Virus record (IMG/VR): IMGVR_UViG_3300025534_000006
Coordinates: 1 to 64,000 of that record
Strand: one strand, 5' to 3'
Origin: a virus
Taxonomy: Duplodnaviria > Caudoviricetes
Length of the DNA: 64,000 nt
The notes beneath the pieces were generated by a model. It worked only from the letters and a program-made list of their open reading frames with translations, was not told where the DNA came from and ran no database searches. Position numbers and translations under genes: made by a program. This document shows positions 1 to 64,000 of the stretch, piece by piece (within the stretch, counting starts at the first letter, position 1; the number at the start of each line of letters is the position of its first letter).

Positions 1-217
1 CCGCCATATCGGCGCGGAGCGCCTCGTTCGCCTGCTTGAGCGCGTCGGCCTGCCGCTGCACCAAGGCGATCTCCTCGCGCAACGCCGCGATCTCCGCCCG
101 CGACCACTTCCAGTAACCCCAGCCTGCGCCGAGCACCAAAAGCAGGGCCGCGCCGCCGATGAGGTAGACGCAATACCTGCTCAGGAAGGCCAGAACGATT
201 TCAGGAACCGGGATCAT
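1..217 (-). CDS. Membrane-anchored coiled-coil protein, i-spanin-like (runs off window edge)
   Basis: Manual translation from ATG 217: MIPVPEIVLAFLSRYCVYLIGGAALLLVLGAGWGYWKWSRAEIAALREEIALVQRQADALKQANEALRADM; one TM segment then heptads; GGAGA RBS and TAAATA upstream. Confidence 0.55.
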   Translation of the reverse strand, partial: MIPVPEIVLAFLSRYCVYLIGGAALLLVLGAGWGYWKWSRAEIAALREEIALVQRQADALKQANEALRADMA

Positions 218-225
218 TCTCCATC

Positions 226-232
226 TATTTAG
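226..232 (-). promoter_or_regulatory. Late promoter TAAATA
   Basis: CTAAATA 9 nt before start 217. Confidence 0.6.
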
Positions 233-242
233 TCGGCCACGA

Positions 243-614
243 TCAGCCGCCGATCCGCCCGCGTTGGTGCAGGGAGACGCTGGTCCTGCTGGGCTTGAAG
301 CGTTCTTCGAGGACCGGTACCGCGAGCGCCGGATCGCATTTGCCGCAGACATATACGTCGAAGGTGGCGATGCCGTGCTCCGGCCACGTATGCACGGAGA
401 GATGGCTCTCGGCGAGAACACAGACGCCGGAAACCCCGTAGCCCTCGCCGAACGGGTGGAAGAACGTCCCGATGATGGTGGCGCCGGTCGCGCGGGCGGC
501 ATCTTCGCACGCCTGCTGGATATAGGCGCAATCGTCGAGCCGGGTTGCGCCGTAGAGGTCGATCAGGATGTGCCGACCGACATGGGCGGCGGCCTGCTCA
601 GCACGAATGTCCAT
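243..614 (-). CDS. speD: S-adenosylmethionine decarboxylase proenzyme
   Basis: GRHILIDLYG, GVSGVCVLAESHLSVHTWPE (E-S autocleavage site), FDVYVCG. Confidence 0.93.
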   Translation of the reverse strand: MDIRAEQAAAHVGRHILIDLYGATRLDDCAYIQQACEDAARATGATIIGTFFHPFGEGYGVSGVCVLAESHLSVHTWPEHGIATFDVYVCGKCDPALAVPVLEERFKPSRTSVSLHQRGRIGG

Positions 615-646
615 CTCAAAATTCCGATAAGGGAGTTAGGAGACCA

Positions 647-653
647 TATTTAT
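647..653 (-). promoter_or_regulatory. Late promoter TAAATA
   Basis: ATAAATA upstream of speD. Confidence 0.55.
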
Positions 654-747
654 TCAGGTTTTCAACGGAATGCGTCGGAACTTGCCGCGCGAAACGAACG
701 GCGTTAATATCGTGCATCAAACCGATTTTCAAGGAGATTTTTCGGCT

Positions 748-1002
748 ATGCCCCGCCGCAGCTTCCTGCCGGTTACCCCCAAGCCGCGCAGGCACTTCTC
801 CCCGTTCTGGGAGCAGAAATGCTTCAACCTTGTCGCCAGCTATCGCCGCCCGCTGATGGCTGGATGTTTCGACGGCAGGACGCGGATCGGTACTGCCTTT
901 GGGCAGTCGGGCCGTGCCACTTGCCCGTGGATGTGGGAGCGCCGCATCGAACGCGGCTATTGGGCCGGGCAGCGGTACCGCAGGCGGTGGGAGGGCGACT
1001 AG
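748..1002 (+). CDS. Hypothetical small basic protein
   Basis: AAGGAG upstream of ATG 748; part of ORF 670..1002. Confidence 0.45.
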   Translation: MPRRSFLPVTPKPRRHFSPFWEQKCFNLVASYRRPLMAGCFDGRTRIGTAFGQSGRATCPWMWERRIERGYWAGQRYRRRWEGD

Positions 1003-1088
1003 GCACGCCCCGAAGCGCCGGGTCCAACCAAAAAAATAAGTAGACGAGCACCGGTTTCATTGTAAGATGGCCGCAGGAGGTCCTTGCG

Positions 1089-1682
1089 GTGTGGATTTAC
1101 GGTGTTCTCGCCTACCTCAGCTTCTTTCTCAGGCTGTGGCGCTATTGCTACCTCCGTGCGCCGAGAACCACCAAGGCCGTCACGGCGCTGCTGCTGCTCT
1201 ATGTCACGTATAACGAAATCTTCACCAAGCCCGCCGATGTCAGTTCGCTGGTCGTCTCCGCCGAGACCCAGAAGGCGAGCCGCATACCCTACGGCAACGA
1301 CTTCGGCCCCCATGGCTGGATACTGCGGGTCGAGAACCATGGCAGCCGTACGATCCGGCTGGACCGTGTTTTCTTCGGCTGCCGAATCAGCGGGTGGAGC
1401 AGCGGGCTGCATCCCTACCGGCTCACCGAAATCGCCGTGCTCCAACCCAAAGGGGGCGTCGTCGTCGGCGAGGATTGGGCGCTGCGACCGATGGAATTCG
1501 CGCAGTTCGTCAGCTTTGCGCCCGGCGACCGCGTGCTGGTCGCCATCCAGCAGGTCGGCTCGGGTATCGGCATCACCCGTGGCCCGCTGAGCTTCGAACG
1601 CTGCGTGGCCGCCGCCACGACCAAGGAGGTCTGGGAAGCGTTCGGCCAGCCCGACCGTGGGGTGACCTCCTACCGGATTTGA
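1089..1682 (+). CDS. Hypothetical membrane-anchored protein
   Basis: CAGGAGG RBS; hydrophobic N-terminal segments. Confidence 0.65.
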   Translation: MWIYGVLAYLSFFLRLWRYCYLRAPRTTKAVTALLLLYVTYNEIFTKPADVSSLVVSAETQKASRIPYGNDFGPHGWILRVENHGSRTIRLDRVFFGCRISGWSSGLHPYRLTEIAVLQPKGGVVVGEDWALRPMEFAQFVSFAPGDRVLVAIQQVGSGIGITRGPLSFERCVAAATTKEVWEAFGQPDRGVTSYRI

Positions 1683-1969
1683 GAGCGGAGGACACCGAGG
1701 GAACACGGTTGCTGGCCCAAACCGCTGTTCATCACTCAGAAGCTCCTGACCGGCGGCACGGCCTTTTGTTGGACCCAGCCAGTACCGCCAAAAACCACAA
1801 CCTGCTGCCGACTGTGTGCGTCTGGTCGGGTGCGGGCAAGGATAGAACGTTGATCACGAAATGGGCGTACGGAAATGCGGTTAATCTGCGGCTATTCTAT
1901 CAAGCCGCAGAAACCGCTTCCGCCCGTTTATGTCGTACGCACCTCAGATTATAGTATAGGCCACCTCTC

Positions 1970-4510
1970 TTAGTTCGGAACCCGCAACACTCGGTAGCCG
2001 GGGCCACCGCTGTCCGGGGCACCATAAGTGACATGACCACCGCCGGGGAAATTACTGATGTAGATAGCTTGCGATGGGATAACGCATACGCTGCTGTTGG
2101 TAGAGGCGCCCGTGACGTTAAAGCGAATATAGGAGTTCGGCGACGGGAACCCAGTATACCCGAGACCACCCGTTTGCGATCCATCGACTTCAATGGTGTC
2201 GCCACCCGTAGCGTTTGCAAAATAAATTGCCCCGGCACGGCATTCTTCGATCCGGGTAATGATGACATTGTTTGCCGAGGGGAAACCGGGCGCGCCAATG
2301 GTGATACCGTATGTATCGGTACTATCACTGTAGTAGTACATACGGCCGCCAACAATCACATTGGCGCTTTCAAGTAGCTGGATTTGGCTGACAGATGCAC
2401 CCTCCGCTGTGCAGTTGGACATCATATTGCCGGGTGTGTTGAACCGCCAGCATACGGTATGCTGCTTGTTCGGCTCAAACACGCTGCTCCATGCATGGCA
2501 GCTAGTGAATTTGAGGCCACTGCCATGCTTATAGGTCTCGAAGCCAATGTACTGATTACGATACACCAGCAGGCCGACAAAGGTGGAGTCCGAGGGGCCG
2601 CCCCAACGGATGCCGCCCGAATCGCAGTCATGCACCAGCACGTTATAAAGCGAAACCAGATGATTGTAGCCATGCGGCGTGACGCCGGGGATACCGCTTT
2701 CGCAGCGCATACCGATCCCTGAGAAGTTGCAAATTTCAACATTGCTGAGTTCGAATGCACCGCCATAGACGATAAGGCCGTTACCGGTAGCGCCATTCGC
2801 CACATTGCCGTCGATCACCATGTCCCGGAGGCCCCAGCCATAAATGCCATCCATGCTCTCGCCCCCGAACAGCGACGCAGCGTTCAGACCGGTGATGATA
2901 CCGTTGGGAGATGGGATCGCAGTTCCGGCCTTGAGCCGGATGATGGTGCCACCGGCAGGCTGATGATTGCCTTGCACGCCGCCAATTCCAGCGCCCTGCC
3001 AGATGGTGCGCCCCCGCTTGACCAGACCCGTGGTGATGTAGGTCCCTGCTGGGAAATACAGAATGCCGCCGCCCGCCGCCTCCAACGCAGTCTCGGCAGC
3101 ATTGATCGCCGCCGTGTCATCCGAGACGCCGTCGCCCTTGGCTCCGAAATCACGCACGCTGACGAAATCACCCAGCTTTTCGAGCACACTCCGCGCGACC
3201 GCGCCTGAACCGGTCTGTGTGAAGGCGGTAGAACTAATCGACGTGATCCGCCCCTTGGCATCGACCGCAATGGCAGGAACCGCATAAGTCCCCGCAGTGA
3301 CGCCCGTGGAGGCAAGGGTGATCGTGATGGTCCTGTTGGCACTGCCGTCGAAGGTGGTAGAACCGGTCACGTCGCCCGACAACGCGATGCTACGGGCCGT
3401 GGCGAGCTTGGTAGCGGTGCTTGCATTGCCGTTCAGGTTTGCATCAATGGTACCCTTGGTGCCCGAGAACACCTCATTGGTGTTGGTGGCATCGGGAATG
3501 AAGGTTAGGTAACCCGTCGATTTATCAAAGCCGAAGAAGCCGACCTTCGCAGCAGTGCCGTTGTGCCAACGGAACTCGATACCCCGGTCCTTGTTGTCAT
3601 CCGTAGTCGGCGCGGTGTCACCTCCCAAGGTGATGATCGGATCATCCACCGTCACCGTAGTCGAATTGACCGTGGTGGTGGTGCCATTGATCGTCAGGTT
3701 CCCAGTGATCGCCAGATTGCCGCCAACATTCAGGTTTCCGCCGATGCCGACACCGCCCGTGACCGTGAGGGCGCCCGTGCCGGTGCTGGTCGAAGCCGTG
3801 CTCTCGGTGATGGAAACATTTCGGCGCAGGGAGATCGACGAAGCGGTGACCGATACAGTGGTAGAACCGCTGGTCACGAGGGCGAAAGTATCCGTGGATC
3901 GATTGTATGTGATATAGTCGAGCGAATCGAATGCAAGGACCGGGATGCCATCCTGAAGAGTGAGATATCCGCTTGCATCGAGAGCAAAGCGCGTCGCGTA
4001 TGCCGAGCCGCCGATACCAACGCCGCCTGCTACAACGAGCGCACCCGTGGTCTTGCTGGTCGCTGCGGTTTCGTTGGTAATCGACAGCGCCGTCGCCGTG
4101 CTCGCACCACGACCCGTCACCGACGCGAAGGTATCGCTCTCCGCCGTGAGGTAGGCAACATTTGAAGCAGCAGTGACGCGCCCCTTGGCATCCACGGTAA
4201 CCCGATTATAGGTACCGGCCGAAACGCCCGTGGATGCAAGGGTGACCGTGATGGTCCTGTTGGCGCTGCCGTCGAAGCTGACAGACCCGGTCGCATCGCC
4301 CGACAGGGCGATGGTGCGGGCGGTAGCGAGCTTCGTCGCCGTGGTGGCCGCGTCCCCGACCGTGACAATGCTGTCATTGCCGCCGGAGGACTTCTTCAAA
4401 AAGAGCTTGCCATCCGTGGTGTTGACCGCAAGCTCACCGAGCGCAAGGTCGGTCGTAGTGGGAACCTTCCCGGAGACGCTGGTACGTCGAAGTAGAATCG
4501 GCTGAGACAT
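1970..4510 (-). CDS. Tail fibre/tailspike with C-terminal pectin-lyase-like beta-helix
   Basis: Start MSQPILL at 4510 after AAGGAAG; N-term GELAVNTTDGKLFLK; TKLATARTIALSGD repeats; VSVRDFGAKGDGVSDDTAAINAA...LYFPAGTY motif. Confidence 0.85.
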   Translation of the reverse strand: MSQPILLRRTSVSGKVPTTTDLALGELAVNTTDGKLFLKKSSGGNDSIVTVGDAATTATKLATARTIALSGDATGSVSFDGSANRTITVTLASTGVSAGTYNRVTVDAKGRVTAASNVAYLTAESDTFASVTGRGASTATALSITNETAATSKTTGALVVAGGVGIGGSAYATRFALDASGYLTLQDGIPVLAFDSLDYITYNRSTDTFALVTSGSTTVSVTASSISLRRNVSITESTASTSTGTGALTVTGGVGIGGNLNVGGNLAITGNLTINGTTTTVNSTTVTVDDPIITLGGDTAPTTDDNKDRGIEFRWHNGTAAKVGFFGFDKSTGYLTFIPDATNTNEVFSGTKGTIDANLNGNASTATKLATARSIALSGDVTGSTTFDGSANRTITITLASTGVTAGTYAVPAIAVDAKGRITSISSTAFTQTGSGAVARSVLEKLGDFVSVRDFGAKGDGVSDDTAAINAAETALEAAGGGILYFPAGTYITTGLVKRGRTIWQGAGIGGVQGNHQPAGGTIIRLKAGTAIPSPNGIITGLNAASLFGGESMDGIYGWGLRDMVIDGNVANGATGNGLIVYGGAFELSNVEICNFSGIGMRCESGIPGVTPHGYNHLVSLYNVLVHDCDSGGIRWGGPSDSTFVGLLVYRNQYIGFETYKHGSGLKFTSCHAWSSVFEPNKQHTVCWRFNTPGNMMSNCTAEGASVSQIQLLESANVIVGGRMYYYSDSTDTYGITIGAPGFPSANNVIITRIEECRAGAIYFANATGGDTIEVDGSQTGGLGYTGFPSPNSYIRFNVTGASTNSSVCVIPSQAIYISNFPGGGHVTYGAPDSGGPGYRVLRVPN

Positions 4511-4579
4511 ACTCAAATAGCTTCCTTCAATGGGCTCCAGCGGCGCGGCCGGTACCTGCAATCCGCGAGCGGTACGGAC

Positions 4580-4586
4580 TATTTAG
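4580..4586 (-). promoter_or_regulatory. Late promoter TAAATA
   Basis: CTAAATA upstream of tailspike. Confidence 0.6.
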
Positions 4587-4621
4587 CCCGTTCCGATATG
4601 CGCAACTGCCGCTGCGCCGAA

Positions 4622-5902
4622 TCAGAATGTGCCACCATCGATCACGTCCGTGGGGCTCAGCGGCGTGTAGCCGAGCGCCGCAGTGACATGGGACGAGGAC
4701 AGGGCCATGGCGGAAGTCACGCGGCCCTTGGCATCGACGACGATGTTGCTGTAGGTACCAGCGACAACGCCGGAATTAGCAAGGGTCAGAGTGATCGCTG
4801 TGGTACCCGAGCCACTGGCATCACCGGAGACGGTGATGTTCTGGTTACCGGTCAGGTATGCCACATTTGAAGCAGCGGTGACGCGCCCCTTGGCATCTAC
4901 AGTAACCCGATTATAGGTACCGGCCGAAACGCCAGAAGCGGCGAGGGTGACCGTGATCGTCCTGTTGGCGCTACCGTCAAAGCTGACAGACCCGGTTGCA
5001 TCGCCCGACAGGGCAATGGTACAGGCGGTAGCGAGCTTCGTGGCAGTGCCAGCATTGCCCGACACATCACCCGTCACGTTACCGATGAGGTCCGCCTCAA
5101 TTGTACCCTTCGTTCCCGCGAACACTTCATTGGTGTTGGTGGCATCGGGGATGAAAACAAACCGCCCGGTCGAATCATCGAAACCGAAGAAGCCGATCTT
5201 CGCGGCAGTGCCGTTGTGCCAGCGGAACTCAATACCCCGATCCTTGTTGTCGTCCGAAGTCGGAGCGGCGTCGCCACCCAGCGTGATGATCGGGTCGTCC
5301 ACGGTGACCGTGGTCGAGTTCACGGTGGTGGTGGTGCCGTTGATCGTCAGGTTGCCGGTGACGGACAGGTTGCCGCCGACATTCAGATTGCCGCCGATGC
5401 CGACGCCACCGGTCACCTTGAGGGCGCCCGTGCTGGACGAGGTGGAGGCGGTGTTGTTGGTGATCGAGACGGCGGTACCGGTGGTCGCGCCCCGGCCGGT
5501 CACGGTCGCCAGAGTGTCGCTTTCCTCCGTCAGGAAGGGCGAATTCGAGGCGCTGGTCACTCGGCCCTTGGCATCTACGACGACGCTGTTGTACGTGCCC
5601 GGCGTGACGCCAGAGGCGGCGAGAGTGACCGTGATGGTCCTGTTGACGCTGCCGTCGAAGGTGGTCGAGCCAGTCACGTCGCCCGACAGGGCGATGGTGC
5701 GCGCGGTGGCGAGCTTGTCGGCGGTACCGGCCGATTCTGCAACGGCGCCGATCTCGACAATGGTTTCGGTCCCGGAAGCCGACTTCTTGAAAAACAGCTT
5801 GCCGTCAGTGGTATTGACCGCAAGTTCGCCGAGTTCAATATCGGCAGTCTGCGGCGCCTTGCCCGGCGTTGCTGTACGCTTGAGTAGGATTTGGTTTGCC
5901 AT
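4622..5902 (-). CDS. Tail fibre-like protein (paralog without enzymatic tip)
   Basis: MANQILLKR...GELAVNTTDGKLF; same repeats; ends IDGGTF. Confidence 0.8.
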   Translation of the reverse strand: MANQILLKRTATPGKAPQTADIELGELAVNTTDGKLFFKKSASGTETIVEIGAVAESAGTADKLATARTIALSGDVTGSTTFDGSVNRTITVTLAASGVTPGTYNSVVVDAKGRVTSASNSPFLTEESDTLATVTGRGATTGTAVSITNNTASTSSSTGALKVTGGVGIGGNLNVGGNLSVTGNLTINGTTTTVNSTTVTVDDPIITLGGDAAPTSDDNKDRGIEFRWHNGTAAKIGFFGFDDSTGRFVFIPDATNTNEVFAGTKGTIEADLIGNVTGDVSGNAGTATKLATACTIALSGDATGSVSFDGSANRTITVTLAASGVSAGTYNRVTVDAKGRVTAASNVAYLTGNQNITVSGDASGSGTTAITLTLANSGVVAGTYSNIVVDAKGRVTSAMALSSSHVTAALGYTPLSPTDVIDGGTF

Positions 5903-5986
5903 TTTTCCCCACATGTGATGCTCTGAAATCAGAGCGAAGGCCGTGCTGAATTTTTAAGCAGCAGGCTCTCGCTCTGTTTGTGGGGA

Positions 5987-5993
5987 TATTTAT
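5987..5993 (-). promoter_or_regulatory. Late promoter TAAATA
   Basis: ATAAATA upstream of fibre 5902. Confidence 0.6.
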
Positions 5994-6027
5994 CGTGGCT
6001 ACCCGGATCGCGGTCCGTAGTTTGTCG

Positions 6028-6321
6028 TCAGAATTGACCACCATCAATGGGGCCAACAAGCTCGCTGATGCTGTAGGTAGGCTTCTGTGCAGCCGACAAC
6101 TTTCCGTTCGCATCCAGCGTGGCAACGCCGTTGGGAGCGCCCTTCTCCCCAGTCTCGACCGCGCCGACCTGCGCCGCCGTCACCCGATGCGGGTTCTCAA
6201 TGTTGCCGAGGTGCTCGCCCACATCGGCGAAATTCGAGTTCACCTTGATGAAGGCGTCTCGCAGCGTGTCACCGTCACCGGAGTTCGGCGAGGTGCCCAC
6301 GTTGATCAGGTCAATCGTCAT
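6028..6321 (-). CDS. Small tail/baseplate protein with T4 gp9/gp10-like N-terminus
   Basis: INVGTSPNSGDGDTLRDAFIKVNSNF; GVATLDANGK; ends IDGGQF. Confidence 0.65.
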   Translation of the reverse strand: MTIDLINVGTSPNSGDGDTLRDAFIKVNSNFADVGEHLGNIENPHRVTAAQVGAVETGEKGAPNGVATLDANGKLSAAQKPTYSISELVGPIDGGQF

Positions 6322-6393
6322 CTTCTCACCGTCCACGTGTGCTCAAGATCGGAGCATCACGCGCCATTCGACGCGCTGCTCCCGTCAAAAGTA

Positions 6394-6400
6394 TATTTAG
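6394..6400 (-). promoter_or_regulatory. Late promoter TAAATA
   Basis: CTAAATA upstream of 6321. Confidence 0.6.
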
Positions 6401-6449
6401 GACGGCGTTAAGCGGCAGAAGTTTGGACTTTTCAAATGGGCCTCCGGCA

Positions 6450-7355
6450 TCAGACCGGTGGCGAGTAAAGATGACACATGCCGTCGTTGGGGGAGTAGGT
6501 GCCTCCATTGAGACAGTAGAAGGATGTCCCGCCCGCGTTTGCCACGTCCCTGAGGTCGAATACGACATTGTTGTTAGGAGCGACCACCACGAGAGCGAAA
6601 CCGCCGGGATTCATCGCCCAAGTGTTGTTCTCAGGATTATCCTGCGGCTTGTTGTATCCCGTGACCACGAGGTTGTAGACGCCGCTTTCGAGATACATGG
6701 TTCTTTCCAGCGGGTTCGGGAGTGCGAAATTGAACGGATCGGTCATCAGGAAGTCAGGATCGGAAAAATCGACAATCGTCGTCCCGTTCACCACGACCCG
6801 CAAGGCGTCGTCCACCTGAAAGTGGAATCGATAGGTCCCGTTCGAGGGGATGTTCAATGGCTGCTGAACCGACATGTATTGGCCGATGAGCACGCTGTCA
6901 TCGCCCGGCTCGCCGACCCATACGGCATGGGCATTCATCCAGTTGCTCCACTCCGGATGCGAGACAGCGAAAATCTGCGTCGATTGCAGCGGCGCGAAGG
7001 GAAGGCCGTATTCGAAACTCAGCGTCAGATATGGGCTCCACTGGCTCACCACACCCGCAACGCTGCGGTGCCTCACCCGAGCCCGGACCGGGGTGACGAC
7101 GGACATCCCGAGCGTGCTGGTGATGGAGGTCAGGCTTGCACCGGACGACGTGCCGGTCCAGATGGTCCCGGTTGCGTCAGCGATCTCCCACTCCGCCCGT
7201 TGCGGGGCGCCCGCGAACGACCCGACATAGGGGCTGGATGTCATTGTAAAGGAATAGTTGGCATAGACGGCAGTCCCCGTCGCAGGCGTGAGCACCTGCG
7301 GGGTCTGGATCGTATGACGCTTGATGATGCTGAATGCCCGACGAGCCGCACGCAT
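6450..7355 (-). CDS. Tail-associated protein with putative PA14-like lectin domain and Cys-rich tip
   Basis: ATG 7355 just after upstream stop; GTYRFHFQVDDALRVVVNG; C-term CLNGGTY...GMCH. Confidence 0.6.
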   Translation of the reverse strand: MRAARRAFSIIKRHTIQTPQVLTPATGTAVYANYSFTMTSSPYVGSFAGAPQRAEWEIADATGTIWTGTSSGASLTSITSTLGMSVVTPVRARVRHRSVAGVVSQWSPYLTLSFEYGLPFAPLQSTQIFAVSHPEWSNWMNAHAVWVGEPGDDSVLIGQYMSVQQPLNIPSNGTYRFHFQVDDALRVVVNGTTIVDFSDPDFLMTDPFNFALPNPLERTMYLESGVYNLVVTGYNKPQDNPENNTWAMNPGGFALVVVAPNNNVVFDLRDVANAGGTSFYCLNGGTYSPNDGMCHLYSPPV

Positions 7356-7357
7356 TC

Positions 7358-9445
7358 TTACACCTCGTAGACCGCGCGCCCGGCGAACCATGTGGTCGAT
7401 CCGGGGAAGCGCATGAAGGTGTAGATCGTGGTCTTGCCTGCGGCGGTGTTCATCGGCAGAGCCTCACCCATGTCCCAAACGAGGTTGCCGCCACTCACTG
7501 TGAAGCTCGCCGTATGGCTGCCGTCGCCTACGAGCGCCACCATCAGCGTCGTGACATAGGTGCTGTCCGACGGAATATTGATGGTGATGGCGGTGTTGCT
7601 GTTCACCGTCAGCTTCCAGATTTTTGTCGCGTCGTTGATGACCGATGTCGTGGACGTATTGGCGACCACGCAGGTTTCCCCCTTGAGGTCGGCGGCGGAG
7701 AGATCGGACCCGGCGACCACCCGCCCTTTGGCATCGACGACCACCTTGGAATAGGTCCCGGCAGCCACACCGGATGCGGCGAGAGTCGCGCTGATCGTAA
7801 CATTGGTGGAGCCGTCAAAGGAGGCGGTACCCGTGGCATCACCGGAGAGCGCGATGGTACGGGCCGTATTGAGCTTGGAGGCGGTCGAGGCATTGCCGGT
7901 AAGCGGTCCGACCAAGGCCGCCGCCGTCACGGTACCGCCAACATTGAGGTTTCCACCGATCCCAACGCCGCCCGACACGACAAGCGCGCCCGTACCGGTG
8001 CTGGTTGACGCGACGGAGTTGGTGATGGAGACTGCCGTGTTGGTCGTGGAGCCGCGCCCCGTTACGGTCGCCAGCGTGTCGCTTTCCTCAGTCAGGTAGC
8101 CCGCATTCGAGCCTTGCGTCACCCGACCCTTGGAATCGACCGTGACCGTGTTGTAGGTCCCGGCGATCACGCCGGAACTCGTCAGGGTGGCAGTGATCGT
8201 CGCATTAGCGGAGCCGTCAAAGGCCACCGATCCCGAAGCATCGCCCGTCAAGGAGATCGTCCGCGCCACGGCCAATTTGGACGCCGTCGAGGCATTACCG
8301 GTCACGGTGCCATTGAGATTGGCATCGATAGTGCCCTTCGCGCCCGAGAACACCTCGTTCGTGTTGGTCGCATCCGGAATGAAGGTGAAATGGCCGGTGC
8401 TGTTGTCGAAACCGAAGAAGCCGATTTTGGCGCTGGTGCCATCATGCCATCGATATTCGATGCCGCGATCCTTGCTGTCGTTCACAGCGGGGGCAGTATC
8501 GCCACCCAGAGTGATGATGGGATCATCCACCGTGATCGTGGACGAGTTGACAGTGGTGGTGGTGCCGTTGATGACCAGATTGCCCGACACATTCAGGTCG
8601 CCGCCGAGGTGGAGCGCGCCGCCGATACCGACTCCTCCGGCGACGACCAGCGCACCGGTCCCGGTGGAGGTCGCGGCGGTAGTGTTCGTGACCGACAGCG
8701 ACGGCACTGCAAGCGCACCGGTCATGGTATCGCCCGCGCGATTCACGGGCGTGTAGCCCAGCGAGCCGATCACATCCGCAGGCGAGACCGATTCAACGCC
8801 GACGACCCGTCCCTTGGCATCCACGATAACCTTGGAATAGGTCCCAGCGGTCACGCCGGATGGGGCAAGGGTTGCGGTGATCGTGGCATTGGACGAGCCG
8901 TCGAAATTGGCGGACCCGGTCACGTCGCCGGACAGCGCGATGCTGCGCGACGTAACCAGCTTGGTGGCCGTTGATGCGTTTCCGGTCAGCGGACCAATGA
9001 ACCCGGAGGCGGCCAGCGAGCCGGTCATCGTATCACCGGCCCGATTGACTGGGGTGTAGCCGAGCGCGGTGACGATATCCTCATTGATCTGGCCGCCACC
9101 TGCCAGCACTCGTCCCTTGATGTCCACGATAACCTTGGAATAGGTCCCGGCAGCCACACCGGTCGGGGTGAGACCGACCGTGATGACGGCATCCGCCGTG
9201 CCATCGAAATTCGCCATGCCGGTCGCATCACCGGTCAGCGAAATTTTCCGTGTGGTGGCGAGCTTGGTAGCGGTCACGGCATTCGCGCCGACTTCCACAA
9301 TGCTCTCGACCCCGCTGGTCTGGCGTCGCTTGAGGAACAGCTTGCCATCGGCGGTATTGATGGCGACCTCACCGAGGTCGATGTCGTTTAAGGTTGGAAC
9401 TTTACCCGGAATCGAGGAGCGGGTGGCAATCAGCTTGAAGGCCAT
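7358..9445 (-). CDS. Tail fibre-like protein (third paralog)
   Basis: MAFKLIATRSSIPGKVP...GEVAINTADGKLFLK; multiple ALSGD/TYSKVxVDxKGRV repeats; distinct C-terminal domain. Confidence 0.82.
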   Translation of the reverse strand: MAFKLIATRSSIPGKVPTLNDIDLGEVAINTADGKLFLKRRQTSGVESIVEVGANAVTATKLATTRKISLTGDATGMANFDGTADAVITVGLTPTGVAAGTYSKVIVDIKGRVLAGGGQINEDIVTALGYTPVNRAGDTMTGSLAASGFIGPLTGNASTATKLVTSRSIALSGDVTGSANFDGSSNATITATLAPSGVTAGTYSKVIVDAKGRVVGVESVSPADVIGSLGYTPVNRAGDTMTGALAVPSLSVTNTTAATSTGTGALVVAGGVGIGGALHLGGDLNVSGNLVINGTTTTVNSSTITVDDPIITLGGDTAPAVNDSKDRGIEYRWHDGTSAKIGFFGFDNSTGHFTFIPDATNTNEVFSGAKGTIDANLNGTVTGNASTASKLAVARTISLTGDASGSVAFDGSANATITATLTSSGVIAGTYNTVTVDSKGRVTQGSNAGYLTEESDTLATVTGRGSTTNTAVSITNSVASTSTGTGALVVSGGVGIGGNLNVGGTVTAAALVGPLTGNASTASKLNTARTIALSGDATGTASFDGSTNVTISATLAASGVAAGTYSKVVVDAKGRVVAGSDLSAADLKGETCVVANTSTTSVINDATKIWKLTVNSNTAITINIPSDSTYVTTLMVALVGDGSHTASFTVSGGNLVWDMGEALPMNTAAGKTTIYTFMRFPGSTTWFAGRAVYEV

Positions 9446-9533
9446 AATGACTTTCTCCGAATAGGCATTCTTGGTCCGAAGGCGGGCAGCGCCCGCTCGG
9501 GATTAGTTCAGGCTGAATCGTGATCCAGCGCGG

Positions 9534-9540
9534 TATTTAG
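9534..9540 (-). promoter_or_regulatory. Late promoter TAAATA
   Basis: CTAAATA upstream of fibre 9445. Confidence 0.6.
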
Positions 9541-9544
9541 GATC

Positions 9545-10265
9545 GGTGACATGGCGACACGGGCGCTCGCTCCTCGCGCCCGTGTGCCGCAGGGCGGGCG
9601 CTCGCTTCGCTCGCGCCTTGTCGCCCTGCGGCTTCCGACATGTCGGGTGATGCGGGCTTTGGAGCATTCGTCGGATTTGAAGGTTGGATGATTCTGATCG
9701 TGTCAGCCGAGGAGAATGTCGCCTTTCTCCCCCGGCATCCCGGCGCGAATCCATAGACATGGACAGGCGCGAGATGACGAAGGAGAGAAGGCGACGGAAC
9801 GGGCTGTGTCAGCCATCGGGTCAGTCGTTCGATAAGCGGCGATCCGGCTTTACGCCGGAAGCTGGCGGTTCCCCGGAACCAGCATGTGACCGCCCTATCC
9901 CGGTCGGCCGCACCTACGATGGGATAGGGGCTTGTCGCGGATATCCAGTGGCTTAATCACGCGGGCCTTGCACCCCGGTCGGCCTTGGTGACCTGAACGG
10001 TTACGGGCAGGATTGCCCGAGCACGTGCGCCCAGCTATCGAAGGACCGGGCACACGCGGATAGTTGTCAGAGCGTAGACAGAGCTATCCTCTTGAGAGTG
10101 CCTTTCGCGGGAAAATATGCCCCGCAGGGCGGCCGTTACTCACCTCACTGACGCGAGCGGGTGATGTCCGTCCCTATGGCCGCGCTGCCGGGCGGTTCGG
10201 TCTGAGTCCCGAATGGCCCTTGTGGGCGGGGGAGGCCCGATGATTGCCCCCTGCGCTGGTATGCC
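9545..10265 (-). ncRNA. Candidate large structured non-coding RNA (or structured cis element)
   Basis: No credible ORF in about 750 nt; dense hairpins (9557-9585, 9589-9629, 9718-9795, 9843-9859, 9861-9883, 9893-9929, 10004-10019, 10058-10089); sigma70-like promoter reading into it. Confidence 0.45.
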
Positions 10266-10268
10266 CCG

Positions 10269-10298
10269 ACCATATGCGGGCGCCGGATCATTTGTCAA
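10269..10298 (-). promoter_or_regulatory. sigma70-like promoter
   Basis: TTGACA-N18-TATGGT. Confidence 0.5.
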
Positions 10299-10341
10299 TA
10301 AATCCGTGCAGAGCACCACGATATTCCCGTGCGCCGGATCG

Positions 10342-10370
10342 TTGAGATTCCGGCGGGACTAGGCTATGGT
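10342..10370 (+). promoter_or_regulatory. sigma70-like promoter (divergent partner)
   Basis: TTGAGA-N17-TATGGT upstream of 10407. Confidence 0.5.
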
Positions 10371-10406
10371 GTGAGCCAAAACGATCTCCGCATTTGAGAA
10401 ACTCTT

Positions 10407-11567
10407 TTGGAAAAGATTGTCCCCCTGCATACGCTGGTCCTCGTCGCGGGCAGTGACCCCGAGGGCTGGTTCGGTATATTTCCGCCGCATGAGGTAGTGG
10501 CCCCGGCTGCGGTTCAGCATGATCTCGTCGGTCCCGGAGACCGGCCGGACCTGTCCGGCATCGTCGCCGCCGAGGTACGCCGTCGCGTGGCCCTGAAACT
10601 CTCCCTCGGTGAGAGGGTCGTCGTGGATGCGCACGACCTGAGCCGGGACGCCCGCCTCGGGCTCTGCCATCTCGCCCGCGCGCAGGGCTCACCGGTCATC
10701 TATCTTCTCGGCAAGACCGTCCCGGATGCAAATCTGCTGCACGGGGACGGCCTTGCCGTGGTGGTAAGGGCAGGGGAGGCGGTCCGTCCGGTCCTGCCGA
10801 TGCCGGACGATCCACTGACCGCCCTGCGGGCACGCTACCGGGGTGTGACGGTGGTGGGCGACATCCATGGTGACCGTGCCGCCCTGCGGAATGTCGTTGC
10901 GTGGGCGCAGTCGCGCGGACATTACCTCTGGCTTCTGGGCGACGTTCTCGACTACGGACCGGACAGCTTGGCGGTCGCCGAGGACACCTATGATCTCGTC
11001 ATGACGGGGCGGGCGGCGCTCACCTTGGGCAACCACGAGCGCAAGATCGCGCGCTGGATCGCCACGCAGGAAAGCGGCGGCACGCCGATGCGCCTGAGCG
11101 AGGGCAACCGGGTGACCGTCGAGGCGCTGCGCGCCCTTTCGGCGGCCGAGCGCGGGCGCTGGATCGGCCGGTTCCGTAGCCTGATCGGGCGATCCTGCCT
11201 GATCGGCCAGTGCGGCAGCATGATCTTCGTCCATGCGGCGGTTCATCCGCATTTCTGGGGCGGGGTGCAGAACCCCGACGACCGCGCCATCGAGCACTAC
11301 GCCCTGTATGGCGAGACCGACCCGAATACTCCACCGCCCGGCTACCGCAGGAGCTATGGCTGGGTCGAGCACGTGCCTGCGGGCCAGACGGTGTTTGTCG
11401 GCCACGACGTGCGCTCCAATGTGGCACCTCTCACGGTGGTGGGGCGCGCCGGAGGGCGCACCGTGTTCCTCGACACCGGCTGCGGCAAGGGCGGACGCCT
11501 GTCCACGGCCGATCTGCGCTTTGGCGCGGATGGTCAGTTGCGCCTCGAAAACTTCAACATCCATTGA
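10407..11567 (+). CDS. PNKP-like protein: degenerate kinase domain plus metallophosphoesterase
   Basis: GDIHGD, GDVLDYGP, GNHE, HA, GHD, LDTGC phosphoesterase motifs; N-domain has VVVDA but no Walker A GKS. Confidence 0.8.
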   Translation: MEKIVPLHTLVLVAGSDPEGWFGIFPPHEVVAPAAVQHDLVGPGDRPDLSGIVAAEVRRRVALKLSLGERVVVDAHDLSRDARLGLCHLARAQGSPVIYLLGKTVPDANLLHGDGLAVVVRAGEAVRPVLPMPDDPLTALRARYRGVTVVGDIHGDRAALRNVVAWAQSRGHYLWLLGDVLDYGPDSLAVAEDTYDLVMTGRAALTLGNHERKIARWIATQESGGTPMRLSEGNRVTVEALRALSAAERGRWIGRFRSLIGRSCLIGQCGSMIFVHAAVHPHFWGGVQNPDDRAIEHYALYGETDPNTPPPGYRRSYGWVEHVPAGQTVFVGHDVRSNVAPLTVVGRAGGRTVFLDTGCGKGGRLSTADLRFGADGQLRLENFNIH

Positions 11568-11593
11568 CACCGGAATAATGTGGTGAACCTGTC

Positions 11594-11600
11594 CTAAATA
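11594..11600 (+). promoter_or_regulatory. Late promoter TAAATA
   Basis: CTAAATA upstream of HNH gene. Confidence 0.6.
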
Positions 11601-11624
11601 CAGGGCGCCTTTTTAAGCCCGATC

Positions 11625-12212
11625 ATGGATGCGACACTGCTGCTCAACGCGGATGGTACTCCACTCAGCCTGCTGCCCCTGTCATCCATCGGTTGGCAGG
11701 ATGCATTGAAGTTCTTGTGGCCGGGTGAGGCGGAACCCCTGCACCTCTATGAGGACTGGTACGTGCGCAGTCCGAGTGTGGCGGTGCAGGTGCCAGCCGT
11801 GCTGATCCTGCGGCAGCAGGTCCCGGTGCGCCGTGCGCAGTACATCGGGGAGTACCCGGCGGCCGAGATGGTCTTTCTGCGCGACAACTACACCTGCCAG
11901 TATTGCCGCAAGGAGTTTCCCCGCAACGCGCTGACGCTCGATCACGTCCTGCCGCGCAAATTCGGCGGCAAGTCGCATTGGAACAACCTCACGAGCGCCT
12001 GTGAGCCGTGCAACGGCAAGCGGGGCCATGATGTGCGCATCCAGCCAGCGACGAAGCCGTTCCGGCCGACCTACCACCAGCTTATCAACAATCTCAAGCG
12101 GCGCCCGCTCATGGTCGGGCATCCGTCATGGAATTTCTATCTCGGCTGGCCGCCGGAGAACATCCGCCTGTGCGATCCGAGAAAACGCGAATCAGACGCA
12201 CGGGAATTTTGA
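11625..12212 (+). CDS. HNH endonuclease
   Basis: RDNYTCQYC...LTLDHVLPR..GGK..W.NL..AC..CN..R. Confidence 0.9.
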   Translation: MDATLLLNADGTPLSLLPLSSIGWQDALKFLWPGEAEPLHLYEDWYVRSPSVAVQVPAVLILRQQVPVRRAQYIGEYPAAEMVFLRDNYTCQYCRKEFPRNALTLDHVLPRKFGGKSHWNNLTSACEPCNGKRGHDVRIQPATKPFRPTYHQLINNLKRRPLMVGHPSWNFYLGWPPENIRLCDPRKRESDAREF

Positions 12213-12238
12213 CAAAGCCGGTGCAGGTTCACTACAAT
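12209..12238 (+). promoter_or_regulatory. sigma70-like promoter
   Basis: TTGACA-N18-TACAAT upstream of 12302. Confidence 0.5.
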
Positions 12239-12301
12239 GCCACGGTGCAGCGCAGATAAGCGCGATATTTGAGAGCACGATTTCCAAAAGGTGATTCCAG
12301 A

Positions 12302-12547
12302 ATGACCGATACCACCACCAACAACGAGCAGGCTCCCGGCCCGACCCTGTCCGTGACCGACATCCAGAACGCGATCCGCGTGATCGACTACGCGGCCGAG
12401 CAAGGCGCGTTCCGGGGTTGGAACACTATCGAGCAGGTGCTCTTTGTGCGCAACCGCATGAACGATTTCGTGCGCTCGGTGATGCCGCAGGAAGCGGAAA
12501 AGGCGCCCGAGGCGCCGACGACCGGGGAGGGCACCCCGACGGCCTGA
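12302..12547 (+). CDS. Hypothetical protein (jumbo-phage-type)
   Basis: DIQNAIRVIDYAAEQGAF; GC3-rich codons. Confidence 0.7.
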   Translation: MTDTTTNNEQAPGPTLSVTDIQNAIRVIDYAAEQGAFRGWNTIEQVLFVRNRMNDFVRSVMPQEAEKAPEAPTTGEGTPTA

Positions 12548-12641
12548 GCAGGGCTTGTCGAAGCAACTGAGCAACAGAACGGGTCGGCGCCGCGTGCGTG
12601 CGGCCCTTTCTGTCCATCCCGGCAACAAGGAAACCATTGAA

Positions 12642-13346
12642 ATGGCCCTCAACAATATCACGCGTCATGTCGGCAAGATCGTCGGCACCGATCAGCGCGT
12701 AGTCGTGCTGTTCATGCAGATTCCGGACTCCATGGACCGCGCCCTCGTGCTCCCCACCGATAACCTGCCTCTGCGTCTGGAACAGGCTGTCATGGACATC
12801 CTCCGCTCCCCCGAGGGGCAGGCCGAGGAAACCTTCGGCTTGGTTCTCGGCCGTCGGCTCCTGCCGGAGACCGGTCGCAGCGTCTTGGAGGCCCTGCATC
12901 ACGCCAATCTGCTCACCTCCGTCCCGGTCGAGAAGGTGCTGATGCTGCCGCAGCCGAACATGCCGGTTCCGCTGACGCAGATTCTCGCCGAACTCGGGCG
13001 GTCCACCGTTGCGGAGGAGGCAGCGGCCCCGCCGATGATCTACTCCGAGAGCAAGTTCAACCCGCACGCCGTCAACCAGACCGCCGCCTCGAACGAACAG
13101 CGCGTGGGCATCGCCCGCAACCTGCTGATCGAGGCCGATCTGCTTGAGGCCGAGGCCCGCGCGAAGCGCGAGAAGGCGTTCTCCTACGCCCCGGAGCTTC
13201 GCCCGCAGGAAGTCGCGCCGCCCAGCACCACCATCGGTGAGGCGACCGAAGGGCCGGAAGCGCAGGCGTTGAGCCTGCCCATCGGCAACAAGACGGCGGT
13301 AGCCAAGCGGCGTCCCGCCACCACCCGGAAGAAGCAGACTTCGTGA
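12642..13346 (+). CDS. Hypothetical protein (jumbo-phage-type)
   Basis: AAGGA RBS; RHVGKIVGTDQRVVVLFMQIP; GC3-rich codons. Confidence 0.75.
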   Translation: MALNNITRHVGKIVGTDQRVVVLFMQIPDSMDRALVLPTDNLPLRLEQAVMDILRSPEGQAEETFGLVLGRRLLPETGRSVLEALHHANLLTSVPVEKVLMLPQPNMPVPLTQILAELGRSTVAEEAAAPPMIYSESKFNPHAVNQTAASNEQRVGIARNLLIEADLLEAEARAKREKAFSYAPELRPQEVAPPSTTIGEATEGPEAQALSLPIGNKTAVAKRRPATTRKKQTS

Positions 13347-13684
13347 CCCATACCATCTGGCCGCGAATGGAGGCTGCGGAAGGCGAGCGGATGCAGGCCG
13401 ATGTGAAACCACCGAAACGCGCCACGCGGGACGATTATGTGTCCCGCATCGTCGCGGCCCGGATTCGCCAGTTCAACATGCCGGGCACCGAGCGGGATGT
13501 GCGCAACACGCCCAATGACTGGGTGGCGATTGCGGCGCATTATCTGTTTGATGAGGTGCGGCGGAACGCGGTCCAGCCGGACCGCGAGGCGTTCGAGGAG
13601 AGCCTGATCAAGGCGGCGGCGGTGATCCTCGCCGCGCTCGAACACACCGACATGATGCAGATGAACGGCCAGTTTTCCGCGTGA
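13343..13684 (+). CDS. Putative MazG-like NTP pyrophosphohydrolase
   Basis: Helical; NDWVA...DE...EESLIKAAAVILAALE pattern. Confidence 0.45.
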   Translation: MTHTIWPRMEAAEGERMQADVKPPKRATRDDYVSRIVAARIRQFNMPGTERDVRNTPNDWVAIAAHYLFDEVRRNAVQPDREAFEESLIKAAAVILAALEHTDMMQMNGQFSA

Positions 13685-13791
13685 AAGACGGCCCTCCCCA
13701 CGGAGGGCCGTTTTCGCCGGAAGCCTGCGATAACTTGCGATTTTTCCGGCCATTTTGCGCCCGTAAATACGAGACCGGGGGACTCGCAGGT

Positions 13792-14085
13792 ATGAACACG
13801 AACGACATCCTTGAGGATATCATCAGCGGCCTACAGCCGGAGGATGTGCCTGCACAGTACATCATCATGGCGAAGGTCATCGACCAGTACGGCGTTGAGC
13901 GCGTGATTCGTGGTGCGGAGCTTGAGGCGTTCCTCTCCGACCCCGACCGGTCCTTCGTCGCCGAGGCGCGCGTCATTCTCGACGTGAAGAAAATCCGCAG
14001 CGCCATCTTGGCCGCCGCCAAGGCGTTCTTCGACGACCTCCATGCCCGGATTAATGGCATGGACGGCGAGAAAGATGCAGACTGA
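13792..14085 (+). CDS. Hypothetical protein
   Basis: GCAGG RBS; GC3-rich ORF. Confidence 0.7.
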   Translation: MNTNDILEDIISGLQPEDVPAQYIIMAKVIDQYGVERVIRGAELEAFLSDPDRSFVAEARVILDVKKIRSAILAAAKAFFDDLHARINGMDGEKDAD

Positions 14086-14138
14086 CGCAGCGGACCGTGC
14101 TATCATAGGGGCATTTAAGAACCCTATTTGAGACGGAC

Positions 14139-14474
14139 ATGCGCTCACAAGAGCAGATGATGATTGAGGCACAGGCGAGACACATTTCCCGCCTGACCGA
14201 GGAACTCCAGAAAGCCCGTGGCGAGATCGGAAGGCTCGCGCAGTATGAGACGGCGGGTCGATGGTACCTTGCCATACAGAAGCTCGCCGCTGAGAACCCC
14301 ATGGTGGCCGAGGAGTGGGTGCGTTTCGTCGCTGTCATCACGCTCGTGTTGCCGGATGAGAAGTCGCTCGAACGCTACATGGACTTCGATGCGGATGGGA
14401 GCCGTCCCAAACTTCCGAACACTCCGAGCCAGTCCCTTCCATTCAGCCTCGGGCAGTTCCTTGACGGCATCTGA
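14139..14474 (+). CDS. Hypothetical coiled-coil protein
   Basis: ORF in tandem + strand run. Confidence 0.6.
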   Translation: MRSQEQMMIEAQARHISRLTEELQKARGEIGRLAQYETAGRWYLAIQKLAAENPMVAEEWVRFVAVITLVLPDEKSLERYMDFDADGSRPKLPNTPSQSLPFSLGQFLDGI

Positions 14475-14515
14475 TAGGTTCGAATTTTCAACAAGACATT
14501 TCACCGAAAGCGATT

Positions 14516-15508
14516 ATGACCAAGCAGACTGATGTGCTGGACAGTCCGAATTACCGGCCTGTCCTGAACCACGGTTTCGTCGGCCTCATCGACAAGATGG
14601 GCACCGATTCGTCCATCGTACAGGCCGCCCGTGTCTCCTACGGCGCCGGAACCAAAACCGTGAATGAGGATCGTGGCCTCATCCGCTACCTCCTGCGGAA
14701 CCATCACACGACTCCCTTCGAGATGGTGGAGTTGAAGTTCCATGTCCGGGCGCCGATCTTCGTCATCCGACAGTGGTTCCGCCACCGCACCGCCTCGGTG
14801 AACGAGGAATCGGCGCGCTACAGCGAGATGACCGACGAGTTCTATCTGCCGGAGTCGGAATTCATCCAGCCGCAGAGCAAGAACAACAAGCAGGGCCGCG
14901 CGGGTGTCCTCTCGGATCAGGACCGCAAGGGCGTTCTGTGGGTGATGGATGCTGCGTACGAGCACGCACACCAGTCCTACAAGGTGCTGCTGGGCGACCG
15001 CTCCGGCGACGCGAATGGCGAGCATTTCCTCGACGCATTCTCCTATGAGGACGGAAGGGAAGGGCTGGACCCGTTGTTCAGCGACGAGTTCAATGGGACT
15101 GCGCGCGAGCTTGCGCGGGCGGTGATGCCGGTCGGCGCCTACAGCGAATTCTATTGGAAGCTGAACCTGCACAATCTGTTCAACTTCCTCCGGCTGCGCG
15201 CCGATAATCACGCGCAGTACGAGATTCGCGTGTTCGCCGAGGCGATCATCGACCTTGTTAAGCCGCTGTTCCCGGTGGCGATGGAGGCGTTCGAGGATTA
15301 CGTCCGTGACTCGGTAACGCTGTCGCGGATGGAGCGTGAGCTTCTGATCGATCTCCTCGCGTCCGCTGTCGAGCAGTCGCCGGTCGGCCTGCTCTGCGAT
15401 TGGATCGCGGCGGCGGGCGGTGAGGCGGCGTTCGCCAAGAGTCGGGGCATGAGCAAGCGGGAGTTCACCGACTTCCGTGCCCGCTTCAAGCTGATTCCGG
15501 CCGAGTGA
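14516..15508 (+). CDS. thyX: Flavin-dependent thymidylate synthase
   Basis: QAARVSY, HTTPFE, RQWFRHRTASVNEESARYS signature, LRADNHAQYEIR. Confidence 0.97.
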   Translation: MTKQTDVLDSPNYRPVLNHGFVGLIDKMGTDSSIVQAARVSYGAGTKTVNEDRGLIRYLLRNHHTTPFEMVELKFHVRAPIFVIRQWFRHRTASVNEESARYSEMTDEFYLPESEFIQPQSKNNKQGRAGVLSDQDRKGVLWVMDAAYEHAHQSYKVLLGDRSGDANGEHFLDAFSYEDGREGLDPLFSDEFNGTARELARAVMPVGAYSEFYWKLNLHNLFNFLRLRADNHAQYEIRVFAEAIIDLVKPLFPVAMEAFEDYVRDSVTLSRMERELLIDLLASAVEQSPVGLLCDWIAAAGGEAAFAKSRGMSKREFTDFRARFKLIPAE

Positions 15509-15514
15509 GGGTGG

Positions 15515-15538
15515 GAAGGGCGCCCGGAGGCGCCCTTC
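15515..15538. terminator. GC-rich hairpin after thyX
   Basis: GAAGGGCGCC-CGGA-GGCGCCCTTC perfect 10-bp stem. Confidence 0.6.
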
Positions 15539-15650
15539 ACCGTATGGGCGGTTCCGGAACCACCAAAATAAATCCGGCGAAACCGCATTTTTCGGTTGCG
15601 TTGCCCGGCGGTTGCGGTATGATCCTTCTAACGAACGAGGGGGTCTGCCC

Positions 15651-15923
15651 GTGAGCAAGCTTCGCTTCTGTATCGTCGCCAAGAGCAAGACCGATTCGAC
15701 GCTCGACGCCTACCGGCGGCGGGATGGCAAGTTCGTCCTGAACTTGCGCTCCGAGGAGGCCGAGACGTTCGACAGCTATGCGGCGGCCTCGGCGAAGCTG
15801 GCCGAGCTTCGAGCGGACCCCTCGGTCCCCGAGGCGGTGCGGCACTCCCTTGAGGTCGCGGGCTATGGATGGCAGCCCGCGCCGGGCTACAAGGTGGCTG
15901 ATTATGCGCGGGCGGAAGCCTGA
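15651..15923 (+). CDS. Hypothetical protein
   Basis: GAGGGG RBS then GTG; GC3-rich. Confidence 0.6.
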   Translation: MSKLRFCIVAKSKTDSTLDAYRRRDGKFVLNLRSEEAETFDSYAAASAKLAELRADPSVPEAVRHSLEVAGYGWQPAPGYKVADYARAEA

Positions 15924-16005
15924 TCATGACCATCAATCTGCTTGGTTTCACCGGCTTCGGCCTTCTGGTCGCGGCATCGGGCAGTCTCATCATGGCAGAA
16001 GTGAA

Positions 16006-16182
16006 ATGCTGATGAGCAGCCTCCCGAACATCGAGGCCGTCCGGGCGATCCACCGCCAGCCCCAGACGCAGGCGGCCCTCAACGATCAACTCACGGCGCT
16101 GCGGGAAGCGGCCCAGCGCCTTGGGCTCTATGACGCAGCCGATTTCATCCGCGATGTGTTGGAGCGGTCGCAGTGTCGGTGA
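16006..16182 (+). CDS. Hypothetical small protein
   Basis: Coupled ORF in + run. Confidence 0.45.
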   Translation: MLMSSLPNIEAVRAIHRQPQTQAALNDQLTALREAAQRLGLYDAADFIRDVLERSQCR

Positions 16183-16490
16183 TCCACGTCGAGGCCCGGC
16201 CGGGACCCGAACCCGAGCGGCCCAAGCGCGGGCTGCTGGACCGGCTGTTCGGCGGCAGCGGAACGAGTGGTCGGATGCAGCCGAACCGCAACGAACAGTT
16301 GAAGATCACGGCAACATGGGTTAATACGGTGGGTGCCGGTTGCATCGTCGCCGGTCTGGTTGCCCCACTGGCCAACGCCCTTCTCGACGGGGCGTTAAAA
16401 TGGAATGTTATGGGCAGTGGTGTGATATGGATTGGGATCGGAGGTGGCCTACATCTGGTGGCGAGGACACTGGCAGGGAGAGTCACATGA
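16179..16490 (+). CDS. Small two-TM membrane protein
   Basis: NEQLKITATWVNTVGAG..VAGLVAP; two hydrophobic helices. Confidence 0.6.
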   Translation: MIHVEARPGPEPERPKRGLLDRLFGGSGTSGRMQPNRNEQLKITATWVNTVGAGCIVAGLVAPLANALLDGALKWNVMGSGVIWIGIGGGLHLVARTLAGRVT

Positions 16491-16586
16491 ATGAGCAGAT
16501 GCTTATCGCCGTCGGCACGACCATCGTGCTCGCGCTCGCCGTGGGTGCCTTCGGCCTCTGGTTGGGCCGTAAGTAGGGCAGGGGCC

Positions 16587-17162
16587 TCAGCCCCGCCCGG
16601 ACGCCCGCTCGATGGCTTCGGCCTTGGGCACGAAGCCGATGATCTCGACATGGGCCGGGTCGAACACGCAAACCGAGAGGACCTCGGCGCCGCCCTTTCC
16701 GGCCTTCCGTTCCGCCAGCACCACCCCGCCGAAACCGGCATCCCGCAGGATTTGCTCCATGGCGACCTGCGTCGCCGGGTCCGTGAACCACGGAAGATGC
16801 CCGTCTGCCGCATAGGCTTCGAGGGCCTTGAACTGCCCGGCGTCCATGACCTCGGCCACTCGCCTGCGGTGGGCCGGGTTGGTGAAATCGAGTACCGCAT
16901 TGGGCGCTAGATGGATGCGGCACAGGTAGACGCCGCTGGCTTGGCCGGGGTAGCGCGCCACCGCGTAACCGGCGGCGTAGCGCCAGCCCTCCGGGCTTTC
17001 TTTGGTGAAGAACAGGCCGCCCATATCGCGCCCATTGCGGGCGCCCCGCCGGAAATGCCCGCCGACGAGGGTTGCCGGGCCGCCGTGGAGCCACAGGGCG
17101 GACGGGTCGTAGTAGGAACCGGCCGAAGCCTGTTCGACGATCTGGATGAGGCGGCGCATCAT
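16587..17162 (-). CDS. ART-PolyVal-like ADP-ribosyltransferase-fold protein with MRxLIxxVE leader
   Basis: MMRRLIQIVEQ; WLHGG, GLFFT, YA, LRDAGFGGV, VFDP.HV; TAAATA about 9 nt upstream. Confidence 0.6.
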   Translation of the reverse strand: MMRRLIQIVEQASAGSYYDPSALWLHGGPATLVGGHFRRGARNGRDMGGLFFTKESPEGWRYAAGYAVARYPGQASGVYLCRIHLAPNAVLDFTNPAHRRRVAEVMDAGQFKALEAYAADGHLPWFTDPATQVAMEQILRDAGFGGVVLAERKAGKGGAEVLSVCVFDPAHVEIIGFVPKAEAIERASGRG

Positions 17163-17170
17163 GGCCGCCG

Positions 17171-17177
17171 TATTTAT
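17171..17177 (-). promoter_or_regulatory. Late promoter TAAATA
   Basis: ATAAATA upstream of ART 17162. Confidence 0.6.
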
Positions 17178-17206
17178 TCGGCCGGACGGTCTGATATGCT
17201 TCGAGG

Positions 17207-17581
17207 ATGCGCTTCGAGGCTGACCCGCCGATTGTCCATACGGTCCACCCGGCACCGGGGGCCGCCATCGCGCTCACCATTTACGAATGGGCCATCCTGC
17301 AACGCATTGTCCGGGACGAACCGGTGCGCCTTACGCCCCATGCGGCCGAAGCGGTCGGGCGCCTCGCCGAGATGGGCCTGATCGAGCGCGTCGGGGAGCG
17401 GCTGACCGCGACCAAGCTCGCCCGTCACGCCCTGATGTTGTTGCGTTTTCAGGACGGCTATGAGCCGCCCGTGCTCGAATGGATGGACGAACCCTATCGG
17501 GACGCCGAGGAATGGCACCGCGTCTGCGAGGACATATTCCTACGGAACGCCGATCAGTGGGAGAAAATGGAAAGCGGGTGA
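17207..17581 (+). CDS. Hypothetical protein, possible winged helix
   Basis: L.EMGLIER pattern; GC3-rich. Confidence 0.55.
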   Translation: MRFEADPPIVHTVHPAPGAAIALTIYEWAILQRIVRDEPVRLTPHAAEAVGRLAEMGLIERVGERLTATKLARHALMLLRFQDGYEPPVLEWMDEPYRDAEEWHRVCEDIFLRNADQWEKMESG

Positions 17582-17628
17582 GGGGATGTGCTATGAGGAC
17601 ATGAAATCCCTTTTCAGAAAGCCTTTCC

Positions 17629-17907
17629 GTGCGCAACCCAGCCAACACCCTTGATTGCCTCTCGGAGGAGTGCTCCGAGGTCATCAAAGAGGTCTGCAAG
17701 ATTCATCGCTTCGGTCCGGATAGCGCCCACCCGGACGAGCCGGATATTCCCAACACCAAGCGCCTTGAGCAGGAGATCGGCGATCTGCTGGCCGTGGTCC
17801 AGCTTGTCGTCGAGGAGACCGGGCTCGGCCTGACCTATGCAGGCATCGAGGATGCCAAGACGCGGAAGCTCGCCAAGCTTGAACGCTACCTGCCCCGGAT
17901 CGACTAA
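17629..17907 (+). CDS. MazG-like NTP pyrophosphohydrolase
   Basis: EECSEVIKEVCK...EIGDLL acidic motifs. Confidence 0.75.
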   Translation: MRNPANTLDCLSEECSEVIKEVCKIHRFGPDSAHPDEPDIPNTKRLEQEIGDLLAVVQLVVEETGLGLTYAGIEDAKTRKLAKLERYLPRID

Positions 17908-17987
17908 CCGCATAATTCGGTTGCCAACGGCATTTTCTGTTGTAAGCTGATTCAATCAGGAGTTGAGTCGTGGGCCGGACCGGGGTC

Positions 17988-18893
17988 ATGGCCTACAATA
18001 GGAAGGATGCGATCATGGCGCTGGAACCACACCCCAAGCACAAGAAACTTTGGGCACGGGCGCAGAGTGTCGCGAATTCCTATTACCGGCATGACCCGGA
18101 GGAGGCGCGTGCTTACGCCCTCCGGTTTTTCGAGAATCACGGCGGACGGTGGGTGGTGCCCGCCCCGAAGAAGCCAGCGCGGCGCCCCGCGCGGCGACCT
18201 TCCGGTGACCGTCTGCCGGTGGTGCATTCCGCGCAACCTGCGCGGCTGGAAGCTGTGCCGACCCCGCTCGGACGGGCCGAGACGCGGGTTTACATGCTGC
18301 TTGCGGCGCTCCGCATCCTGCTGCTGCACCATGAAACCCGCAATTGGGCTCTGGCCTGCATCGCCGGACCGAACGATGCCAAGAGCGGTCTGCGGGCGGC
18401 CACGGGCATCGTCGGCGCCGAACATCAAGGCATCGACGCTTTCCTGAACCGCCAGACCCAGACCGGGAAGTGGGCCGAGCAACTGAGCCGGTCGATCTTC
18501 GGCTGCATGGAGAACCATTGCCGCGCGATGCTTCCGGATGGGTGCGAGTGGGCGATTCTCAAGCTGGTCGGGGAATGGCCCGAGTGCAGCTTTGAGGAGC
18601 GGCAGGACGCGACCACCCGGCTCCTACAGCGGCTTTTGACGCTGGCGCCGGGGTCCGAGATCACAACGGCGCTCCATAACTTGGGCGAGGGCCGGGGATA
18701 CCTGCGGCATGACGTGTCGATGGACGAAAGCCCCTTGTATCAGCCCGTGTACACGCCCGCGTATGAGCCCGTGGCGGAGCCTCGTATCGAGCGGACGCCC
18801 GTGGACGGGATGATCAAATTCGTGGACGGCCTGCTGGGTGTCGCGGCCGGGTTCGGGCTCAGCCGAGCCGTCCGGAAGATGCTCCGGGATTAG
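17988..18893 (+). CDS. Hypothetical protein
   Basis: Long GC3-rich ORF; start uncertain. Confidence 0.65.
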   Translation: MAYNRKDAIMALEPHPKHKKLWARAQSVANSYYRHDPEEARAYALRFFENHGGRWVVPAPKKPARRPARRPSGDRLPVVHSAQPARLEAVPTPLGRAETRVYMLLAALRILLLHHETRNWALACIAGPNDAKSGLRAATGIVGAEHQGIDAFLNRQTQTGKWAEQLSRSIFGCMENHCRAMLPDGCEWAILKLVGEWPECSFEERQDATTRLLQRLLTLAPGSEITTALHNLGEGRGYLRHDVSMDESPLYQPVYTPAYEPVAEPRIERTPVDGMIKFVDGLLGVAAGFGLSRAVRKMLRD

Positions 18894-18921
18894 CCGAACC
18901 CACGCCCTTCGACGAAAGGCG

Positions 18922-19476
18922 TTAGACCGTACCGCTGGTCCGGAAGCTCTCCCCGGAGAGGTCCTCCCGCACGCGCTCGATGGCCCTGCCGTCCAATGTT
19001 GTCAGGGTCACCGAGCGCAGCACGACATGCCCGTCCGGCCGCATCCTGATCTCCTGCTCGCCATTGCCCCATAGGGCGATGGTGGCGAGCCAGTCCACCT
19101 GATCCACTCCCGCATCCGCCTCAAAGACGTAGTGGACGCGCGCCCGGCCATCATGGTTGTAGGGGTGGGCAAGGCGCCGCTCGGCAGTCCAGCTTTGGCC
19201 GAGGGAATCCCCGGCCGCCAAGGCACCTACGGTGCGCTCAGAGAGCACCATGGAGCGGTAGACAGTGATGCTATGCCTGCTCCCCACAAGGGCCTGTAGC
19301 GCCGTCTGCGCGGCTTTGACATGGGCGAGATCGAACGGTCCCGACAGACCGTCGCCGAGGTCCTCCCGGTGTTCCCAATCCTCGATATAGGGCAGGATCG
19401 CCTCGGGATCGTCGTACAGCCAGAGGACGCGCGCCCGGCCCTCCACGATGCGGATCAGGTCTCTCATGGTGGTCAT
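18922..19476 (-). CDS. Putative R-S-E-type ADP-ribosyltransferase-fold protein with leader
   Basis: MTTMRDLIRIVEG; TVYRS, LGQSWT, VDW, EQEI. Confidence 0.55.
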   Translation of the reverse strand: MTTMRDLIRIVEGRARVLWLYDDPEAILPYIEDWEHREDLGDGLSGPFDLAHVKAAQTALQALVGSRHSITVYRSMVLSERTVGALAAGDSLGQSWTAERRLAHPYNHDGRARVHYVFEADAGVDQVDWLATIALWGNGEQEIRMRPDGHVVLRSVTLTTLDGRAIERVREDLSGESFRTSGTV

Positions 19477-19512
19477 GGGGCAGTCCTTGGTTGGTGTGCG
19501 GCCTACTTCCGG

Positions 19513-20133
19513 TCAGCGACGCCGCTTCTTAGAAAAGAGGTCAAGATCGGGTGCCTCGGTTTCGGAAATCCGCTCAATCTTCCACTGCGGCAGGCGGCTA
19601 ACGAAGATAACACCACGCGGCGCCCAACCGCCTTTCGTCTTTGGCGCCACCACCAAAGGTTCGTCCCACCAGACACCATCAATACCGGTCTCATCTTCAA
19701 GGTAGACCGTCAAGGCAAGGTCAAAGGCATGATCCGGCATAGGCAACATGCCGCCGAGCCTGTCCCAGAGTGCTGATTGGCCGGTGACGCCATTCGTGCC
19801 TACCTTTGCCCGCCTCAGATAACCTTTCTGCTCAGCCCATGCGATCACCGCCTCTCGGTTCTGCTGGGTCATCGCATTGATGTCCACGAACTGGTTGCCG
19901 TCCTTCACCAGTCTCCACAGATCACCGTGGACCCAACCCCCGTCGATGTATCGCCAGACGTTGGGATGCAGCGACACCGAAAGACCGCTTCCCTCGAAAC
20001 TGATCTTCTGCTTGCGCAGCCGATTCATGGAACCGACGTGATAGAGCGCATCGAAAGATCGAATGGGGAAATCGGACCATGCCCCGACGCTCTCCACGAG
20101 GTTGATATAGTGTCGGAGGGTGCAAGCGGTCAC
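19513..20133 (-). CDS. Divergent ART-like protein with leader
   Basis: LRHYINLVES; LYHVG, GLSVS.HP, IDGVWW, RGVIF; TAAATA at 20162-20168. Confidence 0.45.
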   Translation of the reverse strand: MTACTLRHYINLVESVGAWSDFPIRSFDALYHVGSMNRLRKQKISFEGSGLSVSLHPNVWRYIDGGWVHGDLWRLVKDGNQFVDINAMTQQNREAVIAWAEQKGYLRRAKVGTNGVTGQSALWDRLGGMLPMPDHAFDLALTVYLEDETGIDGVWWDEPLVVAPKTKGGWAPRGVIFVSRLPQWKIERISETEAPDLDLFSKKRRR

Positions 20134-20161
20134 GGCGACAGACCTCAGTCAGTGGATGATC

Positions 20162-20168
20162 TATTTAT
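20162..20168 (-). promoter_or_regulatory. Late promoter TAAATA
   Basis: ATAAATA upstream of 20133. Confidence 0.6.
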
Positions 20169-20195
20169 CTTCCCGGCTGTCGATGGTTTCCGGAA

Positions 20196-20752
20196 TCAGG
20201 ATCGCGGGATACCCGCCTTCTCATACTGATCCCAGCCCCAAGGATATGTGGTGAGGTCGGCAACGTAAATCTGTGACGGGGGGGGATGATGCCCTGATAT
20301 CCAACGGCGTGGTAGTCCTAATCGAGCGACTGCTGCCAAGGCGACTTTTTCGCCAGTTCCAATGCCTCCTCGGCGGACAGCCCTTGCTCGCTTGCCAACT
20401 CCTTAGCGCGGTTTAGGATGAAGTCGTCATCGGCCACCAGCAGCGATGGATCGCGGATTTCGACATCATAGATGATCGGCTTCCCACCCAGCCTTTTTGC
20501 TTGCTGGGCAGCGTAGCGGAGCGCCAATGTCACAGAATCCGTCAGGTAAATCGTTCGATCCGTCCAGCCGGGGATGAACGAACTGTTCCCACGGAACGGA
20601 CTTTTCGACTCCACCTGTGGGATCAAACCGTCCCTCATAATCGAGGCGTGATGGAGAGAGGTGGTACCGTGATAAAGAGCCGGGATGAACTCGGATTGCT
20701 CGTGCAATCTGGCGCCTTCGACAATTCGGATCAGGTCTCTCATGGTGATCAT
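20196..20752 (-). pseudogene. H-type ART/Tpt1-like protein with leader; C-terminus disrupted by TAG and a C8 frameshift
   Basis: MITMRDLIRIVEG; LYHGT...IMRDGL...IYLT...ALRYA; TAG at 20318-20320 followed in frame by DYHAVGYQGIIP, then shifted PSQIYVADL... Confidence 0.55.
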
Positions 20753-20768
20753 AAAGGTGATCCTGCTT

Positions 20769-21212
20769 TTAGGTCTCTGGCGGAGTTCCGACCACCGCCT
20801 TGATGGTCTTGGCTCCCTTGGCGAATGAAATCCCGATCCGATGGAAGCCATCCCAGACATGCACTTGTCCTTCGTAGATGGAGATGACGATGGGTTCCAC
20901 GATCTCCTGCGTCATCATGTCGGTGTAGCCCCGGTCGTGCCCATATTGCCCTATGAACGACGCGATCTCCTCCTTGATCCACTTTCGCCATTTGGCAGCG
21001 GACATGATGTGTGTGAACTTCGAGAGCGGGAACTCCGGCTCATAGCGCCATGATCCTTCCTCCGGATCGAAATACGCCGGGCTGCCATCGTCGTTGTCAC
21101 CCCGGACAAGCGCCGCATACTCCCGCAGTTCATCTTCGGACGCAGTGATCCATTGGTCAGAGGTATGCGATTCGACCAGCCTGATCAGGCCACGCATCAT
21201 TTGGGCAGTCAT
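20769..21212 (-). CDS. ParB/Srx-like domain protein with leader
   Basis: MMRGLIRLVES; EPIVI...VWDGFHR; TAAATA at 21241-21247. Confidence 0.65.
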   Translation of the reverse strand: MTAQMMRGLIRLVESHTSDQWITASEDELREYAALVRGDNDDGSPAYFDPEEGSWRYEPEFPLSKFTHIMSAAKWRKWIKEEIASFIGQYGHDRGYTDMMTQEIVEPIVISIYEGQVHVWDGFHRIGISFAKGAKTIKAVVGTPPET

Positions 21213-21240
21213 GGGTTGGTCCTCGGTGACGGCGTGCTAC

Positions 21241-21247
21241 TATTTAT
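21241..21247 (-). promoter_or_regulatory. Late promoter TAAATA
   Basis: ATAAATA upstream of 21212. Confidence 0.6.
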
Positions 21248-21260
21248 CCGGATGCCGCAG

Positions 21261-22286
21261 TCAAATGATCGAATTGACCATGCCCATCGCAGGCGACGGG
21301 ACCGCGCCGTAAACCACCTTGGCGCCTGACGGACGAATGTCGATGATGCAGACGATGCGAGCCGGACCATCGAAGCCGACTGGACCCAGCAACCGGATGC
21401 TGTGTTGGTGCCCAAGATGCGGGTGGACCATGCGAGGATAGTGGCGAACCACCTGATCCTTGATTTCCATCCACCGCATATGATCGGTGTCGCCATAGCC
21501 ATAGACGGCATGGTCGGTCCAATAGGCCATGAGTTCGTCGAGGAGAGCTTGGTCCTTCTCGCCGCCACCGGCCCATTGGTGAAAGCGGTCGGCTATCTCC
21601 TGCCACTCGGGTGCGTCAGGCGTCGGACAACGCTCGGCGATCTCGTCGGCAATCTCCGCGAAGTTCCCGCCGAAATACTCCCCCGTGATCTTCTTCAACG
21701 CCATGTCGATCATGTCCTCGTCGGGCAGTATCGCGGCTCCGTCGTGGACCTCGATGACAATGAGAGCGGCGTTTCCCCAAAGACCATGGGCTGCCATGTG
21801 CCGCTCGATCACACTGGGCGTGTCGGTGGCGTAAACGCCCTCAAGGCTGTCCCAGCGACCATCATGGTAATTGCCGCCGCCATAGTTGGGTACCAGCCCC
21901 TTCTTCAAGATGGACCGAATGTTCTTGCGGGCGGTGACGTGTAGGAAGTATCGGGCACCAGCGACACCATTTGTGACAGGCATCGTGTGAGCGATGGCCG
22001 ATGCATACCTCCGAAGCTCGTCGTCGCTCTTGCCCTCGCACCGTTCGCGGACCTCGGCCTCGGTACGGCCCTCTTGGGTGTAGTGAGCGACCAAAAGATC
22101 GATCAGTTCCTCCCGGCTCATGCGCTGGACGCTTCGGCGTCCGGACGCTTCCACAAGCGTGGCTATCTCTGCGGTCTCGGGTCTGTCGAGAGAGGCGCCG
22201 CCCCGGTTCGACCGGGCGAACCAACGTTTAAAAGCGGGACTATCGACAAGGTTGCTTTTCGTCGCGCTCTCCACGAGATTGGGCAC
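21261..22286 (-). CDS. ART/Tpt1-like domain protein, start abutting IS end
   Basis: PNLVES, SPAFKRWF; YFLHVT.RKN..SILKKGL.P; GVYAT; ILPDED. Confidence 0.55.
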   Translation of the reverse strand: MPNLVESATKSNLVDSPAFKRWFARSNRGGASLDRPETAEIATLVEASGRRSVQRMSREELIDLLVAHYTQEGRTEAEVRERCEGKSDDELRRYASAIAHTMPVTNGVAGARYFLHVTARKNIRSILKKGLVPNYGGGNYHDGRWDSLEGVYATDTPSVIERHMAAHGLWGNAALIVIEVHDGAAILPDEDMIDMALKKITGEYFGGNFAEIADEIAERCPTPDAPEWQEIADRFHQWAGGGEKDQALLDELMAYWTDHAVYGYGDTDHMRWMEIKDQVVRHYPRMVHPHLGHQHSIRLLGPVGFDGPARIVCIIDIRPSGAKVVYGAVPSPAMGMVNSII

Positions 22287-22298
22287 TATCAGGTTAGA

Positions 22299-22766
22299 TC
22301 ACGCAGCCACTAGGGCTTGTGTCGTCCCTGATTTCACGGGCGCCTCGCGGCGCTCGGATGACCTCACCACGGCAAACGGCACCCCACCGAAGTAGGGATT
22401 CGTCGTTCGTGGGTCGGCGGGCAGGCCCCGCTGCCCGGATCGGCCGAGCTTCGAAAGGCCCGGCCGTCGCTCAGACATGGGATGGCGGGCCGTGAAAGCC
22501 GCCACCAGATGCCCAAGGACTGCCGCCTTCCTCTGGAACACCGAACCGATAGGGAGCGCACGGCGCTCCCCGATGTTCGGCGCCGCATTGAGATCGGCGT
22601 GCTTGGTGTGGCCGCACCACAGGCAGGAGAACCTGCCCTGCGAGCGGCGATTTCGGGCGTCCACGTAGCCGCAGGCATTGCAGGTCTGGCTGCTGTATGC
22701 CGGGTTGACCTCGGTGGACGTGATGCCGAGCCGCTGTTCGAGGTCGGCCAACTTGGACTGGATGCG
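22299..22766 (-). pseudogene. tnpB: TnpB C-terminal fragment (RuvC end, Zn ribbon)
   Basis: IQSKLADLEQRLGI..TEVNPAYSSQTCNACG....R.SQGRFSCLWCGH..HADLNAA.NI; no own start. Confidence 0.85.
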
Positions 22767-23385
22767 GGTCCAGCACGCCATCGAGTGCCGAGGCGATGGC
22801 TTCCTTGCCGTGCGTCGGGATGACCTTCGCCACCACGTCGCCGCCCCGCTCTGCGGCCACCAGAACCAACGGGCGCTTCGTGCCGCGACCCTTGGTGTTG
22901 GGCGGAGGCGGCGGGTCGTCCTCGTGGTCGCGGGACGGCTTCGCCCGCTTCCGGGGCGGCGCCCCGGCATACATCTCATCGACCTCAATCACACCGGTCA
23001 GGATCGGGTTGGCCTCGGTCATCATCACGCGGATGCGGTGGCCCATGAACCACGCGGTCGGGTAAGACACGCCTAGCATCTCGCCCAGCTTAACGGCGCT
23101 GATGCCCTTCGAGGACGCCACGATCAGGTAGATGGCCTGCAACCACGACAGCAGGGGCACACGGGTCCGGTGCATGGGTGTGCCCGCCGTGACGGTGAAC
23201 TGACCGTCGCATTCGCGGCACGCCCACTTGCGCCGGGTGCCGATCCAACGTGCCCGGTTCACGGAGCCGCAGGATGGGCACTCCGGGCCGTGCGGCCAAC
23301 GGGCGCGCTCGAACCATGCGCGGGCGCTGTCCTCGTCAGGAAACAGGGCGTTGAAGGCGCGCAGGCTCAAGGCGGAACCGCTCAT
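22767..23385 (-). pseudogene. IS1595-family DDE transposase, truncated
   Basis: WFERARWP.GP.CPSCG, C.EC..QFTVTAGT.MH, YPTAWFMGHRIR, GVIEVDEMYAG, KGRGT; breaks after LDGVLDP. Confidence 0.85.
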
Positions 23386-23392
23386 AGGGTGG

Positions 23393-23421
23393 ATACTACC
23401 CCTATTTAGCTAGTGCGTCAA
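23393..23421 (-). promoter_or_regulatory. sigma70-like promoter in IS left end
   Basis: TTGACG-N17-TAGTAT upstream of transposase ATG; spacer contains CTAAATA. Confidence 0.55.
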
Positions 23422-23437
23422 CTTGATAGGTCCGGGA

Positions 23438-23830
23438 TCATTTACCTCGGAAAGCGTCGGTCATTTTGTCACTCGGACCTTGGAGGTGATCCGCGTAGGT
23501 CCATGGCGTATCGTCTCGCCCGATGGCAGGCCATGGGGCGTTTGGATCGAACTGCCGTGCCGTCCAGTCAAACCAGTACCCCGCGCAGGTCGCCACTCGA
23601 TGTACGGTGTCGTTCACTACAGCGATCTCGTCCGCGTACACGTCCCGCTTGCTGTAGCCATGGCGCATCAGAACATCGCAGAATTGCGCCGAAGCTCGAC
23701 CGCACTTATCGCGGGCACCCTCCGGGGTCGCGTATTCGGGGTGCTCTCGCTTGAACTCCTCGACCGCTGCCTGCATCGGCGCAGGCAGGCGCATAAGATC
23801 GATTGAGGAATTTTCGGACAGGGCGGTCAT
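23438..23830 (-). CDS. Putative papain/transglutaminase-like fold protein
   Basis: KCGRASAQF...H.V...WFDWTARQF (Cys-His-Asp order). Confidence 0.45.
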   Translation of the reverse strand: MTALSENSSIDLMRLPAPMQAAVEEFKREHPEYATPEGARDKCGRASAQFCDVLMRHGYSKRDVYADEIAVVNDTVHRVATCAGYWFDWTARQFDPNAPWPAIGRDDTPWTYADHLQGPSDKMTDAFRGK

Positions 23831-23860
23831 TATGCAGTCCTCGGATTGAGCTATCGAAAA

Positions 23861-24175
23861 TCAGGATTGTGTGGCCTTCTGCATGGCTTTCACCTTCCGC
23901 CGATGCCGTTTCCGTTCTGCGAGGCGAGCGCGGATGGCATCCTCGTCGGTGGTGTCGAGAGCAGCCATGATTTCGTTGAAAACTGCGTTCCGGACCGACA
24001 CGAGCATGGTGGGCGTCGATGCCTCCACGGCTGCCGGATACATCGTCTCGATATGATGGGCGACGGCCTTGCCGATGTCCATGGCGATCTCCTTGACTAG
24101 ATCGCGCGAGAGCGGCGCAGGCTGCCGGTCGGGGACAGCCAAATCAGTTGCGCGAGGGTGTGGGTTGTTTTTCAT
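23861..24175 (-). CDS. Hypothetical protein
   Basis: GC3-rich portion of ORF 23861..24376. Confidence 0.6.
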   Translation of the reverse strand: MKNNPHPRATDLAVPDRQPAPLSRDLVKEIAMDIGKAVAHHIETMYPAAVEASTPTMLVSVRNAVFNEIMAALDTTDEDAIRARLAERKRHRRKVKAMQKATQS

Positions 24176-24741
24176 GCAGAGTTCCTGTGGTCTGGTCGTT
24201 GTCGGTTCTTGGATGGTCCAGATTGTTATGGGATAGACGCTTGCCGAGTTGCAGCCACGCCGAAGCCAAGGCGTTCCGTTGAACCATCGCCGGAATTGAT
24301 CAAGGCACTCGGCATACTGTTGAACGAGAAATAACCCCTTGGAGCGGGCCGGGCAAACCAAAAAAATCGGTTGCACTGATTTTTGTTTGTGGTAAGTTCA
24401 TCCCATGACGCGGTACCGGAAACCGTTGGGATGAAGGAGATGCAAATGTCGGCCGGTTTGCCCATTAGCCACACGCATCAACTCGTGGTCGCCGGGCACG
24501 ACCCGTCCGATGTCGTCGTGGCCCTTCTTGGTACGGCGAAGTCGCTGATGGCGGTGCCGGAAACCGTGGCCGCTGCCCGCGTAGCGCAGAAACTACTCTG
24601 CGCGCGCGAATTCATCCGGTGCCTCCTGTACGGGGGATGGGTATCAGGGCCTCTCCGCTTTTGCGGATGGATGGAAGTGTGCCATCTTCGCGAAGCCTGA
24701 TCCGGTGGTTCCTAGCGAGGGCTGATTTTTGCGGATTTCCC

Positions 24742-25245
24742 ATGATGACCGAGAGAGCGATGGCCACCCCAACGTCCGACCCGATGAATGACTCGATTAT
24801 CGCCCGTCTGGAAAGAGCAAAGGAGACCCTCGTCGCCAACGGTTGGCGACGTATTCCTCGCTTTTCGACGCCTCCGAACCCTTATCCATTCGGTACGCCG
24901 GAATGGCGGAAGGAGATAAGCCGGATCAGCGCCATGGAGTTTGAAGCCCGGCGCAACCCACATGTCATCAACCCGGATGGCGTCGGACTATTCGCCGCCT
25001 TGATTCCGGAAAAGGAAATGGCGTGGGAGACTGCTGCCGAGATGCTGAAGTCCATACAACTGGCAATAAATCGCCGCGATTCTCCTGCAATCAGGAGCGA
25101 CGCGATGATGATGCTGGTACATGCCGAAATTCTGATTTGGTGCGAGGACCCAGCCCGCGTCGATTCTGATGTCGTGGACCTGCTGAACAAGGCGATCCAA
25201 ATCCGTGCGGAACGCGTTCGCACTGGAACTGGATTGGCGGTATGA
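24742..25245 (+). CDS. Hypothetical protein
   Basis: ORF 24619..25245; internal ATG chosen. Confidence 0.5.
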   Translation: MMTERAMATPTSDPMNDSIIARLERAKETLVANGWRRIPRFSTPPNPYPFGTPEWRKEISRISAMEFEARRNPHVINPDGVGLFAALIPEKEMAWETAAEMLKSIQLAINRRDSPAIRSDAMMMLVHAEILIWCEDPARVDSDVVDLLNKAIQIRAERVRTGTGLAV

Positions 25246-25349
25246 GCATCCCGGTTGCCATGGACGTTTGAACCGAGGAACTCCGCTTGCACCGATTTCG
25301 AGTTGTTGTAGCTCCTATAACGCGATTTCGATGATGAGGTGCAAGCGCC

Positions 25350-25549
25350 ATGGCGAATCTCGTTGATCGCAAGAGCCATGCCTACAAGGAAGGCCGGAGA
25401 GCGGGTGCCGCCGACCGTCCCCGCGCCAGTAATCCCTATCAGACCCGTGTTGGCGAATGGAGCGATTGGGATGCGGGGGCTGGCTGGCCGGGTACTATGA
25501 CATCGGGTGGAGCAGGCCACCGAAGCCCGCTCTGAAATCGCCGAAATAG
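25350..25549 (+). pseudogene. Rmf/CrpP-like small protein, frameshifted at G5 tract
   Basis: HAYKEGRRAGAA...NPY...WSDWDAG then GWLAG in the shifted frame after GGGGG 25475-25479. Confidence 0.5.
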
Positions 25550-25620
25550 TGGCCGGGGTCCGATCCTCCGAGGAGGATGGGCCTCGCCACCCGGATGCAC
25601 ATGCAACAACCTCGTGGACG

Positions 25621-25836
25621 ATGGAGACGACGATGTTCAAGGTAGGACACGCCATCACCAGTTCCGGCCTCTGGTTCTGCGATGTGCTCCGTGATGGGCG
25701 CATCTACTGCTCCGTCGCCAACATGCGGACCGAGGAGGAGGCCCTGATGCGGGCGACCAAGATCGCCGACGCCTTGAACCTCGCCACCAGCCAAGGGGTG
25801 ATCGATCCCGAGGCCACCGCCAAGGTTGTGGGCTAG
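25621..25836 (+). CDS. Hypothetical protein
   Basis: GC3-rich part of ORF 25507..25836. Confidence 0.5.
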   Translation: METTMFKVGHAITSSGLWFCDVLRDGRIYCSVANMRTEEEALMRATKIADALNLATSQGVIDPEATAKVVG

Positions 25837-25844
25837 ACCCGGCA

Positions 25845-26060
25845 ATGTGCGCCGACGATGAACGCCCGTGGTGGGCCGGGCTCGATGAGCCCGATGCCAC
25901 CTGCCACAATGTCGGCCTCTCGGGCAATTGCGGTGACGACTGTCCGGTCCTGCACCGAGGCGATTGCCAGCACGAGACGGATATGCTGGCGAGTGAACTG
26001 CGGGACGAATCCGTCAAGGCGTTCTTCGGGAGGTGGTCGCAGGCGACCGAACCGAAATAA
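25845..26060 (+). CDS. Hypothetical Cys/His-rich small protein
   Basis: ORF in + run. Confidence 0.4.
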   Translation: MCADDERPWWAGLDEPDATCHNVGLSGNCGDDCPVLHRGDCQHETDMLASELRDESVKAFFGRWSQATEPK

Positions 26061-26109
26061 TTAGGTTGACGACTTCCGGATTCTCACTAAGATGCGCTCA
26101 TAGCCTTGA

Positions 26110-26511
26110 GTGCAGATGATGGAGGTTGTTGTGGCTCGCAGCGAGCAGTTCACGCAGCAAGAAGCGGAAGTCCTCCTGCATCGCCTCGACACGGGCTGCA
26201 TCACCGAGGCACTTCTCGACGATCCGGAGTACGACGACCTCACCGAAGCCGAATGGGAGACTGCGCGGGAGCGGCTGCTGGCATGTGAGGCCAAGCTGGC
26301 AGACATGCTTCGCGGCGGTCATCGCATCACGAACGATGACGAATTGCTCATGGTGGTGCTCGCAGATGCTTTGGAGGGCACGACGTACTTCCCGCCCCTT
26401 CGGAACCTCCACCCGGACGAAAAGCGCACGACGCTGGCGCTGAGCCGGAGCCTTGAGCGCAAGATCAGCCGATTGGTCGGAAGGCAGGTCCGTAGCCCGC
26501 TGGAAAGCTGA
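26110..26511 (+). CDS. Hypothetical protein
   Basis: Upstream TTGACG...TAAGAT; acidic helical ORF. Confidence 0.6.
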   Translation: MQMMEVVVARSEQFTQQEAEVLLHRLDTGCITEALLDDPEYDDLTEAEWETARERLLACEAKLADMLRGGHRITNDDELLMVVLADALEGTTYFPPLRNLHPDEKRTTLALSRSLERKISRLVGRQVRSPLES

Positions 26512-26520
26512 GGTTCGAAC

Positions 26521-27045
26521 ATGGACTTCCGGCCCGAGAAGGTCATTATCGGCCGCGTCGCAGCACGGGAGTACAGTGTCTATGACCCGGTGCTTGATCT
26601 CTGGGTCGTGGTTGGCGCTGATGGGGGCGTGCGCTTCGAGAGCCCGGAGCCAGTCAGCCTAAGCGAGTTCTTCCCAGCACCCGACGCCGGTACCGAGGAC
26701 TTCGCGGTGAGGCTGCTTGCGTGGCTGCGCGAAAATGCCGGGACCGGCGAGGTGATTGAGGGTCGATGGGCCGATTGTGCGGATACTCAGGCGGCTCGTG
26801 CCGCCGTGTATTCCTTCGACGGCACCGCGCCGCTGGCGGTCGAAACGGGGCTGGAGTTCAATTGGGATTTCCGGACGCGCGACGTGATCTTCGAGGTCCG
26901 TGGCGACCCGGAGTTGGTGGACGAGTTCCTCGCCGAATACCGCGTGCAGTTCCCGCGCGAGACCTATGACACCACTTTCGCGGAGCACCCCGCACCCGAG
27001 GGTGCGAAGTGCGTGCGCGTGGTCCGCAGGAAGCTGTTCGATTAG
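26521..27045 (+). CDS. Hypothetical protein
   Basis: GAGG RBS; GC3-rich ORF. Confidence 0.65.
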   Translation: MDFRPEKVIIGRVAAREYSVYDPVLDLWVVVGADGGVRFESPEPVSLSEFFPAPDAGTEDFAVRLLAWLRENAGTGEVIEGRWADCADTQAARAAVYSFDGTAPLAVETGLEFNWDFRTRDVIFEVRGDPELVDEFLAEYRVQFPRETYDTTFAEHPAPEGAKCVRVVRRKLFD

Positions 27046-27806
27046 CCCGATGCCCCGAGATGCCCGAGCAGTTCCGGAGTGCCGACGGCGTTGAGCACCT
27101 GCTTGGCGCAAGGGTTCTGGAACAGGCTGAACAGCGAGTTGGTCATCGCGAAGTTCAGCATCTCGGTCATCGCGGTAGCCAATGCCTGAACCTCGTTTCC
27201 GATCATGGTGGTGATGTTGGCGGCAACCATTTCAATCTGCGCCACCGCACCCATGATCGCTCCCAAGGCGGCTTGCATGTCCGTCAGGACGCCGGACACC
27301 ACGTTCTGGATCGTGCTGGTCATCGCGTTGATCTGGCTGGTGATCTGGTCGATGAACCCCTGTGCGCCGCCCATCAGTGACCCGAAAAAGTTGCCCATAC
27401 CCGCACAGGGGTCGGTCCCCGGCGCGCCAGTATTGCCTTGCGAGGGCATGTTGCAGCCCGCGCCCACGAGGCCGACTTGGGCAGCTAGGTGGGACACGGC
27501 CAGACTGAGATTGCTGACAAGGTTCTGAATCTGCGTCTGCAAATGCGAGATCAGCGCCGACACCGCCCCCATGGCGACGGCCTCGATACGCATGATGAGG
27601 GACTGCGCGTCCAGCATCAGGGAGGTCAGGATCGCCTCGGGAATCTCTTGGATGCGCTCGATGGAGCCCAAAAGCTGATCCTTGAGGGCCATTGCGCCCG
27701 TGATGGCGGTGGTGGCGAATGCGCCGCCGGACTGCAACAGGCCCATGACGCCGCAGGTGCCCGGATTCGTCGGAAAAGCGATGATGCCTGAAATGTTGAT
27801 GCTCAT
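27042..27806 (-). CDS. Putative baseplate-associated helical protein
   Basis: Directly downstream of PAAR gene; Ala/Gly-rich helices with spaced Cys. Confidence 0.5.
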   Translation of the reverse strand: MSINISGIIAFPTNPGTCGVMGLLQSGGAFATTAITGAMALKDQLLGSIERIQEIPEAILTSLMLDAQSLIMRIEAVAMGAVSALISHLQTQIQNLVSNLSLAVSHLAAQVGLVGAGCNMPSQGNTGAPGTDPCAGMGNFFGSLMGGAQGFIDQITSQINAMTSTIQNVVSGVLTDMQAALGAIMGAVAQIEMVAANITTMIGNEVQALATAMTEMLNFAMTNSLFSLFQNPCAKQVLNAVGTPELLGHLGASG

Positions 27807-27812
27807 GATGGT

Positions 27813-28682
27813 TCAGTCGATGAATGTGTTGGGTGAGCCGCCGATCACGATGTGACCGCACGCCGCGATGGCGCCCATGGGAGCGGCCTGCTTGTCGCCA
27901 TGGCTGACGGTCGGACTGCACAGGGCCACGATGGTGGTAAGCCCGTGCTGCTTGCAGAATACCAGATCGCCCAGCCGCGCCACCGGCAGGTCGTTCACGC
28001 TGGTGGTCTCCGACCCGGAGATGATCTGTCCGCCTCCCGTCAGGGGATCGCCAAGGCGGGCGAGGGGCTTGCCGGAGGCGTTGGGGGAGGGGGCCGGGTC
28101 GAACTCCCCGGTGGTGGGCGCGTCGGCCGATTCCGTCACCGCATTGGATGGCCGGACGGTGCGGCCGTTGCTGTAGGTGGTGACAACCTCGTTGGCCGAT
28201 GCGGTGGAGGGTGGCTCCGGCGCCGTCGGGTCCGGGTTCTCCGGGGGTGGCTCGGCCTCGACCGGTTCCGCGTCATAAGCCGCATAGGTGACCCGGTCGC
28301 GGTCCGACTGGCTCCACGAGTAGTTGATGGTCTCGTTCTGCCTGCCCACGCCGCCGAGTTGCCCCCAGAAGGCGTGCGGGTATTTGCCTGCCGCGAGGCT
28401 GCCCGGCACCACGACGACGACATGGCCGTGCGCATTGGGCCGCGCCTGCTCCGACCCCTTGAGCCCGGCAATGACGAATTTGCCCGCCTGTGCCTGTGCG
28501 GCAGCCGTGGCGCCATCTGGCAGCACGGTCCAGCCATTGCCACTCCTGATGGTATCGACGATCTGGTTCGCCAAGCCCCGCAGCGGGATCGACAGAGCCG
28601 CTGCGACCGCCCGGCAGAAGCCGGAGCAGTCGGAGCGGTGCTCGGGCCAGTTGGCGGCACAAGCGGCGACGATATCAGCCAT
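27813..28682 (-). CDS. Tse1/Tae1-like peptidoglycan amidase fused to C-terminal PAAR
   Basis: DCSGFCRAVAAAL...VIAGLKG...HGHVVVV...KYP...DRDRVTY; Pro-rich linker; PLARLGD, PVARLGD..C..H, QAAPMG...CGH. Confidence 0.8.
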   Translation of the reverse strand: MADIVAACAANWPEHRSDCSGFCRAVAAALSIPLRGLANQIVDTIRSGNGWTVLPDGATAAAQAQAGKFVIAGLKGSEQARPNAHGHVVVVVPGSLAAGKYPHAFWGQLGGVGRQNETINYSWSQSDRDRVTYAAYDAEPVEAEPPPENPDPTAPEPPSTASANEVVTTYSNGRTVRPSNAVTESADAPTTGEFDPAPSPNASGKPLARLGDPLTGGGQIISGSETTSVNDLPVARLGDLVFCKQHGLTTIVALCSPTVSHGDKQAAPMGAIAACGHIVIGGSPNTFID

Positions 28683-28706
28683 TGGAACCCGGTATGGTCG
28701 CGCGCA

Positions 28707-29054
28707 TCAGCCCCGCAGCAGGCTACTGGCCTGCTGCGCGTTGGGAATCTCGATACCGGTGGTGGCCCGGATGTAGTTCGAGGCCACGTCCTGTCGGGTC
28801 TTGATGGGCTTGTTCAGCATCGCCTCGACGCGAAAGCTGACCGGGCCTTCCTCCCCGGCCGAGGCCATGAACGGCATGAAGCCGATCTGCGCCTGCTGCG
28901 GCCCGACCATCTGCACCCCGATCACGACGGGACGGGTCACCGCCACCACATCGGCCGAGATGGCGTGCAACTTGCCGACGATCTCCTCGCCGCTGACCAG
29001 TTTGAAGGTGCAGACATCGCCCAGAGCGGGCGCATTGTTCTTCTCAATAAGCAT
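28707..29054 (-). CDS. Sm-like fold hypothetical protein
   Basis: GDVCTFKLVSGEEIVGKL...RPVV...PFM. Confidence 0.6.
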   Translation of the reverse strand: MLIEKNNAPALGDVCTFKLVSGEEIVGKLHAISADVVAVTRPVVIGVQMVGPQQAQIGFMPFMASAGEEGPVSFRVEAMLNKPIKTRQDVASNYIRATTGIEIPNAQQASSLLRG

Positions 29055-29199
29055 TCTGAAATGGCTCCTAGAATGACGCAATTATAGCGCATCCGGCCCC
29101 TCGAAGCCAATTTCATTCGAAGGGCAACGTGGACGCTATAAAATCGGTTGACGGAACCGAATTTTGTGCGATCCTCCCTCTCGAAAGGAGGATCGCACA

Positions 29200-29700
29200 A
29201 TGGCTGTCCGGCGGATGCGCAGGATCGAGCGCGAATTGCGGGCGCGCTATTTCGAGGGCGCTTGTGCCATCGTCGAGGAGTTCGGTGGGCGATGGAAGGG
29301 CACGGAGAACGGAGCTTCCGGTCCGCACGCCGAGTACGTCCTGATGACCGATGCCGGTCCCCTCATGGTCGTGGTCTATGATGACTGGACCCATACCTGC
29401 TTCGAGGACCCGAAGGCCGGTGCCGCGCTGGTGGGCAATGGGTTCGGGGCCGCTGATCCGATGCGCGGCTGCAACCCGTTCTCGGGCAAATGGAACTTCC
29501 ATACCTTCCTCGGCCAGCAGAAGGCTCCGACCGCGCGCTACGTGGACGAATGCCTGCGGACCCTCCGCGCCGGTATGGAGAAGGCCGAGGCCCGTGCCAT
29601 GACCGAGGACGAGATCGCCGCCTACGAGGCGGCCGAGGCCATCAAGGACGCGCGGCGGCAGGCGGAATGGGCCGCTGCAATGACCCAGCAGGCGGCGTGA
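29200..29700 (+). CDS. Hypothetical protein
   Basis: AAGGAGG RBS; GC3-rich. Confidence 0.7.
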   Translation: MAVRRMRRIERELRARYFEGACAIVEEFGGRWKGTENGASGPHAEYVLMTDAGPLMVVVYDDWTHTCFEDPKAGAALVGNGFGAADPMRGCNPFSGKWNFHTFLGQQKAPTARYVDECLRTLRAGMEKAEARAMTEDEIAAYEAAEAIKDARRQAEWAAAMTQQAA

Positions 29701-29879
29701 TGTTCTACTGTCCGCGCTGCGGCGAGGAGACCGAACGTCTGTTCGAAGGCTACTGCGAACCCTGCTGCGAGCAGGGCCAGCAGGAGTTGGACGAGCACAA
29801 CGCCCGGTACGACTGGTGGGAGAGTCTGACCGAACAACAGCGGCAGGCGCAGATCAGGGACGCGATCCGACGGGGCTGA
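29700..29879 (+). CDS. Small Zn-ribbon protein
   Basis: ATG overlapping upstream TGA; CPRC...CEPC. Confidence 0.55.
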   Translation: MFYCPRCGEETERLFEGYCEPCCEQGQQELDEHNARYDWWESLTEQQRQAQIRDAIRRG

Positions 29880-29892
29880 TCCCGGCCCACCA

Positions 29893-29899
29893 CTAAATA
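29893..29899 (+). promoter_or_regulatory. Late promoter TAAATA
   Basis: CTAAATA upstream of kinase. Confidence 0.6.
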
Positions 29900-29904
29900 C
29901 GCGC

Positions 29905-30486
29905 ATGTACGCGCATGAAATTCTCCGTCTGGACGAACTGCGGCCATCCACGGCCAAGGAACTCACCCGGACCAACTGGTCCGGGCATGAGGCGGTCGCG
30001 GAATGGCTCACCCGGCACGGTTTTCGGCAGATCGGCAGCGGCTCCTACGGTTCGGTCTGGTCCGATGAATCCCGCGCCGTGGTGAAGGTTTTCCACCGCG
30101 ATCCCTGCTATGCCCGGTTCGCCGCGTACTGCCGCGACCACCGTGGCAACCCCCACCTGCCCAAGATCAGCCGTGTGTTCCCGCTGCCGCAGGACGGCGG
30201 CGTGGTCTTTATGGAACGGCTGGTGCCGCTCCCCGATGCGGTCGCCACGACATGGGCGCGCCTGATCAATACCTACAAGGATTTCCTGACGTTCAGGGGC
30301 TACATGCCGCCTGCGAAGCTGCAAGGCGACGCCGAAGCCTTTGCCCGGCGCTACCCCGCCTTGGCGCGCACCGTGCGCGAGATCGTGGACCTGTTCGAGG
30401 ATGGCGGGTGCCTGTTCGACATCCATGAGGACAATATCATGTCCCGCGACGGCACCGTCGTCATCATCGATCCGGTGATCGAGTAG
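29905..30486 (+). CDS. Protein kinase-like (ePK/APH fold)
   Basis: IGSGSYGSVW, VVKV, FMERL, DIHEDNIM, IIDP; CTAAATA 5 nt upstream. Confidence 0.75.
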   Translation: MYAHEILRLDELRPSTAKELTRTNWSGHEAVAEWLTRHGFRQIGSGSYGSVWSDESRAVVKVFHRDPCYARFAAYCRDHRGNPHLPKISRVFPLPQDGGVVFMERLVPLPDAVATTWARLINTYKDFLTFRGYMPPAKLQGDAEAFARRYPALARTVREIVDLFEDGGCLFDIHEDNIMSRDGTVVIIDPVIE

Positions 30487-30501
30487 CCTAGTCGGGCACC
30501 C

Positions 30502-31566
30502 TCATTCGCATCGGGCGCAGTAGCGCAGTCCCAGCCGGTCGCGCTCCTTGCCGACCGACAGGCCGCATCCGTAGCAGTTCTGGCAGTCGTCATCCGCCAC
30601 GGACGGCTCGTGGAGGCGTCCGATGAGATCGGCGGCCCACTCCTCGGGGGAGGTCTCTGCCATTCTGGCCTGCTTCCGCCTTCCACGCGGCTGCCGGGGC
30701 TCCATGATCGGCTTGGTGGGGAGCGTGACCTTGACCTTGCGCGAGCCGCCACGGCGGTCCGGTGCGGGCGCCTGAGGGGGCGCTTCGGGGGTCTCCGATA
30801 CAGGAGGCTCGCCCGAAGGTGCCGTGACCGTCTCCGCCTTGGCCGGGCGCGGGGCCTCGATCCTGACGGCCGGACGCGGCGCAACAGGGCGCGTCGGCGC
30901 TGGCATATCGGCGCCCGTCACCGGGGCGAACCGCCGCTCGCGCGCCCGCCGCATCGCGCCGCTTCGCAGCCGATTGCGGAGATGCTGGATGACCTCCGGA
31001 ACGCTTTCGAGAAACCGCGCCACACACTGGTCGCGATACTGGCTGTTCCGGCGGAACCGCAGCTTGAGGCGCCGGACCATGCCCCAGTCATAGCCGCCAT
31101 TCAGCAGGCGCAGAGCGGCCAAGCGAAACGCGTGCAGGTGGATTCGGGGGTCTTGGGCTCGAATGCCGCTCTTGGGGCGCCGCCGTCGGCGGATGAAGAT
31201 GTCGTGGCGCGCGGCGTAGTCGGGGTCGGAAAGGGCGGCGGTTCTTTCCTGATACCAGAAGGCGTACAGATCGAAGGAATCGTCGTGGCGGCGCGATGAA
31301 GGTGGACGAGGGCGTCGTCGGTCTTGGTGGCCGTCGTCACTCGGTCTGACCGGCTGCTCTGCTTGCGGTAGTGCGCCCGATTCGCGGAGAATGCGCCGCA
31401 TCTGCGCCTCGGTGTTCCGCAGTGCGCGCCAGTCCGACGGCGTTGATGCAGTGTGAACCACACCTTTTGCCTTGGGGTGCTCAAGGCGAATATGGCCGCC
31501 ATTGGTTCTTGTCGCGACCCAACCATCACTCTCCCAACGGCTGAGCCTGTCGCTAATCTTCACCAT
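30502..31566 (-). CDS. HicA-like N-terminal domain fused to long basic/Pro-rich region with terminal CxxC pairs
   Basis: GW...RTNGGHIRLEHP......TASTPSDWRA..N; ends C.NC.GC...C.RC. Confidence 0.6.
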   Translation of the reverse strand: MVKISDRLSRWESDGWVATRTNGGHIRLEHPKAKGVVHTASTPSDWRALRNTEAQMRRILRESGALPQAEQPVRPSDDGHQDRRRPRPPSSRRHDDSFDLYAFWYQERTAALSDPDYAARHDIFIRRRRRPKSGIRAQDPRIHLHAFRLAALRLLNGGYDWGMVRRLKLRFRRNSQYRDQCVARFLESVPEVIQHLRNRLRSGAMRRARERRFAPVTGADMPAPTRPVAPRPAVRIEAPRPAKAETVTAPSGEPPVSETPEAPPQAPAPDRRGGSRKVKVTLPTKPIMEPRQPRGRRKQARMAETSPEEWAADLIGRLHEPSVADDDCQNCYGCGLSVGKERDRLGLRYCARCE

Positions 31567-31732
31567 TCGCGCCCGTAACCAGCCCGTACAGAGTCCAAAC
31601 CATTTCCGCGCAGCACCAGATGTGCTTCAATGACATGTGTTGTGTATGGAATCTGGGACGGTCGGAAACCCATCCACAGCGCAGATGGCCACACAAGCGC
31701 GCGAGACGCAAGGACCAAAATGTCCCGAAAAG

Positions 31733-31759
31733 AGAACAGGGGGCTCGCGCCCCCTGTTC
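31733..31759. terminator. Hairpin downstream of nrdB
   Basis: AGAACAGGGG / CCCCTGTTCT 10-bp stem. Confidence 0.55.
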
Positions 31760-31810
31760 TTGCCATCTGCGGCAATCCGTTTGCTCGAAAGCCGTAGCTC
31801 CGCGACCCGA

Positions 31811-32830
31811 TCAGAAGTCGTCCACGTCCAGCGCCACGTCGCCGCCGATGCCAACCGCGTATTCGGCCGGGGTCCGCTCGAAGAAGTTCGCGAGCGATTG
31901 CACGTCCTGCTTGAGCATGAAGTCGAACGGGCACTTCGCATTGTATACCGGCTCGATGCCGAGGCGGCGCATGTGGTTGTCGGCGGTGTAGCAGAGGTAC
32001 TCGCGCATGTCCTCCTTGGTCAGGCCAACCACACCGAGGGACAGCGTGTCCTCGGCAAACTGCATCTCGCAGTCGATGGCCTCGGCGAGCATCTGCTTCA
32101 CCCGCTCGTCCATCTGGTCATCCCACAGTTCCGGCTCCTCGCGGCGCACCGCATCGATCACGCTGAACGCGAAGCGCATGTGCCACGATTCGTCGCGGAA
32201 CACCCAGTTGGTGCCACTGCCGAGGCCATGCAGCAGGCCGCGATCCCGCAGGTAGTAGACGTAGGCAAAGGCCGCGAAGAAGAACAGCCCCTCGACCGCC
32301 GCCGCGAAGGTGATCAGGTTCATCAGGAAGGTGCGCTTCTTCTCGACGGTATCGAGCACGTCGATGTCGTTCATCGCATCCATCCACTTGAAGCAGAAAT
32401 CCGCCTTCTTCTTGATGCTCGGGATGTTGTTGATGGCATCGAACATCGCCTTCCGCTCGTCGGGATCGGGGATGTAGTTGTCGAGCAGGGTGAGGTAGAA
32501 TTGGACGTGCAACGCCTCCTCGAAAATCTGGCGGGAATAGTAGAGGCGCGCCTCAGGGCTGTTGACGTGCTTGTAGAGGGTGAGCGCGGCGTTGTTACCG
32601 ACGATGGAGTCGCCGGTCGCGAAGAAAGCGACGATGCGCGACACGACGTGCTTCTCGGCTTCGGTCAGCTTCTCGCGCAGATCGACGAGGTCGGTGGCGA
32701 AGGAGATTTCCTGAACGGACCAGTTATTGGCCTGCGCATTCACGAAGGCATCGAAGAAGGCCGGGTACTTCATCGGGCGAAGCGTGAGGTCGAAGCCCGG
32801 CGTGAGCAGGGTATGCTTGGTAGACGACAT
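31811..32830 (-). CDS. nrdB: Ribonucleotide reductase class Ia beta subunit
   Basis: FFATGDSIV, EEALHVQFY, VEGLFFF, WVFRDESWH di-iron motifs. Confidence 0.96.
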   Translation of the reverse strand: MSSTKHTLLTPGFDLTLRPMKYPAFFDAFVNAQANNWSVQEISFATDLVDLREKLTEAEKHVVSRIVAFFATGDSIVGNNAALTLYKHVNSPEARLYYSRQIFEEALHVQFYLTLLDNYIPDPDERKAMFDAINNIPSIKKKADFCFKWMDAMNDIDVLDTVEKKRTFLMNLITFAAAVEGLFFFAAFAYVYYLRDRGLLHGLGSGTNWVFRDESWHMRFAFSVIDAVRREEPELWDDQMDERVKQMLAEAIDCEMQFAEDTLSLGVVGLTKEDMREYLCYTADNHMRRLGIEPVYNAKCPFDFMLKQDVQSLANFFERTPAEYAVGIGGDVALDVDDF

Positions 32831-32994
32831 GATGAAAAATGGACTCCTGAAATCCGGTTCAAAAAATCACAACGATGCACAAGCCCTGCCGCGTAGAGCG
32901 GCTATCGGTATACCAGATATAGCGCATCCGAGGTCGCCAGCACAAGCAAAACCACGTTCGGCCTGACGGCTTTTTCTCCGTCCTCAGGGAAGGC

Positions 32995-33399
32995 TCAGCC
33001 GGGCGTCGGGACGCGTCGGAGCACGATCAGTCTGGCGCCGCGTTCCGGCGCGTCCGGTGGCGGGGGAGGGGTCCAATCCGACAGCACGCCGGGCTCGGGC
33101 GGGACGATGTTGGAGGCGGTCTTGACCCACGTCTTGCGCATCGTCGGCGTGAACGGGCCGAGGTTGGTGGCCGTCACCGTGTAGGAGGCCATGGAGGGGA
33201 AATCGAAACGGTCGCCCTGCCGCAGGGTGATGGTCTTGCCCTCATATGTGACCTCGAAGGTTCCAAGCGCCGCGAAGATCGTGTGGGCGGGGCGCTGGGC
33301 GATGCGGTCGCTGGTGAGCACCTCGCCCGCCTCGTCGAAGTCATGGAGGTCGCCCTCGATGACGCCCTTGGCCTTGATGGGGGTGGTCTCGATGGTCAT
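32995..33399 (-). CDS. Hypothetical protein, cupin-like
   Basis: GTFEVTYEGKTITLRQGDRFDFP. Confidence 0.5.
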   Translation of the reverse strand: MTIETTPIKAKGVIEGDLHDFDEAGEVLTSDRIAQRPAHTIFAALGTFEVTYEGKTITLRQGDRFDFPSMASYTVTATNLGPFTPTMRKTWVKTASNIVPPEPGVLSDWTPPPPPDAPERGARLIVLRRVPTPG

Positions 33400-33412
33400 G
33401 GCAATGGCAGCC

Positions 33413-33667
33413 TCAGAACAGGATCAGGGCGGCATCCTCGCCCGCCACCAGCGAGAATGATTTTCCGGCCGGGATCGTCAGCGCGTCGCCTGCCGCGAGG
33501 CTCGTGCTGGTCTTGGTGCCGGAGCGCGTGAGGGTCAGGGTGCCACCGGTCACGATCAGCAGGCGGGCGGTCGGCCCGGCCGCCGCCGAATGCGTCTCGC
33601 CTTTCGGGAGGGTGATCGTGGCGCCGCGAAGCCCGTTGGGCGTGCGGAAAGGGGTTTCGGTGGACAT
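33413..33667 (-). CDS. Cupin-like small protein
   Basis: LLIVTGGTLTL...LAAGDALTIPAG. Confidence 0.55.
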   Translation of the reverse strand: MSTETPFRTPNGLRGATITLPKGETHSAAAGPTARLLIVTGGTLTLTRSGTKTSTSLAAGDALTIPAGKSFSLVAGEDAALILF

Positions 33668-33671
33668 CGGG

Positions 33672-33986
33672 TCAATAGCTGTGGGTGACGGTGAAGCGAT
33701 AGGCATTGACGGTCCGGCGCGGCGTGGAACTGTCGGTCGAGAGCACGGTGAAGCTCGCAACGAACACGTCGCCATCCTCGCCGGTCGAGGTGAACACGGG
33801 TTCCCCCGCCTCATTGAGGCTCGCGGTAATGCCGCCACCTCCGATGCGCGTGACCTCCGTCTGGTAGGGCGCGGTACCGTCCATGCGGGCGGTCGTCGTC
33901 AGCGTCCCGCCGCCCGGCATGTCGCCATCGGCATTGCTGAGGCTGAGCGGCGGGCAGGGGCGGCGAATATCGAGACCGTCAGCCAT
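33672..33986 (-). CDS. Hypothetical tail-associated protein
   Basis: Start overlaps upstream stop; beta-rich. Confidence 0.5.
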   Translation of the reverse strand: MADGLDIRRPCPPLSLSNADGDMPGGGTLTTTARMDGTAPYQTEVTRIGGGGITASLNEAGEPVFTSTGEDGDVFVASFTVLSTDSSTPRRTVNAYRFTVTHSY

Positions 33987-34863
33987 AGGTCACGTATGCC
34001 CCCTCGCCATCAATGGCGAAGCCGCCCCGGCCGCCAGCGCCGCCTACCGCGCCGCCATTGGCACCCGGCTGGCCGTCCTGTCCCAGATTGCCGCCAGCGC
34101 CGCCATTGCCGCCCTGATTCCACTCCTTGGAGTTGTTTGGTTGGACAACGCCGCCACTGCCGCCGAACTCCCGGCTGCCCGGATTGGCGTTCTGGAATTT
34201 CCCGGATGCGGTACCGGGGGCACCGCCGTTCACACCGGCTCCTCCGCCACCCGGCGCACCGGGATCGTCGTAGCACTCGGGACAGGTGGCGCCACCGCCA
34301 CCGCCACCACCGCCACCGCCTCCGGCGATCATTCCGCCGCCCATGAGGATGATCGGAAAGCGCACGTAGAGACCCGTGCCCCCATCCTGTCCGGCGCCGC
34401 CGTTACTGAGACTGCCAGAGCGTCCCGCCCCGGCATTACCGCCGCGACCACCGGCACCGATGATGGCGCCGTCCACACGCAGGCGGATGATGCTGCCGTT
34501 CGGGAAATAGGGCGGGACTACGAAGGCTGGCGCTTCGGGGCTGGCGGAGCCAACGGTCCCGCCTACGATGATCGTCATGTCGAGCGGGGTGACGGTATCC
34601 CAGCCGCGATAGTCGCGGAGATCGTTGTAGAGGTCGAAGTTGAACGTATCGCCAATCGCGTAGGTGATCGCGAAGGACCTGCGCGCCCCGTAGAAATCCG
34701 AGAACCTGATCGGACCGCTGGTCGGAATACGCTGGTTCACCGAGGAGTCCGGCACGCGCCCGCCGCCGCGATAATACTGTTTCAGACTGACCGGCAGGTT
34801 CCCGCCGAACTCCCCGCGAATATCGCCAAGGAGCGAAAGTGGACCGGAGGACTTGATGGTCAT
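33979..34863 (-). CDS. Glycine-rich fibre-tip adhesin-like protein
   Basis: SGPLSL.DI..EFGG..PVSL..YYRGG...IPTSGPI.FSDFYG; GAGGRGG and polyG motifs. Confidence 0.7.
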   Translation of the reverse strand: MTIKSSGPLSLLGDIRGEFGGNLPVSLKQYYRGGGRVPDSSVNQRIPTSGPIRFSDFYGARRSFAITYAIGDTFNFDLYNDLRDYRGWDTVTPLDMTIIVGGTVGSASPEAPAFVVPPYFPNGSIIRLRVDGAIIGAGGRGGNAGAGRSGSLSNGGAGQDGGTGLYVRFPIILMGGGMIAGGGGGGGGGGGATCPECYDDPGAPGGGGAGVNGGAPGTASGKFQNANPGSREFGGSGGVVQPNNSKEWNQGGNGGAGGNLGQDGQPGANGGAVGGAGGRGGFAIDGEGAYVTYG

Positions 34864-36371
34864 GCCCGGCCCTCCAACTTGGCGACACGCGCCGAAAGCT
34901 CCTTTACCGCCTCGATCAGCACGCCCACGAGGTTGCCGTAGGCGACCGACATCATGCCGCCGTCGTTGTCATGCACCACCTCGGGCACGACCTTCTGCAC
35001 TTCTTGAGCGATGACGCCGACGCCCTCCTTGCCGTCACGCGAGAACCGGACGCCGCGCAACTGCTCAACCAGTTCCAGCGCATTCTCAATGGTCCTGACA
35101 TCGCTCTTGAGGCGCGCATCCGAGGCAGCCGTGATGTCGCCTTGAACCACGAGGTTCGCGGCACTATCAAGCTCCATGAGAATGCGGGACCAAGACTGCC
35201 AATGACCGGTGCCGTCGAGCGTGGCGACGCCGAACTTGTTACCGCTGTTCATGAGCAGCCCGGCGCACCAGTTGGCAGACGGCTTGTAGATGAACAGGGT
35301 CGGATCGACATCGGAAACAATGCCGACGGGTCCGGTATTGACCGTCATGCTGCCATTGACGGTGAGTGACGTACCGACCGTCACGTTGCCCGTCGGCAGA
35401 TCAATCGTGAAGGGCCGCAGGTTATTCGCGCCACCGTTCTGCTGACCACTGTTGGTCAGCAGCAGTTGGAACGTGGACCCGTCATTGCGCTGGATCACCG
35501 CACGGTTACCGCCGATGAGGCGCAACTGGCCGCCATTCGCGGGGGTCGCGGACGCAACCAATTCGCCGTTGCGAACCGTCAGCCCGGCATTTGCGACCAG
35601 TGAACCCGTGACGGTACCACCGCTGATTGGCAGGTAGTCGCCCGGAGTGAAATTATCGGTGGTCCAGACATCCTTGCCATCGACCTTGAGGGCCTTCGTG
35701 AACAGCGTGCCACCGACCGTGAGATCGCCCGTGATCTCGCCCATGCTGGCCGTAAGCTTGCCCAGAACGGTGAGGTCACCATCGACCGTAAGATCGCCCG
35801 TGATCTCGCCGCCCGCAACATCGAGCTTGCTGTTGGGATCGAAGTTGCCCTCGTGCCAGACCGCATTATCGTCGATTTTGAGCGTGCCGCCTCCGTACAC
35901 ATGGAGGTCCGGGCCGTCCTGCGCGAACGACACCAAAATCGTGCCATCGGGATCGGCAAAGTTAATGCGCGCCTTGTGGTCGGGACGGGCAAGAGTGATG
36001 ATGCCGTCCGCTCCGATGTTGCTCCACGTATTGTTCGTGGTATTGATGATCTTGAGATCGCCCGTCATCGTGTCGCCGTCGAGCGACACGGAGTTGGCGG
36101 CATATGCCATCTGCTTCCACTGACCGTTGGAGCCGAGCACCTTGATCTGTTCGGTCGAGGTGTCGTACCAGAGCATCCCCCGCAGCGCGGCGTCCGGCGG
36201 GCTTCTGTGCGCGAAGTTTTCGAGCAGGTTGATGAAGTTCTCGTTCATCGCCTCGCCGAAATCGAGCGCGCCACGGCCGATCAGCGTGAGGGGTACCGCG
36301 CCCCGGACAAGCGTCCGCTCGTTTACATTCGCAATGAAGCCGCCGTCGCGGCGCTCGATTCTGTAGGTCAT
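34860..36371 (-). CDS. Long tail fibre with C-terminal S74-type intramolecular chaperone
   Basis: LTLIGRG..FGE..NENF..LLENFA; SDARLKSDV..I.NAL...LRGV...GVIAQEV. Confidence 0.85.
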   Translation of the reverse strand: MTYRIERRDGGFIANVNERTLVRGAVPLTLIGRGALDFGEAMNENFINLLENFAHRSPPDAALRGMLWYDTSTEQIKVLGSNGQWKQMAYAANSVSLDGDTMTGDLKIINTTNNTWSNIGADGIITLARPDHKARINFADPDGTILVSFAQDGPDLHVYGGGTLKIDDNAVWHEGNFDPNSKLDVAGGEITGDLTVDGDLTVLGKLTASMGEITGDLTVGGTLFTKALKVDGKDVWTTDNFTPGDYLPISGGTVTGSLVANAGLTVRNGELVASATPANGGQLRLIGGNRAVIQRNDGSTFQLLLTNSGQQNGGANNLRPFTIDLPTGNVTVGTSLTVNGSMTVNTGPVGIVSDVDPTLFIYKPSANWCAGLLMNSGNKFGVATLDGTGHWQSWSRILMELDSAANLVVQGDITAASDARLKSDVRTIENALELVEQLRGVRFSRDGKEGVGVIAQEVQKVVPEVVHDNDGGMMSVAYGNLVGVLIEAVKELSARVAKLEGRA

Positions 36372-36397
36372 GGCGACAATCGCGTTCAGTGTGGTGT

Positions 36398-36404
36398 TAT
36401 TTAG
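36398..36404 (-). promoter_or_regulatory. Late promoter TAAATA
   Basis: CTAAATA upstream of fibre 36371. Confidence 0.6.
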
Positions 36405-36428
36405 CCATCCTCAGCGCGCGCTTTCCGG

Positions 36429-37709
36429 TCAGAGCGGGACACAGACCTGATTGCCGTTGGGCAGCGTGCGACAGATGTACCCTTGCGGACACCGCGCCTG
36501 CGTGAGGCCGCTATCGGCCCACTGGGTGGAGGTGGCGATGACATTGCCCGACGGGTCATAGAGGACGAACGCCACGCAAGCCGGGTTGAGGTTGAAATCG
36601 TAGGTGTGGTCGGGATTACCAAGGTCGCCATTGCGCCCGAACACCGAGAGGTAGTGGGTACCGGCGTCAACCCAGAAGGTGATGCTGCCCGTGGTCTGAT
36701 TCGGCACTTCCCATGCCACGTCGATATTCGCATGGTGCGGTCCAAGCTGCTCGTCGAAGATCGTCGTGTTGTCGATTGCCACCCTCATGCAGTCGTCATA
36801 CCGGTATTCCATCCGGTAGACCCCCGAGACGGGAAAGTTGACGGGAACGGACAGGCCAACATCCGTGCCAATGAGTGTCGTTGCCTGCTGTGAGGGGAGG
36901 AACCAGATACCGTAAGTATTGGCGAACTCGGACCAAGAGTTCGAAGTGATGCGAAATGCGGTAAGGTACTCCGGGTTCGTGCCATCCGGGCCGGGCGGCG
37001 GCGGGATGCTGGCGTCGATCTCGAATTCAAAGGTGACGGTGCCCGATGTGGCGCTCCACCTGCCGCTGGGGTCGTTGGCGACGAAATACACCTCGACCCG
37101 GTAATGCCCCGTCCCGAGGGTATAGCTCACCGAGCCGCCGAGATGGTTGTTGGACGAATCGGCGGTATATGCGGAGCCGGTGGCATTGAGATGATATGGC
37201 GTGGCGGCGCTGGCTTGATCTTGGATCACGCCCGTCGGCAAGCCCGTGGACGACCAAAGGCGCGTGATCTTGGTATGCTGCACCACGTTGACTGTCGCTG
37301 GCATGACGGCGAACCGCGAAGGGAAGCGCACCACCGGGTAGCCGGGTGACAGGAACACCATATTGGCGGTCTCGGTGTAGGAGAGCCACGCGGCGGACAG
37401 CGTCATCGGCGAGGCGATGATTTCCAGAGACGGGATCGCCGACACGGTGCCAATGGTGAAGGGCTTGATGGGCTTGCCCTGCCCGAACATGCTCAGATTC
37501 GGCAGCGACACCGTACGGCCTTCCATGGCGGCGTGCGACGCGATGGCATTGATCAGGGCAGACCAGTGTGCGGCGGTCACGACGCTCCCCGCGCTCACCC
37601 TTTGGACCTCGGATGCAATTCCGCCGGACAGTTGGAAGATGGCGTGGTAGGTGTCCACGAGCGAGTTGAAGTCGCTGGCCTCGATGAGACCGTTCGTGGC
37701 GAAGGTCAT
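36429..37709 (-). CDS. Tail-associated protein with putative PA14-like domain and Cys-rich tip
   Basis: GVYRMEYRYDDCMRVAID; GTHYLSVFGRN; ends CPQGYIC...VCVPL. Confidence 0.55.
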   Translation of the reverse strand: MTFATNGLIEASDFNSLVDTYHAIFQLSGGIASEVQRVSAGSVVTAAHWSALINAIASHAAMEGRTVSLPNLSMFGQGKPIKPFTIGTVSAIPSLEIIASPMTLSAAWLSYTETANMVFLSPGYPVVRFPSRFAVMPATVNVVQHTKITRLWSSTGLPTGVIQDQASAATPYHLNATGSAYTADSSNNHLGGSVSYTLGTGHYRVEVYFVANDPSGRWSATSGTVTFEFEIDASIPPPPGPDGTNPEYLTAFRITSNSWSEFANTYGIWFLPSQQATTLIGTDVGLSVPVNFPVSGVYRMEYRYDDCMRVAIDNTTIFDEQLGPHHANIDVAWEVPNQTTGSITFWVDAGTHYLSVFGRNGDLGNPDHTYDFNLNPACVAFVLYDPSGNVIATSTQWADSGLTQARCPQGYICRTLPNGNQVCVPL

Positions 37710-37712
37710 GGC

Positions 37713-38906
37713 TTACTTCGCTCCGATGACGGCGAAAACGAGCCCCTCGTCCTCGTCGTCCTTGTCCTCAAGGCACCAGCCGACCGAACCAATCACCATC
37801 CGAAAGAGCGCCTCCACGTTATCGGCGAGATCGGCGTCCTTCCCAATCGAGGTCGCCACGCCCGGCACGTCGCTCACCACGAGCCGGTCGCCCTTGCGCG
37901 CCTTGCCGGTCACGCGGACGCGGACCCGCCCAGCAAGGCAGATTGGCGGATGGGTGATATCGGACCCGGCTCCGGCATTCATCAGGTAGGCGGGCCGCTC
38001 CGATACGACGCCGAGGCATCCGTCATTCGGACCGGTCGTCTGGGTGACCTCCTTGGCGCCGCCGATCTTCACCAGCGTGCCGACCGGGTACGGCTGATCG
38101 ACCTCGTATCGCTCCGCCAAGTCGGCATAGAGCGCCTGCGTGGCCGTGCCGTTGAAGGTCGTCGCATAGATGGTGTTGAACTTGTTCGTGGCCGTGCCGA
38201 GATCGCCGGAGTAGGGACCTTGCCGGTTGAGGTTGTTGACATCGTTCTTGATGATGAAGTCGCAGGCGGTCGGGTTGATGACCCTGATGTCTCCTTGCAG
38301 TTCCAAGGACTGGACCCGCAGCTTCTTTTGGACGATGAGGTCGCCTTCGACCGTAAGGTCGCCCGTGATCGTGCCGCCTTCAATGTCGAGCTTGTCGGAC
38401 GGATCGAAGTTCCCGGCGTGCCAGACGGGATAGTTGCCGATCTTCAACGTGCCGCCGCCGACGGAGAGATCGCCGCCACTTTGCTGTAGCGTTACCAACT
38501 CGCGGTCGGGTGCGTGCAGGAACTCGATCCGCGCGGTACCGTCTAGCCGCACCAGCGTCAAGATGCCGTCGCTGTGCAACTCCACCCGGTCGGTGCCATT
38601 GGTCACCTTGAAGGAGCCGCTGATTTCGGAACGGTTGGTGAGGAGTTCCAGCCACTCGCCACTGGTTGTGCGCAGCTTGAGGCTGTCGAAATTGGTGTCA
38701 AACCAAAGCATACCGCTGACCGGATTGCCCGGCGGTGCGATGCCTGCGAAATTCTCAAGCAGGTACAGCGTGTTCTGGTTTACGGCCGGTCCGAAATTGA
38801 CCGAGCCGCGACCGATGAGGGTGATCGGGACAACGCCGTCCAGAAGGGTATTATCCGGAACATTGGCAACGAGGGTGCCGTCCCGGTGGGTGATTTGATA
38901 GGTCAT
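37713..38906 (-). CDS. Tail fibre/baseplate protein (paralog of 34860 N-terminus)
   Basis: ITLIGRG..FG...NQN..YLLENFAG..PP; ATQALYADLAERYE; PAYLMN; LAGRVRVRV. Confidence 0.8.
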   Translation of the reverse strand: MTYQITHRDGTLVANVPDNTLLDGVVPITLIGRGSVNFGPAVNQNTLYLLENFAGIAPPGNPVSGMLWFDTNFDSLKLRTTSGEWLELLTNRSEISGSFKVTNGTDRVELHSDGILTLVRLDGTARIEFLHAPDRELVTLQQSGGDLSVGGGTLKIGNYPVWHAGNFDPSDKLDIEGGTITGDLTVEGDLIVQKKLRVQSLELQGDIRVINPTACDFIIKNDVNNLNRQGPYSGDLGTATNKFNTIYATTFNGTATQALYADLAERYEVDQPYPVGTLVKIGGAKEVTQTTGPNDGCLGVVSERPAYLMNAGAGSDITHPPICLAGRVRVRVTGKARKGDRLVVSDVPGVATSIGKDADLADNVEALFRMVIGSVGWCLEDKDDEDEGLVFAVIGAK

Positions 38907-38932
38907 GGCACCGAGGAATTAACTGGTGCTCT

Positions 38933-38939
38933 TATTTAG
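38933..38939 (-). promoter_or_regulatory. Late promoter TAAATA
   Basis: CTAAATA upstream of 38906. Confidence 0.6.
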
Positions 38940-38981
38940 CGAACGGATATGGACGGAGTTTAAGCGCCCCTTCCAATGCCG

Positions 38982-39020
38982 ATGCGGCCTCCATGATCGG
39001 CGGGATCACGGAGGCCGCAT
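38982..39020. repeat. Inverted repeat between nrdA and tail cluster
   Basis: ATGCGGCCTCC..GATC..GATC..GGAGGCCGCAT. Confidence 0.6.
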
Positions 39021-39038
39021 GGTGCGCATGGTCTCAAA

Positions 39039-39065
39039 GGATTGGCCGGAAGCCCCGGCCAGTCC
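39039..39065. terminator. Hairpin immediately after nrdA
   Basis: GGATTGGCCGG / CCGGCCAGTCC. Confidence 0.55.
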
Positions 39066-39072
39066 CGTCAGG

Positions 39073-41529
39073 TCAGGTGCAGGATTCGCAGATTTCGGCG
39101 TTTTCCGGCGCCATCGGCTTCGCAGTGACAACCTGCGTGGTCACCTGCTCGATGCGGGAAGCCGCCCGGCTGCGGAAGTAGTAGGTCGTCTTGATGCCCT
39201 GCTCCCATGCGTACATGTACAGCGACGAGAGGACGCCAATCCGCTTGTCGTCTGGGTACTTGTTCAGGTCGATGAACAGGTTGAGTGACTGGGATTGGTC
39301 GATGAAGGCACCGCGTGCGACCGCATGGCCGATGAGCTTCTTCATGCTCATCTCCCACACCGTCTTGTACAGGGCGCGCATATCGTCGGGGAGGTTCGGG
39401 ATGTTGGCGATGGAACCTTCGTCCGTCTTGAGGCGGTTGATGGTATCCGCATCCCAGCGGCCGATCCGCTTGAGGTCCTCGACGAGGTACTTGTTGATGG
39501 CGATGAACTCACCCGACAGCGTCTCGCGCTTGAGCAAGTTTGATTTGATCGGCTCGACGCACTCCTCGACCCCGCAGATATGCGAAATCGTGGCGGTCGG
39601 CGCGATGGCGATCAGCAGGCTGTTGCGCAGGCCGTGCTCCATGATCTCCTTGCGCAGCGCGTCCCAGCGCGCCGGGTCGGATGGCGTCACACCGGCAAGA
39701 TCGAACTGCAAATCGCCCTTCGCCGCGCGCGTCAGGTGGAAGTCCCGATGCGGCCCGAACTTCTTCGCAAGATCGCAGGATGTCTTGAGCGCCTGATAGT
39801 AGATTTCCTCCTGAATTTCCGCAGACAGGCGGATCGCCTCGTCGCTCTCAAAGGGGAGGCGAAGCTGGAACAGGAAGTCCGCGAAGCCCATCAGGCCCAG
39901 ACCCACCGGACGCCAGCGATTGTTGGAAGCGGCGGCCTCATGGATCGGGTAGTAGTTGCGGTCGATCACGCGGTCGAGAAATTTGACGGCCGTCGCTGTA
40001 TTCTTCCGGAGCTTCTCCTTGTCGAGCTTGCCGTTCTTGATGTAGCCGCGCCCGATGTTGATCGAGCCGAGGTTGCAGACGGCCGTCTCCATGCCGGTGA
40101 TCACCTCGAAGGCATCCTGCGCGACGTTGAATCCTGTGACGCGGATGTTCTTCTCCACGAGATCGGCGGCCGTGGTCGCCATCATCTCCTCGCGGGTCAT
40201 CAGGTGCTTACGGCCGCACGACACCACCTCAAGGATTTCGGTGCAGAGGTTCGACAGCTTGATCGTGCCGCCCTCGCCGACCTGATTGCCGCGACGGTTG
40301 CAGGTGTCGGCGAAGCACATCCAGCCATTGCCGGTCTCCGCCAGAGTCCGCATCATGCGCGCGTAAATCTTGCGGGCGGGAAGCTGCTCGACGAACTTGC
40401 CTTCGGCCTCAAGCTGCGTGTAACGCGCAACGAAGGCGTCACCGTAGAGGTCGGGCAGGTCGGGAGCGACGGTGGGATCGATCAGCGACCACATGGCGTC
40501 CGCCTTCACCCGCTCCATGAACAGGTCGGGCACCCAGTTCGCCAAGTTGAGGTTGTAGGCGCGCCGCTCTTTCTCGCCCGCATTGTCGCGAAGCTCAAGG
40601 AACTCCATGATGTCCGGATGCCACGTCGGCAGATACACGCAGGCCGCGCCCTTGCGCTTGCCGCCCTGATTCACGGCAGCCACGGAACCCGACATGGTGT
40701 GCAGCCACGGCACGATGCCATTGCTCTTGCCGTTGGTACCACGGATCAGGGCGCCCTTTCCACGAATGCGCGCCGCCGATACACCGATGCCGCCCGCATA
40801 CTTCGACAGGGCCGCCATATCGCCATACCGCTTGTAGATGTCGTCGAGGCTGTCGATGGGGGAATCGAGGAGGTAGCAGGACGACATTTGCGAGTGTCGC
40901 GTGCCCGAATTGAACAGCGTCGGCGTCGAGGTCATGTATTCCAGCGAGGAGAGCAGCGTGTAGAGTTCGATGGCCTCCGCCGCCGTGTCTGCCAGACCGC
41001 AGGCGACACGCATGAAGAAGTACTGTGGCGTCTCGATGACGGCGCGCTGCTGGCCGGAGACCGTCACGGTCGGATGCTTGAGCAGGTAGCGGTCATAGAC
41101 CGTCTGGATGCCGTGGTACTCGAACAGCCAGTCACGCTCATGGCGGATCGCCGCGTCGAGCTTGCGACGGTTCTTCATGACGAGGGCATGGGTCTGCGCG
41201 CTGATGAGGCCCTGATCGAACCCGGTCTGGATGCACTGAGAGAAGGACTGAATGTCCAGCCCGCGAACCTCCTTCTGGATCACCTCGGCGAGGATGCGCG
41301 CCGCAACCTTGCTGTAGACCGGGTCCTCGATGATCAGGCCCGCCGCCGTCCGGATGGACAGCAGGTCAAGCTCGCGCGTGCTGACACCGTCCACCAGACC
41401 GCCGACGGTCTTGCTGGCGATGCGATACGGATCGACGTTGGGGAGATCGGCGCAAACGCGCGTGATGGAGTTTACGATCTTGTTCAGATCGACCGGCTCA
41501 AGCGCGCCGGATCGCTTACGAACCTGCAT
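39073..41529 (-). CDS. nrdA: Ribonucleotide reductase class Ia alpha subunit with ATP cone
   Basis: VRKRSG ATP cone; TPTLFNSG, SSCYL, SNLCTE, CNLGSIN, APTATIS, KTTYY; C-terminal CESC. Confidence 0.97.
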   Translation of the reverse strand: MQVRKRSGALEPVDLNKIVNSITRVCADLPNVDPYRIASKTVGGLVDGVSTRELDLLSIRTAAGLIIEDPVYSKVAARILAEVIQKEVRGLDIQSFSQCIQTGFDQGLISAQTHALVMKNRRKLDAAIRHERDWLFEYHGIQTVYDRYLLKHPTVTVSGQQRAVIETPQYFFMRVACGLADTAAEAIELYTLLSSLEYMTSTPTLFNSGTRHSQMSSCYLLDSPIDSLDDIYKRYGDMAALSKYAGGIGVSAARIRGKGALIRGTNGKSNGIVPWLHTMSGSVAAVNQGGKRKGAACVYLPTWHPDIMEFLELRDNAGEKERRAYNLNLANWVPDLFMERVKADAMWSLIDPTVAPDLPDLYGDAFVARYTQLEAEGKFVEQLPARKIYARMMRTLAETGNGWMCFADTCNRRGNQVGEGGTIKLSNLCTEILEVVSCGRKHLMTREEMMATTAADLVEKNIRVTGFNVAQDAFEVITGMETAVCNLGSINIGRGYIKNGKLDKEKLRKNTATAVKFLDRVIDRNYYPIHEAAASNNRWRPVGLGLMGFADFLFQLRLPFESDEAIRLSAEIQEEIYYQALKTSCDLAKKFGPHRDFHLTRAAKGDLQFDLAGVTPSDPARWDALRKEIMEHGLRNSLLIAIAPTATISHICGVEECVEPIKSNLLKRETLSGEFIAINKYLVEDLKRIGRWDADTINRLKTDEGSIANIPNLPDDMRALYKTVWEMSMKKLIGHAVARGAFIDQSQSLNLFIDLNKYPDDKRIGVLSSLYMYAWEQGIKTTYYFRSRAASRIEQVTTQVVTAKPMAPENAEICESCT

Positions 41530-41611
41530 CAAATGCCCTCTGAAATGGCTTCAAGTTTTGGAAACAGATTTATGAAGATTGGTCAGGCCACAGGACGCAT
41601 CGTCAGATGCG

Positions 41612-41806
41612 CTATGCAATAACTGCATCCCATGTGAACGGGCAAAGAACCAACCCAATAGGCTCCCCGGTCTGATCGGGGTAATCGCGCCGCATTGCCT
41701 CGACGATCTCCGCCGGGGGCGCGGTGCGGGCCACCCCGTCCGCGTACAATGCTTCCCACATTTTGCGATAGCGATTGGCAGCCGGGATAGTGTGGTAATT
41801 GGTCAT
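41612..41806 (-). CDS. Hypothetical small protein
   Basis: ORF in - run. Confidence 0.4.
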   Translation of the reverse strand: MTNYHTIPAANRYRKMWEALYADGVARTAPPAEIVEAMRRDYPDQTGEPIGLVLCPFTWDAVIA

Positions 41807-41846
41807 AATGACTCAAATATCCGTTCTGTTACAAATTCGCGGCGGA

Positions 41847-42299
41847 TCAGTCGCCGATGCCGGTGTATCCACGGCCCGACCACTGCCATTCGCGGAGCAC
41901 GACATTCGCGGTCGGGGGATAGGGTACGACTACGCCGTAATGGTAGTTCAATGCCCACACCGTGTCAATGCGGAGAACCAGACCGGATTCCTGCGCCGCC
42001 CGGTCGATGAACACCCGAAGCGTCATCCGTTTCGGGTCCCAGCCGGACAGACGGAGGGTCTCGGCCATCCCGATGGCGACCGACTGGCGGCACCACTGCC
42101 CGGCATGGATCATCTCCCAGATCGTCGGCCACGTGTCCGGCGCCTCGGAATCGTAGGCGAGCTTTACCAGCGGAGCCTTGGCCCAATACGCGGCCACCGC
42201 GTCCAGTTGCTCGGCCTCCGTCATGTCCGGCAGGGCGCGGCGGAACGCCTTCCAGTCGTTCAGCCTCTCGGCTGGCGACAGGAGAAAGGGATTGATCAT
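41847..42299 (-). CDS. Jumbo-phage-type hypothetical protein
   Basis: RLNDWKAFR...WAKAP...WPTIWEMI. Confidence 0.7.
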   Translation of the reverse strand: MINPFLLSPAERLNDWKAFRRALPDMTEAEQLDAVAAYWAKAPLVKLAYDSEAPDTWPTIWEMIHAGQWCRQSVAIGMAETLRLSGWDPKRMTLRVFIDRAAQESGLVLRIDTVWALNYHYGVVVPYPPTANVVLREWQWSGRGYTGIGD

Positions 42300-42322
42300 G
42301 GCATGGCTCCCGCGATGAGCCG

Positions 42323-43441
42323 TCAGGCGGTCACGGTGGTCTGCAACTCGGTGCGGGCGACGGTCACGGAGACCGGCCCAATGGTGGCGGTCGCTCGCAG
42401 CGTGACGGTTCCGCTGACGGCGCTGACCGAGAAGGTCGCGAGTTCGTTGCCGCCGGTCGTGAGGAAACCGTACTCGGTCAGGTGCGCATTGGTCCCGTCG
42501 GTCACGAGCAGCAATTCGCTGACCTGCGTCCCGTGCTGCCCACCATAGACGGTGATAACGTACTTGGCGGACGCACTGATCAGGTTATTGTCGCCAAAGG
42601 AGTCGATCACCGTGTCGGCGCCGCTGACAAACAGCGTGTTGGTGACAGCCCCGTTGTCGGTGTCGTTCTCGGGTGCCCGCGCGGGCGCACGAGCGTAGTT
42701 CAGAGGCGTGTAGGCGACATTGTTCGGGCTGGCACGCTCGACGCGGAAGCACATGATGGGATTGATCGGCAGCAGGTTGCGATACTGGATGACGACGGTC
42801 TGGGCACCGCCATCGGCCACGACACGGGCACGGAAGGCAATGTCGCCATATGCCGATGTCGCGTCGGTGGGATCATCCGCATTGCCGAGGTCCACGCGCC
42901 GCAGCATCGTGGCCTCGTCGGTCAGCAGCGGGGTGCTCGCCCCGCCGGGATGCAGCACGGTAAGGCGGCCGGTGCGGATCGGCGTATTGCCATCGAACAG
43001 GAAATACGTGACCTGTGCGCTGGTCAGCACGCCGACCAGCGCGATCTTGAAGGGCACCTCGCCGACGCCGTTCTCCTCGGCCAAGGTCAACGTGCGCCAG
43101 TCGGTGTCGTCATGGGGGTCGGTGTTGATGAGCGCATTCGTGGTCATGAAGGCCGTTTCCACGATGCGGTTGTAGCCGTCGAATGCCCGGCGCAGCAGCA
43201 GCGTCGAATTCTCGGTCAGGACCTCGATGTTCTGGTAGGGAAAGGTCGCGCGCTTGAAATTGGCGTCACCTTCCTGTGGATCATGGCCGATGAACACCCG
43301 GCCGGTATCGGTCGTGAAGGCGATTTCGCCGATGTCGAGGCCGGGCGAGAACTCAAGCGGGCTGGTCGAGGTGGGCGCGCCGGGCAGATCGCGCTCTGGT
43401 CCGCGTCGAAGCTGAATCTTGCTGATGTGAATCTGCGCCAT
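42323..43441 (-). CDS. Virion structural protein (tail-associated)
   Basis: MAQIHISKIQLRRG..RDLP...GEIAFTTDTGRVFIG...NIEVLTE; late promoter upstream. Confidence 0.7.
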   Translation of the reverse strand: MAQIHISKIQLRRGPERDLPGAPTSTSPLEFSPGLDIGEIAFTTDTGRVFIGHDPQEGDANFKRATFPYQNIEVLTENSTLLLRRAFDGYNRIVETAFMTTNALINTDPHDDTDWRTLTLAEENGVGEVPFKIALVGVLTSAQVTYFLFDGNTPIRTGRLTVLHPGGASTPLLTDEATMLRRVDLGNADDPTDATSAYGDIAFRARVVADGGAQTVVIQYRNLLPINPIMCFRVERASPNNVAYTPLNYARAPARAPENDTDNGAVTNTLFVSGADTVIDSFGDNNLISASAKYVITVYGGQHGTQVSELLLVTDGTNAHLTEYGFLTTGGNELATFSVSAVSGTVTLRATATIGPVSVTVARTELQTTVTA

Positions 43442-43472
43442 GACCGGCTTACCACTCTCTTGGATTGCTGCG

Positions 43473-43479
43473 TATTTAT
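43473..43479 (-). promoter_or_regulatory. Late promoter TAAATA overlapping exonuclease stop
   Basis: ATAAATA upstream of 43441. Confidence 0.55.
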
Positions 43480-44159
43480 GCCGCCATTTTCTGGTGGAAG
43501 CTGACGACGCGGTCATGCCACTGCCCGCAGTAGTCGTCGAACTCGACGCCTTCGATCACGTACTGCACGAACTCGCAGTCGCGGGACACCATGAAGATGA
43601 CACCGGTCTGGATGTTGGTATCGAACAGCAGGTTGTGCGCCAGCGCGTAGGCCGCGAGTTGGCAGAAGTAATTCGGGATGTCCGCCTTCTTCTTGATCTT
43701 CTTCGCCGTCTTGAAATCCATGATCGCGGGCTTGCCCTTATAGACGCCCACCAAGTCGGTGGTGCCCGCATAGAGTTCGGGGAAATGCAGTGCCACCTCG
43801 ACACCCCAGACCTCGTCCACATCGCACAGGCCGCGTGCGATGATGGTATCCGCCATGCGCTGCGCCATCTGGCGGACGAGATTGTTGCCCCTCGGCCGGT
43901 CGATGCCCATGATGTGCTTTTCGAGATGTTCATGCATCAGCGAGCCGAGCCCGGTGGCCTCGTCGCGCGCATCCTGCGCCTTTTTCGCGCCTACGCGGGC
44001 CTCCCATTCAAGGAGCTTGGTCTTGTCCTCCGTGGCGGAGAGGATGGTGGTGACGGAGGTGAGATGGGCGCCTGTATCGGGGCAGACGTAATAGCGGGTG
44101 CCATCGTCGAGCGTCACTCGCTCGATCTCGCGGTATGGGTACAGTCTTTTCAACAGCAT
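43476..44159 (-). CDS. PD-(D/E)xK exonuclease
   Basis: SVTTILS, GSLMHEHLE, YAGTTDLVG, IMDFKTA, QLAAYALA. Confidence 0.85.
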   Translation of the reverse strand: MLLKRLYPYREIERVTLDDGTRYYVCPDTGAHLTSVTTILSATEDKTKLLEWEARVGAKKAQDARDEATGLGSLMHEHLEKHIMGIDRPRGNNLVRQMAQRMADTIIARGLCDVDEVWGVEVALHFPELYAGTTDLVGVYKGKPAIMDFKTAKKIKKKADIPNYFCQLAAYALAHNLLFDTNIQTGVIFMVSRDCEFVQYVIEGVEFDDYCGQWHDRVVSFHQKMAA

Positions 44160-44298
44160 TCTGAAATCCGGTAGGGCTGAAATCGGCCTATCCTAACCAC
44201 GTTGGAGCCGTCAGGCCAAGCCTGTTCGCGCAAACCGAAGAAATCCGGCTGACCACGATTATTTTCTGGTGGCTGGCTGAACCCGGCCTTTCATGCGT

Positions 44299-45081
44299 TC
44301 AGGATCGAAGGGCCTTGATCAGCCAGTCGTAGAAATCCTTGACCGTGTTGATGCCGTCCCGGCCCTTGATGATGATGGAGGCCGGGTCGAACACGAAATA
44401 GGTGTGGCCGTCCATGGTTCCGGCGGCTCGCCGGGTGGCGGTATCCTCTTTGAAGCGCACGCCCGTGTAGCCGCGCGCCTTGAGAGCATCGACGAATTCC
44501 GGGCGGTCCAGCAGCCACCACCAGCGATGGATGGGAATGCGAGTGTATTTCTGGCCGTCACGGGCAAGCAGGTCGAGACCGAGGCGGACGATATCACGCG
44601 GTGGGCTGGCGGCGTCGAGGATATGAGTGGCGTCCACGTAACAGGTCAGGAGTCGGTAGTTGGCGCTGCCATCTGCACGGTTCGCGCCGAAGTAGTGCGC
44701 CAACGGCTTCGAATCGGTGAGAAAGATGCCCTGATTGTCCACGCTGTAGGTCGCGCCCAAGAAGCCGAGGCTGCGCTGTCCCTTGGTCAGTCGGAAGCCG
44801 TCCTTCTGGATGAGGTCGGCGACCTCGTGCGGGGTTCCGTGGTAGAGTTCGATGTAGCCGGGGCCGGGCCGGTGGGAGGCCGCGATAACGGCCTGCATCA
44901 CGTCGTTCAGGTCTTTGACCTGATCACGCGGGACCTTCTTGATGGACGCCATGAAGGCGTCGAAAGAGGAGAGGTCCATGCCCCGCGTCAGGGCGTGAAG
45001 ATCGGCACCGGGCGGTACCGGGATGGTCGAGCCAGACAACGCCCGCTCGACCAACGCGATGTAATACGCAAGGTGCCGCAT
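44299..45081 (-). CDS. ART-PolyVal-like ADP-ribosyltransferase-fold protein with leader
   Basis: MRHLAYYIALVER; LYHGT, GIFLT, YFG, LKARGYTGV, YFVFDP. Confidence 0.7.
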   Translation of the reverse strand: MRHLAYYIALVERALSGSTIPVPPGADLHALTRGMDLSSFDAFMASIKKVPRDQVKDLNDVMQAVIAASHRPGPGYIELYHGTPHEVADLIQKDGFRLTKGQRSLGFLGATYSVDNQGIFLTDSKPLAHYFGANRADGSANYRLLTCYVDATHILDAASPPRDIVRLGLDLLARDGQKYTRIPIHRWWWLLDRPEFVDALKARGYTGVRFKEDTATRRAAGTMDGHTYFVFDPASIIIKGRDGINTVKDFYDWLIKALRS

Positions 45082-45082
45082 A

Positions 45083-45676
45083 TCAGGCCGGGCGCTGAGT
45101 TCCGGGCGCGAAATCGAGGCGCAGGATGTTAATGGGCGACCCGGCCACGTGTGTGATCTCGCGCTCCTCCTCCCACCAGAACATAGCACGGGCGAGAGAG
45201 GTGGTCCAATCCACATTCTCATTACGAACCTGAGCGTAGAGAATGTGGCCGCCGCGATGGGCGGTGTGTGGGTTGGGCTCGGCGCCATAGGACCAATGCA
45301 CCCCGAGTGGTCTCGCTAGGTCGGCCGTTTTCGTGAGCCGCCGGGTGATCGGAATCACGTCTAATTTGGACGCCTCTGCAAGTGCGCGCCGGGCATAGGT
45401 GATCAGTGGCCCAAGATACTCCGCGACCATGGCAACCTGATGGTCCGTAAGCTCCTCGAAGGTCTGGGGCAGTTGCGGATCAAGCGGCTCGCCATGTTCG
45501 TCCTCGCCCCAGTCGATTTGGTCCCAATGGCCTTCCAGCACGTCGCGTAGGTCATCGACCTCCACATAGGCGCGCACCACGTCCTCGACAGTGACTAGGT
45601 CGAGAGATTTGTGTGCCATTGTGCGGCGGGTGACCGCTTCGACTAGATCAATCAGACTCCGGAGGTCGTGCGTCAC
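45083..45676 (-). CDS. Putative R-S-E-type ART-fold protein with leader (resembles 18922)
   Basis: DLRSLIDLVEA; ITRR, LGVHWS, VDW..SL, EEEREI. Confidence 0.5.
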   Translation of the reverse strand: MTHDLRSLIDLVEAVTRRTMAHKSLDLVTVEDVVRAYVEVDDLRDVLEGHWDQIDWGEDEHGEPLDPQLPQTFEELTDHQVAMVAEYLGPLITYARRALAEASKLDVIPITRRLTKTADLARPLGVHWSYGAEPNPHTAHRGGHILYAQVRNENVDWTTSLARAMFWWEEEREITHVAGSPINILRLDFAPGTQRPA

Positions 45677-46038
45677 GGTTTGTCCTGAATTTCTTTCTTG
45701 GCCTGCTTGCGGGCCTTGTCCTTAATCCGCTCGATCTCGGTTTCGGCCTGCTTGTCGCTGGTCTCCCGCTCCACTCCCTTGCCCTCGGTCGGGGTCAGGT
45801 AGATGCGGTCGCCCTCGATCTTCGAGACGGCCTTGATCCGAGACGGATCGAGCAGGTCGAGCACCAGCGCCCGGTCAACCACGATGCCGGGGCGGGTATG
45901 GCGAAGCTCGTCCACCATCTGCTGCACCGTCACGAAGGGCAGCTTGTGGGCGATCATCGGCGTGAGGATGTCGAGGGCAGCCTGTAGCAGGCTGCCCTTT
46001 ACATCCAGACCGTCTTGAAAGAGTTCCCAAAGGAGCAT
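45673..46038 (-). CDS. Putative head-associated protein
   Basis: MLLWELF start; in late operon. Confidence 0.6.
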   Translation of the reverse strand: MLLWELFQDGLDVKGSLLQAALDILTPMIAHKLPFVTVQQMVDELRHTRPGIVVDRALVLDLLDPSRIKAVSKIEGDRIYLTPTEGKGVERETSDKQAETEIERIKDKARKQAKKEIQDKP

Positions 46039-46063
46039 GGCCGGGGAGGGGGCTCGCGCCCCC

Positions 46064-47266
46064 TTACTCCTTCGCCTCGGGGGCCTTGCCCCATACCATC
46101 GAGGCCACGAGCTTCTTCGAGGCGATCACCCCGTCGATCTTCTTCTTGGTCTCTTTGGCTCCTTTGACGTTCCCAGCCTTGCGCTGCGCCTGATAGTCCT
46201 TCACCCAGCCTGCAAGGCCGTTCTCCAACTCCGCCTTGGTCCGAGCCTCGGCATCGTTGCTTTCGGCCACGGGCTGCGGCGCCTTCTGGGGCGTCCCACG
46301 ACCGACCGGACCCTTGGGGGCCGGAGCCTGCTCCGGCGCCGCCTGCACACCCTTCTGACCTTGCTGGGAGGGCTGTCCGGCGGGCTTCGGGGGAGCCGGA
46401 GGGGTGGCGGGCTTCGCACCGGCCTGCGGCTGCTTCCGGCCCTGCGGTGCAGCCTTCTGCGCCTGCTGGGTAGCCCGCTCGGCCTCCGCACGGGCACGCA
46501 TATCGGCCGGGCTGAGCGGCTTCTGAGGCTGAGCCTCCGTTACCTTCTTGCGGCACGCCTTTTTCGCCTCGCGCACGATGCTCACCACATCGGCGGCGTC
46601 GATGGCATAGGCGGTGGCGGTATGGCGGAGCGCCTTGGCAGCATCGCGGGTCTCGGCCAGCGCCTTACGGAACGTACCCAGCACCAGCGCGTCCGGGTTC
46701 TTGGACTCGCGCAGCGCCTTGATGTTGCGCTCGATCAGGCGCTTGCCACGGGGCAGGGCGCTCTCCTTCCGTGCGCGACCGGCCGCGTTCTGCGCCGCGC
46801 CCAGTACGTCATCCTCGGCGTTGCCAGCCATATCCGGCTCGGGCAGTTCGACATCGCCATCACCGGGCGGCGCCGGAAGCTCGTTGCCCTCCGCATCCGC
46901 ATCGGCCTCTGGCGCGGGAGGCTCGGCGTCCATCGCATCGCCGTCCATCGCCATGTCGGAGGTGGCGCCGCCATTCACGGCCCGCTCAAGGCGCGCGATC
47001 TCGTTGCCAATGGCATCCTTGGCACCCTGAATGGCCTGCACGAGTTCGTCGATTTTCGTGGAGGTGACCTGCGAGAAGCTGTTGGCGGCGGAGGGGCCGA
47101 ATGCGTCCTTGAGGTGGTCCTGCATCGGCATGATGTCGTCGGCCTTCACCTTGGCGAGGTCCTCGGCCATATCCTGAAGTTTGTCGGCAATCGCCTTGGC
47201 ATTCAGTACGAGTTCGGACCGCTCAAGCGTGGACTCGATCAGTCGAGCCATGCGATTTTTGGTCAT
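46064..47266 (-). CDS. Putative prohead core/scaffold protein
   Basis: Acidic helical N-half, Pro/Ala-rich linker, repeated ExES-like sites. Confidence 0.55.
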   Translation of the reverse strand: MTKNRMARLIESTLERSELVLNAKAIADKLQDMAEDLAKVKADDIMPMQDHLKDAFGPSAANSFSQVTSTKIDELVQAIQGAKDAIGNEIARLERAVNGGATSDMAMDGDAMDAEPPAPEADADAEGNELPAPPGDGDVELPEPDMAGNAEDDVLGAAQNAAGRARKESALPRGKRLIERNIKALRESKNPDALVLGTFRKALAETRDAAKALRHTATAYAIDAADVVSIVREAKKACRKKVTEAQPQKPLSPADMRARAEAERATQQAQKAAPQGRKQPQAGAKPATPPAPPKPAGQPSQQGQKGVQAAPEQAPAPKGPVGRGTPQKAPQPVAESNDAEARTKAELENGLAGWVKDYQAQRKAGNVKGAKETKKKIDGVIASKKLVASMVWGKAPEAKE

Positions 47267-47562
47267 CGGGAAATGTCCTTGTTCTTCTTCTTTCTCTTGC
47301 GCGGGCGGGGGTCAATCTCGCGGAGGATCATCAGTCGGGCCGCCTCGCTGAGCAGGACCGCCTTGGCATATTCCTCGCGGGCCAGCGCCCCTGCTTCACC
47401 GTACTCACGCAGCAGCGCCTCGCGCTTGTCGCGGTAATGCTCGAAAACGGTTTGCAGATGAGCGCGGTTACCCGGCTCTAGGCGCAGGCCGAAACGCCGC
47501 TCAATCAGGTCGAGCAGCGTGTCGATTCTGGTGAACACATTCGCCGATAGGCGACCAGTCAT
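47263..47562 (-). CDS. Hypothetical late protein
   Basis: TAAATA at 47593-47599; coupled to next gene. Confidence 0.65.
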   Translation of the reverse strand: MTGRLSANVFTRIDTLLDLIERRFGLRLEPGNRAHLQTVFEHYRDKREALLREYGEAGALAREEYAKAVLLSEAARLMILREIDPRPRKRKKKNKDISR

Positions 47563-47592
47563 GCCCTTGCCCCAAATAGGAAGTTCGAGAGC

Positions 47593-47599
47593 TATTTAT
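47593..47599 (-). promoter_or_regulatory. Late promoter TAAATA
   Basis: ATAAATA upstream of 47562. Confidence 0.6.
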
Positions 47600-47633
47600 G
47601 CTGGGCGTTTGACTGGTCGCTCGGACGGTGAGG

Positions 47634-47849
47634 TCAGTCCCCGGTCGGCTCTTGCAACAGGTGATGGAAGCGCACATCCGCCTCGGAAATCCGCACCCAC
47701 GCCTTCCCGCCGTCACGCGGATAAAGGCAGCCAAACACCTGCCTGCATCCGGGGCACTGATAGACCGCCCCGTATCGGAGGTCCTCGGCCCGGCATTCGC
47801 TCTCGGTCCCGCAGGTACAGGTCCAGAGGTGGGTGATGGTGGTCATCAC
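47634..47849 (-). CDS. Small Cys-rich hypothetical protein
   Basis: CTCG...CPGC. Confidence 0.4.
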   Translation of the reverse strand: MMTTITHLWTCTCGTESECRAEDLRYGAVYQCPGCRQVFGCLYPRDGGKAWVRISEADVRFHHLLQEPTGD

Positions 47850-47872
47850 CTTGCTCCGTGGGCGGCAGGGGA

Positions 47873-48520
47873 TCAGTAGGAGCGGGACCCGGCGAGCTTG
47901 AAAACCCGGTTGCGGGCGGCGATGGCCTTCCGCTGCGCGGCGCCGTAGCGGTCCTCATAGATCGGAAAGCGCGGGCTGTCGGGATTCCGCGTCATCAGGC
48001 GCTTGAAATGGATCGCGTCGCCAAGGGCGGAGGCATAATCCTGCTCGGCGGCCAGCAGGTCCAATGCAGCCTTCGAATTGACCTGTCCGCCCTCATTGAG
48101 GATGCGGGCGAGGCCATGCGCGGCCTCGTAGAGCGTGAGGTCGGCGGCGATACGCTCGCTTTCACCGACGCGGCCGACATCATAGAGCTTGCGGTTGCCC
48201 TCGCCCCGGACGCGGATTTCCCACGGACCGATCCGGGCGCCCTGCTCGGTTTCCTCGGTGACCAACGCCTCGCGCAGTTCACGGTCGTAGCTTGCCCGGC
48301 TGGCGAGCGCCATAGCCGTGCCATCGGTGGCCGCCGTGAACCGCTCAAGGATGGCCTTCATGGCCGCAACTTCCGGCTTGGCCGAGAGGTCTGCCTCCCC
48401 GGACGGGATGGCGGGGGCGGCAACGGGATCGTCTGACGCCTCGGAGGCTTCCGGCATGGGGCAGCCCTCAAGGATTGCCTTGAGACGGGCCATCTCATTG
48501 ACTTCACGAGGGTCAATCAT
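47873..48520 (-). CDS. Hypothetical virion protein
   Basis: MARLKAILEG twice; GGAGAG RBS. Confidence 0.65.
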   Translation of the reverse strand: MIDPREVNEMARLKAILEGCPMPEASEASDDPVAAPAIPSGEADLSAKPEVAAMKAILERFTAATDGTAMALASRASYDRELREALVTEETEQGARIGPWEIRVRGEGNRKLYDVGRVGESERIAADLTLYEAAHGLARILNEGGQVNSKAALDLLAAEQDYASALGDAIHFKRLMTRNPDSPRFPIYEDRYGAAQRKAIAARNRVFKLAGSRSY

Positions 48521-48747
48521 CGCTCTCTCCAAATGTCTTTCACCGAGTTAACGCGATAAAATATCCGGCCCTCCTGATCGCGCCTGCGGTGCAGGAGCCC
48601 ACGCGACACCATGTGGCGGGCAACCTCGCGCTCCCGCTCATCCAGTGATGCCTGTGCGACGCCGTCACCTTCGGCGCGGGACAGCAGGTCCCGTTCCTCG
48701 GAGCTTACAGGCAAACGCAGTCCGGATGCAATCTCGTGATACCGCAT
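48517..48747 (-). CDS. Hypothetical small protein
   Basis: MRYHEI start; coupled. Confidence 0.6.
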   Translation of the reverse strand: MRYHEIASGLRLPVSSEERDLLSRAEGDGVAQASLDEREREVARHMVSRGLLHRRRDQEGRIFYRVNSVKDIWRER

Positions 48748-48755
48748 TGCGGTGG

Positions 48756-49112
48756 TTATTCCTTATCCGAGCCGTCCGGCCGCTTGGAGGCATCCGGGGC
48801 CTTGTGCCCGTCCACGTCCCGCGAAAAATCCGGCCGGAACAGGGCTCTGTGGTCATGATGGCGGGGTAGGGAGCGCCCCCGGTGGAAACGGTAGATCGAG
48901 CGGTTGCGGATGGGGGTCACCTGTCGCCGGGCGCGCCGCCGGACCTCCTCGTCGTCCTCGAACAGATGGATGCCGTCCTCGCGTTCGACTGCCTTGCCCT
49001 CGGCCAGAGCCGAGAACACGGTCCGTTCGGCAATCGGTCGGGTGGTCAGGAGGAGGTTCTGAACCCAGTTGATGGCCTCGCGGCGATTGCCCCCAATCCA
49101 GCGCCCGGACAT
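48756..49112 (-). CDS. Hypothetical protein
   Basis: ORF in late operon. Confidence 0.5.
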   Translation of the reverse strand: MSGRWIGGNRREAINWVQNLLLTTRPIAERTVFSALAEGKAVEREDGIHLFEDDEEVRRRARRQVTPIRNRSIYRFHRGRSLPRHHDHRALFRPDFSRDVDGHKAPDASKRPDGSDKE

Positions 49113-49117
49113 GGGGA

Positions 49118-49891
49118 TCAGACCCTCGTTTTGCCTTCCCGCCGCAGCGAACGGCCTTCATTCAGCCGGGCGGTCAGATCATAGATGCGCTTCCGAACGT
49201 CCTTGAGGTCGGCGACCCGCAGGTTCGGCATGTGGCGTTCCAGTTCATCAAGGCAGGCCATCACGGCCGCCTTGGCGCATTCGGGGGAATTCGCGTCCCC
49301 GCCCTCGGAATTATCCGGTTCGGCGGCCCCGACGGCCACCTGCACGGGACTGGTCTCGGGCGCCTCAAAAGATGCAGTCGAAATGCCAGCAAGTTCCTGC
49401 ATCCGCTGAATAGACGGAATGCCAGTCATTCCAAGTACCATCTCGTCCAGTTTCAGCGCGTCACCGACGGGCCTCACCTTCTTACGGTCAATCATCTTGA
49501 GCTTGCCTCCAATCAATACACCCACGGTGCCTCCGGGGCCGTGGGGGATTTTGACGATTGCATCGTCTCCGTTGACCTCCACCGCGTCCCCGACGCCGAA
49601 TTCCACAATCCCGTCGCTCGGTTCCTCGTCCCCGGACCGCTTCTTCCGGCGGCCGTGCTTCACCACCTCGGCATCCTCGTCCGACGCCTCCTCCGCTGCG
49701 GCCGGGACATCGCCTTCCTCCATGCCGTGCGGCGCGAGTATCCGCTTCGCAGCCGATGCATCGTTCTTGGCAACGGCGTCCGTCAGGGTGAGAAGCGCGT
49801 CGCCGTCCAGCTTGTCGAGCATCTCCTCCGCCTTCTCCCGGTCGATGCCGAGCAGCTTCCCGAGCCGCTCGATGAAGCCGCCGTCATTCAT
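49118..49891 (-). CDS. Hypothetical virion protein
   Basis: Acidic/helical; IQRMQELAGI. Confidence 0.65.
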   Translation of the reverse strand: MNDGGFIERLGKLLGIDREKAEEMLDKLDGDALLTLTDAVAKNDASAAKRILAPHGMEEGDVPAAAEEASDEDAEVVKHGRRKKRSGDEEPSDGIVEFGVGDAVEVNGDDAIVKIPHGPGGTVGVLIGGKLKMIDRKKVRPVGDALKLDEMVLGMTGIPSIQRMQELAGISTASFEAPETSPVQVAVGAAEPDNSEGGDANSPECAKAAVMACLDELERHMPNLRVADLKDVRKRIYDLTARLNEGRSLRREGKTRV

Positions 49892-50057
49892 GTCCGCCAT
49901 CATGCTCCTCCGCAGACGTGATCTCGATATGCGTGCGCGGCTGAACATCGGTCGCGGCGATGCGCTCGACCTCCTTGCGGGCGATCTTGTCGCCCCGCTT
50001 GCTCCAAACCGTCTTTCGGACAGAAATGCCCGCGTCGAACATTTCGTCGAGCTTCAT
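49884..50057 (-). CDS. Hypothetical small late protein
   Basis: MKLDEMF start after TAAATA 50081-50087. Confidence 0.45.
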   Translation of the reverse strand: MKLDEMFDAGISVRKTVWSKRGDKIARKEVERIAATDVQPRTHIEITSAEEHDGGHE

Positions 50058-50080
50058 GCTCAACCCCAAGCTATTTCCGC

Positions 50081-50087
50081 TATTTAG
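50081..50087 (-). promoter_or_regulatory. Late promoter TAAATA
   Basis: CTAAATA upstream of 50057. Confidence 0.6.
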
Positions 50088-50103
50088 TGATGCACAAACG
50101 CAC

Positions 50104-50130
50104 AAAGGCCCGGCATTGCTGCCGGGCCTT
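50104..50130 (-). terminator. Intrinsic terminator
   Basis: AAGGCCCGGCA / TGCCGGGCCTT with short U run on - strand. Confidence 0.6.
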
Positions 50131-50160
50131 CGTCTGAACCCTTAGGAAACCGGAAAAGGA

Positions 50161-50502
50161 TCAGAAATCGACCTTGGCGACGGTGGTGTTGTTGGCAGCG
50201 AAGCCCCAAGCACCAGCGTGCGCAACGATGGAGTCGGCCAGAGACGGGGTCACGTTGTCCCACGCGCCAGTGTGCTCGATGGCGAACTTCACAACCTTCT
50301 CGCCCGCCTCGGCGCCATCGGTGACCGACATGATCACCGGCTGACCGCGCAGGGCGATCACCTCGATCAGCTTGTCGAGGGCATTCTCGAACTTGCCAGC
50401 CGGAGCGGAGGCCAGATCGACAGTGGTGGTGACGGTGTAGAAGTCGAGGGCGCTACCGAGGTGGGCGCCAGCGGCGACGTGACCATTGACCTTCTGAGTC
50501 AT
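50161..50502 (-). CDS. Small virion structural protein (possible head decoration)
   Basis: Own late promoter, strong RBS and terminator; KVNG...G. Confidence 0.6.
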   Translation of the reverse strand: MTQKVNGHVAAGAHLGSALDFYTVTTTVDLASAPAGKFENALDKLIEVIALRGQPVIMSVTDGAEAGEKVVKFAIEHTGAWDNVTPSLADSIVAHAGAWGFAANNTTVAKVDF

Positions 50503-50538
50503 TGTGTATGTCCCTTTGAAAAGAGGTTTTGGTGCATC

Positions 50539-50545
50539 TATTTAG
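50539..50545 (-). promoter_or_regulatory. Late promoter TAAATA
   Basis: CTAAATA upstream of 50502. Confidence 0.6.
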
Positions 50546-50575
50546 TATTCGACCTTCAAAGCACTGCGCGTACCG

Positions 50576-51508
50576 TCAGGTAGACCGCTTGATCACCTTC
50601 GGCCCACGGTCCCCCTTCGGCGCCGGGTAGATCGACTTCGAATAGTCGTCGTCAAACCCCGCCCCGAGGCCACCGGCCACGGTCGCCACATTCGCGGCGG
50701 CGGTGGCGCCTGCGGTCGCGCCTTCCTTCGCGTGGAGCCGCTTGCTGATCGCGTGCGCGGCCAGCGCCCCGACCGCCCCGGCGGCGAGATGCGCGATCAG
50801 ACCGGTCCCGCGCTTCCGGTGGCCGCGTTCATGTGGCTCAAGGAAGGGCTCATCCTGCGCCTGCGCCCCGCAGCCCTCGCCCGTCTCCCGGTCGCAGACC
50901 CCGTGCAGTTCCAGATTGCCGTTCCGGGCGGCCCGGTTGAGGAGCGGGAGAAGCTCGCCCTTGGGGGCGCGGGACCGGAAGAATTGCAGCAGCCGGGTCA
51001 TCGCCAGCCTGCGTTCGTGAACCGTAAGGTCGGGCCATTCCATGATCAGCCGCCGCAGCGCCCGCATCGATCCGTTCCCGATTCGGAACATGATATCGAG
51101 CCGGACGAACAGCCGCGCGGTCTGATCCTCGAACCGCTGCTCTCGGGCACCCGCATTGAGCCAGTTCAGGATCGCGCCCTGCGAGACACGATGGTAATCG
51201 GCGAAGTCGTTGACATGCTTCGGGCCGTCCGGGTGATCCTGACCGATCAGTCCATGCAGGAGGGCATAGAGGTCGGTCGCATCCGTGCGCCAGCGACGGA
51301 AGTTGCCGGACGAGGCCGTCTTGCGGCAGATGATCCTTGCGTGAGCGGCCGTATCCGGCTCGCAAAGCAGGATGCGCAGGCCCAAGATGTGCAGGTAGGC
51401 CAGTTCCGCCAGTTCGTCGGCATCATAGGTCGCAAGCGCCTTCACGGAGGGTATCAGACGGCTCTCCGAAAGGGCGTTGAGCAGCGAAAAGCGCGGTTCC
51501 TCGCTCAT
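50576..51508 (-). CDS. Hypothetical virion protein
   Basis: LSESRLI; C-term EGATAGAT.AANVA. Confidence 0.65.
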   Translation of the reverse strand: MSEEPRFSLLNALSESRLIPSVKALATYDADELAELAYLHILGLRILLCEPDTAAHARIICRKTASSGNFRRWRTDATDLYALLHGLIGQDHPDGPKHVNDFADYHRVSQGAILNWLNAGAREQRFEDQTARLFVRLDIMFRIGNGSMRALRRLIMEWPDLTVHERRLAMTRLLQFFRSRAPKGELLPLLNRAARNGNLELHGVCDRETGEGCGAQAQDEPFLEPHERGHRKRGTGLIAHLAAGAVGALAAHAISKRLHAKEGATAGATAAANVATVAGGLGAGFDDDYSKSIYPAPKGDRGPKVIKRST

Positions 51509-52791
51509 TTTTTCAAGCTCAGAAGGGCGCCCCAGACGTTGGCGGCGAGATTGAGCTTCTGCTTCTGCACCTGCGCGGCGAAATCCTTCCAGTCGCGCGC
51601 CTTGGAGGCGATGTTGCTGACGGCCTCGACGGTTTCTGGCTTGAGGTTCGGGATTTTCGACAGCGCGTCCCTGATCTTCTGGACCGGAAGGCCGCTGGGG
51701 CGCTGTTGCTGTGCCGCCTGCTGCTGTGCCTGCGGCGGCGATTGCTGGGTCCGCTGCTGCGACGGGTTGCCCATCTGCAACTGCTTCGCCGTGGTGCCAT
51801 CCTCGTCCGGATGCGTGATGACCCCCGTGTTAAAGAGGTGCTGCGCCATCGCGGTGAAAAGCTTTTGCAGGTAGGCGCGGTCGAAGCCTGCCTCCCACAG
51901 CGCCTCACGCTCGGAGATGGCGATCCGCAACGCCTCGTGCAGGGCCGCCTTGCTGCGCACCTGATGCTCCACGAGGATGCGGGCGAGGCCAATTGCCAGC
52001 ATCAGCGGCTCGTAGCCTTCTTGGACACCAAGGCGCTGATTGGCGGTCTGGATCATGCGCATCAGGTTCGGCATCTTCTGCGTGAGGCGGGGTTCCCTTT
52101 CGAGGTTTCGCAGGAAGGTGAGCAGTCGTTTCTTCTCGCCTTCGCCACGCTCCAACGCGCTGGTGATCAGTTCCTTGGTGAGATTGAAGATCGCGCCCTT
52201 GGCTTTGCTGTCGAGCATCGGCTCACGGGTCGCCGCGAGCAGCTTGCTCATCGTCTTGATCTGGTAGTTGTCATACGGCGTCTTGCCCACGCCGCCGCCG
52301 AACATCCGCATCACGTCGCTGACCGCCGCCTTCCGGGCCGCCGTGCTTGCCGGTTTCGCCGGGGTCTCTCCGGCGTCTGCGGCCGGGTTCTTCTGCCCGG
52401 TCGGCGCGGTGGCATTCTCGGGCTTGGACGCACTGGGGCCGTCCAGCGTCGGCAGGTTGAGCTTCTGCCGGATCGCGTTGGCGGTCGGCAGCCAATTCGG
52501 GTCCTTTGCCAGACCTTCCTTGGTGTACCAGTCCACGGCTTCCCGGCCGTAGGTACGGGCGAAGAACTCGGCGATGGTTTCCGGATTGGTCTGGCGTCCT
52601 TCGCGTGCGGCGAAGCGCAGCCAGCGATTCATCATGTCCCGAACCGCGTGGTCGAGTTGCAGCTTGCCTTGTGCCGTCTCACTGCCGAAGGCGGCCAGAA
52701 CGGAATTCTTGGCCCGGTCCAAGGCGCTGCCTGCCACCGCCTTGAACGTGTCGAACGGACCCTCTTTGATTACATTGCTCACGGGGCTCAA
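51505..52791 (-). CDS. Hypothetical virion protein
   Basis: Long ORF coupled in late operon; Gln-rich linker. Confidence 0.65.
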   Translation of the reverse strand: MSPVSNVIKEGPFDTFKAVAGSALDRAKNSVLAAFGSETAQGKLQLDHAVRDMMNRWLRFAAREGRQTNPETIAEFFARTYGREAVDWYTKEGLAKDPNWLPTANAIRQKLNLPTLDGPSASKPENATAPTGQKNPAADAGETPAKPASTAARKAAVSDVMRMFGGGVGKTPYDNYQIKTMSKLLAATREPMLDSKAKGAIFNLTKELITSALERGEGEKKRLLTFLRNLEREPRLTQKMPNLMRMIQTANQRLGVQEGYEPLMLAIGLARILVEHQVRSKAALHEALRIAISEREALWEAGFDRAYLQKLFTAMAQHLFNTGVITHPDEDGTTAKQLQMGNPSQQRTQQSPPQAQQQAAQQQRPSGLPVQKIRDALSKIPNLKPETVEAVSNIASKARDWKDFAAQVQKQKLNLAANVWGALLSLKK

Positions 52792-53048
52792 TCCTTCTTC
52801 TTCTTGCCTTCGCGGATTGCGCGGACCCGGCGACGGAATTTCTCCTCATCCCCGCTCTGGATGGCACGGACAAGACGCTTGCTGAGGTCGTCGGCCGTCT
52901 CGCTGTCGTAGCTCTCGCGGATCAGCCGCAGGACGTTCAACGCCGAGGCGATAACCTGCTGCCCCCGCATTTCAATGAGCAGGTCGCGGTTGCGGTTGGG
53001 TGCGTAGTCGGAGAGTTCCTCTACGATGCTGCGGAAGCGTTGTTCCAA
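52788..53048 (-). CDS. Jumbo-phage-type hypothetical protein
   Basis: RSIVEEL...LLIE.R..QVIASA.N...IRESYD. Confidence 0.7.
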   Translation of the reverse strand: MEQRFRSIVEELSDYAPNRNRDLLIEMRGQQVIASALNVLRLIRESYDSETADDLSKRLVRAIQSGDEEKFRRRVRAIREGKKKKD

Positions 53049-53051
53049 GGC

Positions 53052-53336
53052 TTAGTCCCCCTCGGTATGCCGACGGATCAGGTTCTCGACCATGTCGGCG
53101 GCGCGCTGCATTCCCAGTTCGACGCCAAGAGCCTGCTCGCTGTCCTCATTCTCGGTGTGTGAGCGAAGCTTGAAAGCCAAATCGCGCAGGTCGGCTATGA
53201 TCGGCGGCTCGGACACCGGGAGTGCTTCATCCGATGTATCCTGATCCTCAAGGACGCATTCGCTCGCCGAGGGCAGAAGTTCCTCGGCGAGCAAGATGTA
53301 CCCACGCATTTCGGTGATGAAGGTATTGTCGTTCAT
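53052..53336 (-). CDS. Small acidic late protein with leader-like N-terminus
   Basis: MRGYILLAEE; TAAATA at 53358-53364. Confidence 0.65.
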   Translation of the reverse strand: MNDNTFITEMRGYILLAEELLPSASECVLEDQDTSDEALPVSEPPIIADLRDLAFKLRSHTENEDSEQALGVELGMQRAADMVENLIRRHTEGD

Positions 53337-53357
53337 CGCGCGATCCTGTGTCCGCCT

Positions 53358-53364
53358 TATTTAG
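53358..53364 (-). promoter_or_regulatory. Late promoter TAAATA
   Basis: CTAAATA upstream of 53336. Confidence 0.6.
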
Positions 53365-53373
53365 GCGGATGAT

Positions 53374-54933
53374 TCAGATCAGCGCGGAATGCTTGCGGGT
53401 GTGCGTCATGAGTTGGCCGATCAGATCGATTGTGCGCGGCTCCGACGCGGCCGGGACCACCCCGGCTTCCTCGCCCGTCTCGACCTCCATAGCCATATCC
53501 TCTACCTCGGGCGGGGCGGAGACCGGCACGGAGCCGGTGGAGGCCGGTTCCGGCTGCTGCGCTGGCGCCGGAGCGGGCGGCTGGGTCTGGGACGCGGCGA
53601 TCTGAGCCTGCACCTGCTGCTTCAAATTGCTCATCGACATCGGCTTCTCCGGGTTCTCGTCAAAGCCGCCGAGCGGCGGATCGGTGATCCGCATCGAGGT
53701 GTTGTTGTAGGCAAGTTCGATCTTGCTGCCGACCGCCGACGAGGAGCGCGTCTTGAGGAACTGGATTTCGTAGATGCCCCGCTCCTTCATCGCGGGCGTC
53801 GCCAGCAGGCCGAACACGTTGTCGGCGGTGTTGATCTTGGAGATGCCGCCCGCAATGTGCGAATGGTCGAACTCCATGGTCTGAACGGAGGTGCGGTTCA
53901 ACTGACTGGCGGTCGCCCCGAAGGTGTTGGTCTCGTGCATGAGGCCGCGCAGTTCTTCGGAGACGAATTTGTCCTTGGTGAACAGGTCCGATGCATCGAT
54001 CCGCCGATTGTTCGGATAGAGCAGGTCCAGATAGTCCACGATGAGCGCATCCGGCTTGATGGCCCGTTTGATCTCGTACTCCTTGAGATAGGCTCGGAGA
54101 TCGTTGGAGGTCGTTCCGCCCTCCGGCAGCTTCTTGACCGTCAGCGAACCGGCCTGCTTGCCGCGCATGGAGATGATGTAGGCGCTTTCGTCAATCTTCC
54201 GAAGCACCTCGCTGGTGCCGCGCCCGGTCACCATGGCGTCGAGACGCAGCGCGACCAGTTCCTCCGAGAGTTCCAGCGTGATATAGACCACATGGTAACC
54301 CATGAAGGCCCAGTTGAGCGCGAGGTTCTGCAAGACCAGCGACTTGCCGGAGCCCGAGCCGCCCGCGAACACGTTGAGGCCGCCGCGCGTGAACCCGCCG
54401 TACAGCTTGTTGTCGAGCGTCTCCCAACCGGTGCTGACGTAAGCGGACTTGTCCTTGAGCCGTTCGAGACGCTGATGCGGATCGGAGAAGTAGTCCATCC
54501 CAAGCTCGGACACGAGGCTGATCGTCATCGCGTCCCGGACGCGCTTCTCGATCTCGGCGCCGTTCCCCTTCTTGAGCAGTTCGACGCCTTCGAGGATGGC
54601 AAGCTCAAGCGCCTTGTAGCGGCAGAAGCTTTCGATCTCCTTGAGCAGCCATTCCCGCTTCTGCGGCGATTCTCCGATATCCTGCGGCGTGAGGGCGACA
54701 CCGGCTTTGCCACGGATCAGGTCGGCGTCAGGCAGGTCACGGTTCTCGTCCGCATATTCGAGAACGAAGCGCACCGCCGGGCGAAGCGTGTCCTCGAAAT
54801 ACTCCGGCATGAGGATATTGCGGCAGAGAGCGAAGGCTGTCGGATTGCCGATCAGGCAAGACAGGAGGTATCGCTGGACTTCGGCATTGAATTCGAGGTT
54901 GAAGTCCTTCTCGGACTTCAGAGGCGTTCTCAT
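53374..54933 (-). CDS. Replicative helicase (DnaB / T4 gp41-like)
   Basis: FAGGSGSGKS, YITLELSEE, IVDYLDLL, ATASQLNR, LKTRSS. Confidence 0.93.
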   Translation of the reverse strand: MRTPLKSEKDFNLEFNAEVQRYLLSCLIGNPTAFALCRNILMPEYFEDTLRPAVRFVLEYADENRDLPDADLIRGKAGVALTPQDIGESPQKREWLLKEIESFCRYKALELAILEGVELLKKGNGAEIEKRVRDAMTISLVSELGMDYFSDPHQRLERLKDKSAYVSTGWETLDNKLYGGFTRGGLNVFAGGSGSGKSLVLQNLALNWAFMGYHVVYITLELSEELVALRLDAMVTGRGTSEVLRKIDESAYIISMRGKQAGSLTVKKLPEGGTTSNDLRAYLKEYEIKRAIKPDALIVDYLDLLYPNNRRIDASDLFTKDKFVSEELRGLMHETNTFGATASQLNRTSVQTMEFDHSHIAGGISKINTADNVFGLLATPAMKERGIYEIQFLKTRSSSAVGSKIELAYNNTSMRITDPPLGGFDENPEKPMSMSNLKQQVQAQIAASQTQPPAPAPAQQPEPASTGSVPVSAPPEVEDMAMEVETGEEAGVVPAASEPRTIDLIGQLMTHTRKHSALI

Positions 54934-54987
54934 ATGCGCTTTCTCAAAATATCTGACTGAAACAGTCTTTGCGGGACCCCGGCCCTG

Positions 54988-56064
54988 TCAGGCCAGCATC
55001 TTCCGGTAAAGCGTGATCTGCATCCTGTTGGAGGTGGCCGTTTCGAGAACGGAGCGCAGCGTATATAGCCGCCCGTACCGCTGCACGGCCTGCGCCGCAT
55101 CCTTCACGTCGGCTTCCCACCAATTGGCGTAGCCATGGCCGTCGCTCAGGCGCGGAAAGGCGACATGGAAGTCATTCGCCACCGCCACGTCGATGAGGCG
55201 CTGACCGGCCTTGTCGCGGTCCGGCAGGACGATGGGGGTCTTGCCGCAGTTCTTGATCCACGCGATCTGCTTGTCATTCAGGCGGGCGCCCAAAGTGCCG
55301 ACCGCATCCAACGCCAGAGCGTCAAAGATGCCCTCGACGATGATGACGAAACGACGCTCCGGGGCGGTCAGCGCGGCGGTGTTGAACAGCAGGTTCGACG
55401 GCGTCTCGTTATAGTAGCGCGGATTGATGTCCGGCACGGTGGCCCGCGCCGTCCATCCCACCATCTTTCCCTCATGGAAGCAGGGGATGATCAGGCGCTT
55501 GTTGAGATGATGACCCCCGTCCTCCGGCGTCCAGTAGTAGGTGGTCGCCCCCACCAGATCGTCGCCGCGCGAGAACAGGTACTCGACGGCGGTCAGGAAG
55601 TCCGGGTCCTCGCACCTGTCCTCCGCCCACTCCGCCAGCGACCTTGCACCTTTCGGCAGGGCCTTGGCCGGGAAGTCGATGATGTTGCTGACCTTCGCCA
55701 CCTCCTGCGCGGCCGGGTTGTCCGCCACCATGCGGGACAGGGTGAACGCCCAATGCGCGAGCCGCTTCACCTCCATCGAGGATACGCCGACCTCCATGAG
55801 GAAGTCCTGCATGGTTCGGCTGAGCGTTTCGCCCTTTCGGAACCGGCTCTTGAAGCCGCAGTTGAAGCAATGGATACCGATGCCCTTGGCATCGTATTTG
55901 ATGCCGCACCGTTGCCGCTTGTCCTGCGTCTCCCCACGATGTACGCACATGGGACAGTTGATGGAGATGAAACCCGTCCCGGACCGCCGCCTCGCGCTTT
56001 TCAGCGACGAGGACAGCGCGGTCCAGACGAGGTCCTCGCTGAACAGCTTTTCGAGTGCGGACAT
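54988..56064 (-). CDS. DNA primase (Zn finger plus TOPRIM)
   Basis: CPMC...HCFNCG; IVEGIFDAL; LPDRDKAG. Confidence 0.88.
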   Translation of the reverse strand: MSALEKLFSEDLVWTALSSSLKSARRRSGTGFISINCPMCVHRGETQDKRQRCGIKYDAKGIGIHCFNCGFKSRFRKGETLSRTMQDFLMEVGVSSMEVKRLAHWAFTLSRMVADNPAAQEVAKVSNIIDFPAKALPKGARSLAEWAEDRCEDPDFLTAVEYLFSRGDDLVGATTYYWTPEDGGHHLNKRLIIPCFHEGKMVGWTARATVPDINPRYYNETPSNLLFNTAALTAPERRFVIIVEGIFDALALDAVGTLGARLNDKQIAWIKNCGKTPIVLPDRDKAGQRLIDVAVANDFHVAFPRLSDGHGYANWWEADVKDAAQAVQRYGRLYTLRSVLETATSNRMQITLYRKMLA

Positions 56065-56066
56065 GC

Positions 56067-56606
56067 TTACTGCGTCGCGCGACGGGCCTGCGGGTTGAAT
56101 TTCGGCAGCGGTGCCATGCGCTCAAGCGCCTGCGCGAAGGTGATGGGGGTGTAGTTCCAGCAGTCGGCACCCACGTCGCAGCAATTGCCCCAGTCGTCGC
56201 AATTGCCGTGCTCGTGGCCGTAGAGATGGTACCAGCCCCGGTAGAGGCCATCCCATGACCGGCTCGGGTAGTGGTCGAGCACGATCATCTTGCCGTCGAG
56301 CTTGATGGTCGCGCGCTGCACGGGCGTCTCCGCCCACGGCAGGGCCAGCACCTCGTCATTGTCATGGTTGCCGATCACCAGCCGCTTGTGGCCGTTCAGC
56401 CGGGGGAAAATCTCGGCCACCAGCCCCTTGGTGCTTCGGTAGGAGAAATCCCCGAGGTGCCACACGTCATCATTTGGCCCGACCACGGCGTTCCACCGCT
56501 CGATCAGGGCGGCGTGCATCTCGTCGAGATTGGCGAAGGGTCGCTTCGAAAGGCGAATGATGTTGGAATGTCCGAAATGGGTATCGGACGTGAACCACGT
56601 CGGCAT
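56067..56606 (-). CDS. Calcineurin-like metallophosphoesterase
   Basis: SDTHFGH, GDFS, GNHD, HYP, GHEH. Confidence 0.9.
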   Translation of the reverse strand: MPTWFTSDTHFGHSNIIRLSKRPFANLDEMHAALIERWNAVVGPNDDVWHLGDFSYRSTKGLVAEIFPRLNGHKRLVIGNHDNDEVLALPWAETPVQRATIKLDGKMIVLDHYPSRSWDGLYRGWYHLYGHEHGNCDDWGNCCDVGADCWNYTPITFAQALERMAPLPKFNPQARRATQ

Positions 56607-56703
56607 CTGAAATGACTCTCTGAAATATGGGCACAGGATGCCGGATTAACCCGGTTCTTGTCAACGGCCTTAGGCCGGTCTCCTCCCGTCTCCGTCTCCG
56701 GCG

Positions 56704-57495
56704 TTACGCCTTGACGAAAATCCGCGAGACCTGCCCCTCGGTTGTGCGGAGCGCGATACGCACCTTGGCGAAATTCCCCTCGGCGCTGAACGCCACCGCC
56801 CCCGTGACGCCTTCGTAATCCTGCCGGGCGGCCTCGAACCAGTCATCCTCCACGGGCTGGTCGGCGATGGTCGCTTCAAGGGTCAGGCTGCCGCTGAACC
56901 CGTCGAGCAGGGCTTCAACGGTGTGCAGGCCATCCGGGTAGCCGAGGGCGGCAGAGCCCGGCACGGCGCTGCTGCGGGCCACCGTATCGGTGACCGTGAA
57001 GGTGGAGGGGTCGAGCACCACCGGGGCAGCCGGAGCCGGGCGAGGGCCTTCCAGCACCTCCAAATGGCTGTAGGGTGTGTAGTCGCGGTCGGTATAGAGC
57101 ATCGCCTCGTCGCCGTCGGGGCGGGTCGCCACCACGCTCCACCGCAGCGGGTGGCTCGGCCAGTCGATCATGTCGCCCGGCAGGATGGTCAGGCGGTAGA
57201 GGGCGCGGGCCGGATCGACCACCGTCAGGGCGCGGGACAGCAGCAACCGATCCGCCTTGGTGTCCACGATATTCGCGGTGAGCGCCCCGCCGGTCAGGTC
57301 CACCGGCTTGCGGTCGATGTCCAGAACGAAGAACTCGATGTCGTTGCGCGTTCCGCGCACGACGCGAAACACGGTGCGGTTAACGGGATAATTCATAAGG
57401 ATCGGCCCACTGGTTGCTGCGGACGATGCCAAGACGAGTTGGACCACGCGGGGGAGGGCGTACAATGCGACCCGCCCGGCATCGCTGTAGGACAT
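56704..57495 (-). CDS. Virion/baseplate protein, Ig-like
   Basis: DIEFFVLD.DRKPVDLTG...GLYRLT-like BppU-type pattern; late promoter. Confidence 0.55.
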   Translation of the reverse strand: MSYSDAGRVALYALPRVVQLVLASSAATSGPILMNYPVNRTVFRVVRGTRNDIEFFVLDIDRKPVDLTGGALTANIVDTKADRLLLSRALTVVDPARALYRLTILPGDMIDWPSHPLRWSVVATRPDGDEAMLYTDRDYTPYSHLEVLEGPRPAPAAPVVLDPSTFTVTDTVARSSAVPGSAALGYPDGLHTVEALLDGFSGSLTLEATIADQPVEDDWFEAARQDYEGVTGAVAFSAEGNFAKVRIALRTTEGQVSRIFVKA

Positions 57496-57532
57496 TGAAG
57501 CGCCTCCGGTCTTATCTGGCTCCGTTCCGGGC

Positions 57533-57550
57533 TATTTAGCCGCTTAAATA
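57533..57550. promoter_or_regulatory. Back-to-back divergent late promoters
   Basis: TATTTAG-CCGC-TTAAATA between divergent genes 57495(-) and 57570(+). Confidence 0.6.
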
Positions 57551-57569
57551 CCGCAATCGCTCCCCATTC

Positions 57570-58040
57570 ATGAGGCCGAGCACGCAGCGCGTTAAAATGA
57601 GCATTCCTAAATACGTGATCCGCGTCCACGCCTCGACCGCACATGGATTTACACTCATGATTCTGGATGAACGCATCGAAAAAATCCTGATCTCCTTTCC
57701 GTTCCTGTCCTATGGAACGATGCTTGGTCGCCCGTATCTCGGCATCATCCAGAACTGCGACAACCAGCTACTCTCGATGTACGTTCTGGATGCTATCCCG
57801 ACGGAGGAGATGCGCCGGGAATTCCTGCGCCTCGGCGAGGCATGGTGGTGGGGCAGCAATCGGCAGATACCGATCAATATCTTCCTCAAGGACCGGTTCC
57901 GGCCGTTCAGGGAGTACCTCACGCACTTCTCCCGCAAGGATTTCATCCTTGAGGCCGGACCGACCGTGAGCCTGCACGAGACCATCGCGCGCCGGGTCCG
58001 CAAGCGCCAGATCACCCTCGTCCGCCGCACTCCCGCCTAG
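57570..58040 (+). CDS. Jumbo-phage-type hypothetical protein
   Basis: FPFLSY...YLGIIQN.D..L.SMY...WWW.SNRQIPINIFL; start uncertain (57598 or later). Confidence 0.7.
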   Translation: MRPSTQRVKMSIPKYVIRVHASTAHGFTLMILDERIEKILISFPFLSYGTMLGRPYLGIIQNCDNQLLSMYVLDAIPTEEMRREFLRLGEAWWWGSNRQIPINIFLKDRFRPFREYLTHFSRKDFILEAGPTVSLHETIARRVRKRQITLVRRTPA

Positions 58041-58324
58041 TCGCCGTCGGGCCGCCCGGTCCAGTACAGCTTGAACAAAGCGAATTCCTTTTCGTCGTGG
58101 AATGCCACGGTCATGATGATCCGGACCATTTCACTGCTGACCAACTGACCGCCCTCCTCCCACAGCAACTCCCAGTCCTTGCAGTTTTCAGTCAGCCATT
58201 CGTGCAGTTCGGGGTTGTAGAAGCGGAACGTGTCCGCCACCAACTCGGCGGACAGCAACTCGGACGGGACCCAGATCGCTGGCAGGCGATGCAACCACAT
58301 GATGTTCGCTATGCTCCCGACCAA
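58037..58324 (-). CDS. Hypothetical protein
   Basis: F.DE.EF.LFKL.W ending. Confidence 0.6.
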   Translation of the reverse strand: MVGSIANIMWLHRLPAIWVPSELLSAELVADTFRFYNPELHEWLTENCKDWELLWEEGGQLVSSEMVRIIMTVAFHDEKEFALFKLYWTGRPDGD

Positions 58325-58680
58325 CAGAGAGCGAATGTCACGGCGGTGGCATCGTTCTCGAAGCTAAAGTGGAAGGTGAGGCGGCTTACCGAGTGGACCT
58401 CGATCCGCATCGACCACTCGCCATCACTGTGCTCGGCGATCCATTCGACCACGTTGCGGAGCCAGTGGGTCAGGGCCGCCGCACTGAGACCTTCGCGCAC
58501 GATGGCGATGCGGTGGTCCCGATCCTCCGCCACAAAGCGGGCGAACCGGCCACCGCGAAGCTCAAGCTCGCTGCCATAGAGGGGCAGTAGGTCAATCTGG
58601 TAGAGAAACCGACCGGTGCGCTCGCTGACCACCTCCTGACACAGCCATGGCTCATTCACGCCAACCACCGTGAACGTCAT
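58309..58680 (-). CDS. Hypothetical protein
   Basis: FSFEND..A..FAL.W ending. Confidence 0.6.
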   Translation of the reverse strand: MTFTVVGVNEPWLCQEVVSERTGRFLYQIDLLPLYGSELELRGGRFARFVAEDRDHRIAIVREGLSAAALTHWLRNVVEWIAEHSDGEWSMRIEVHSVSRLTFHFSFENDATAVTFALCWSGA

Positions 58681-59312
58681 GCGGCTTGGGCTTTTTCGAC
58701 AAGGAGGTTTAGCTGCACGACGATGCTGGTCGCATAGGCGATGGCGTGCGACCGCTTGAACGTATAGCCTTCGGCGGAGGGCTTCCAGATTTCCGCGTCG
58801 ATGACATGACGTGGCCGATGCAGGAGGTGGCGCTTGCCGGGCCGGATCAACGCAAGGCAGACGGCGATATCCTCGATGGATCGCGGCCGGATCGCCGACA
58901 CCACGTCGAAATGCCCCGAAAGGTGCGCGAGGCTGTCCACCACATCCCTGTCGTCGAACAATTCCCAGACCGGTTCCCGATTCAGGAGTGCGACGAGATG
59001 CGCTTCGTCACGGACTTCCCTGTAGATGGAGACGTTGAGGAAATCCAGCTTGAAGTAGCCATGATCGCCTGCTTCCTTGTAGTCAAAGACGGCAAGCCCA
59101 TCCAGCGGATCGGTCGGGACGTTCTGGAAGTAGACGCCGGTCTTGTGCTTCATGCGCTGACCATTGGCGATCTGCGTGGCCGGAATGTACGGCAGGCCCG
59201 CGAGGGCCGCTTCGCGGTCGGCAAAGTCGATATCGATATCGGTGGAAACACCCATCGCCCGAGCTTTCCTGCTGGTGATGTCGCGTAGGTCTGGTCGCTT
59301 GCTGTCGGACAT
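58677..59312 (-). CDS. Mini DNA polymerase III alpha (DnaE)-like palm fragment
   Basis: DIDIDF, H.TGVY, GYFKLDFLNV, FKRSHAIAYA. Confidence 0.8.
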   Translation of the reverse strand: MSDSKRPDLRDITSRKARAMGVSTDIDIDFADREAALAGLPYIPATQIANGQRMKHKTGVYFQNVPTDPLDGLAVFDYKEAGDHGYFKLDFLNVSIYREVRDEAHLVALLNREPVWELFDDRDVVDSLAHLSGHFDVVSAIRPRSIEDIAVCLALIRPGKRHLLHRPRHVIDAEIWKPSAEGYTFKRSHAIAYATSIVVQLNLLVEKAQAA

Positions 59313-59327
59313 GGTCGTCTCCGGCCA

Positions 59328-59334
59328 TATTTAG
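59328..59334 (-). promoter_or_regulatory. Late promoter TAAATA
   Basis: CTAAATA upstream of DnaE-like gene. Confidence 0.55.
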
Positions 59335-59354
59335 GTCGGAGACAGGTGAATCGC

Positions 59355-59927
59355 TCAGTCGTCCCTTGACATCATGAACGCGCTGATCTTCGCAGGATCG
59401 AGGACGTACCGGCTGCCATTATGGTCCTTCAACTCGTAAGTCTCCCCTTTGGCGCGTGCCGCATTGAAGCCATCCACAATCGCGTTCGCGAAATCCTGCG
59501 GCACCTGACGGTAGAGGAGCATGGATTTGCGCGGGTTCCCCACCGCATAGTGAATCGAGAATTTTGGCTTCGATGCCTCCTCTCGCTGCCGGTCCACCTC
59601 GGCCGTGAAATCGGCGAAGCTCCGGAAAGCGGCGGTTCCACGCGAGTTATACGCGTTCAGGCACTCTTTCAGGTATTCCCGCGCCAGCGCCGGGACGAAG
59701 TGGGCCTCGGCCGTAGTCACGTCAAGGACAGCGAAGCCCTTGAAGGCAGGCCCATCGGCTTCATCCAGATGGAATTGCAGGACATTCGCGCGGCTGCCCG
59801 CTACGGACAGCACTATCGATGCCGTCGTCGGATAGTCGCCGGGCGCGAACAAGATATCGGCGACCTTGATATTCCGGCGTGCCGAAAAGGACTTCAACAA
59901 GTGCAGGAGGGCATGAATGAAGCGCAT
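59355..59927 (-). CDS. Hypothetical protein
   Basis: ORF in - run. Confidence 0.55.
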   Translation of the reverse strand: MRFIHALLHLLKSFSARRNIKVADILFAPGDYPTTASIVLSVAGSRANVLQFHLDEADGPAFKGFAVLDVTTAEAHFVPALAREYLKECLNAYNSRGTAAFRSFADFTAEVDRQREEASKPKFSIHYAVGNPRKSMLLYRQVPQDFANAIVDGFNAARAKGETYELKDHNGSRYVLDPAKISAFMMSRDD

Positions 59928-59948
59928 TGGAACTCTAGTTCTTGAATG

Positions 59949-60548
59949 TCAAATGTTCAGCAGAGAGTTGTGCAACAGAGCCAGCCAGCGGTTCGCCTCG
60001 TTTGCCCACCTGATCTCGTCATCCCGTTCCTTCCGGTGATACTCGATAACGGACTGCATCTCCGCGATCTCGCTCTCGCGCCACTCCTCGCCCGTCATCC
60101 GCGTGGGAGGCTGCAAATACTCCATATTGCAGTCCCAGCTAATGGAATCGGTAAGCTGCCGCATCATGAAGCAGCGCAATTCTTCCAATTCCGGCGGTAC
60201 CTTCCAGTCGCGCACCTTCTCCAACATGGCCGTATAGCGACTGCGGTACTGTATCATCCGTTCCCGAAACCGCTCTAGGTATGCGATTTGCTCCTCGTAG
60301 GCAGCACGGGCGCATTCTTCGCATTCCTCGGCGGACAACTCCCAAAGTCGCGTCAGTTCGGCCTCCGCCTTGGTGAGTTCGGCGTCATGGTATGCCGTGT
60401 CTGGCTCCACCGTGATGGGAACCGCCGATGATAATGGCTGGTCCCGAAAACGGGATAGCGCGTCGCAGGCGTGGGCGCACAACAGAGCAAAATCACGCAG
60501 TTCGGTGATCTTGCCGGTCTGGACGGGTTCGGTGTAACTGCTTGGCAT
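59949..60548 (-). CDS. Hypothetical coiled-coil phage protein
   Basis: MPSSYT..V..G.I..L.DFAL.CA; helical. Confidence 0.6.
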   Translation of the reverse strand: MPSSYTEPVQTGKITELRDFALLCAHACDALSRFRDQPLSSAVPITVEPDTAYHDAELTKAEAELTRLWELSAEECEECARAAYEEQIAYLERFRERMIQYRSRYTAMLEKVRDWKVPPELEELRCFMMRQLTDSISWDCNMEYLQPPTRMTGEEWRESEIAEMQSVIEYHRKERDDEIRWANEANRWLALLHNSLLNI

Positions 60549-60581
60549 GTGTCAAATGGCTTTCTGAAATGCGCAGTGATA

Positions 60582-61043
60582 TTAGCCGTTGTCGATGACG
60601 ACACGCAAGCCCGCTCGTGGCTTCGGCAGGTCAATCGCCATGTTCAGGCACGCATGATAGTCGTACACCACCTCGGTGTCGCTGATGCGGCAGATACGCA
60701 TCAACTCGATCTGGCTCTCCGTGCGCTGCTGCAAGCAGTAGATCAGGCCCCCGATGAGGAAGTGAAGGCTCAGCATGACGGGATGTTGCGGATCACCGCG
60801 CTGCTCATCATTCAGGGCGGCGACCTTGCCGAAGGCCGTGGCGATCATGAGGCGCCAGTGGGTCGGCGTCAGATCGCACCAGCGGCGGCGCCCCTCGAAA
60901 TACGGGTGATCCTGCATCTCGATCAGGATGCGGTCCTCGTTCTGCCAGTTCGTCACGACGCGCTCGAAGTCGCCGTTTTCGAGGATCGTCACGGAACGCC
61001 GGTCGCACTCGTAGTCGTTGGTAATGACGGTGACGGTGGTCAT
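60582..61043 (-). CDS. Hypothetical protein
   Basis: AAGG RBS; GC3-rich. Confidence 0.65.
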   Translation of the reverse strand: MTTVTVITNDYECDRRSVTILENGDFERVVTNWQNEDRILIEMQDHPYFEGRRRWCDLTPTHWRLMIATAFGKVAALNDEQRGDPQHPVMLSLHFLIGGLIYCLQQRTESQIELMRICRISDTEVVYDYHACLNMAIDLPKPRAGLRVVIDNG

Positions 61044-61079
61044 GCCTTAAATGCCGTTCTTGAAATCGTGCAGAGACTA

Positions 61080-61406
61080 TCAGGAGTTGTCCCGGTAGTC
61101 GATCTTGTGCGCCAGTTCGCGCGAAATTTCGGAGATGGTTCCCGTCTGCCGCCGCACAAAGCTGCGGGTCTCCACGAGAGACTGCTCAAGGCGGCGGATC
61201 GCCTTGCCCTGCTCGACGACCAGATGCTCAAGCCGCGCGAGGTATCCCATGGTCGGGACCTCGACCCACTTGCCGTTCACGAAAATCATCTGCGAACGGC
61301 TCCGCTCGCGCTGCGGCGGCAGGCCCGGCTTGGTATCCGATCCGGCATCCCCGTCATCATCCTGATACATGTTGCGGAGAAGCTCCGCGCGTTCCTCGTC
61401 AGTCAT
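61080..61406 (-). CDS. Hypothetical coiled-coil protein
   Basis: Coupled ORF. Confidence 0.6.
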   Translation of the reverse strand: MTDEERAELLRNMYQDDDGDAGSDTKPGLPPQRERSRSQMIFVNGKWVEVPTMGYLARLEHLVVEQGKAIRRLEQSLVETRSFVRRQTGTISEISRELAHKIDYRDNS

Positions 61407-61683
61407 CGAGCGATCCTAAGGTGATATGATTGGCCCAGCGATCCCGGAACCGCTGCGCATCGGCCGGGTTGCGGAAAGCGAAGTAGGACCACGGGAAGTC
61501 GTCCTCCTCGAAGGCGCAAGCCGCCTTGCCAGTGAGGCCGTCGTCGCGCATCCACTTCCAGAAGTCGTCGTAGAGCGGTCCGGTCCCTCTTACCCCAAAG
61601 ACCAAGGGCAAGGGGCCGGGCTGCCCGCGCCAACTACCGGCGGGGACATTCTTGTATAAGGTGATGCCGAAACTCATCTCCAT
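61399..61683 (-). CDS. Hypothetical protein
   Basis: Coupled ORF; FAF..PADA..F. Confidence 0.55.
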   Translation of the reverse strand: MEMSFGITLYKNVPAGSWRGQPGPLPLVFGVRGTGPLYDDFWKWMRDDGLTGKAACAFEEDDFPWSYFAFRNPADAQRFRDRWANHITLGSLDD

Positions 61684-61692
61684 ATTTCCCCC

Positions 61693-62448
61693 TCAGACAC
61701 CGGCTTCGGCCAGCACGGCACGGATTTGCGCTACTTCCTCCGCATGACGGGCGAGTTTGATGCGCCAGAAATGCGGGTCGATGGCCTGCTCAACCATCGC
61801 GGTCTGCTCCGGGCTCAGGCGCCCGAGGAGGTCCCGCGCGCTCGGCGCGGTGAACAGCACCCACGGACTGATCCGGCCCGACCTGATCCACAGGGCCGCG
61901 AGCGGCGGCGCGACCTTGCGGAAGAAGTCGGTCCAATGCTCGCCGGTCTCGACGCTCCACTGCTGCATCAGCATGATGTTGCGCTCCAAGGCTTCGACCG
62001 GGGTTTCACCCTTGTTCAGTTCGCGCACATAGGTCTCGTAGAGCGCCGGGTTCTGCCACTTGTCGATGGGAACCTCGGTGCGGAGCAGGAAGTCCACATA
62101 GCCAAGCGGGTTCAGCGCGCTGTTCTCATGCAGCCAGCGGCCGAATTTGACGAATGCGATGTAGAAATTCGACCGCTCGAATACCTCAATGGAGGGCGGC
62201 TTGGCCCGACCCATGCCACGCTGATAGAAACGCTGGAAGGCGAGGAATCCGAGCTTGACGGGCTTTTCCTCGCGTTGCAGGAACCGTCGCTTCTTCTCGC
62301 AGACATGGGTCAGAAGGGTATCCTCTTTGGCGAAGGACGCTTTGCAGAACTCGCAGACATGGCGGCTGTCGTCAGCCTCCACGCCGATCACGCTTACCTT
62401 TGGCCCTGCCTTCTTCCTTCGCCTCGACGCCACCACTGAGTCTGTCAT
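61693..62448 (-). CDS. C2H2 Zn-finger protein of replication cluster
   Basis: CEFCKASF...LLTHVCEKKRR. Confidence 0.7.
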   Translation of the reverse strand: MTDSVVASRRRKKAGPKVSVIGVEADDSRHVCEFCKASFAKEDTLLTHVCEKKRRFLQREEKPVKLGFLAFQRFYQRGMGRAKPPSIEVFERSNFYIAFVKFGRWLHENSALNPLGYVDFLLRTEVPIDKWQNPALYETYVRELNKGETPVEALERNIMLMQQWSVETGEHWTDFFRKVAPPLAALWIRSGRISPWVLFTAPSARDLLGRLSPEQTAMVEQAIDPHFWRIKLARHAEEVAQIRAVLAEAGV

Positions 62449-62917
62449 ACGCCTTCATCGCCTCCTTGGCCTCGTCGGGGGTACAGCCGGTTTCGTTGAC
62501 GAACTGCTGGAACGTGTCTCGGGTGTGCTGGCGGAGGAGCATGTCGATCTCCCACGCATTCGCGGTCGGGTAGAACCGCTCGACCAGTTCACGGGCCTTG
62601 TTCGAGGTAGCCTTGCGGGAGGGCATCCCAAGCCATTCGTGGCGCTGGCGCGTCCCCAGACCGCAGGAGGCGGCAAGACGGAACAGGAGTTCCGGATGCG
62701 GCCCCATCATGTCGAGGGCACCGATATTGACGCGCTCGTTCACCAGCCAGATGGTGGCCTCGCCTGCCGGGCCATCCTGCACCGCACTGGCCCAGCGGAG
62801 GAACACCGGGGCAGCAAAGCCCTTGCGGGCTTCCTCGGGCTGCCTGCCCAGCCAGCCCCCGTCACGCGTGTCCATGGCACGCAGGGCCTCGAAAATGTCC
62901 AGCTTGTACTCGGCCAC
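62372..62917 (-). CDS. Putative clamp-loader small subunit (T4 gp62-like)
   Basis: LDIFE.L..MD...F.RW.S...NE.VN...HPEL...L; replication context. Confidence 0.45.
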   Translation of the reverse strand: MAEYKLDIFEALRAMDTRDGGWLGRQPEEARKGFAAPVFLRWASAVQDGPAGEATIWLVNERVNIGALDMMGPHPELLFRLAASCGLGTRQRHEWLGMPSRKATSNKARELVERFYPTANAWEIDMLLRQHTRDTFQQFVNETGCTPDEAKEAMKAYDRLSGGVEAKEEGRAKGKRDRRGG

Positions 62918-62960
62918 AATGACTTCCTTAAATCCGGTCTACTGAAACCGCATTAGCACC

Positions 62961-62967
62961 CTAAATA
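62961..62967 (+). promoter_or_regulatory. Late promoter-like TAAATA with no evident downstream gene
   Basis: CTAAATA 50 nt before a + strand terminator. Confidence 0.4.
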
Positions 62968-63017
62968 GGTAGTGGCGCGAGGTCAAGACCCAAGACCCCG
63001 CCATCGGTGCTCAGTTT

Positions 63018-63051
63018 GGCCCGGCAGGCATCCCACCTGCCGGGCCTTTTT
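63018..63051 (+). terminator. Intrinsic terminator oriented to + strand
   Basis: GGCCCGGCAGG / CCTGCCGGGCC followed by TTTTT. Confidence 0.65.
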
Positions 63052-63053
63052 CA

Positions 63054-63590
63054 TCAGGACCGCTTGCCCTTGGAGCCGCGCTTGGCGGGCGCAGGGGCCT
63101 TGGCGGGCTCGACCGGGGCCTGCTGTGCCTCCGCAGCGGCATCATCGGTCTCTCCGTCGGCATCGGCGGCCTGCCCTTGCTCAGCCCGTGCCTTGGCATC
63201 GGCAAGCCACTGCTCAATGTCATCGGCTGGGGCAGCGATGCGCTCGGCCAGCCGTCGGACGACCTCCTCCACTCCTGCGCCGGTCACACCCAGCACCGTG
63301 TCGCTCTCAGCGGCACCACCCACAACTTCGGCCTCGGCGAGCGGCGAGTTGGCAACGGCTTCCTTGATGGAATTATAGATCGGCAGGTTGATCGCGGCGC
63401 GAATCTCCTCGTCCGTCATGGTGCCGGTATCCACATGGAAAACCGGCCTCGCGGGCGCCTTGCCCTCGATCATGTCGAGCATCAGGCGGATGATCTCGAC
63501 CAACTCGGTATTGGCGCCCGGCATGTCGCGGCGGGCGGATCGACGCTGGAAGTCTGCCAGCTTCGCCTCGATCAGGTCACGGTTGCTCAT
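63054..63590 (-). CDS. Hypothetical protein, acidic C-terminus
   Basis: MSNRDL start; GC3-rich. Confidence 0.6.
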   Translation of the reverse strand: MSNRDLIEAKLADFQRRSARRDMPGANTELVEIIRLMLDMIEGKAPARPVFHVDTGTMTDEEIRAAINLPIYNSIKEAVANSPLAEAEVVGGAAESDTVLGVTGAGVEEVVRRLAERIAAPADDIEQWLADAKARAEQGQAADADGETDDAAAEAQQAPVEPAKAPAPAKRGSKGKRS

Positions 63591-63615
63591 TCTCGAATGT
63601 CCTTCTGTACATCTT

Positions 63616-63999
63616 TCAGGAAAAAACCTTGGAAATGTCCAACGCGTCCGGCAGGCGATTGATGTCCTTGACGAACAAGGCACAGGCCGGGTTCTCACAG
63701 TCCTCAAGCGGCACGGCGAGGATGTGGCCGTATTTCAACTTCGGCATGTGCCACGTCACATCGGGGAACACATTCTCGATGATGATCTCTTCAAACTGCG
63801 GGATATACCCGGTGATGGGATTGAAGATGAATGCCTCGAACGGCCGGTCGTTGAGGTGCTTGAGTTCGATGATCTCCATGTGACCGAAATCGCGGTCACA
63901 GATGACGACAGACCAATCAAGCGGCATCTGAACCCGGTATTTGCCGATGCGCAGATCGGCCGCAGGCCGGGGGAATACGTCGAGAAAGATCATCGGGAT
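63616..63999 (-). CDS. Jumbo-phage-type hypothetical protein (probably 5' partial)
   Basis: MPLDWSVVI..LNDR.F.AF.FNP...W..PKLK.GHILAVPL; frame open to edge. Confidence 0.65.
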   Translation of the reverse strand: MPMIFLDVFPRPAADLRIGKYRVQMPLDWSVVICDRDFGHMEIIELKHLNDRPFEAFIFNPITGYIPQFEEIIIENVFPDVTWHMPKLKYGHILAVPLEDCENPACALFVKDINRLPDALDISKVFS

Positions 64000-64000
64000 G

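Follow-up and report, generated by a model that had tools for sequence, protein, structure and literature searches.

A long gene-free region between divergent genes

Does the longest gene-free stretch in a densely coding part of a jumbo phage genome encode a large structured RNA and, if it does, from which strand is it read and to what kind does it belong? The DNA analysed (64 kb, hereafter the window) is the first part of an 85.8-kb IMG/VR virus record with a CheckV completeness of 17%. Because the same DNA sits within a 484,642-bp metagenome contig (G+C 62%), its source is an uncultured jumbo phage of ~485 kb, whose host probably belongs to the Alphaproteobacteria.

A preliminary description of the window had singled out the region as its longest gene-free stretch, and we confirmed a gap of 961 nt (positions 9446-10406). 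The window's longest stretch lacking a stop-to-stop open reading frame of at least 100 amino acids (9957-10290) lies inside this gap. Both flanking genes point away from it. On the minus strand there is a tail-fibre gene (7358-9445, assigned by tail-fibre PHROGs) and on the plus strand a gene for a PNKP-like kinase-phosphatase with AAA_33 and Metallophos domains (10407-11567). The PNKP-like protein is 33-35% identical to its counterparts in Agrobacterium phage Atu_ph07 and Sinorhizobium phage Phosso, and the phosphatase-HNH gene pair of the window is syntenic with both phages.

A protein-coding gene or pseudogene was rejected as an explanation. Translated matches of the region to its relatives are short (10-79 amino acids) and weak, fall in all six frames and never keep the same frame throughout, and insertions and deletions inside conserved blocks are not multiples of three; we therefore regard the region as non-coding. 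A conserved open reading frame, which the preliminary description had named as one of the findings that would speak against an RNA, was not seen.

Relatives in other large phages

Using the gap alone as query, nhmmer retrieved L005:2665-3271 (E 1e-18) and L007:4406-4845 (E 4e-17). Both are non-coding DNA adjoining PNKP-like genes, which is where the preliminary description had expected homologues. The PNKP-like proteins of these loci are 48-53% identical to that of the window, the closest PNKP-like proteins being ~50% identical. Neighbouring proteins are 47-54% identical, yet the RNA region is kept at the nucleotide level, where indels of 1-2 nt and insertions of entire hairpins break up the conserved blocks.

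Profile iterations added L009 (549-kb contig), L059 (identical with L060), L077 (240-kb contig), L065 (identical with L072; 457-kb contig) and L058, a partial member cut by the end of its contig. A degenerate core pattern together with a covariance model, R1, added L088 (561 kb), L094 (578 kb), L090, L089 (identical with L091) and L092 (identical with L095), with E-values of 1e-14 to 1e-30. Altogether, profile and covariance-model searches gave about 12 distinct full or partial relatives on phage contigs, several of which exceed 450 kb. The phages measure 240-580 kb and the G+C content of the RNA-bearing contigs ranges from 37 to 64%. R1 detects one copy in the window's own 85.8-kb record.

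Other searches returned no further members. R1 did not match Atu_ph07, Phosso or the records behind L083 and L075; three family members gave no blastn match among GenBank phages; and viral and metagenome contigs searched by the PNKP-like protein held no related loci. Mapping of reads and contigs on the element recovered the source contig and two short near-identical contigs only. A strict hairpin pattern gave 0 matches in viral contigs and 0 in genome contigs. The 48 matches of a 15-mer scan of viral contigs were all within coding sequence and were not taken as relatives. The degenerate core pattern matched bacterial genomes 12 times, against an estimate of ~33 matches expected by chance, and these were treated as chance; R1 gives them only 12-16 bits, and Rfam shows no RNA at those places.

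We detected a second non-coding element, here subfamily B, in L083:5241-5971(+), L062:1369-2039(-) and L075:2601-3281(+), and also in L064/L066, which group with L062; ~500 nt are conserved among its members, and L083 comes from a complete 453-kb phage. It has a multiloop domain, GCUGG...GGGCAACC...CCAGC, in common with the window RNA, and shows a weak match to the core (E 7e-5). The two probably belong to one RNA class, in which subfamily B is a distant branch. A further GGGCAACC hairpin motif, followed by a hairpin with a GGAAA loop, was noticed around L063:3186-3212 on a 92.9-kb IMG/VR contig. The profile does not recognise it, and this copy may be a third related RNA or a chance occurrence.

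A conserved, covarying and pseudoknotted fold

Compared with shuffled sequences, the minus strand folds with z = -7.4 over the whole gap and -4.1 over the 545-nt conserved core (10262-9718); for the plus strand the values are -4.6 and -3.3. Twenty control windows from the same phage have a mean z of -0.84 and a minimum of -2.6.

Base pairs were counted on two plain MAFFT alignments that were not fitted to the structure (A2 and A6) and on a model-fitted alignment of the core (A5). In A2 (7 sequences, 39 pairs), 96.0% of the cells are paired, compared with 82.5% in shuffles, none of 500 of which reaches this value, and 33-49% in slid controls. A6 (10 sequences, 43 pairs in 8 helices, two of them long-range) is paired in 94.6% of cells, against 79.8% in shuffles and 34-48% when slid, and both sides change in 27 of its 43 pairs. 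For A5, with 15 distinct sequences, the corresponding values are 94.5% and 72.7%, with a covariation score of 0.62 against 0.21; in all of these comparisons the shuffle controls overstate significance, since the distinct sequences are few (10-15) and related. The 5' domain and the hairpins of variable length are unalignable by MAFFT and were analysed sequence by sequence. Three more hairpins keep their positions in every sequence although their stems are unrelated.

The region has a conserved, covarying and pseudoknotted fold. It exceeds 400 nt, has no conserved open reading frame, combines covarying helices with pseudoknots or tertiary pairs and is conserved across divergent genomes, as is characteristic of large ornate non-coding RNAs. 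The covariation that the preliminary description had proposed to look for is strong and extends to the pseudoknots and long-range pairs. All of the helices that it had named are present, namely 9557-9566 with 9576-9585 (10 bp), 9893-9901 with 9921-9929 (9 bp) and 9718-9731 with 9781-9795. One further candidate pairing, GAAGG/CCUUU (10040-10044 with 10101-10105), was rejected as probably a coincidence of purine and pyrimidine runs.

Elements of the fold from 5' to 3'

All elements are given on the minus strand. The 5' domain (10182-10256) has a 4-bp long-range closing helix, 10253-10256 with 10182-10185. This helix covaries, reading GCGC/GCGC in the window and L005, GCUC/GAGC in L007, GCCC/GGGC in L009, GUCC/GGAC in L077 and GUUC/GAAC in L065, and it has one A.C mismatch in L060. 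Within it lies an H-type pseudoknot (10224-10251) formed by stem B (10247-10251 with 10228-10232) and stem A (10235-10238 with 10224-10227). A pseudoknot of this architecture, with at least 9 bp, is found in all seven homologues at an equal distance from the -10 box, with both stems differing in sequence. Since 23% of mononucleotide-shuffled leaders form such a pseudoknot somewhere, its occurrence in register in seven out of seven is unlikely to be due to chance. The next hairpin, CGG.GA...AGA.CCG (10196-10200 with 10209-10213), keeps the motifs CGGGA and AGACCG in all seven homologues; its stem is invariant and thus uninformative for covariation.

The region 10100-10164 contains a variable hairpin (10140-10144 with 10160-10164), whose stem sequence differs in each homologue, and a second hairpin consisting of an outer helix (10100-10102 with 10131-10133) and an inner helix (10107-10111 with 10121-10125). 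The conserved box ACGGCCGC (RNA sense, 10129-10137) is located here. Every homologue has a hairpin in this region with its own stem sequence, and the outer helix is mostly GCC/GGC, being GUC/GAC in L005.

A nearly invariant AAGAGGAU precedes the signature hairpin GGAUAG...CUAUCC (10058-10089), in which 10058-10063 pair with 10084-10089 and an inner stem joins 10065-10068 to 10077-10080. This hairpin is 100% paired, with compensation in the outer stem from A-U to G-C or C-G and in the inner stem from U-A to C-G and from G-C to A-U. It is followed by a 9-bp hairpin (10024-10032 with 10048-10056); every one of its 9 pairs varies on both sides, and pairing is kept in 93% of the cells. The loop of this hairpin provides one strand of a long-range helix or pseudoknot, in which bases 10037-10042 pair with 9828-9833, ~200 nt away. 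Five of these six pairs vary on both sides, and pairing is found in 85% of the cells (10 sequences, A6).

The segment 9995-10019 contains a hairpin (10004-10009 with 10014-10019) and, after it, the invariant box UAACCGUU (RNA sense, 9996-10003). The stems of this hairpin are different in every homologue, all four counted pairs covary, and the loop is a GNRA tetraloop (GAAA, GCAA or GAGA) in 5 of 13 distinct sequences, in the minus-strand reading only. A loop-to-junction tertiary helix (9868-9998) connects the GUUC of the invariant UAACCGUUC (9995-9998) with the GAAC of the hairpin loop GGGGAACC (9868-9871). Three of its pairs are invariant, and the fourth is C-G in five sequences, G-C in two, U-A in one and unpaired in two. 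The intervening region (9894-9994), which includes the 9-bp hairpin 9893-9901/9921-9929, varies from ~35 to 130 nt among homologues and can be aligned in part only.

The three-way multiloop domain (9836-9893), which is common to subfamily B, is closed by 9836-9840 with 9889-9893, where 4 of 5 pairs covary. It comprises a small hairpin (9843-9848 with 9854-9859, loop GUAAA) and a second hairpin (9861-9865 with 9879-9883) bearing the conserved loop GGGGAACC. The small hairpin has its own stem in each homologue and a GAAA, GCAA or GUAA loop on the minus strand, so that the GNRA-like loops seen in the preliminary description are real and recur in homologues. The conserved core ends with a terminal hairpin (9718-9731 with 9781-9795) of a pyrimidine strand, UUCUCUCC, and a purine strand, GGGGGAGAAA, both of which are kept in most homologues.

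Promoter and ends of the RNA

Upstream of the element, on the minus strand, a predicted promoter (10269-10305) matches the sigma-70 consensus, with a -35 box TTGACA (10298-10293), an 18-nt spacer, a -10 box TATGGT (10274-10269) and an A/T-rich upstream stretch. It agrees with the consensus at 10 of 12 positions, and 0.2 such sites are expected in shuffles of the region. Judging from the promoter spacing, transcription probably starts at an A near 10262. The motif TTGAC-N18-TAnnnT with an A/T-rich upstream stretch was matched by regular expression at the same place in 9 of the 13 sequences that include upstream DNA, with no match in the other 4. In the first seven homologues, TTGAC-N18 and a -10-like hexamer stand 35-44 nt ahead of the first conserved minus-strand helix, as they do in L088 and L094. 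The promoter noted in the preliminary description is thus conserved in position and spacing.

Two tandem GC-rich hairpins (9557-9632), both perfect, are formed by 9622-9632 with 9586-9596 (11 bp) and by 9576-9585 with 9557-9566 (10 bp). They are presumed to be the 3' end or terminator; they have no U tail and are not kept in homologues, a canonical U-tailed terminator being found in L065 only. The RNA would measure roughly 550-700 bases, the upper figure resting on a 3' end placed at these hairpins. The undescribed ~700-nt structured RNA initially proposed is supported by the conserved covarying fold and the lack of an Rfam match, whereas conservation is limited to 9718-10262 and the full ~700 nt depend on the presumed 3' end.

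As had been observed, the hairpins are followed by a late promoter-like motif, CTAAATA (9534-9540, minus strand), ~90 nt ahead of the start codon of the tail-fibre gene (9445). The window has 16 copies of CTAAATA where 0.67 are expected, and most of them lie directly ahead of genes; examples are 4580-4586(-), 6394-6400(-), 9534-9540(-), 11594-11600(+) and 29893-29899(+). Evidently this is a T4-late-like promoter motif belonging to the phage itself, and the copy at 9534-9540, as a predicted promoter, marks the next transcription unit.

On the plus strand, a second sigma-70-like promoter (TTGAGA-17-TATGGT, 10342-10370) is directed at the PNKP-like gene. It stands back to back with the promoter of the RNA, about 45 nt apart, as a compact divergent early-promoter pair. 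At ~3650-3790 of L009, a perfect inverted repeat of 11-12 bp brackets the RNA promoter, and a strong hairpin after the upstream SLT gene adjoins it. One arm of the repeat overlaps the 5' pseudoknot strand, so that alternative pairing is possible.

Comparison with known RNAs

At gathering thresholds, an Rfam 15 cmscan of the window gave 0 matches; with E raised to 10, the gap matched miRNA and snoRNA models only, by chance, and at E up to 0.1 six homologous loci showed no match at the element. No covariance-model match to GOLLD (RF01998), ROOL (RF03087), OLE, HEARO or raiA was obtained in the window, the gap or the six homologues. ARAGORN finds 0 tRNA or tmRNA genes in the 64-kb window, and no tmRNA family appears in the Rfam scans. 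RNase P RNA, group I and II introns, hammerhead, twister and other self-cleaving ribozymes are likewise without an Rfam match in the gap at E up to 10, which extends the failure of the preliminary description to recognise a tmRNA, RNase P or intron by eye. An intron was rejected on the additional ground that the flanks are complete, divergent genes without exons of a split gene. No paper describing the RNA family was found in the literature searched. We count the element as a candidate new family within a known kind, the large ornate structured RNAs, as no catalogued RNA family matches it.

The closest parallels are GOLLD and ROOL, which like the window RNA are longer than 500 nt, ornate, multi-pseudoknotted, borne by phages or prophages, encoded by free-standing genes and rich in invariant loop and junction nucleotides. 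There is no similarity to them in sequence or by covariance model. Their hosts also differ, as the window RNA occurs in jumbo phages of 240-580 kb, whereas GOLLD and ROOL are mostly from Firmicutes and lake metagenomes, and the link of GOLLD and ROOL to tRNA genes is absent here, ARAGORN finding no tRNA in the 64-kb window. The phi29 pRNA and ColE1 RNA II, also phage or plasmid RNAs that are made from a host-type promoter and act as folded RNAs, are functional analogies only. The former is a 174-nt RNA forming a ring in the packaging motor and the latter a replication preprimer without conserved pseudoknots. Neither resembles the window RNA in sequence or fold, and nothing seen here connects the window RNA with either packaging or replication.

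A large structured RNA, probably encoded by a gene of its own

We consider it highly probable that positions 10298 to ~9545 of the minus strand make up a free-standing gene, the product of which is a large structured non-coding RNA. Host-type sigma-70 RNA polymerase would start near 10262 at the conserved TTGACA-N18-TATGGT promoter, whose type would imply early expression, and transcription would terminate at the hairpins 9557-9632. In the fold shown by covariation, the 4-bp helix closes a 5' domain that is locked by the H-type pseudoknot, and the invariant GGAUAG hairpin and the 9-bp hairpin form a central domain. The 3' three-way multiloop domain docks on the latter via two long-range helices; in one of these a hairpin loop pairs with bases ~200 nt away, in the other the GGGGAACC loop pairs with the UAACCGUU junction. 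The RNA would act in trans as a folded RNA and not as the leader of a neighbouring gene, because the downstream gene is convergent in L007 and L009 and, in the window, the hairpins and the late-promoter motif separate it from the tail-fibre gene.

With regard to function, our leading guess, which within this explanation falls a little short of an even chance, is an ornate RNA of the GOLLD/ROOL kind (a scaffold, self-assembling particle or protein-binding RNA) acting early in infection. It is placed with GOLLD and ROOL on account of its size, invariant junctions and several tertiary contacts; according to the findings set out in a preprint, both of these form RNA-only multimers (bioRxiv 10.1101/2024.12.08.627333). 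A ribozyme comes next, and any choice between a protein-binding scaffold, a decoy and a ribozyme is speculative. Gene neighbourhood is a poor guide here, as a PNKP-like RNA-repair gene is near the RNA in some loci and lacking in others. A more far-reaching proposal, which we regard as possible though doubtful, is that this is a new large phage RNA class with an early activity of its own, an RNA-only assembly or ribozyme used against the host by giant phages of several bacterial phyla, within a wider superfamily. The superfamily is suggested by the GGGSAACC multiloop module, which subfamily B and possibly other elements carry.

To our knowledge, only about a dozen bacterial or phage RNA classes are this large and intricately folded, and each of those that have been solved (RNase P, group I and II introns, OLE, ROOL and GOLLD) gave new biochemistry or architecture. 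In the present family the fold is well defined, three or more contacts being of the pseudoknot type, and the host-type promoter is conserved; the family is spread over phages of 240-580 kb with a G+C content of 37-64%. These features make it a good target for cryo-EM and for work on cell takeover by jumbo phages.

That the RNA is a ribozyme, self-cleaving or otherwise catalytic, instead of a scaffold or binding RNA appears improbable. Its size, its invariant junction and loop nucleotides (UAACCGUU, GGGGAACC, AAGAGGAU and ACGGCCGC) and its several pseudoknots are typical of large ribozymes. However, a threshold as permissive as E 10 brings up no ribozyme family, there are neither flanking exons nor an obvious substrate, and ROOL and GOLLD are, as described in the same preprint, equally complex without the need of catalysis (bioRxiv 10.1101/2024.12.08.627333).

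Functional strand and remaining alternatives

A reading on the plus strand, which makes the element an RNA ahead of the kinase-phosphatase/HNH operon or its long structured 5' leader, underlay our first alignments, which followed the orientation of the PNKP-like gene, and was dropped after strand tests. The orientation relative to the PNKP-like gene is equal in the four loci where element and gene stand near each other, and the absolute minimum free energy is about equal on both strands. One conserved complementarity, AACGGUU with GGCCGU, is G.U-rich and would work on the plus strand only; it shows no true covariation. Against this, the 39 pairs contain 12 G.U and 3 A.C combinations if read on the minus strand but 3 and 12, respectively, if read on the plus strand, and the two hairpins with GAAA, GCAA, GUAA or GAGA loops have them only on the minus strand; on the plus strand these loops become UUUC or UUGC and lose the GNRA pattern. 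A different study yielded two short contigs that match parts of the element with ~99% identity but depart from it at 9781 in the terminal hairpin and at 10052 in the 9-bp hairpin (both A>G), and each change turns a minus-strand G.U into G-C; as single contigs of depth 2-3.6, they give a hint only. On the plus strand the conserved TTGAC-N18-TAnnnT would be left without a role, and the PNKP-like gene is served by a promoter of its own (10342-10370) that comes after the element in this direction. This gene lies at most 1.3 kb from the RNA in four loci and is absent within 5 kb in six others, and other genes intervene between the two in L005 and L009. The pair counts, GNRA loops, conserved promoter, folding z-scores and two substitutions support the minus strand as the functional one, and we regard a functional plus strand as very unlikely.

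The suggestion of the preliminary description that the region might instead be a replication origin, with a structured transcript serving as primer or R-loop former like ColE1 RNA II or the T4 ori transcripts, we hold to be just as unlikely as the plus-strand reading. An origin would suit the location of this large non-coding stretch between divergent units, as well as its strong host-type promoter and its predicted ~550-nt transcript, which is similar in size to RNA II. However, the cumulative GC skew rises smoothly through 9-11 kb without a turn, iterons and an A/T-rich unwinding region are lacking here, the only repeats being short and in two copies, and the G+C content of the RNA region is that of the genome. 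Moreover, the covarying pseudoknots, loop-to-junction pairs and GNRA loops point to a compact RNA fold and not to an RNA-DNA hybrid.

The least likely alternative, to which we give hardly any credence, is a cis-acting leader (riboswitch or attenuator) of the minus-strand tail-fibre gene. In its favour, a tail-fibre gene comes next on this strand in both the window and L005, and the core ends in a purine-rich strand, GGGGGAGAAA, sequestered by a pyrimidine strand. Against it, no start codon comes after the purine strand, core and gene are kept apart by ~270 nt, two strong hairpins and a separate motif for a late promoter, and the downstream gene is convergent in L007 and L009.

Neighbouring genes

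At L005, the closest syntenic relative, another ~500 nt without a called gene (2069-2584) lie between the RNA core and the tail-fibre gene, and these are unlike 9446-9717 of the window. The window's tail-fibre gene is one of three paralogous tail-fibre-like genes, all on the minus strand (1970-4561, 4622-5914 and 7358-9445), with the repeat families phrog_697, 7389 and 5181 in common. The first of these (1970-4561) encodes an additional pectate-lyase-like beta-helix, which is a depolymerase-type domain.

On the other side of the element, the genes for the kinase-metallophosphatase and, after it, an HNH endonuclease are conserved as a pair (10407-12212 in the window; also in L002, L003, L007, L008 and L009), which recurs in Atu_ph07, in Phosso and in many jumbo phages that are uncultured. 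Genes for RtcB, RNA ligase or peptidyl-tRNA hydrolase adjoin the pair in some of these phages, an arrangement that resembles an RNA-repair module.

Follow-up and report, generated by a model that had tools for sequence, protein, structure and literature searches.

It has been previously reported that the prohead protease gp21 of phage T4 removes the capsid-targeting sequences (CTS) of internal proteins IPI, IPII and IPIII, as well as the N-terminal propeptide of the ADP-ribosyltransferase Alt (Mullaney & Black 1996; PMC9026906, PMC9958956, PMC3012670). The T4 targeting sequences are N-terminal propeptides of 10-19 residues, and in IPIII, targeting is affected by residues 4 and 7 and processing by residues 8 and 10 (PMC9026906); the cleavage sites in Alt are ITE-6 and LTE-619 (PMC5694885). 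In the T4 sequence, ipII and ipIII both start with MKTYQEFIAE. The inner-body and ejection propeptides of phiKZ, 201phi2-1 and SPN3US are processed by gp175/gp245 proteases, which cut at S/A/G-x-E, and the SPN3US paralogues gp53 and gp54 have an identical 15-residue N-terminus (PMC5694885, PMC10052503). Polyvalent proteins and head-packaged NAD+/ADP-ribose phage enzymes have also been described (Iyer et al. 2017 J Bacteriol; PMC9503650; PMC7824862); term searches of PMC9503650 and PMC7824862 found no N-terminal address tag.

Here we analyzed a 64,000-nucleotide stretch (the window) of an 85.8-kb contig from an uncultured phage with a genome of roughly half a megabase. By DnaB identity and synteny, the contig groups with Agrobacterium phage Atu_ph07, the closest relative in culture, and with Rak2-like phages. 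In the six-frame translation of the contig, the strict pattern [ML]R.[LYF]I.[ILV]VE gave 6 matches (at 17159, 19467, 20118, 20743, 21197 and 45664), every one at the N-terminus of an ORF. An iterated 10-column position matrix, run over all six frames of the whole contig with the reversed sequence as control, found 12 matches scoring 26.1-33.0; the next real match scored 11.5 and the control reached at most 13.7. All 12 leaders are minus-strand, lie 0-10 residues past an ATG or GTG start and head ORFs of 85-762 aa. Eight lie in the window, in genes A (17162), B (19476), C (20133), D (20752), E (21212), G (45081), H (45676) and I (53336), and four past its end (83042, 84244, 84993 and 85721), so that leader genes are scattered over 17-22, 45, 53 and 83-86 kb. 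The leaders are 10-18 residues long, with the consensus M-T-x-[LM]-R-x-[LYW]-I-x-[LI]-V-E, and each of the 12 closes on [LI]-x-E, which is the gp21 site.

Synonymous codons in the leader vary freely (Leu CTC/CTG/CTT/CTA; Arg CGC/AGA/CGA/CGT/CGG; Val GTC/GTG/GTT), so that it is the protein sequence that is conserved. Outside the leader, blastp detected no similarity between bodies, except between D and F (E 2e-8) and, weakly, between A and G (E 0.047) and between B and H. The leaders of B and D, genes 1.3 kb apart, are identical at 12 of 13 residues. Taken together, the gap between matrix scores of 26-33 and the control, with dissimilar bodies behind, bears out the original prediction that one N-terminal leader precedes unrelated bodies. 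Its list of leaders held for the eight that score in the window; gene F (22286) has only the truncated remnant PNLVES, below threshold, and the related endings proposed for MARLIES (47266) and MARLKAILEG (48520) are not leaders, as neither scores in the matrix.

The cargo genes of the window are all on the minus strand. Gene A (16587-17162, 191 aa) has the leader MMRRLIQIVE followed by Q (matrix 27.5-30.7), a TAAATA box 8 nt upstream (17171-17176) and a body with no Pfam or PHROG match. Gene C (19513-20133, 206 aa, GTG start; leader MTACTLRHYINLVE followed by S, matrix 33), with TAAATA 28 nt upstream (20162-20167), has a body modeled as an ADP-ribosyltransferase (ART) fold, of the HVG...LSVSLHP family. 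In its AlphaFold model (pLDDT 83) the core begins near residue 24, and the leader forms a separate, lower-confidence helix (residues 3-19) outside the fold; the top fold matches all belong to the ART superfamily (RES, MbcT, diphtheria toxin; Z up to 6.9), in structural alignments beginning at residues 12-28, mostly 17-28. Among its 51 homologues, leaders are variable or absent. Members of the family are also fused to ParB, GNAT and YafQ-like domains, and in these forms the joint ends in x-x-E, 3-8 residues ahead of the domain, the same as the leader. Gene B (18922-19476, 184 aa; leader MTTMRDLIRIVE followed by G, matrix 29), second in the C-B operon, is an orphan, for which a search of 5.8 billion proteins returned no homologue but B itself. 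Its body has the look of an R-S-E type ADP-ribosyltransferase, a lead only, below curated thresholds; Atlas feature matches are to DRAT (0.93) and also to NarE and Mod_ADP_RT.

Gene E (20769-21212, 147 aa; leader MTAQMMRGLIRLVE followed by S, matrix 28-31) has TAAATA 28 nt upstream (21241-21246) and an invariant WDG[FW]HR motif in its body, and its homologues begin with MRDLMMIVES or MRLTEA or are leaderless. It had been called ParB-like, a label whose whole basis is the WDGFHR motif and a language-model lead (Atlas to ParB_N, 0.96 by features and TM 0.59 by structure); Pfam gives no ParB match and the structure model is too poor to use (pLDDT 52), and we regard the body as possibly ParB_N-like, below curated thresholds. 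Gene D (20318-20752, 144 aa; leader MITMRDLIRIVE followed by G, matrix 29), second in the E-D operon, is a putative PARP-like ADP-ribosyltransferase, with a Pfam PARP match (E 4.4e-5, 23.5 bits) under the 26.7 cut-off. Its paralogue, gene F (21261-22286, 341 aa), has a body that also appears PARP-like; of its leader only the tail ..PNLVE followed by S survives, and the sole possible start in 22240-22360 is a GTG. Between gene F and a TAAATA box (23403-23408) lies an IS remnant (22299-23409, minus strand; ORFs 22471-23385 and 22299-22988), which probably removed the first codons of F and split it from its promoter.

Further along, gene G (44299-45081, 260 aa; leader MRHLAYYIALVE followed by R, matrix 26-28) has a start that overlaps the stop codon of gene H; its weak resemblance to ART-PolyVal (Pfam E 0.011, 17 bits, under cut-off) is below curated thresholds. 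Gene H (45083-45676, 197 aa; leader MTHDLRSLIDLVE followed by A, matrix 26-27) has a GTG start coupled to the stop of the preceding gene and a body with no Pfam or PHROG match. Gene I (53052-53336, 94 aa) encodes an acidic protein with a longer leader, MNDNTFITEMRGYILLAE followed by E (matrix 27-30), and TAAATA 21 nt upstream (53358-53363). By synteny, its place corresponds to that of Atu_ph07 gp69, adjoining the DnaB helicase; gp69 has the N-terminus MSYTGDLREYIRALSYITEG and was found in virions by one peptide. Genes J and K have no leader-matrix match. Gene J (46064-47266, minus strand, 400 aa) matches a virion structural protein family (phrog_14154, E 2e-24) and, by sequence, appears to be a virion protein; it is a homologue of Atu_ph07 gp44 (blastp E 4e-17), which is present in the virion proteome, and its RLIE-S, a possible protease site, aligns with KLIE-H of gp44. 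Gene K (47873-48520, minus strand, 215 aa) is a homologue of gp45 (blastp E 3e-7), which is missing from the Atu_ph07 virion table.

The window has 25 TAAATA sites where 2.83 are expected (the highest count in shuffles was 8), a roughly nine-fold enrichment, and almost all sites are intergenic, 1-37 nt ahead of a start on the same strand. Boxes lie immediately ahead of A, C, E and I and head the operons containing B, D, G and H, as the original prediction had stated for most leader genes. The box at 47593-47598 (minus strand) heads an operon running from 47562 through J, 45673-46038, H and G; other promoter-like boxes are at 17171, 20162, 21241, 23403 and 53358.

We compared cargo genes with those of relatives. 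Gene C matches the ORF at 110814 of G001, a 376-kb metagenomic relative (N-terminus MKLSNLYEA, E 2e-26), gene 85721 matches G001 15495 (MRLFDLFEA, E 1e-21), gene 84993 matches G001 368457 (MRLQDITEG, E 2e-9) and gene 84244 matches Atu_ph07 gp482 (MRWNDLLEN, E 6e-4); for C and 85721 the alignments start directly after the leaders, for 84993 and 84244 deep in the body. At least 10 ORFs of G001 begin with M[RK]L.[DNQ]L.E (scores 24.5-31.9 vs 17.1 for the control), and at three metagenomic loci (L113, L124 and L126) adjacent genes have a common lineage-specific leader. Because cargo homologues elsewhere are leaderless or bear the leader of their own phage, the tag tracks the phage and not the cargo. 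Peptidase_S77, the family of T4 gp21, is present in Atu_ph07 (77.5 bits) and G001 (80.9 bits). On the 85.8-kb fragment, genes for a gp21-family protease, a capsid protein or a portal are absent, which is uninformative since the record is only 17% complete (CheckV).

The ESI-MS/MS virion proteome of Atu_ph07 comprises 131 of 714 proteins (Attai et al. 2018, PMC6102473, Table S5). When ORFs were matched to Table S5 by molecular weight (within 0.01 kDa), all 19 leader-type ORFs of Atu_ph07 were in it (hypergeometric p = 3e-15, or 2e-7 counting only 9 independent loci). Their leaders form three classes, M[RK]WxQL[TN]E, MRL[IF][DQ]LLE and MS.LRK[FY].NI..ES, the last of which resembles the window leader bar a one-residue indel; as this indel keeps the window matrix from scoring these type-2 leaders, their homology is a judgement. 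The carriers include enzymes (gp53, Zeta_toxin, 54 bits; gp196, Amidoligase_2, 30 bits; gp381, ART-PolyVal, 21.7 bits), and the window at 42-54 kb is syntenic with the virion cluster gp31-69. The particles were purified with PEG only and Table S5 also includes likely contaminants (e.g. RecA-like and ribonucleotide reductase proteins); thus, "virion-associated" does not prove a location in the head. Nor does the table, having no peptide-level data, bear on removal of the leader.

By analogy, we think it probable that the leader is a T4-type capsid-targeting propeptide, phage-specific, diverged and far more widely used; since all Atu_ph07 carriers were found in virions, a T4-like "load, clip after Glu" signal is the most likely reading. 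The proposal that the leader is a modular address tag for loading enzymes into the virion is thus supported by leader swapping, the virion carriers of Atu_ph07, the Peptidase_S77 of relatives and the [LI]-x-E ends. TAAATA promoters would drive late transcription of the leader genes, and the amphipathic leader helix would bind the assembling prohead core, so that whatever protein follows it ends up inside the head. A gp21-family prohead protease would then cleave [LI]-x-E behind its Glu and release the mature enzymes (several ADP-ribosyltransferase-fold types, possibly a ParB_N-like protein, and others), to be ejected together with the DNA when the next host is infected. Core binding, head location, cleavage after Glu, ejection and late timing are what we infer.

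The leader might instead target the virion and stay uncleaved, as a permanent docking helix on a structural partner (head interior, portal, tail or whiskers) whose terminal Glu is a binding surface and not a protease site. We consider this unlikely: although the presence of Atu_ph07 carriers in virions is silent on cleavage, and in T4 an Asp at position 10 blocks processing while still allowing targeting (PMC9026906), every leader here and all leader types of Atu_ph07 and G001 end in the gp21-type [LI]-x-E, the joints of fused forms show the x-x-E boundary again and relatives have gp21-family proteases. Moreover, several Atu_ph07 carriers have their peak in gel bands well under the mass predicted for them (gp53, 87 kDa, in band 9; gp482, 31.7 kDa, in band 12; gp594, 23.9 kDa, in band 13), which implies proteolysis in the particles.

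Lower still we place an intracellular signal with no virion role (an inhibitory pro-peptide, a degron or a localisation or assembly tag), the Atu_ph07 association being contamination by abundant late proteins. PEG-only particles and non-structural proteins with single peptides in the table would allow this, and an inhibitory pro-peptide is plausible for ADP-ribosyltransferases and Zeta-like kinases, which are potentially toxic to the producer. However, many of the 19 detected carriers have 30-65% coverage and 7-31 unique peptides, carriers sit in virion gene clusters (in Atu_ph07, gp205 and gp206 flank the prohead protease) and the matrix scan found no leader on any of the contig's replication and nucleotide-metabolism genes; an inhibitory role is, besides, compatible with targeting. 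That the common N-terminus is a functionless remnant of paralogue duplication or recombination is very improbable and already disfavoured. The 12-of-13 match of the nearby B and D leaders and the tandem paralogues gp54-62 of Atu_ph07 fit it, but leader genes are dispersed over the contig, orthologous bodies in other phages bear a different, locally common leader, and the bodies are dissimilar while leader synonymous sites have diverged freely, so that the leader peptide itself must be under selection.

Among known systems, the capsid-targeting propeptide proposed here would resemble those of phiKZ, 201phi2-1 and SPN3US, giant phages in which a protease distantly related to gp21 processes head cargo on the C-terminal side of Glu. 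Those phages are a different lineage from the contig, their P3 residue is Ser/Ala/Gly where it is Leu/Ile here, and their propeptides are mostly longer than 100 residues. Polyvalent proteins involve the same conflict domains (ART-PolyVal, PARP-like, Zeta toxin, GNAT and ParB-like) and the same predicted route of virion carriage and injection with the DNA; unlike those giant fusions, thought to be anchored by MuF/portal domains, the genes here are mostly stand-alone, each with its own short leader. With the T4 CTS the leader differs in the absence of sequence identity to MKTYQEFIAE and in its hydrophobic register; at least 12 genes in 86 kb carry it, mostly for enzymes, whereas T4 has three small basic proteins. 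Also unlike T4, one relative can have several leader classes (three in Atu_ph07), and the leader-type boundary is repeated inside multi-enzyme fusion proteins. As in T4, however, a short N-terminal peptide (10-19 residues there, 10-18 here) is common to otherwise unrelated proteins of one phage. It is amphipathic and ends in [LI]-x-E, its genes are late (as predicted here), its predicted cargo includes ADP-ribosyltransferases, of which T4 packages one, and a gp21-family protease is present in the lineage (Atu_ph07, G001). Finally, as with the "CTS-like" proteins of T-even phages, relatives put diverged leaders on diverse cargo.

We found that the short N-terminal leader proposed to head unrelated proteins in the window is real: a pattern search, a matrix scored against a control, and blastp all confirmed it. 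A strict regular expression, run over six frames of the whole contig, returned six matches, all six at starts of minus-strand ORFs. An iterated 10-column matrix gave 12 matches over the contig with scores of 26.1-33.0, against 11.5 for the next real match and a maximum of 13.7 in the reversed-sequence control; each begins 0-10 residues past an ATG or GTG. Eight of the 12 lie in the window, all on the minus strand (genes A, 17162; B, 19476; C, 20133; D, 20752; E, 21212; G, 45081; H, 45676; I, 53336), and four lie in the 22 kb past its end; one of these four, at 80745-83042, is a multi-module protein of 765 residues. The leaders share the consensus M-T-x-[LM]-R-x-[LYW]-I-x-[LI]-V-E. From start codon to Glu the leader spans 10-18 residues (A-E and G-I), short and at the extreme N terminus like the T4 capsid-targeting sequence (CTS), and its end is [LI]-[VAI]-E in 12/12 cases, the (L/I)-x-E form of sites for gp21, the T4 prohead protease.

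Two other explanations of the leader were rejected. An RNA-level element would be conserved at synonymous sites; the codons for the conserved residues vary freely among the copies, so it is the peptide, rather than the DNA or RNA, that is under selection. A Sec or Tat signal would place at least about 10 uncharged, hydrophobic residues behind a basic N-region; by inspection the leaders, only 10-18 residues long, have a charged or polar residue every 2-3 positions and a Glu end. As a survey tool, a degenerate DNA pattern of the leader was abandoned, since the at least 50 loci that it returned from IMG/VR were almost all chance matches in low-GC contigs.

The original prediction had also listed MARLIES (gene J, 47266) and MARLKAILEG (gene K, 48520) as related leader endings; neither matches the matrix, and both were dropped as carriers. 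J (46064-47266) is homologous at its N terminus to gp44, a virion protein of the Agrobacterium phage Atu_ph07 (gp numbers below refer to this phage unless labeled T4), is half as long, and has a long low-complexity tail rich in Ala, Pro, Gln and Lys. RLIE/S of J aligns with KLIE/H of gp44, a possible protease site (slashes mark the putative cut or joint); in the published proteome (PMC6102473) gp44, predicted at 86 kDa, has its maximum in gel band 10. Gene F (22286) retains only the last six leader residues, PNLVES, behind a GTG start. An IS1595-type transposase/TnpB remnant (within 22282-23433) separates it from a TAAATA box at 23403-23408. With six leader residues and a GTG start as all that is left, cargo gene F may be silenced or in decay.

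Beyond the leader, blastp found no similarity among the cargo proteins except between D and F (E 2e-8), and the bodies belong to different folds or families, so that the leader, like a CTS, is common to unrelated proteins of one phage. The AlphaFold model of C, built with 20 homologues (pLDDT 83), shows the leader as a separate helix (residues 3-19, pLDDT 63-72) ahead of a core that begins at about residue 24. The leading fold matches of C all belong to the ADP-ribosyltransferase (ART) superfamily (the RES and MbcT toxins, the catalytic domain of diphtheria toxin, exotoxin A and Tpt1); since Z reaches only 6.9, we assign this predicted fold to C with moderate confidence. D scores 23.5 bits against Pfam PARP, under the cut-off of 26.7, and G has a weak match to ART-PolyVal. 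B has no homologue among 5.8 billion proteins, and a language model offers a DRAT-like, R-S-E type transferase as a lead. The ParB-like identity of E is likewise a lead, of the ParB_N type: its family has an invariant WDG[FW]HR motif, a Pfam scan of the members gave no ParB match, and its structure model (pLDDT 52) was too poor for a fold search. For A, H and I no assignment resulted.

The window makes up the opening 64 kb of the contig (85,780 bp, G+C about 62%), whose record CheckV rates 17% complete. Proteins identical to those of the window are encoded on a 484,642-bp contig, and the phage is therefore about half a megabase in size and the contig a fragment of it. Its DnaB-type helicase shares 54% identity with that of Atu_ph07 (490 kb) and 46-50% with the helicases of Sinorhizobium phage Phosso and PA5oct-group phages, and window positions 42-66 kb are collinear with Atu_ph07 24-63 kb. 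A DnaB search for closer viral relatives returned one contig, which is non-syntenic. In cultured phages neither B nor the 7-kb cluster found a match, the C family matched a single phage (Dolichospermum phage Dfl-JY45), and single-protein searches of viral contigs found no relatives of B or C.

Homologues of C and E revealed that leader and cargo vary independently. In 51 C homologues the conserved domain begins with lP.rsF..lyHVG and the preceding part is variable: some have the window's leader type (MDMRRTIQLIES, MDVRRAINLVES), others have different short leaders (MRLHEIA, MRYSEILLEA) or none. In the E family, too, the leader varies or is absent. Neighboring genes of individual metagenomic loci have a local leader in common (MNPLRLYIRKIIKES and MNPLRLYIRRIISEA in L124; MRINEIIVES and MKMNEIILEA in L126; MKFLIKQLLREG and MKSTIKQLLRER in L113). 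In G001, a 376-kb metagenomic relative rated 93% complete, at least 10 ORFs begin with M[RK]L.[DNQ]L.E (scores 24.5-31.9 versus 17.1 in the control), and three of these are orthologous to cargo of the contig (C, 84993 and 85721). In the C and 85721 pairs the alignment with the G001 orthologue starts directly after two different leaders; for 84993 it starts well inside the body, at residue 64 of the contig's protein and residue 6 of the G001 ORF. Taken together, these comparisons indicate that the leader belongs to the phage and not to the cargo, and such natural swapping between orthologous cargo is the nearest computational surrogate for leader sufficiency in loading a foreign protein.

The C domain is also found fused behind other modules, where the joint ends x-x-E, 3-8 residues ahead of the domain (..AFNEA/KDGLP, ..LQED/TKMP), and the first of these joints mirrors the stand-alone MKITDFINEA/KDGLP. 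In long marine-phage polyproteins (L125, L127-L129, L134, L147 and others) the C-family ART-fold domain is C-terminal and is preceded by a conserved joint, ..NEA/KDGLPVKTL or ..VQED/QSPALPV. Because this joint precedes the ART-fold domain, the arrangement suggests that many uncultured phages may carry cleavable enzyme strings.

We turned to Atu_ph07, for which a virion proteome is available: 131 of 714 proteins are virion-associated (Attai et al. 2018, Table S5, PMC6102473). Blind clustering of N termini and reading of the annotated genes gave three leader classes: M[RK]WxQL[TN]E in gp53-62, gp196, gp381, gp408 and gp482; MRL[IF][DQ]LLE in gp43 and gp63; and MS.LRK[FY].NI..ES in gp33, gp206 and gp594, which resembles the window leader save for a one-residue indel. 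All 19 carriers are in Table S5, with calculated masses agreeing within 0.01 kDa and many at 30-65% coverage (PMC6102473); the hypergeometric P-value is 3e-15, or 2e-7 with the tandem cluster counted once. Enzyme families among them include a Zeta-toxin kinase (gp53, 54 bits), an amidoligase (gp196, 30 bits) and an ART-PolyVal-like protein (gp381, 21.7 bits). Several carriers peak well under their predicted mass (gp53, 87 kDa, in band 9; gp482, 31.7 kDa, in band 12; gp594, 23.9 kDa, in band 13), and this shortfall suggests proteolysis in the particles, a reading of the table's peptide counts and bands that is ours and not its authors', and one in which the bands do not locate the cut. A Peptidase_S77, the family of T4 gp21, is encoded in both Atu_ph07 (77.5 bits) and G001 (80.9 bits); no Peptidase_S77, portal or capsid gene was found in the 85.8-kb fragment rated 17% complete. 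Directly after the Atu_ph07 prohead protease gp204 come gp205 and gp206 (MF403008.1 165229-166637, L102), which start with MDFRQIRALLEG and MSIRKFLNIINES. Both are among the proteins detected in the virion, which makes them candidate core or scaffold proteins bearing the cargo's address.

The window matrix did not detect the leaders of Atu_ph07 or G001, and one built for the MRLxDLxE/MRWxQLTE type found nothing above the control in the whole contig, bar a marginal ORF at 13764-14085 (14.4 versus a maximum of 13.4) that starts MNTNDILED with TAAATA 22 nt upstream. This ORF is a possible lone carrier of another leader class, and apart from it the phage fragment appears to use one class only.

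The placement of most leader genes downstream of TAAATA was borne out. The window holds 25 copies of this promoter-like hexamer where 2.83 would be expected (shuffles reached 8 at most), nearly all of them intergenic and 1-37 nt before a same-strand start. The hexamer directly precedes A, C, E, I and two carriers past the window; B behind C and D behind E follow as second genes, and G and H lie in a unit starting at 47598. In T4 the late promoter reads TATAAATA. Atu_ph07 has a weak match to T4 gp55 (PMC6102473, Table S3), and we infer late timing for the TAAATA units. Other ORFs share the element. One of 193 aa (29894-30486), with TAAATA 5 nt before its ATG, has the N terminus MYAHEILRLDE, whose L-x-E ending might mark a second leader of another kind, although it scores with neither matrix. 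Two tandem paralogues of about 400 aa each (36429-37709 and 37713-38906; TAAATA 26 nt upstream) begin MTY(Q/R)I.(H/R)RDG and match Atu_ph07 ORF 126456 (607 aa) at their ends; they are probably fibre or structural paralogues.

The original prediction read the leader as a modular address tag that loads enzymes into the virion. Our analysis supports this as the likely function, chiefly through the Atu_ph07 proteome and the swapping of leaders between orthologous cargo. A broader generalization, which we advance only tentatively and consider rather doubtful, is that T4-superfamily megaphages use a plug-and-play addressing code of lineage-specific N-terminal leaders, prohead-core recognition and interchangeable cargo. 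The set of a given lineage would consist of one or more orthogonal leaders, as the three coexisting classes of Atu_ph07 illustrate; the leader would be recognized by that lineage's own prohead core and clipped at [LI]-x-E; and the cargo would comprise both stand-alone enzymes and enzymes strung into polyproteins whose joints all carry this site. If so, the injected proteome of any such phage would be readable from its sequence, and copy number, sub-compartment or ejection order might depend on the leader class. Huge phages have hundreds of unexplained genes; the tag would mark the proteins that travel in the capsid and turn a large share of these genes into a defined "first-strike" set delivered with the DNA (ADP-ribosyltransferases, Zeta-like kinases, amidoligases and nuclease-like proteins). 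It would also explain the more than 100 proteins in virion proteomes of Rak2/Atu_ph07-like phages, widen the T4 capsid-targeting principle to a much broader group, and provide short natural tags with which foreign proteins could be packed into large capsids.

That principle is already known from T4, whose internal proteins have N-terminal propeptides of 10-19 residues that target them to the prohead core; the targeting sequence also loads foreign proteins and is removed by gp21 (PMC9026906, PMC9958956, PMC10229621). In T4 IPIII, residues 4 and 7 serve targeting and residues 8 and 10 processing (PMC9026906). Cuts in Alt, an ADP-ribosyltransferase that T4 packages, fall at ITE-6 and LTE-619 (PMC5694885), and LIE-9 is a further T4 site (PMC5694885, PMC9026906). 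Gene context has led to the proposal that ADP-ribosyltransferases are packaged in the heads of myoviruses (PMC9503650); term searches of PMC9503650, PMC7824862 and the literature collection covered here yielded no account of a short, address-type leader for these megaphages. Polyvalent proteins (Iyer et al. 2017) are single giant fusions of conflict domains with a head-anchoring module such as MuF, whereas each carrier in the window stands alone, at 94-341 aa, and the Pfam scan detected no MuF family. The phiKZ inner-body propeptide motif is S/A/G-x-E, whereas P3 is Leu or Ile in 12/12 leaders here. The leader resembles the T4 CTS in where it lies, in its length, in being amphipathic and in its [LI]-x-E terminus. 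However, MKTYQEFIAE, with which a pattern search found both T4 ipII and ipIII to start, has no sequence identity to the leaders, and its hydrophobic register differs. On present comparisons, the leader is best regarded as an analogue or far-diverged relative of the T4 CTS and not as the same peptide.

Follow-up and report, generated by a model that had tools for sequence, protein, structure and literature searches.

In this study, we examined a window of 64,000 nucleotides of phage DNA, the whole stretch analysed here, and confirmed that the gene at positions 27813-28682 encodes a Tae1-family amidase fused N-terminally to a genuine PAAR domain. We propose that its product is probably the tail spike-tip protein of the phage, orthologous to T4 gp5.4, in which a Tae1-type amidase held on a linker of ~63 residues would cut the cell wall at entry. 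The open reading frame, on the minus strand, starts with an ATG that has 8 open codons upstream, and specifies 289 aa plus stop. The gene and its parts are laid out as follows.

27813..28682, minus strand: whole fusion gene, Tae1-like amidase plus linker plus PAAR, 289 aa
28263..28682, minus strand: amidase domain (aa 1-140), assigned to the Tse1/Tae1 family by PDB phmmer, AF2, Foldseek and alignments
28626-28628 and 28422-28424, minus strand: codons of the predicted catalytic residues Cys19 and His87, respectively, both checked
28074..28262, minus strand: linker (aa 141-203), predicted to be disordered from composition and pLDDT
27816..28073, minus strand: PAAR cone (aa 204-289), from Pfam, AF2, Foldseek and alignment

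The N-terminal part (aa 14-137) matches eight distinct PDB sequences of Pseudomonas aeruginosa Tse1 in phmmer, with E-values ranging from 1e-20 (best 1.2e-20) to 4e-19, and displays the motifs DCSGF (with Cys19), GHVVVVV (with His87), KYP and, at 127-130, DRDR. Cys19 and His87 align with Cys30 and His91 of Tse1; they are nearly invariant in alignments of 30 and 46 sequences, being retained in at least 90% of family members, and occur in all three proteins of the fusion clade considered below (the window protein, P0002 and P0044; P, G and L numbers are our own handles). Cys8 of the amidase domain is likewise conserved family-wide. An AF2 model of aa 1-140, built on the 46-sequence alignment, reached a pLDDT of ~97, and when it was compared with the PDB by Foldseek all 17 matches at E<=1e-3 were to Tse1/Tae1 (TM 0.77-0.84, rmsd 1.0-1.5 Å, 38-39% identity). 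The best CHAP match in Foldseek had an E-value of 0.07, those of other cysteine peptidases were at least 0.12, and Pfam NlpC_P60 matched the domain only at E 0.088. Thus, sequence and modelled fold assign the domain to the Tse1/Tae1 family specifically, rather than to generic phage NlpC/P60 or CHAP enzymes. The original prediction, made from the DNA letters and their translation, had recognized this family from the same motifs, which are indeed present, and had held that a grouping with generic phage NlpC/P60 would speak against it; phmmer and Foldseek agree on Tse1/Tae1, the dyad aligns, and every significant fold belongs to that family.

The C-terminal PAAR foreseen in the same prediction is equally real. 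Pfam PAAR_motif (PF05488) matches aa 210-280 at E 6e-17, with 62.1 bits against a cut-off of 27 and profile positions 1-69 of 70 covered. Modelled separately with 18 phage PAARs, the domain gave an AF2 pLDDT of 91.7, and Foldseek returned the solved structures 4jiv, 4jiw, 9f4b, 4ku0, 6p1z and 9vyi at TM 0.67-0.80, the fold matches being VCA0105, c1882, the tip of Klebsiella phage KP1, T4 gp5.4, phiKZ gp163.1 and the P1 tip. The domain has two copies of ARLGD, and APMGA. Across 19 phage PAARs His246 and Cys275 do not vary; together with Cys243, Cys255, His261 and His277, which are also present, they may include the metal ligands expected near the apex of a PAAR. NCBIfam T6SS_PAAR (NF033420) scores the fusion at 30.9 bits, below its cut-off of 124. 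Between the two domains, the 63 residues of the linker include 13 Pro, 9 Ala, 8 Thr, 7 Glu and 7 Ser, and their AF2 pLDDT of 33-73 predicts disorder; comparable Pro-rich linkers are found in P0002 and P0044. The cargo is N-terminal (amidase aa 1-140, PAAR aa 204-289), the reversed order that had been proposed, and, again as proposed, neither a hydrophobic N-terminal segment nor a signal peptide was found in the fusion protein. GC3 lies at 0.82-0.89 in amidase, linker and PAAR alike, matching the adjoining phage genes. The GKPLARLGD stretch of the fusion aligns with the MGKPAARLGD N-terminus of bare phage PAARs, which indicates that amidase and linker were grafted exactly onto the first codon of the ancestral PAAR.

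A chimera of assembly is excluded, since the identical 289-aa protein (P0001) is recorded on 3 contigs, the longest of 484,642 bp, since a protein of 300 aa and 44% identity to the fusion (P0002) has the identical domain architecture, and since both junctions are bridged by identical pieces of 151 nt (28224-28374, amidase-linker; 27952-28102, linker-PAAR), which are short contigs from an independent 2023 sludge run. P0044 is an apparently truncated third member of the fusion clade. DNA identical to window positions 27042-29110 was also observed in bioreactor metagenomes (2017) and in a sludge metagenome (2023), runs X1-X4, and the contigs of a second bioreactor study carry identical pieces as well; given these sources, the habitat of the phage looks like engineered or wastewater systems, not soil. 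No RNA dataset is listed among the sequencing runs that carry the DNA.

The window belongs to an IMG/VR virus record of 85,780 bp with a CheckV completeness of 17%, whose genes include those for tail fibres, RNR subunits, thymidylate synthase, DnaB and primase; this contig is a fragment of a huge phage of roughly half a megabase. The fusion lies in the middle of a compact operon of three genes (Sm-like, fusion, DUF7217), with the following surroundings, compared here with Sinorhizobium phage Phosso and other relatives introduced below.

31811..32830, minus strand: NrdB (RNR small subunit), the syntenic anchor upstream, 66-67% identical to those of G036 and G037
29081..29110, minus strand: sigma-70-like promoter match TTGGCT-18-TATAAT, preceding the three-gene operon
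28707..29054, minus strand: Sm-like protein, 115 aa, phrog_527, upstream in the operon and beside PAAR in related huge phages
27042..27806, minus strand: DUF7217 protein, 254 aa, phrog_2114, 6 nt downstream of the fusion and beside PAAR in Phosso, G036 and L142

An Atlas look-up placed the Sm-like and DUF7217 proteins in mostly viral families, and PDB searches with both gave no meaningful match and none to Tsi1, the best (E 0.004) being to L-lactate oxidase. Both genes, Sm-like (phrog_527) and DUF7217, keep their place beside PAAR in huge phages whose GC content spans 34-62% (e.g. L120:1151-2662, L005:5131-6438). Both proteins may be tip-associated factors, for example chaperones or ejected proteins. 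On the 85.8-kb fragment no spike gene (Phage_base_V, Gp5_C, Phage_GPD) was found and no T6SS genes were seen, and among the window genes scanned there was no other obvious endolysin. We also searched the 85.8-kb contig with an HMM of the signal-peptide partner that accompanies the amidase at 18 bacterial loci (see below), and no immunity-like gene matched it; with the neighbour searches in the PDB equally empty, the earlier statement that no Tsi1-like immunity gene is evident holds. As to transcription, the window has 16 sites of CTAAATA where 0.67 would be expected, most of them immediately ahead of structural genes (e.g. 36398-36404, 38933-38939 and 4580-4586), and the motif is likely the late promoter of the phage. 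It precedes the tail-fibre genes and is absent before the PAAR operon; in the relatives, a TATAAT-type box precedes the module in G036 and G037, and an ATAAATA box in Phosso, G040 and G044.

Through the DUF7217 protein we reached the cultured phage Phosso (469,473 bp), in which a bare PAAR of 94 aa (XYS97638.1) has as neighbours an Sm-like gene (29% identity) and one that is DUF7217-like. The whole Phosso genome holds one PAAR ORF, one spike gene, situated 133 kb from the PAAR module inside the baseplate cluster, and no Tae1-like domain. With a spike relative as bait, 26 IMG/VR contigs were retrieved, including the complete genomes, with terminal repeats, of G036 (523,836 bp) and G044 (435,856 bp); each encodes a single PAAR, of 85-92 aa, at this position and lacks a Tae1-like domain. 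G036 reproduces the gene order of the window (NrdB, Sm-like, PAAR of 85 aa, DUF7217-like), with 67% identity in NrdB and 44% in PAAR. A single PAAR ORF was seen in each of Phosso, G036, G037, G040 and G044, and part of the module surrounds 13 of the 27 IMG/VR PAAR loci, with NrdB at 12 and the Sm-like gene at 9. Judged from gene order and sequence, the fusion is the syntenic orthologue of the single PAAR of these relatives. None of the related PAARs, 27 in number, is extended at the N-terminus; 23 consist of the bare domain (85-117 aa), and C-terminal additions are seen in four, a short tail in two and a domain of 230 aa in two. The last two (L138:2938-3957 and L140:2995-3957; 3300017694_000020 and 3300032625_000282) lie in the same NrdB/Sm-like slot, and their C-terminal domain gives weak matches to Hydrolase_2 (SleB-type, E 5e-4) and to a PHROG endolysin (E 3e-6); they appear to be independently armed tips, with a putative wall hydrolase at the other end. 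Searches of INPHARED with tblastn and megablast, using the fusion and 20 kb of its context, gave no match, and the Sm-like protein likewise none; scanned one by one against IMG/VR, neither the fusion nor DUF7217 nor P0002 found anything, nor did P0002 in a metagenome scan, and word-based searches for close PAAR-only or PAAR-extended relatives recovered the query alone.

The reading of the fusion as a spike tip draws on the position that it shares with the one bare PAAR of each complete relative, and is supported by the presence of the same amidase family on the C-terminus of phage spikes (see below), as well as by the armed syntenic PAARs of L138 and L140. The fusion is one instance of a more general practice of these phages, not described before, to hang wall hydrolases on the spike complex. 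In the course of events that we envisage, the PAAR cone would sit on the blunt end of the trimeric beta-helix of the spike, and each virion would thus bear one amidase at its tip; sheath contraction would push spike and tip across the outer membrane into the periplasm, where the tethered amidase would cleave the peptide stems of the wall and make a local hole for the tail tube, a role equivalent to that of the gp5 lysozyme in T4. Tae1 cleaves the gamma-D-Glu-mDAP bond, and by analogy we infer amidase activity with this specificity for the fusion. The spike tip of T4 is gp5.4, and the spike-tip protein of P2 has been recovered from the periplasm post-infection (PMC12407873); a tip-tethered Tae1-type amidase would thus reach its substrate. 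Being made in the cytoplasm, with no export signal, the protein would not oblige the producing cell to have an immunity protein, which fits the absence of an immunity-like gene. Counting against the spike tip are the 17% of the genome that is visible, with the spike gene and any second PAAR outside view, and the operon box, which is of the TATAAT type and not the CTAAATA of the tail fibres, although G036 and G037 share the TATAAT type. Penetration might also be impeded by a folded domain of 15 kDa at the point that pierces. Of the original proposal, a spike tip armed as an entry lysin, the tip has gained support from synteny, while the entry-lysin role is still argued from likeness to other tails.

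Other uses of the protein can be weighed on the same evidence. A PAAR-plus-toxin layout is typical of T6SS, PHROG 281 labels PAAR as 'moron', and Hcp or VgrG occurs in ~60% of the genomes with the closest amidases, as might be expected if this were a phage-borne type VI effector (a moron) that loads on the VgrG of the host and is shot at adjacent bacteria in the course of infection or lysogeny. Yet the gene occupies the position of the only PAAR of complete relatives, of which it is the syntenic orthologue, its NF033420 score falls below the equivalog cut-off, the neighbouring genes are in largely viral families, and no immunity gene is present, though a firing population would need one against sister cells; we find such an effector very unlikely. 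It is also rather improbable that the fusion is an alternative tip, with a bare PAAR encoded elsewhere and only some virions armed, for instance for thicker-walled hosts or to cause lysis from without. Room for a second gene exists in the 83% of the genome that is unseen, and several PAARs are common in T6SS organisms (PMC8651086), but Phosso, G036, G037, G040 and G044 have one PAAR ORF each, and the fusion sits in that slot.

A TATAAT-type rather than late-type promoter match before the operon, together with the lack of another obvious endolysin among the scanned window genes, would suit an amidase that works mainly in lysis at the end of infection, or as a soluble lysin, its link to PAAR being incidental. 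Nevertheless, the protein has no signal or membrane anchor, whereas the membrane-anchored relatives have N-terminal TM helices; the identical fusion layout is kept in P0002 at 44% identity; and the amidase is also fused to spikes, all of which leaves this role with little probability. We would give hardly any weight to the idea that the domain is a non-catalytic anchor that binds the wall and orients the tip: nothing specific favours it, the one feature to mention being that the partner of the Tse1 Cys7-Cys148 disulfide is missing in the fusion, and the retention of Cys19 and His87 throughout the fusion clade and in at least 90% of the family argues against it. The spike tip armed with an active amidase is the reading that we prefer.

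Where such an amidase might have come from is approached through its relatives. A HMMER scan of 1.8 billion cluster representatives gave 449 of them at E<=1e-3, and among the 166 retrieved only P0001 and P0002 bear a PAAR. Elsewhere in the family the domain stands as a free protein of ~140-170 aa, follows two to four N-terminal TM helices, is fused to PG_binding_1, transglycosylase, pesticin-lysozyme or an eCIS-core domain, or sits on phage spikes. Among the spikes, P0034 (1072 aa) consists of an OB domain, a beta-helix, SLT and then the C-terminal amidase; over its N-terminal 500 aa it shares 36% identity with the Phosso spike (E 2e-89), its PHROG match, at 1e-50, is 'baseplate hub subunit and tail lysozyme', and Phosso-like spikes ending in the amidase are also encoded by G031 (L126) and G032 (L125) of IMG/VR. 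With ~1024-1072 aa, the spikes of P0034, L125 and L126 carry two wall hydrolases each (SLT and Tae1-like), in an evolved-VgrG-like manner. P0072 (367 aa) joins an eCIS_core domain (PF13699, E 7e-24) to a Tae1-like amidase, which suggests that the amidase module is also cargo of extracellular contractile injection systems. A further class, of ~280-335 aa with two to four N-terminal TM helices and a Tae1-like amidase, comprises P0011, P0018, P0020, P0021 and ~30 further proteins; TM-anchored amidases are found in bacterial genomes too (Verrucomicrobia, Azospirillum, Methylobacterium; L034, L037, L054, L061).

The closest bacterial relatives (55-64% identity) are orphan stand-alone amidases of ~140-150 aa, hosted by soil Alphaproteobacteria (Dongiaceae, Acetobacteraceae, Stellaceae, Azospirillum) and by Acidobacteria. 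At 18 of 80 bacterial loci the gene 3' of the amidase encodes a conserved partner with a signal peptide, which resembles an immunity protein. The closest free amidases are also flanked by small genes (L016:6895-7281, L019:6545-6934, L018:6442-6957) whose products begin like signal peptides or lipoproteins but differ from this 18-member family; they too may be immunity proteins, of another kind. Of 30 genomes with the closest amidases, 18 have Hcp and 19 have VgrG, several have neither, and at no bacterial amidase gene was Hcp or VgrG found within reach. The tse1 gene of P. aeruginosa is an orphan locus too, so this non-adjacency neither supports nor excludes T6SS use. As a FastTree of 234 rows was largely unresolved, a 53-row IQ-TREE was used, in which P0002 and P0044 join the window protein in one clade (SH-aLRT 94), inside a group (support 97) dominated by alphaproteobacterial free amidases, with two spike-borne domains placed apart; a single clade of all phage-fused copies is not rejected by the AU test (p 0.49). 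The IQ-TREE has no inferred root and the reading of origin rests on outgroup rooting; on the outgroup-rooted tree, a bacterial origin of the amidase is the more economical reading, and a type VI origin is plausible. The capture from T6SS that was originally proposed stays a conjecture: the nearest relatives are orphans never adjacent to Hcp or VgrG, both of which several of their genomes lack, and the domain family is found as well on phage spikes, an eCIS-core protein and membrane-anchored proteins.

To our knowledge, textbook and survey accounts have phage PAAR tips bare and effector loading a type VI invention. No report of a phage PAAR-hydrolase fusion was found in a full-text search of the literature. 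The PAARs of jumbo phages have been described as 'standalone ... unfused to any effector domain' (Iyer et al. 2021, PMC7824862), and PAAR toxins as almost always C-terminal, with amidases (Tae4) only in neighbouring genes (Zhang et al. 2021, PMC8651086). The fusion contradicts this published view of cargo-free giant-phage PAARs: giant phages also load enzymes on tip and spike, and do so with an amidase family that bacteria fire at each other. It thus offers a concrete, testable case of the traffic of weapon modules among phage tails, eCIS and T6SS, a natural N-terminal PAAR cargo useful for the engineering of spike payloads, and a way in which T6SS immunity proteins might be tied to phage resistance. 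One may go further and regard the spike C-terminus and the PAAR tip as interchangeable sites for hydrolase cargo in huge phages, with one Tae1-like module moving between both, an idea that we hold to be doubtful. If true, it would give a phage counterpart or forerunner of the evolved VgrG and specialised PAAR system of T6SS, and periplasmic immunity proteins of the Tai1 type in the host could block the entry amidase and so act as phage resistance; a parallel exists in T4, where Spackle blocks the gp5 lysozyme.

Known systems share some features with the fusion and differ in others. Tse1/Tae1 (PA1844; PDB 4EOB, 4FGE, 7TVH) has the same fold and Cys-His dyad, no signal peptide and a periplasmic target; yet it is a free protein of 154 aa, carried inside Hcp, with a Cys7-Cys148 disulfide and an adjacent immunity gene, tsi1, whereas the fusion is phage-encoded and tethered to PAAR, without the C-terminal Cys and without an immunity gene. 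The bare tips T4 gp5.4 (4KU0) and phiKZ gp163.1 (6P1Z) share the PAAR cone (TM 0.71-0.80), and the PAARs of Phosso and G036 occupy the same genomic slot at 35-44% identity; all of these, like that of G044, differ in having 85-97 aa and no cargo, the fusion having 203 extra N-terminal residues that include an enzyme. It resembles the jumbo-phage PAARs of Iyer et al. 2021 (PMC7824862) in being the PAAR of a myovirus-type giant phage, and is an exception to their survey. The T4 gp5 lysozyme and the hub CHAP of phage 812 (9EUM) are likewise wall hydrolases in a puncturing device, delivered to the periplasm at entry, but they reside in a trimeric spike or hub, in three copies, whereas the enzyme of the fusion would be present in one copy on a monomeric tip and belongs, by sequence and model, to the Tae1 family. 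Finally, PAAR effectors and evolved VgrGs of T6SS (V. cholerae VgrG-3) also bear an enzyme covalently on the spike complex, and spikes of the P0034 type mirror the evolved VgrGs; the PAAR effectors of T6SS, however, have cargo that is almost always C-terminal (PMC8651086), immunity genes and T6SS neighbours, whereas the fusion carries its cargo N-terminally and in a phage context.
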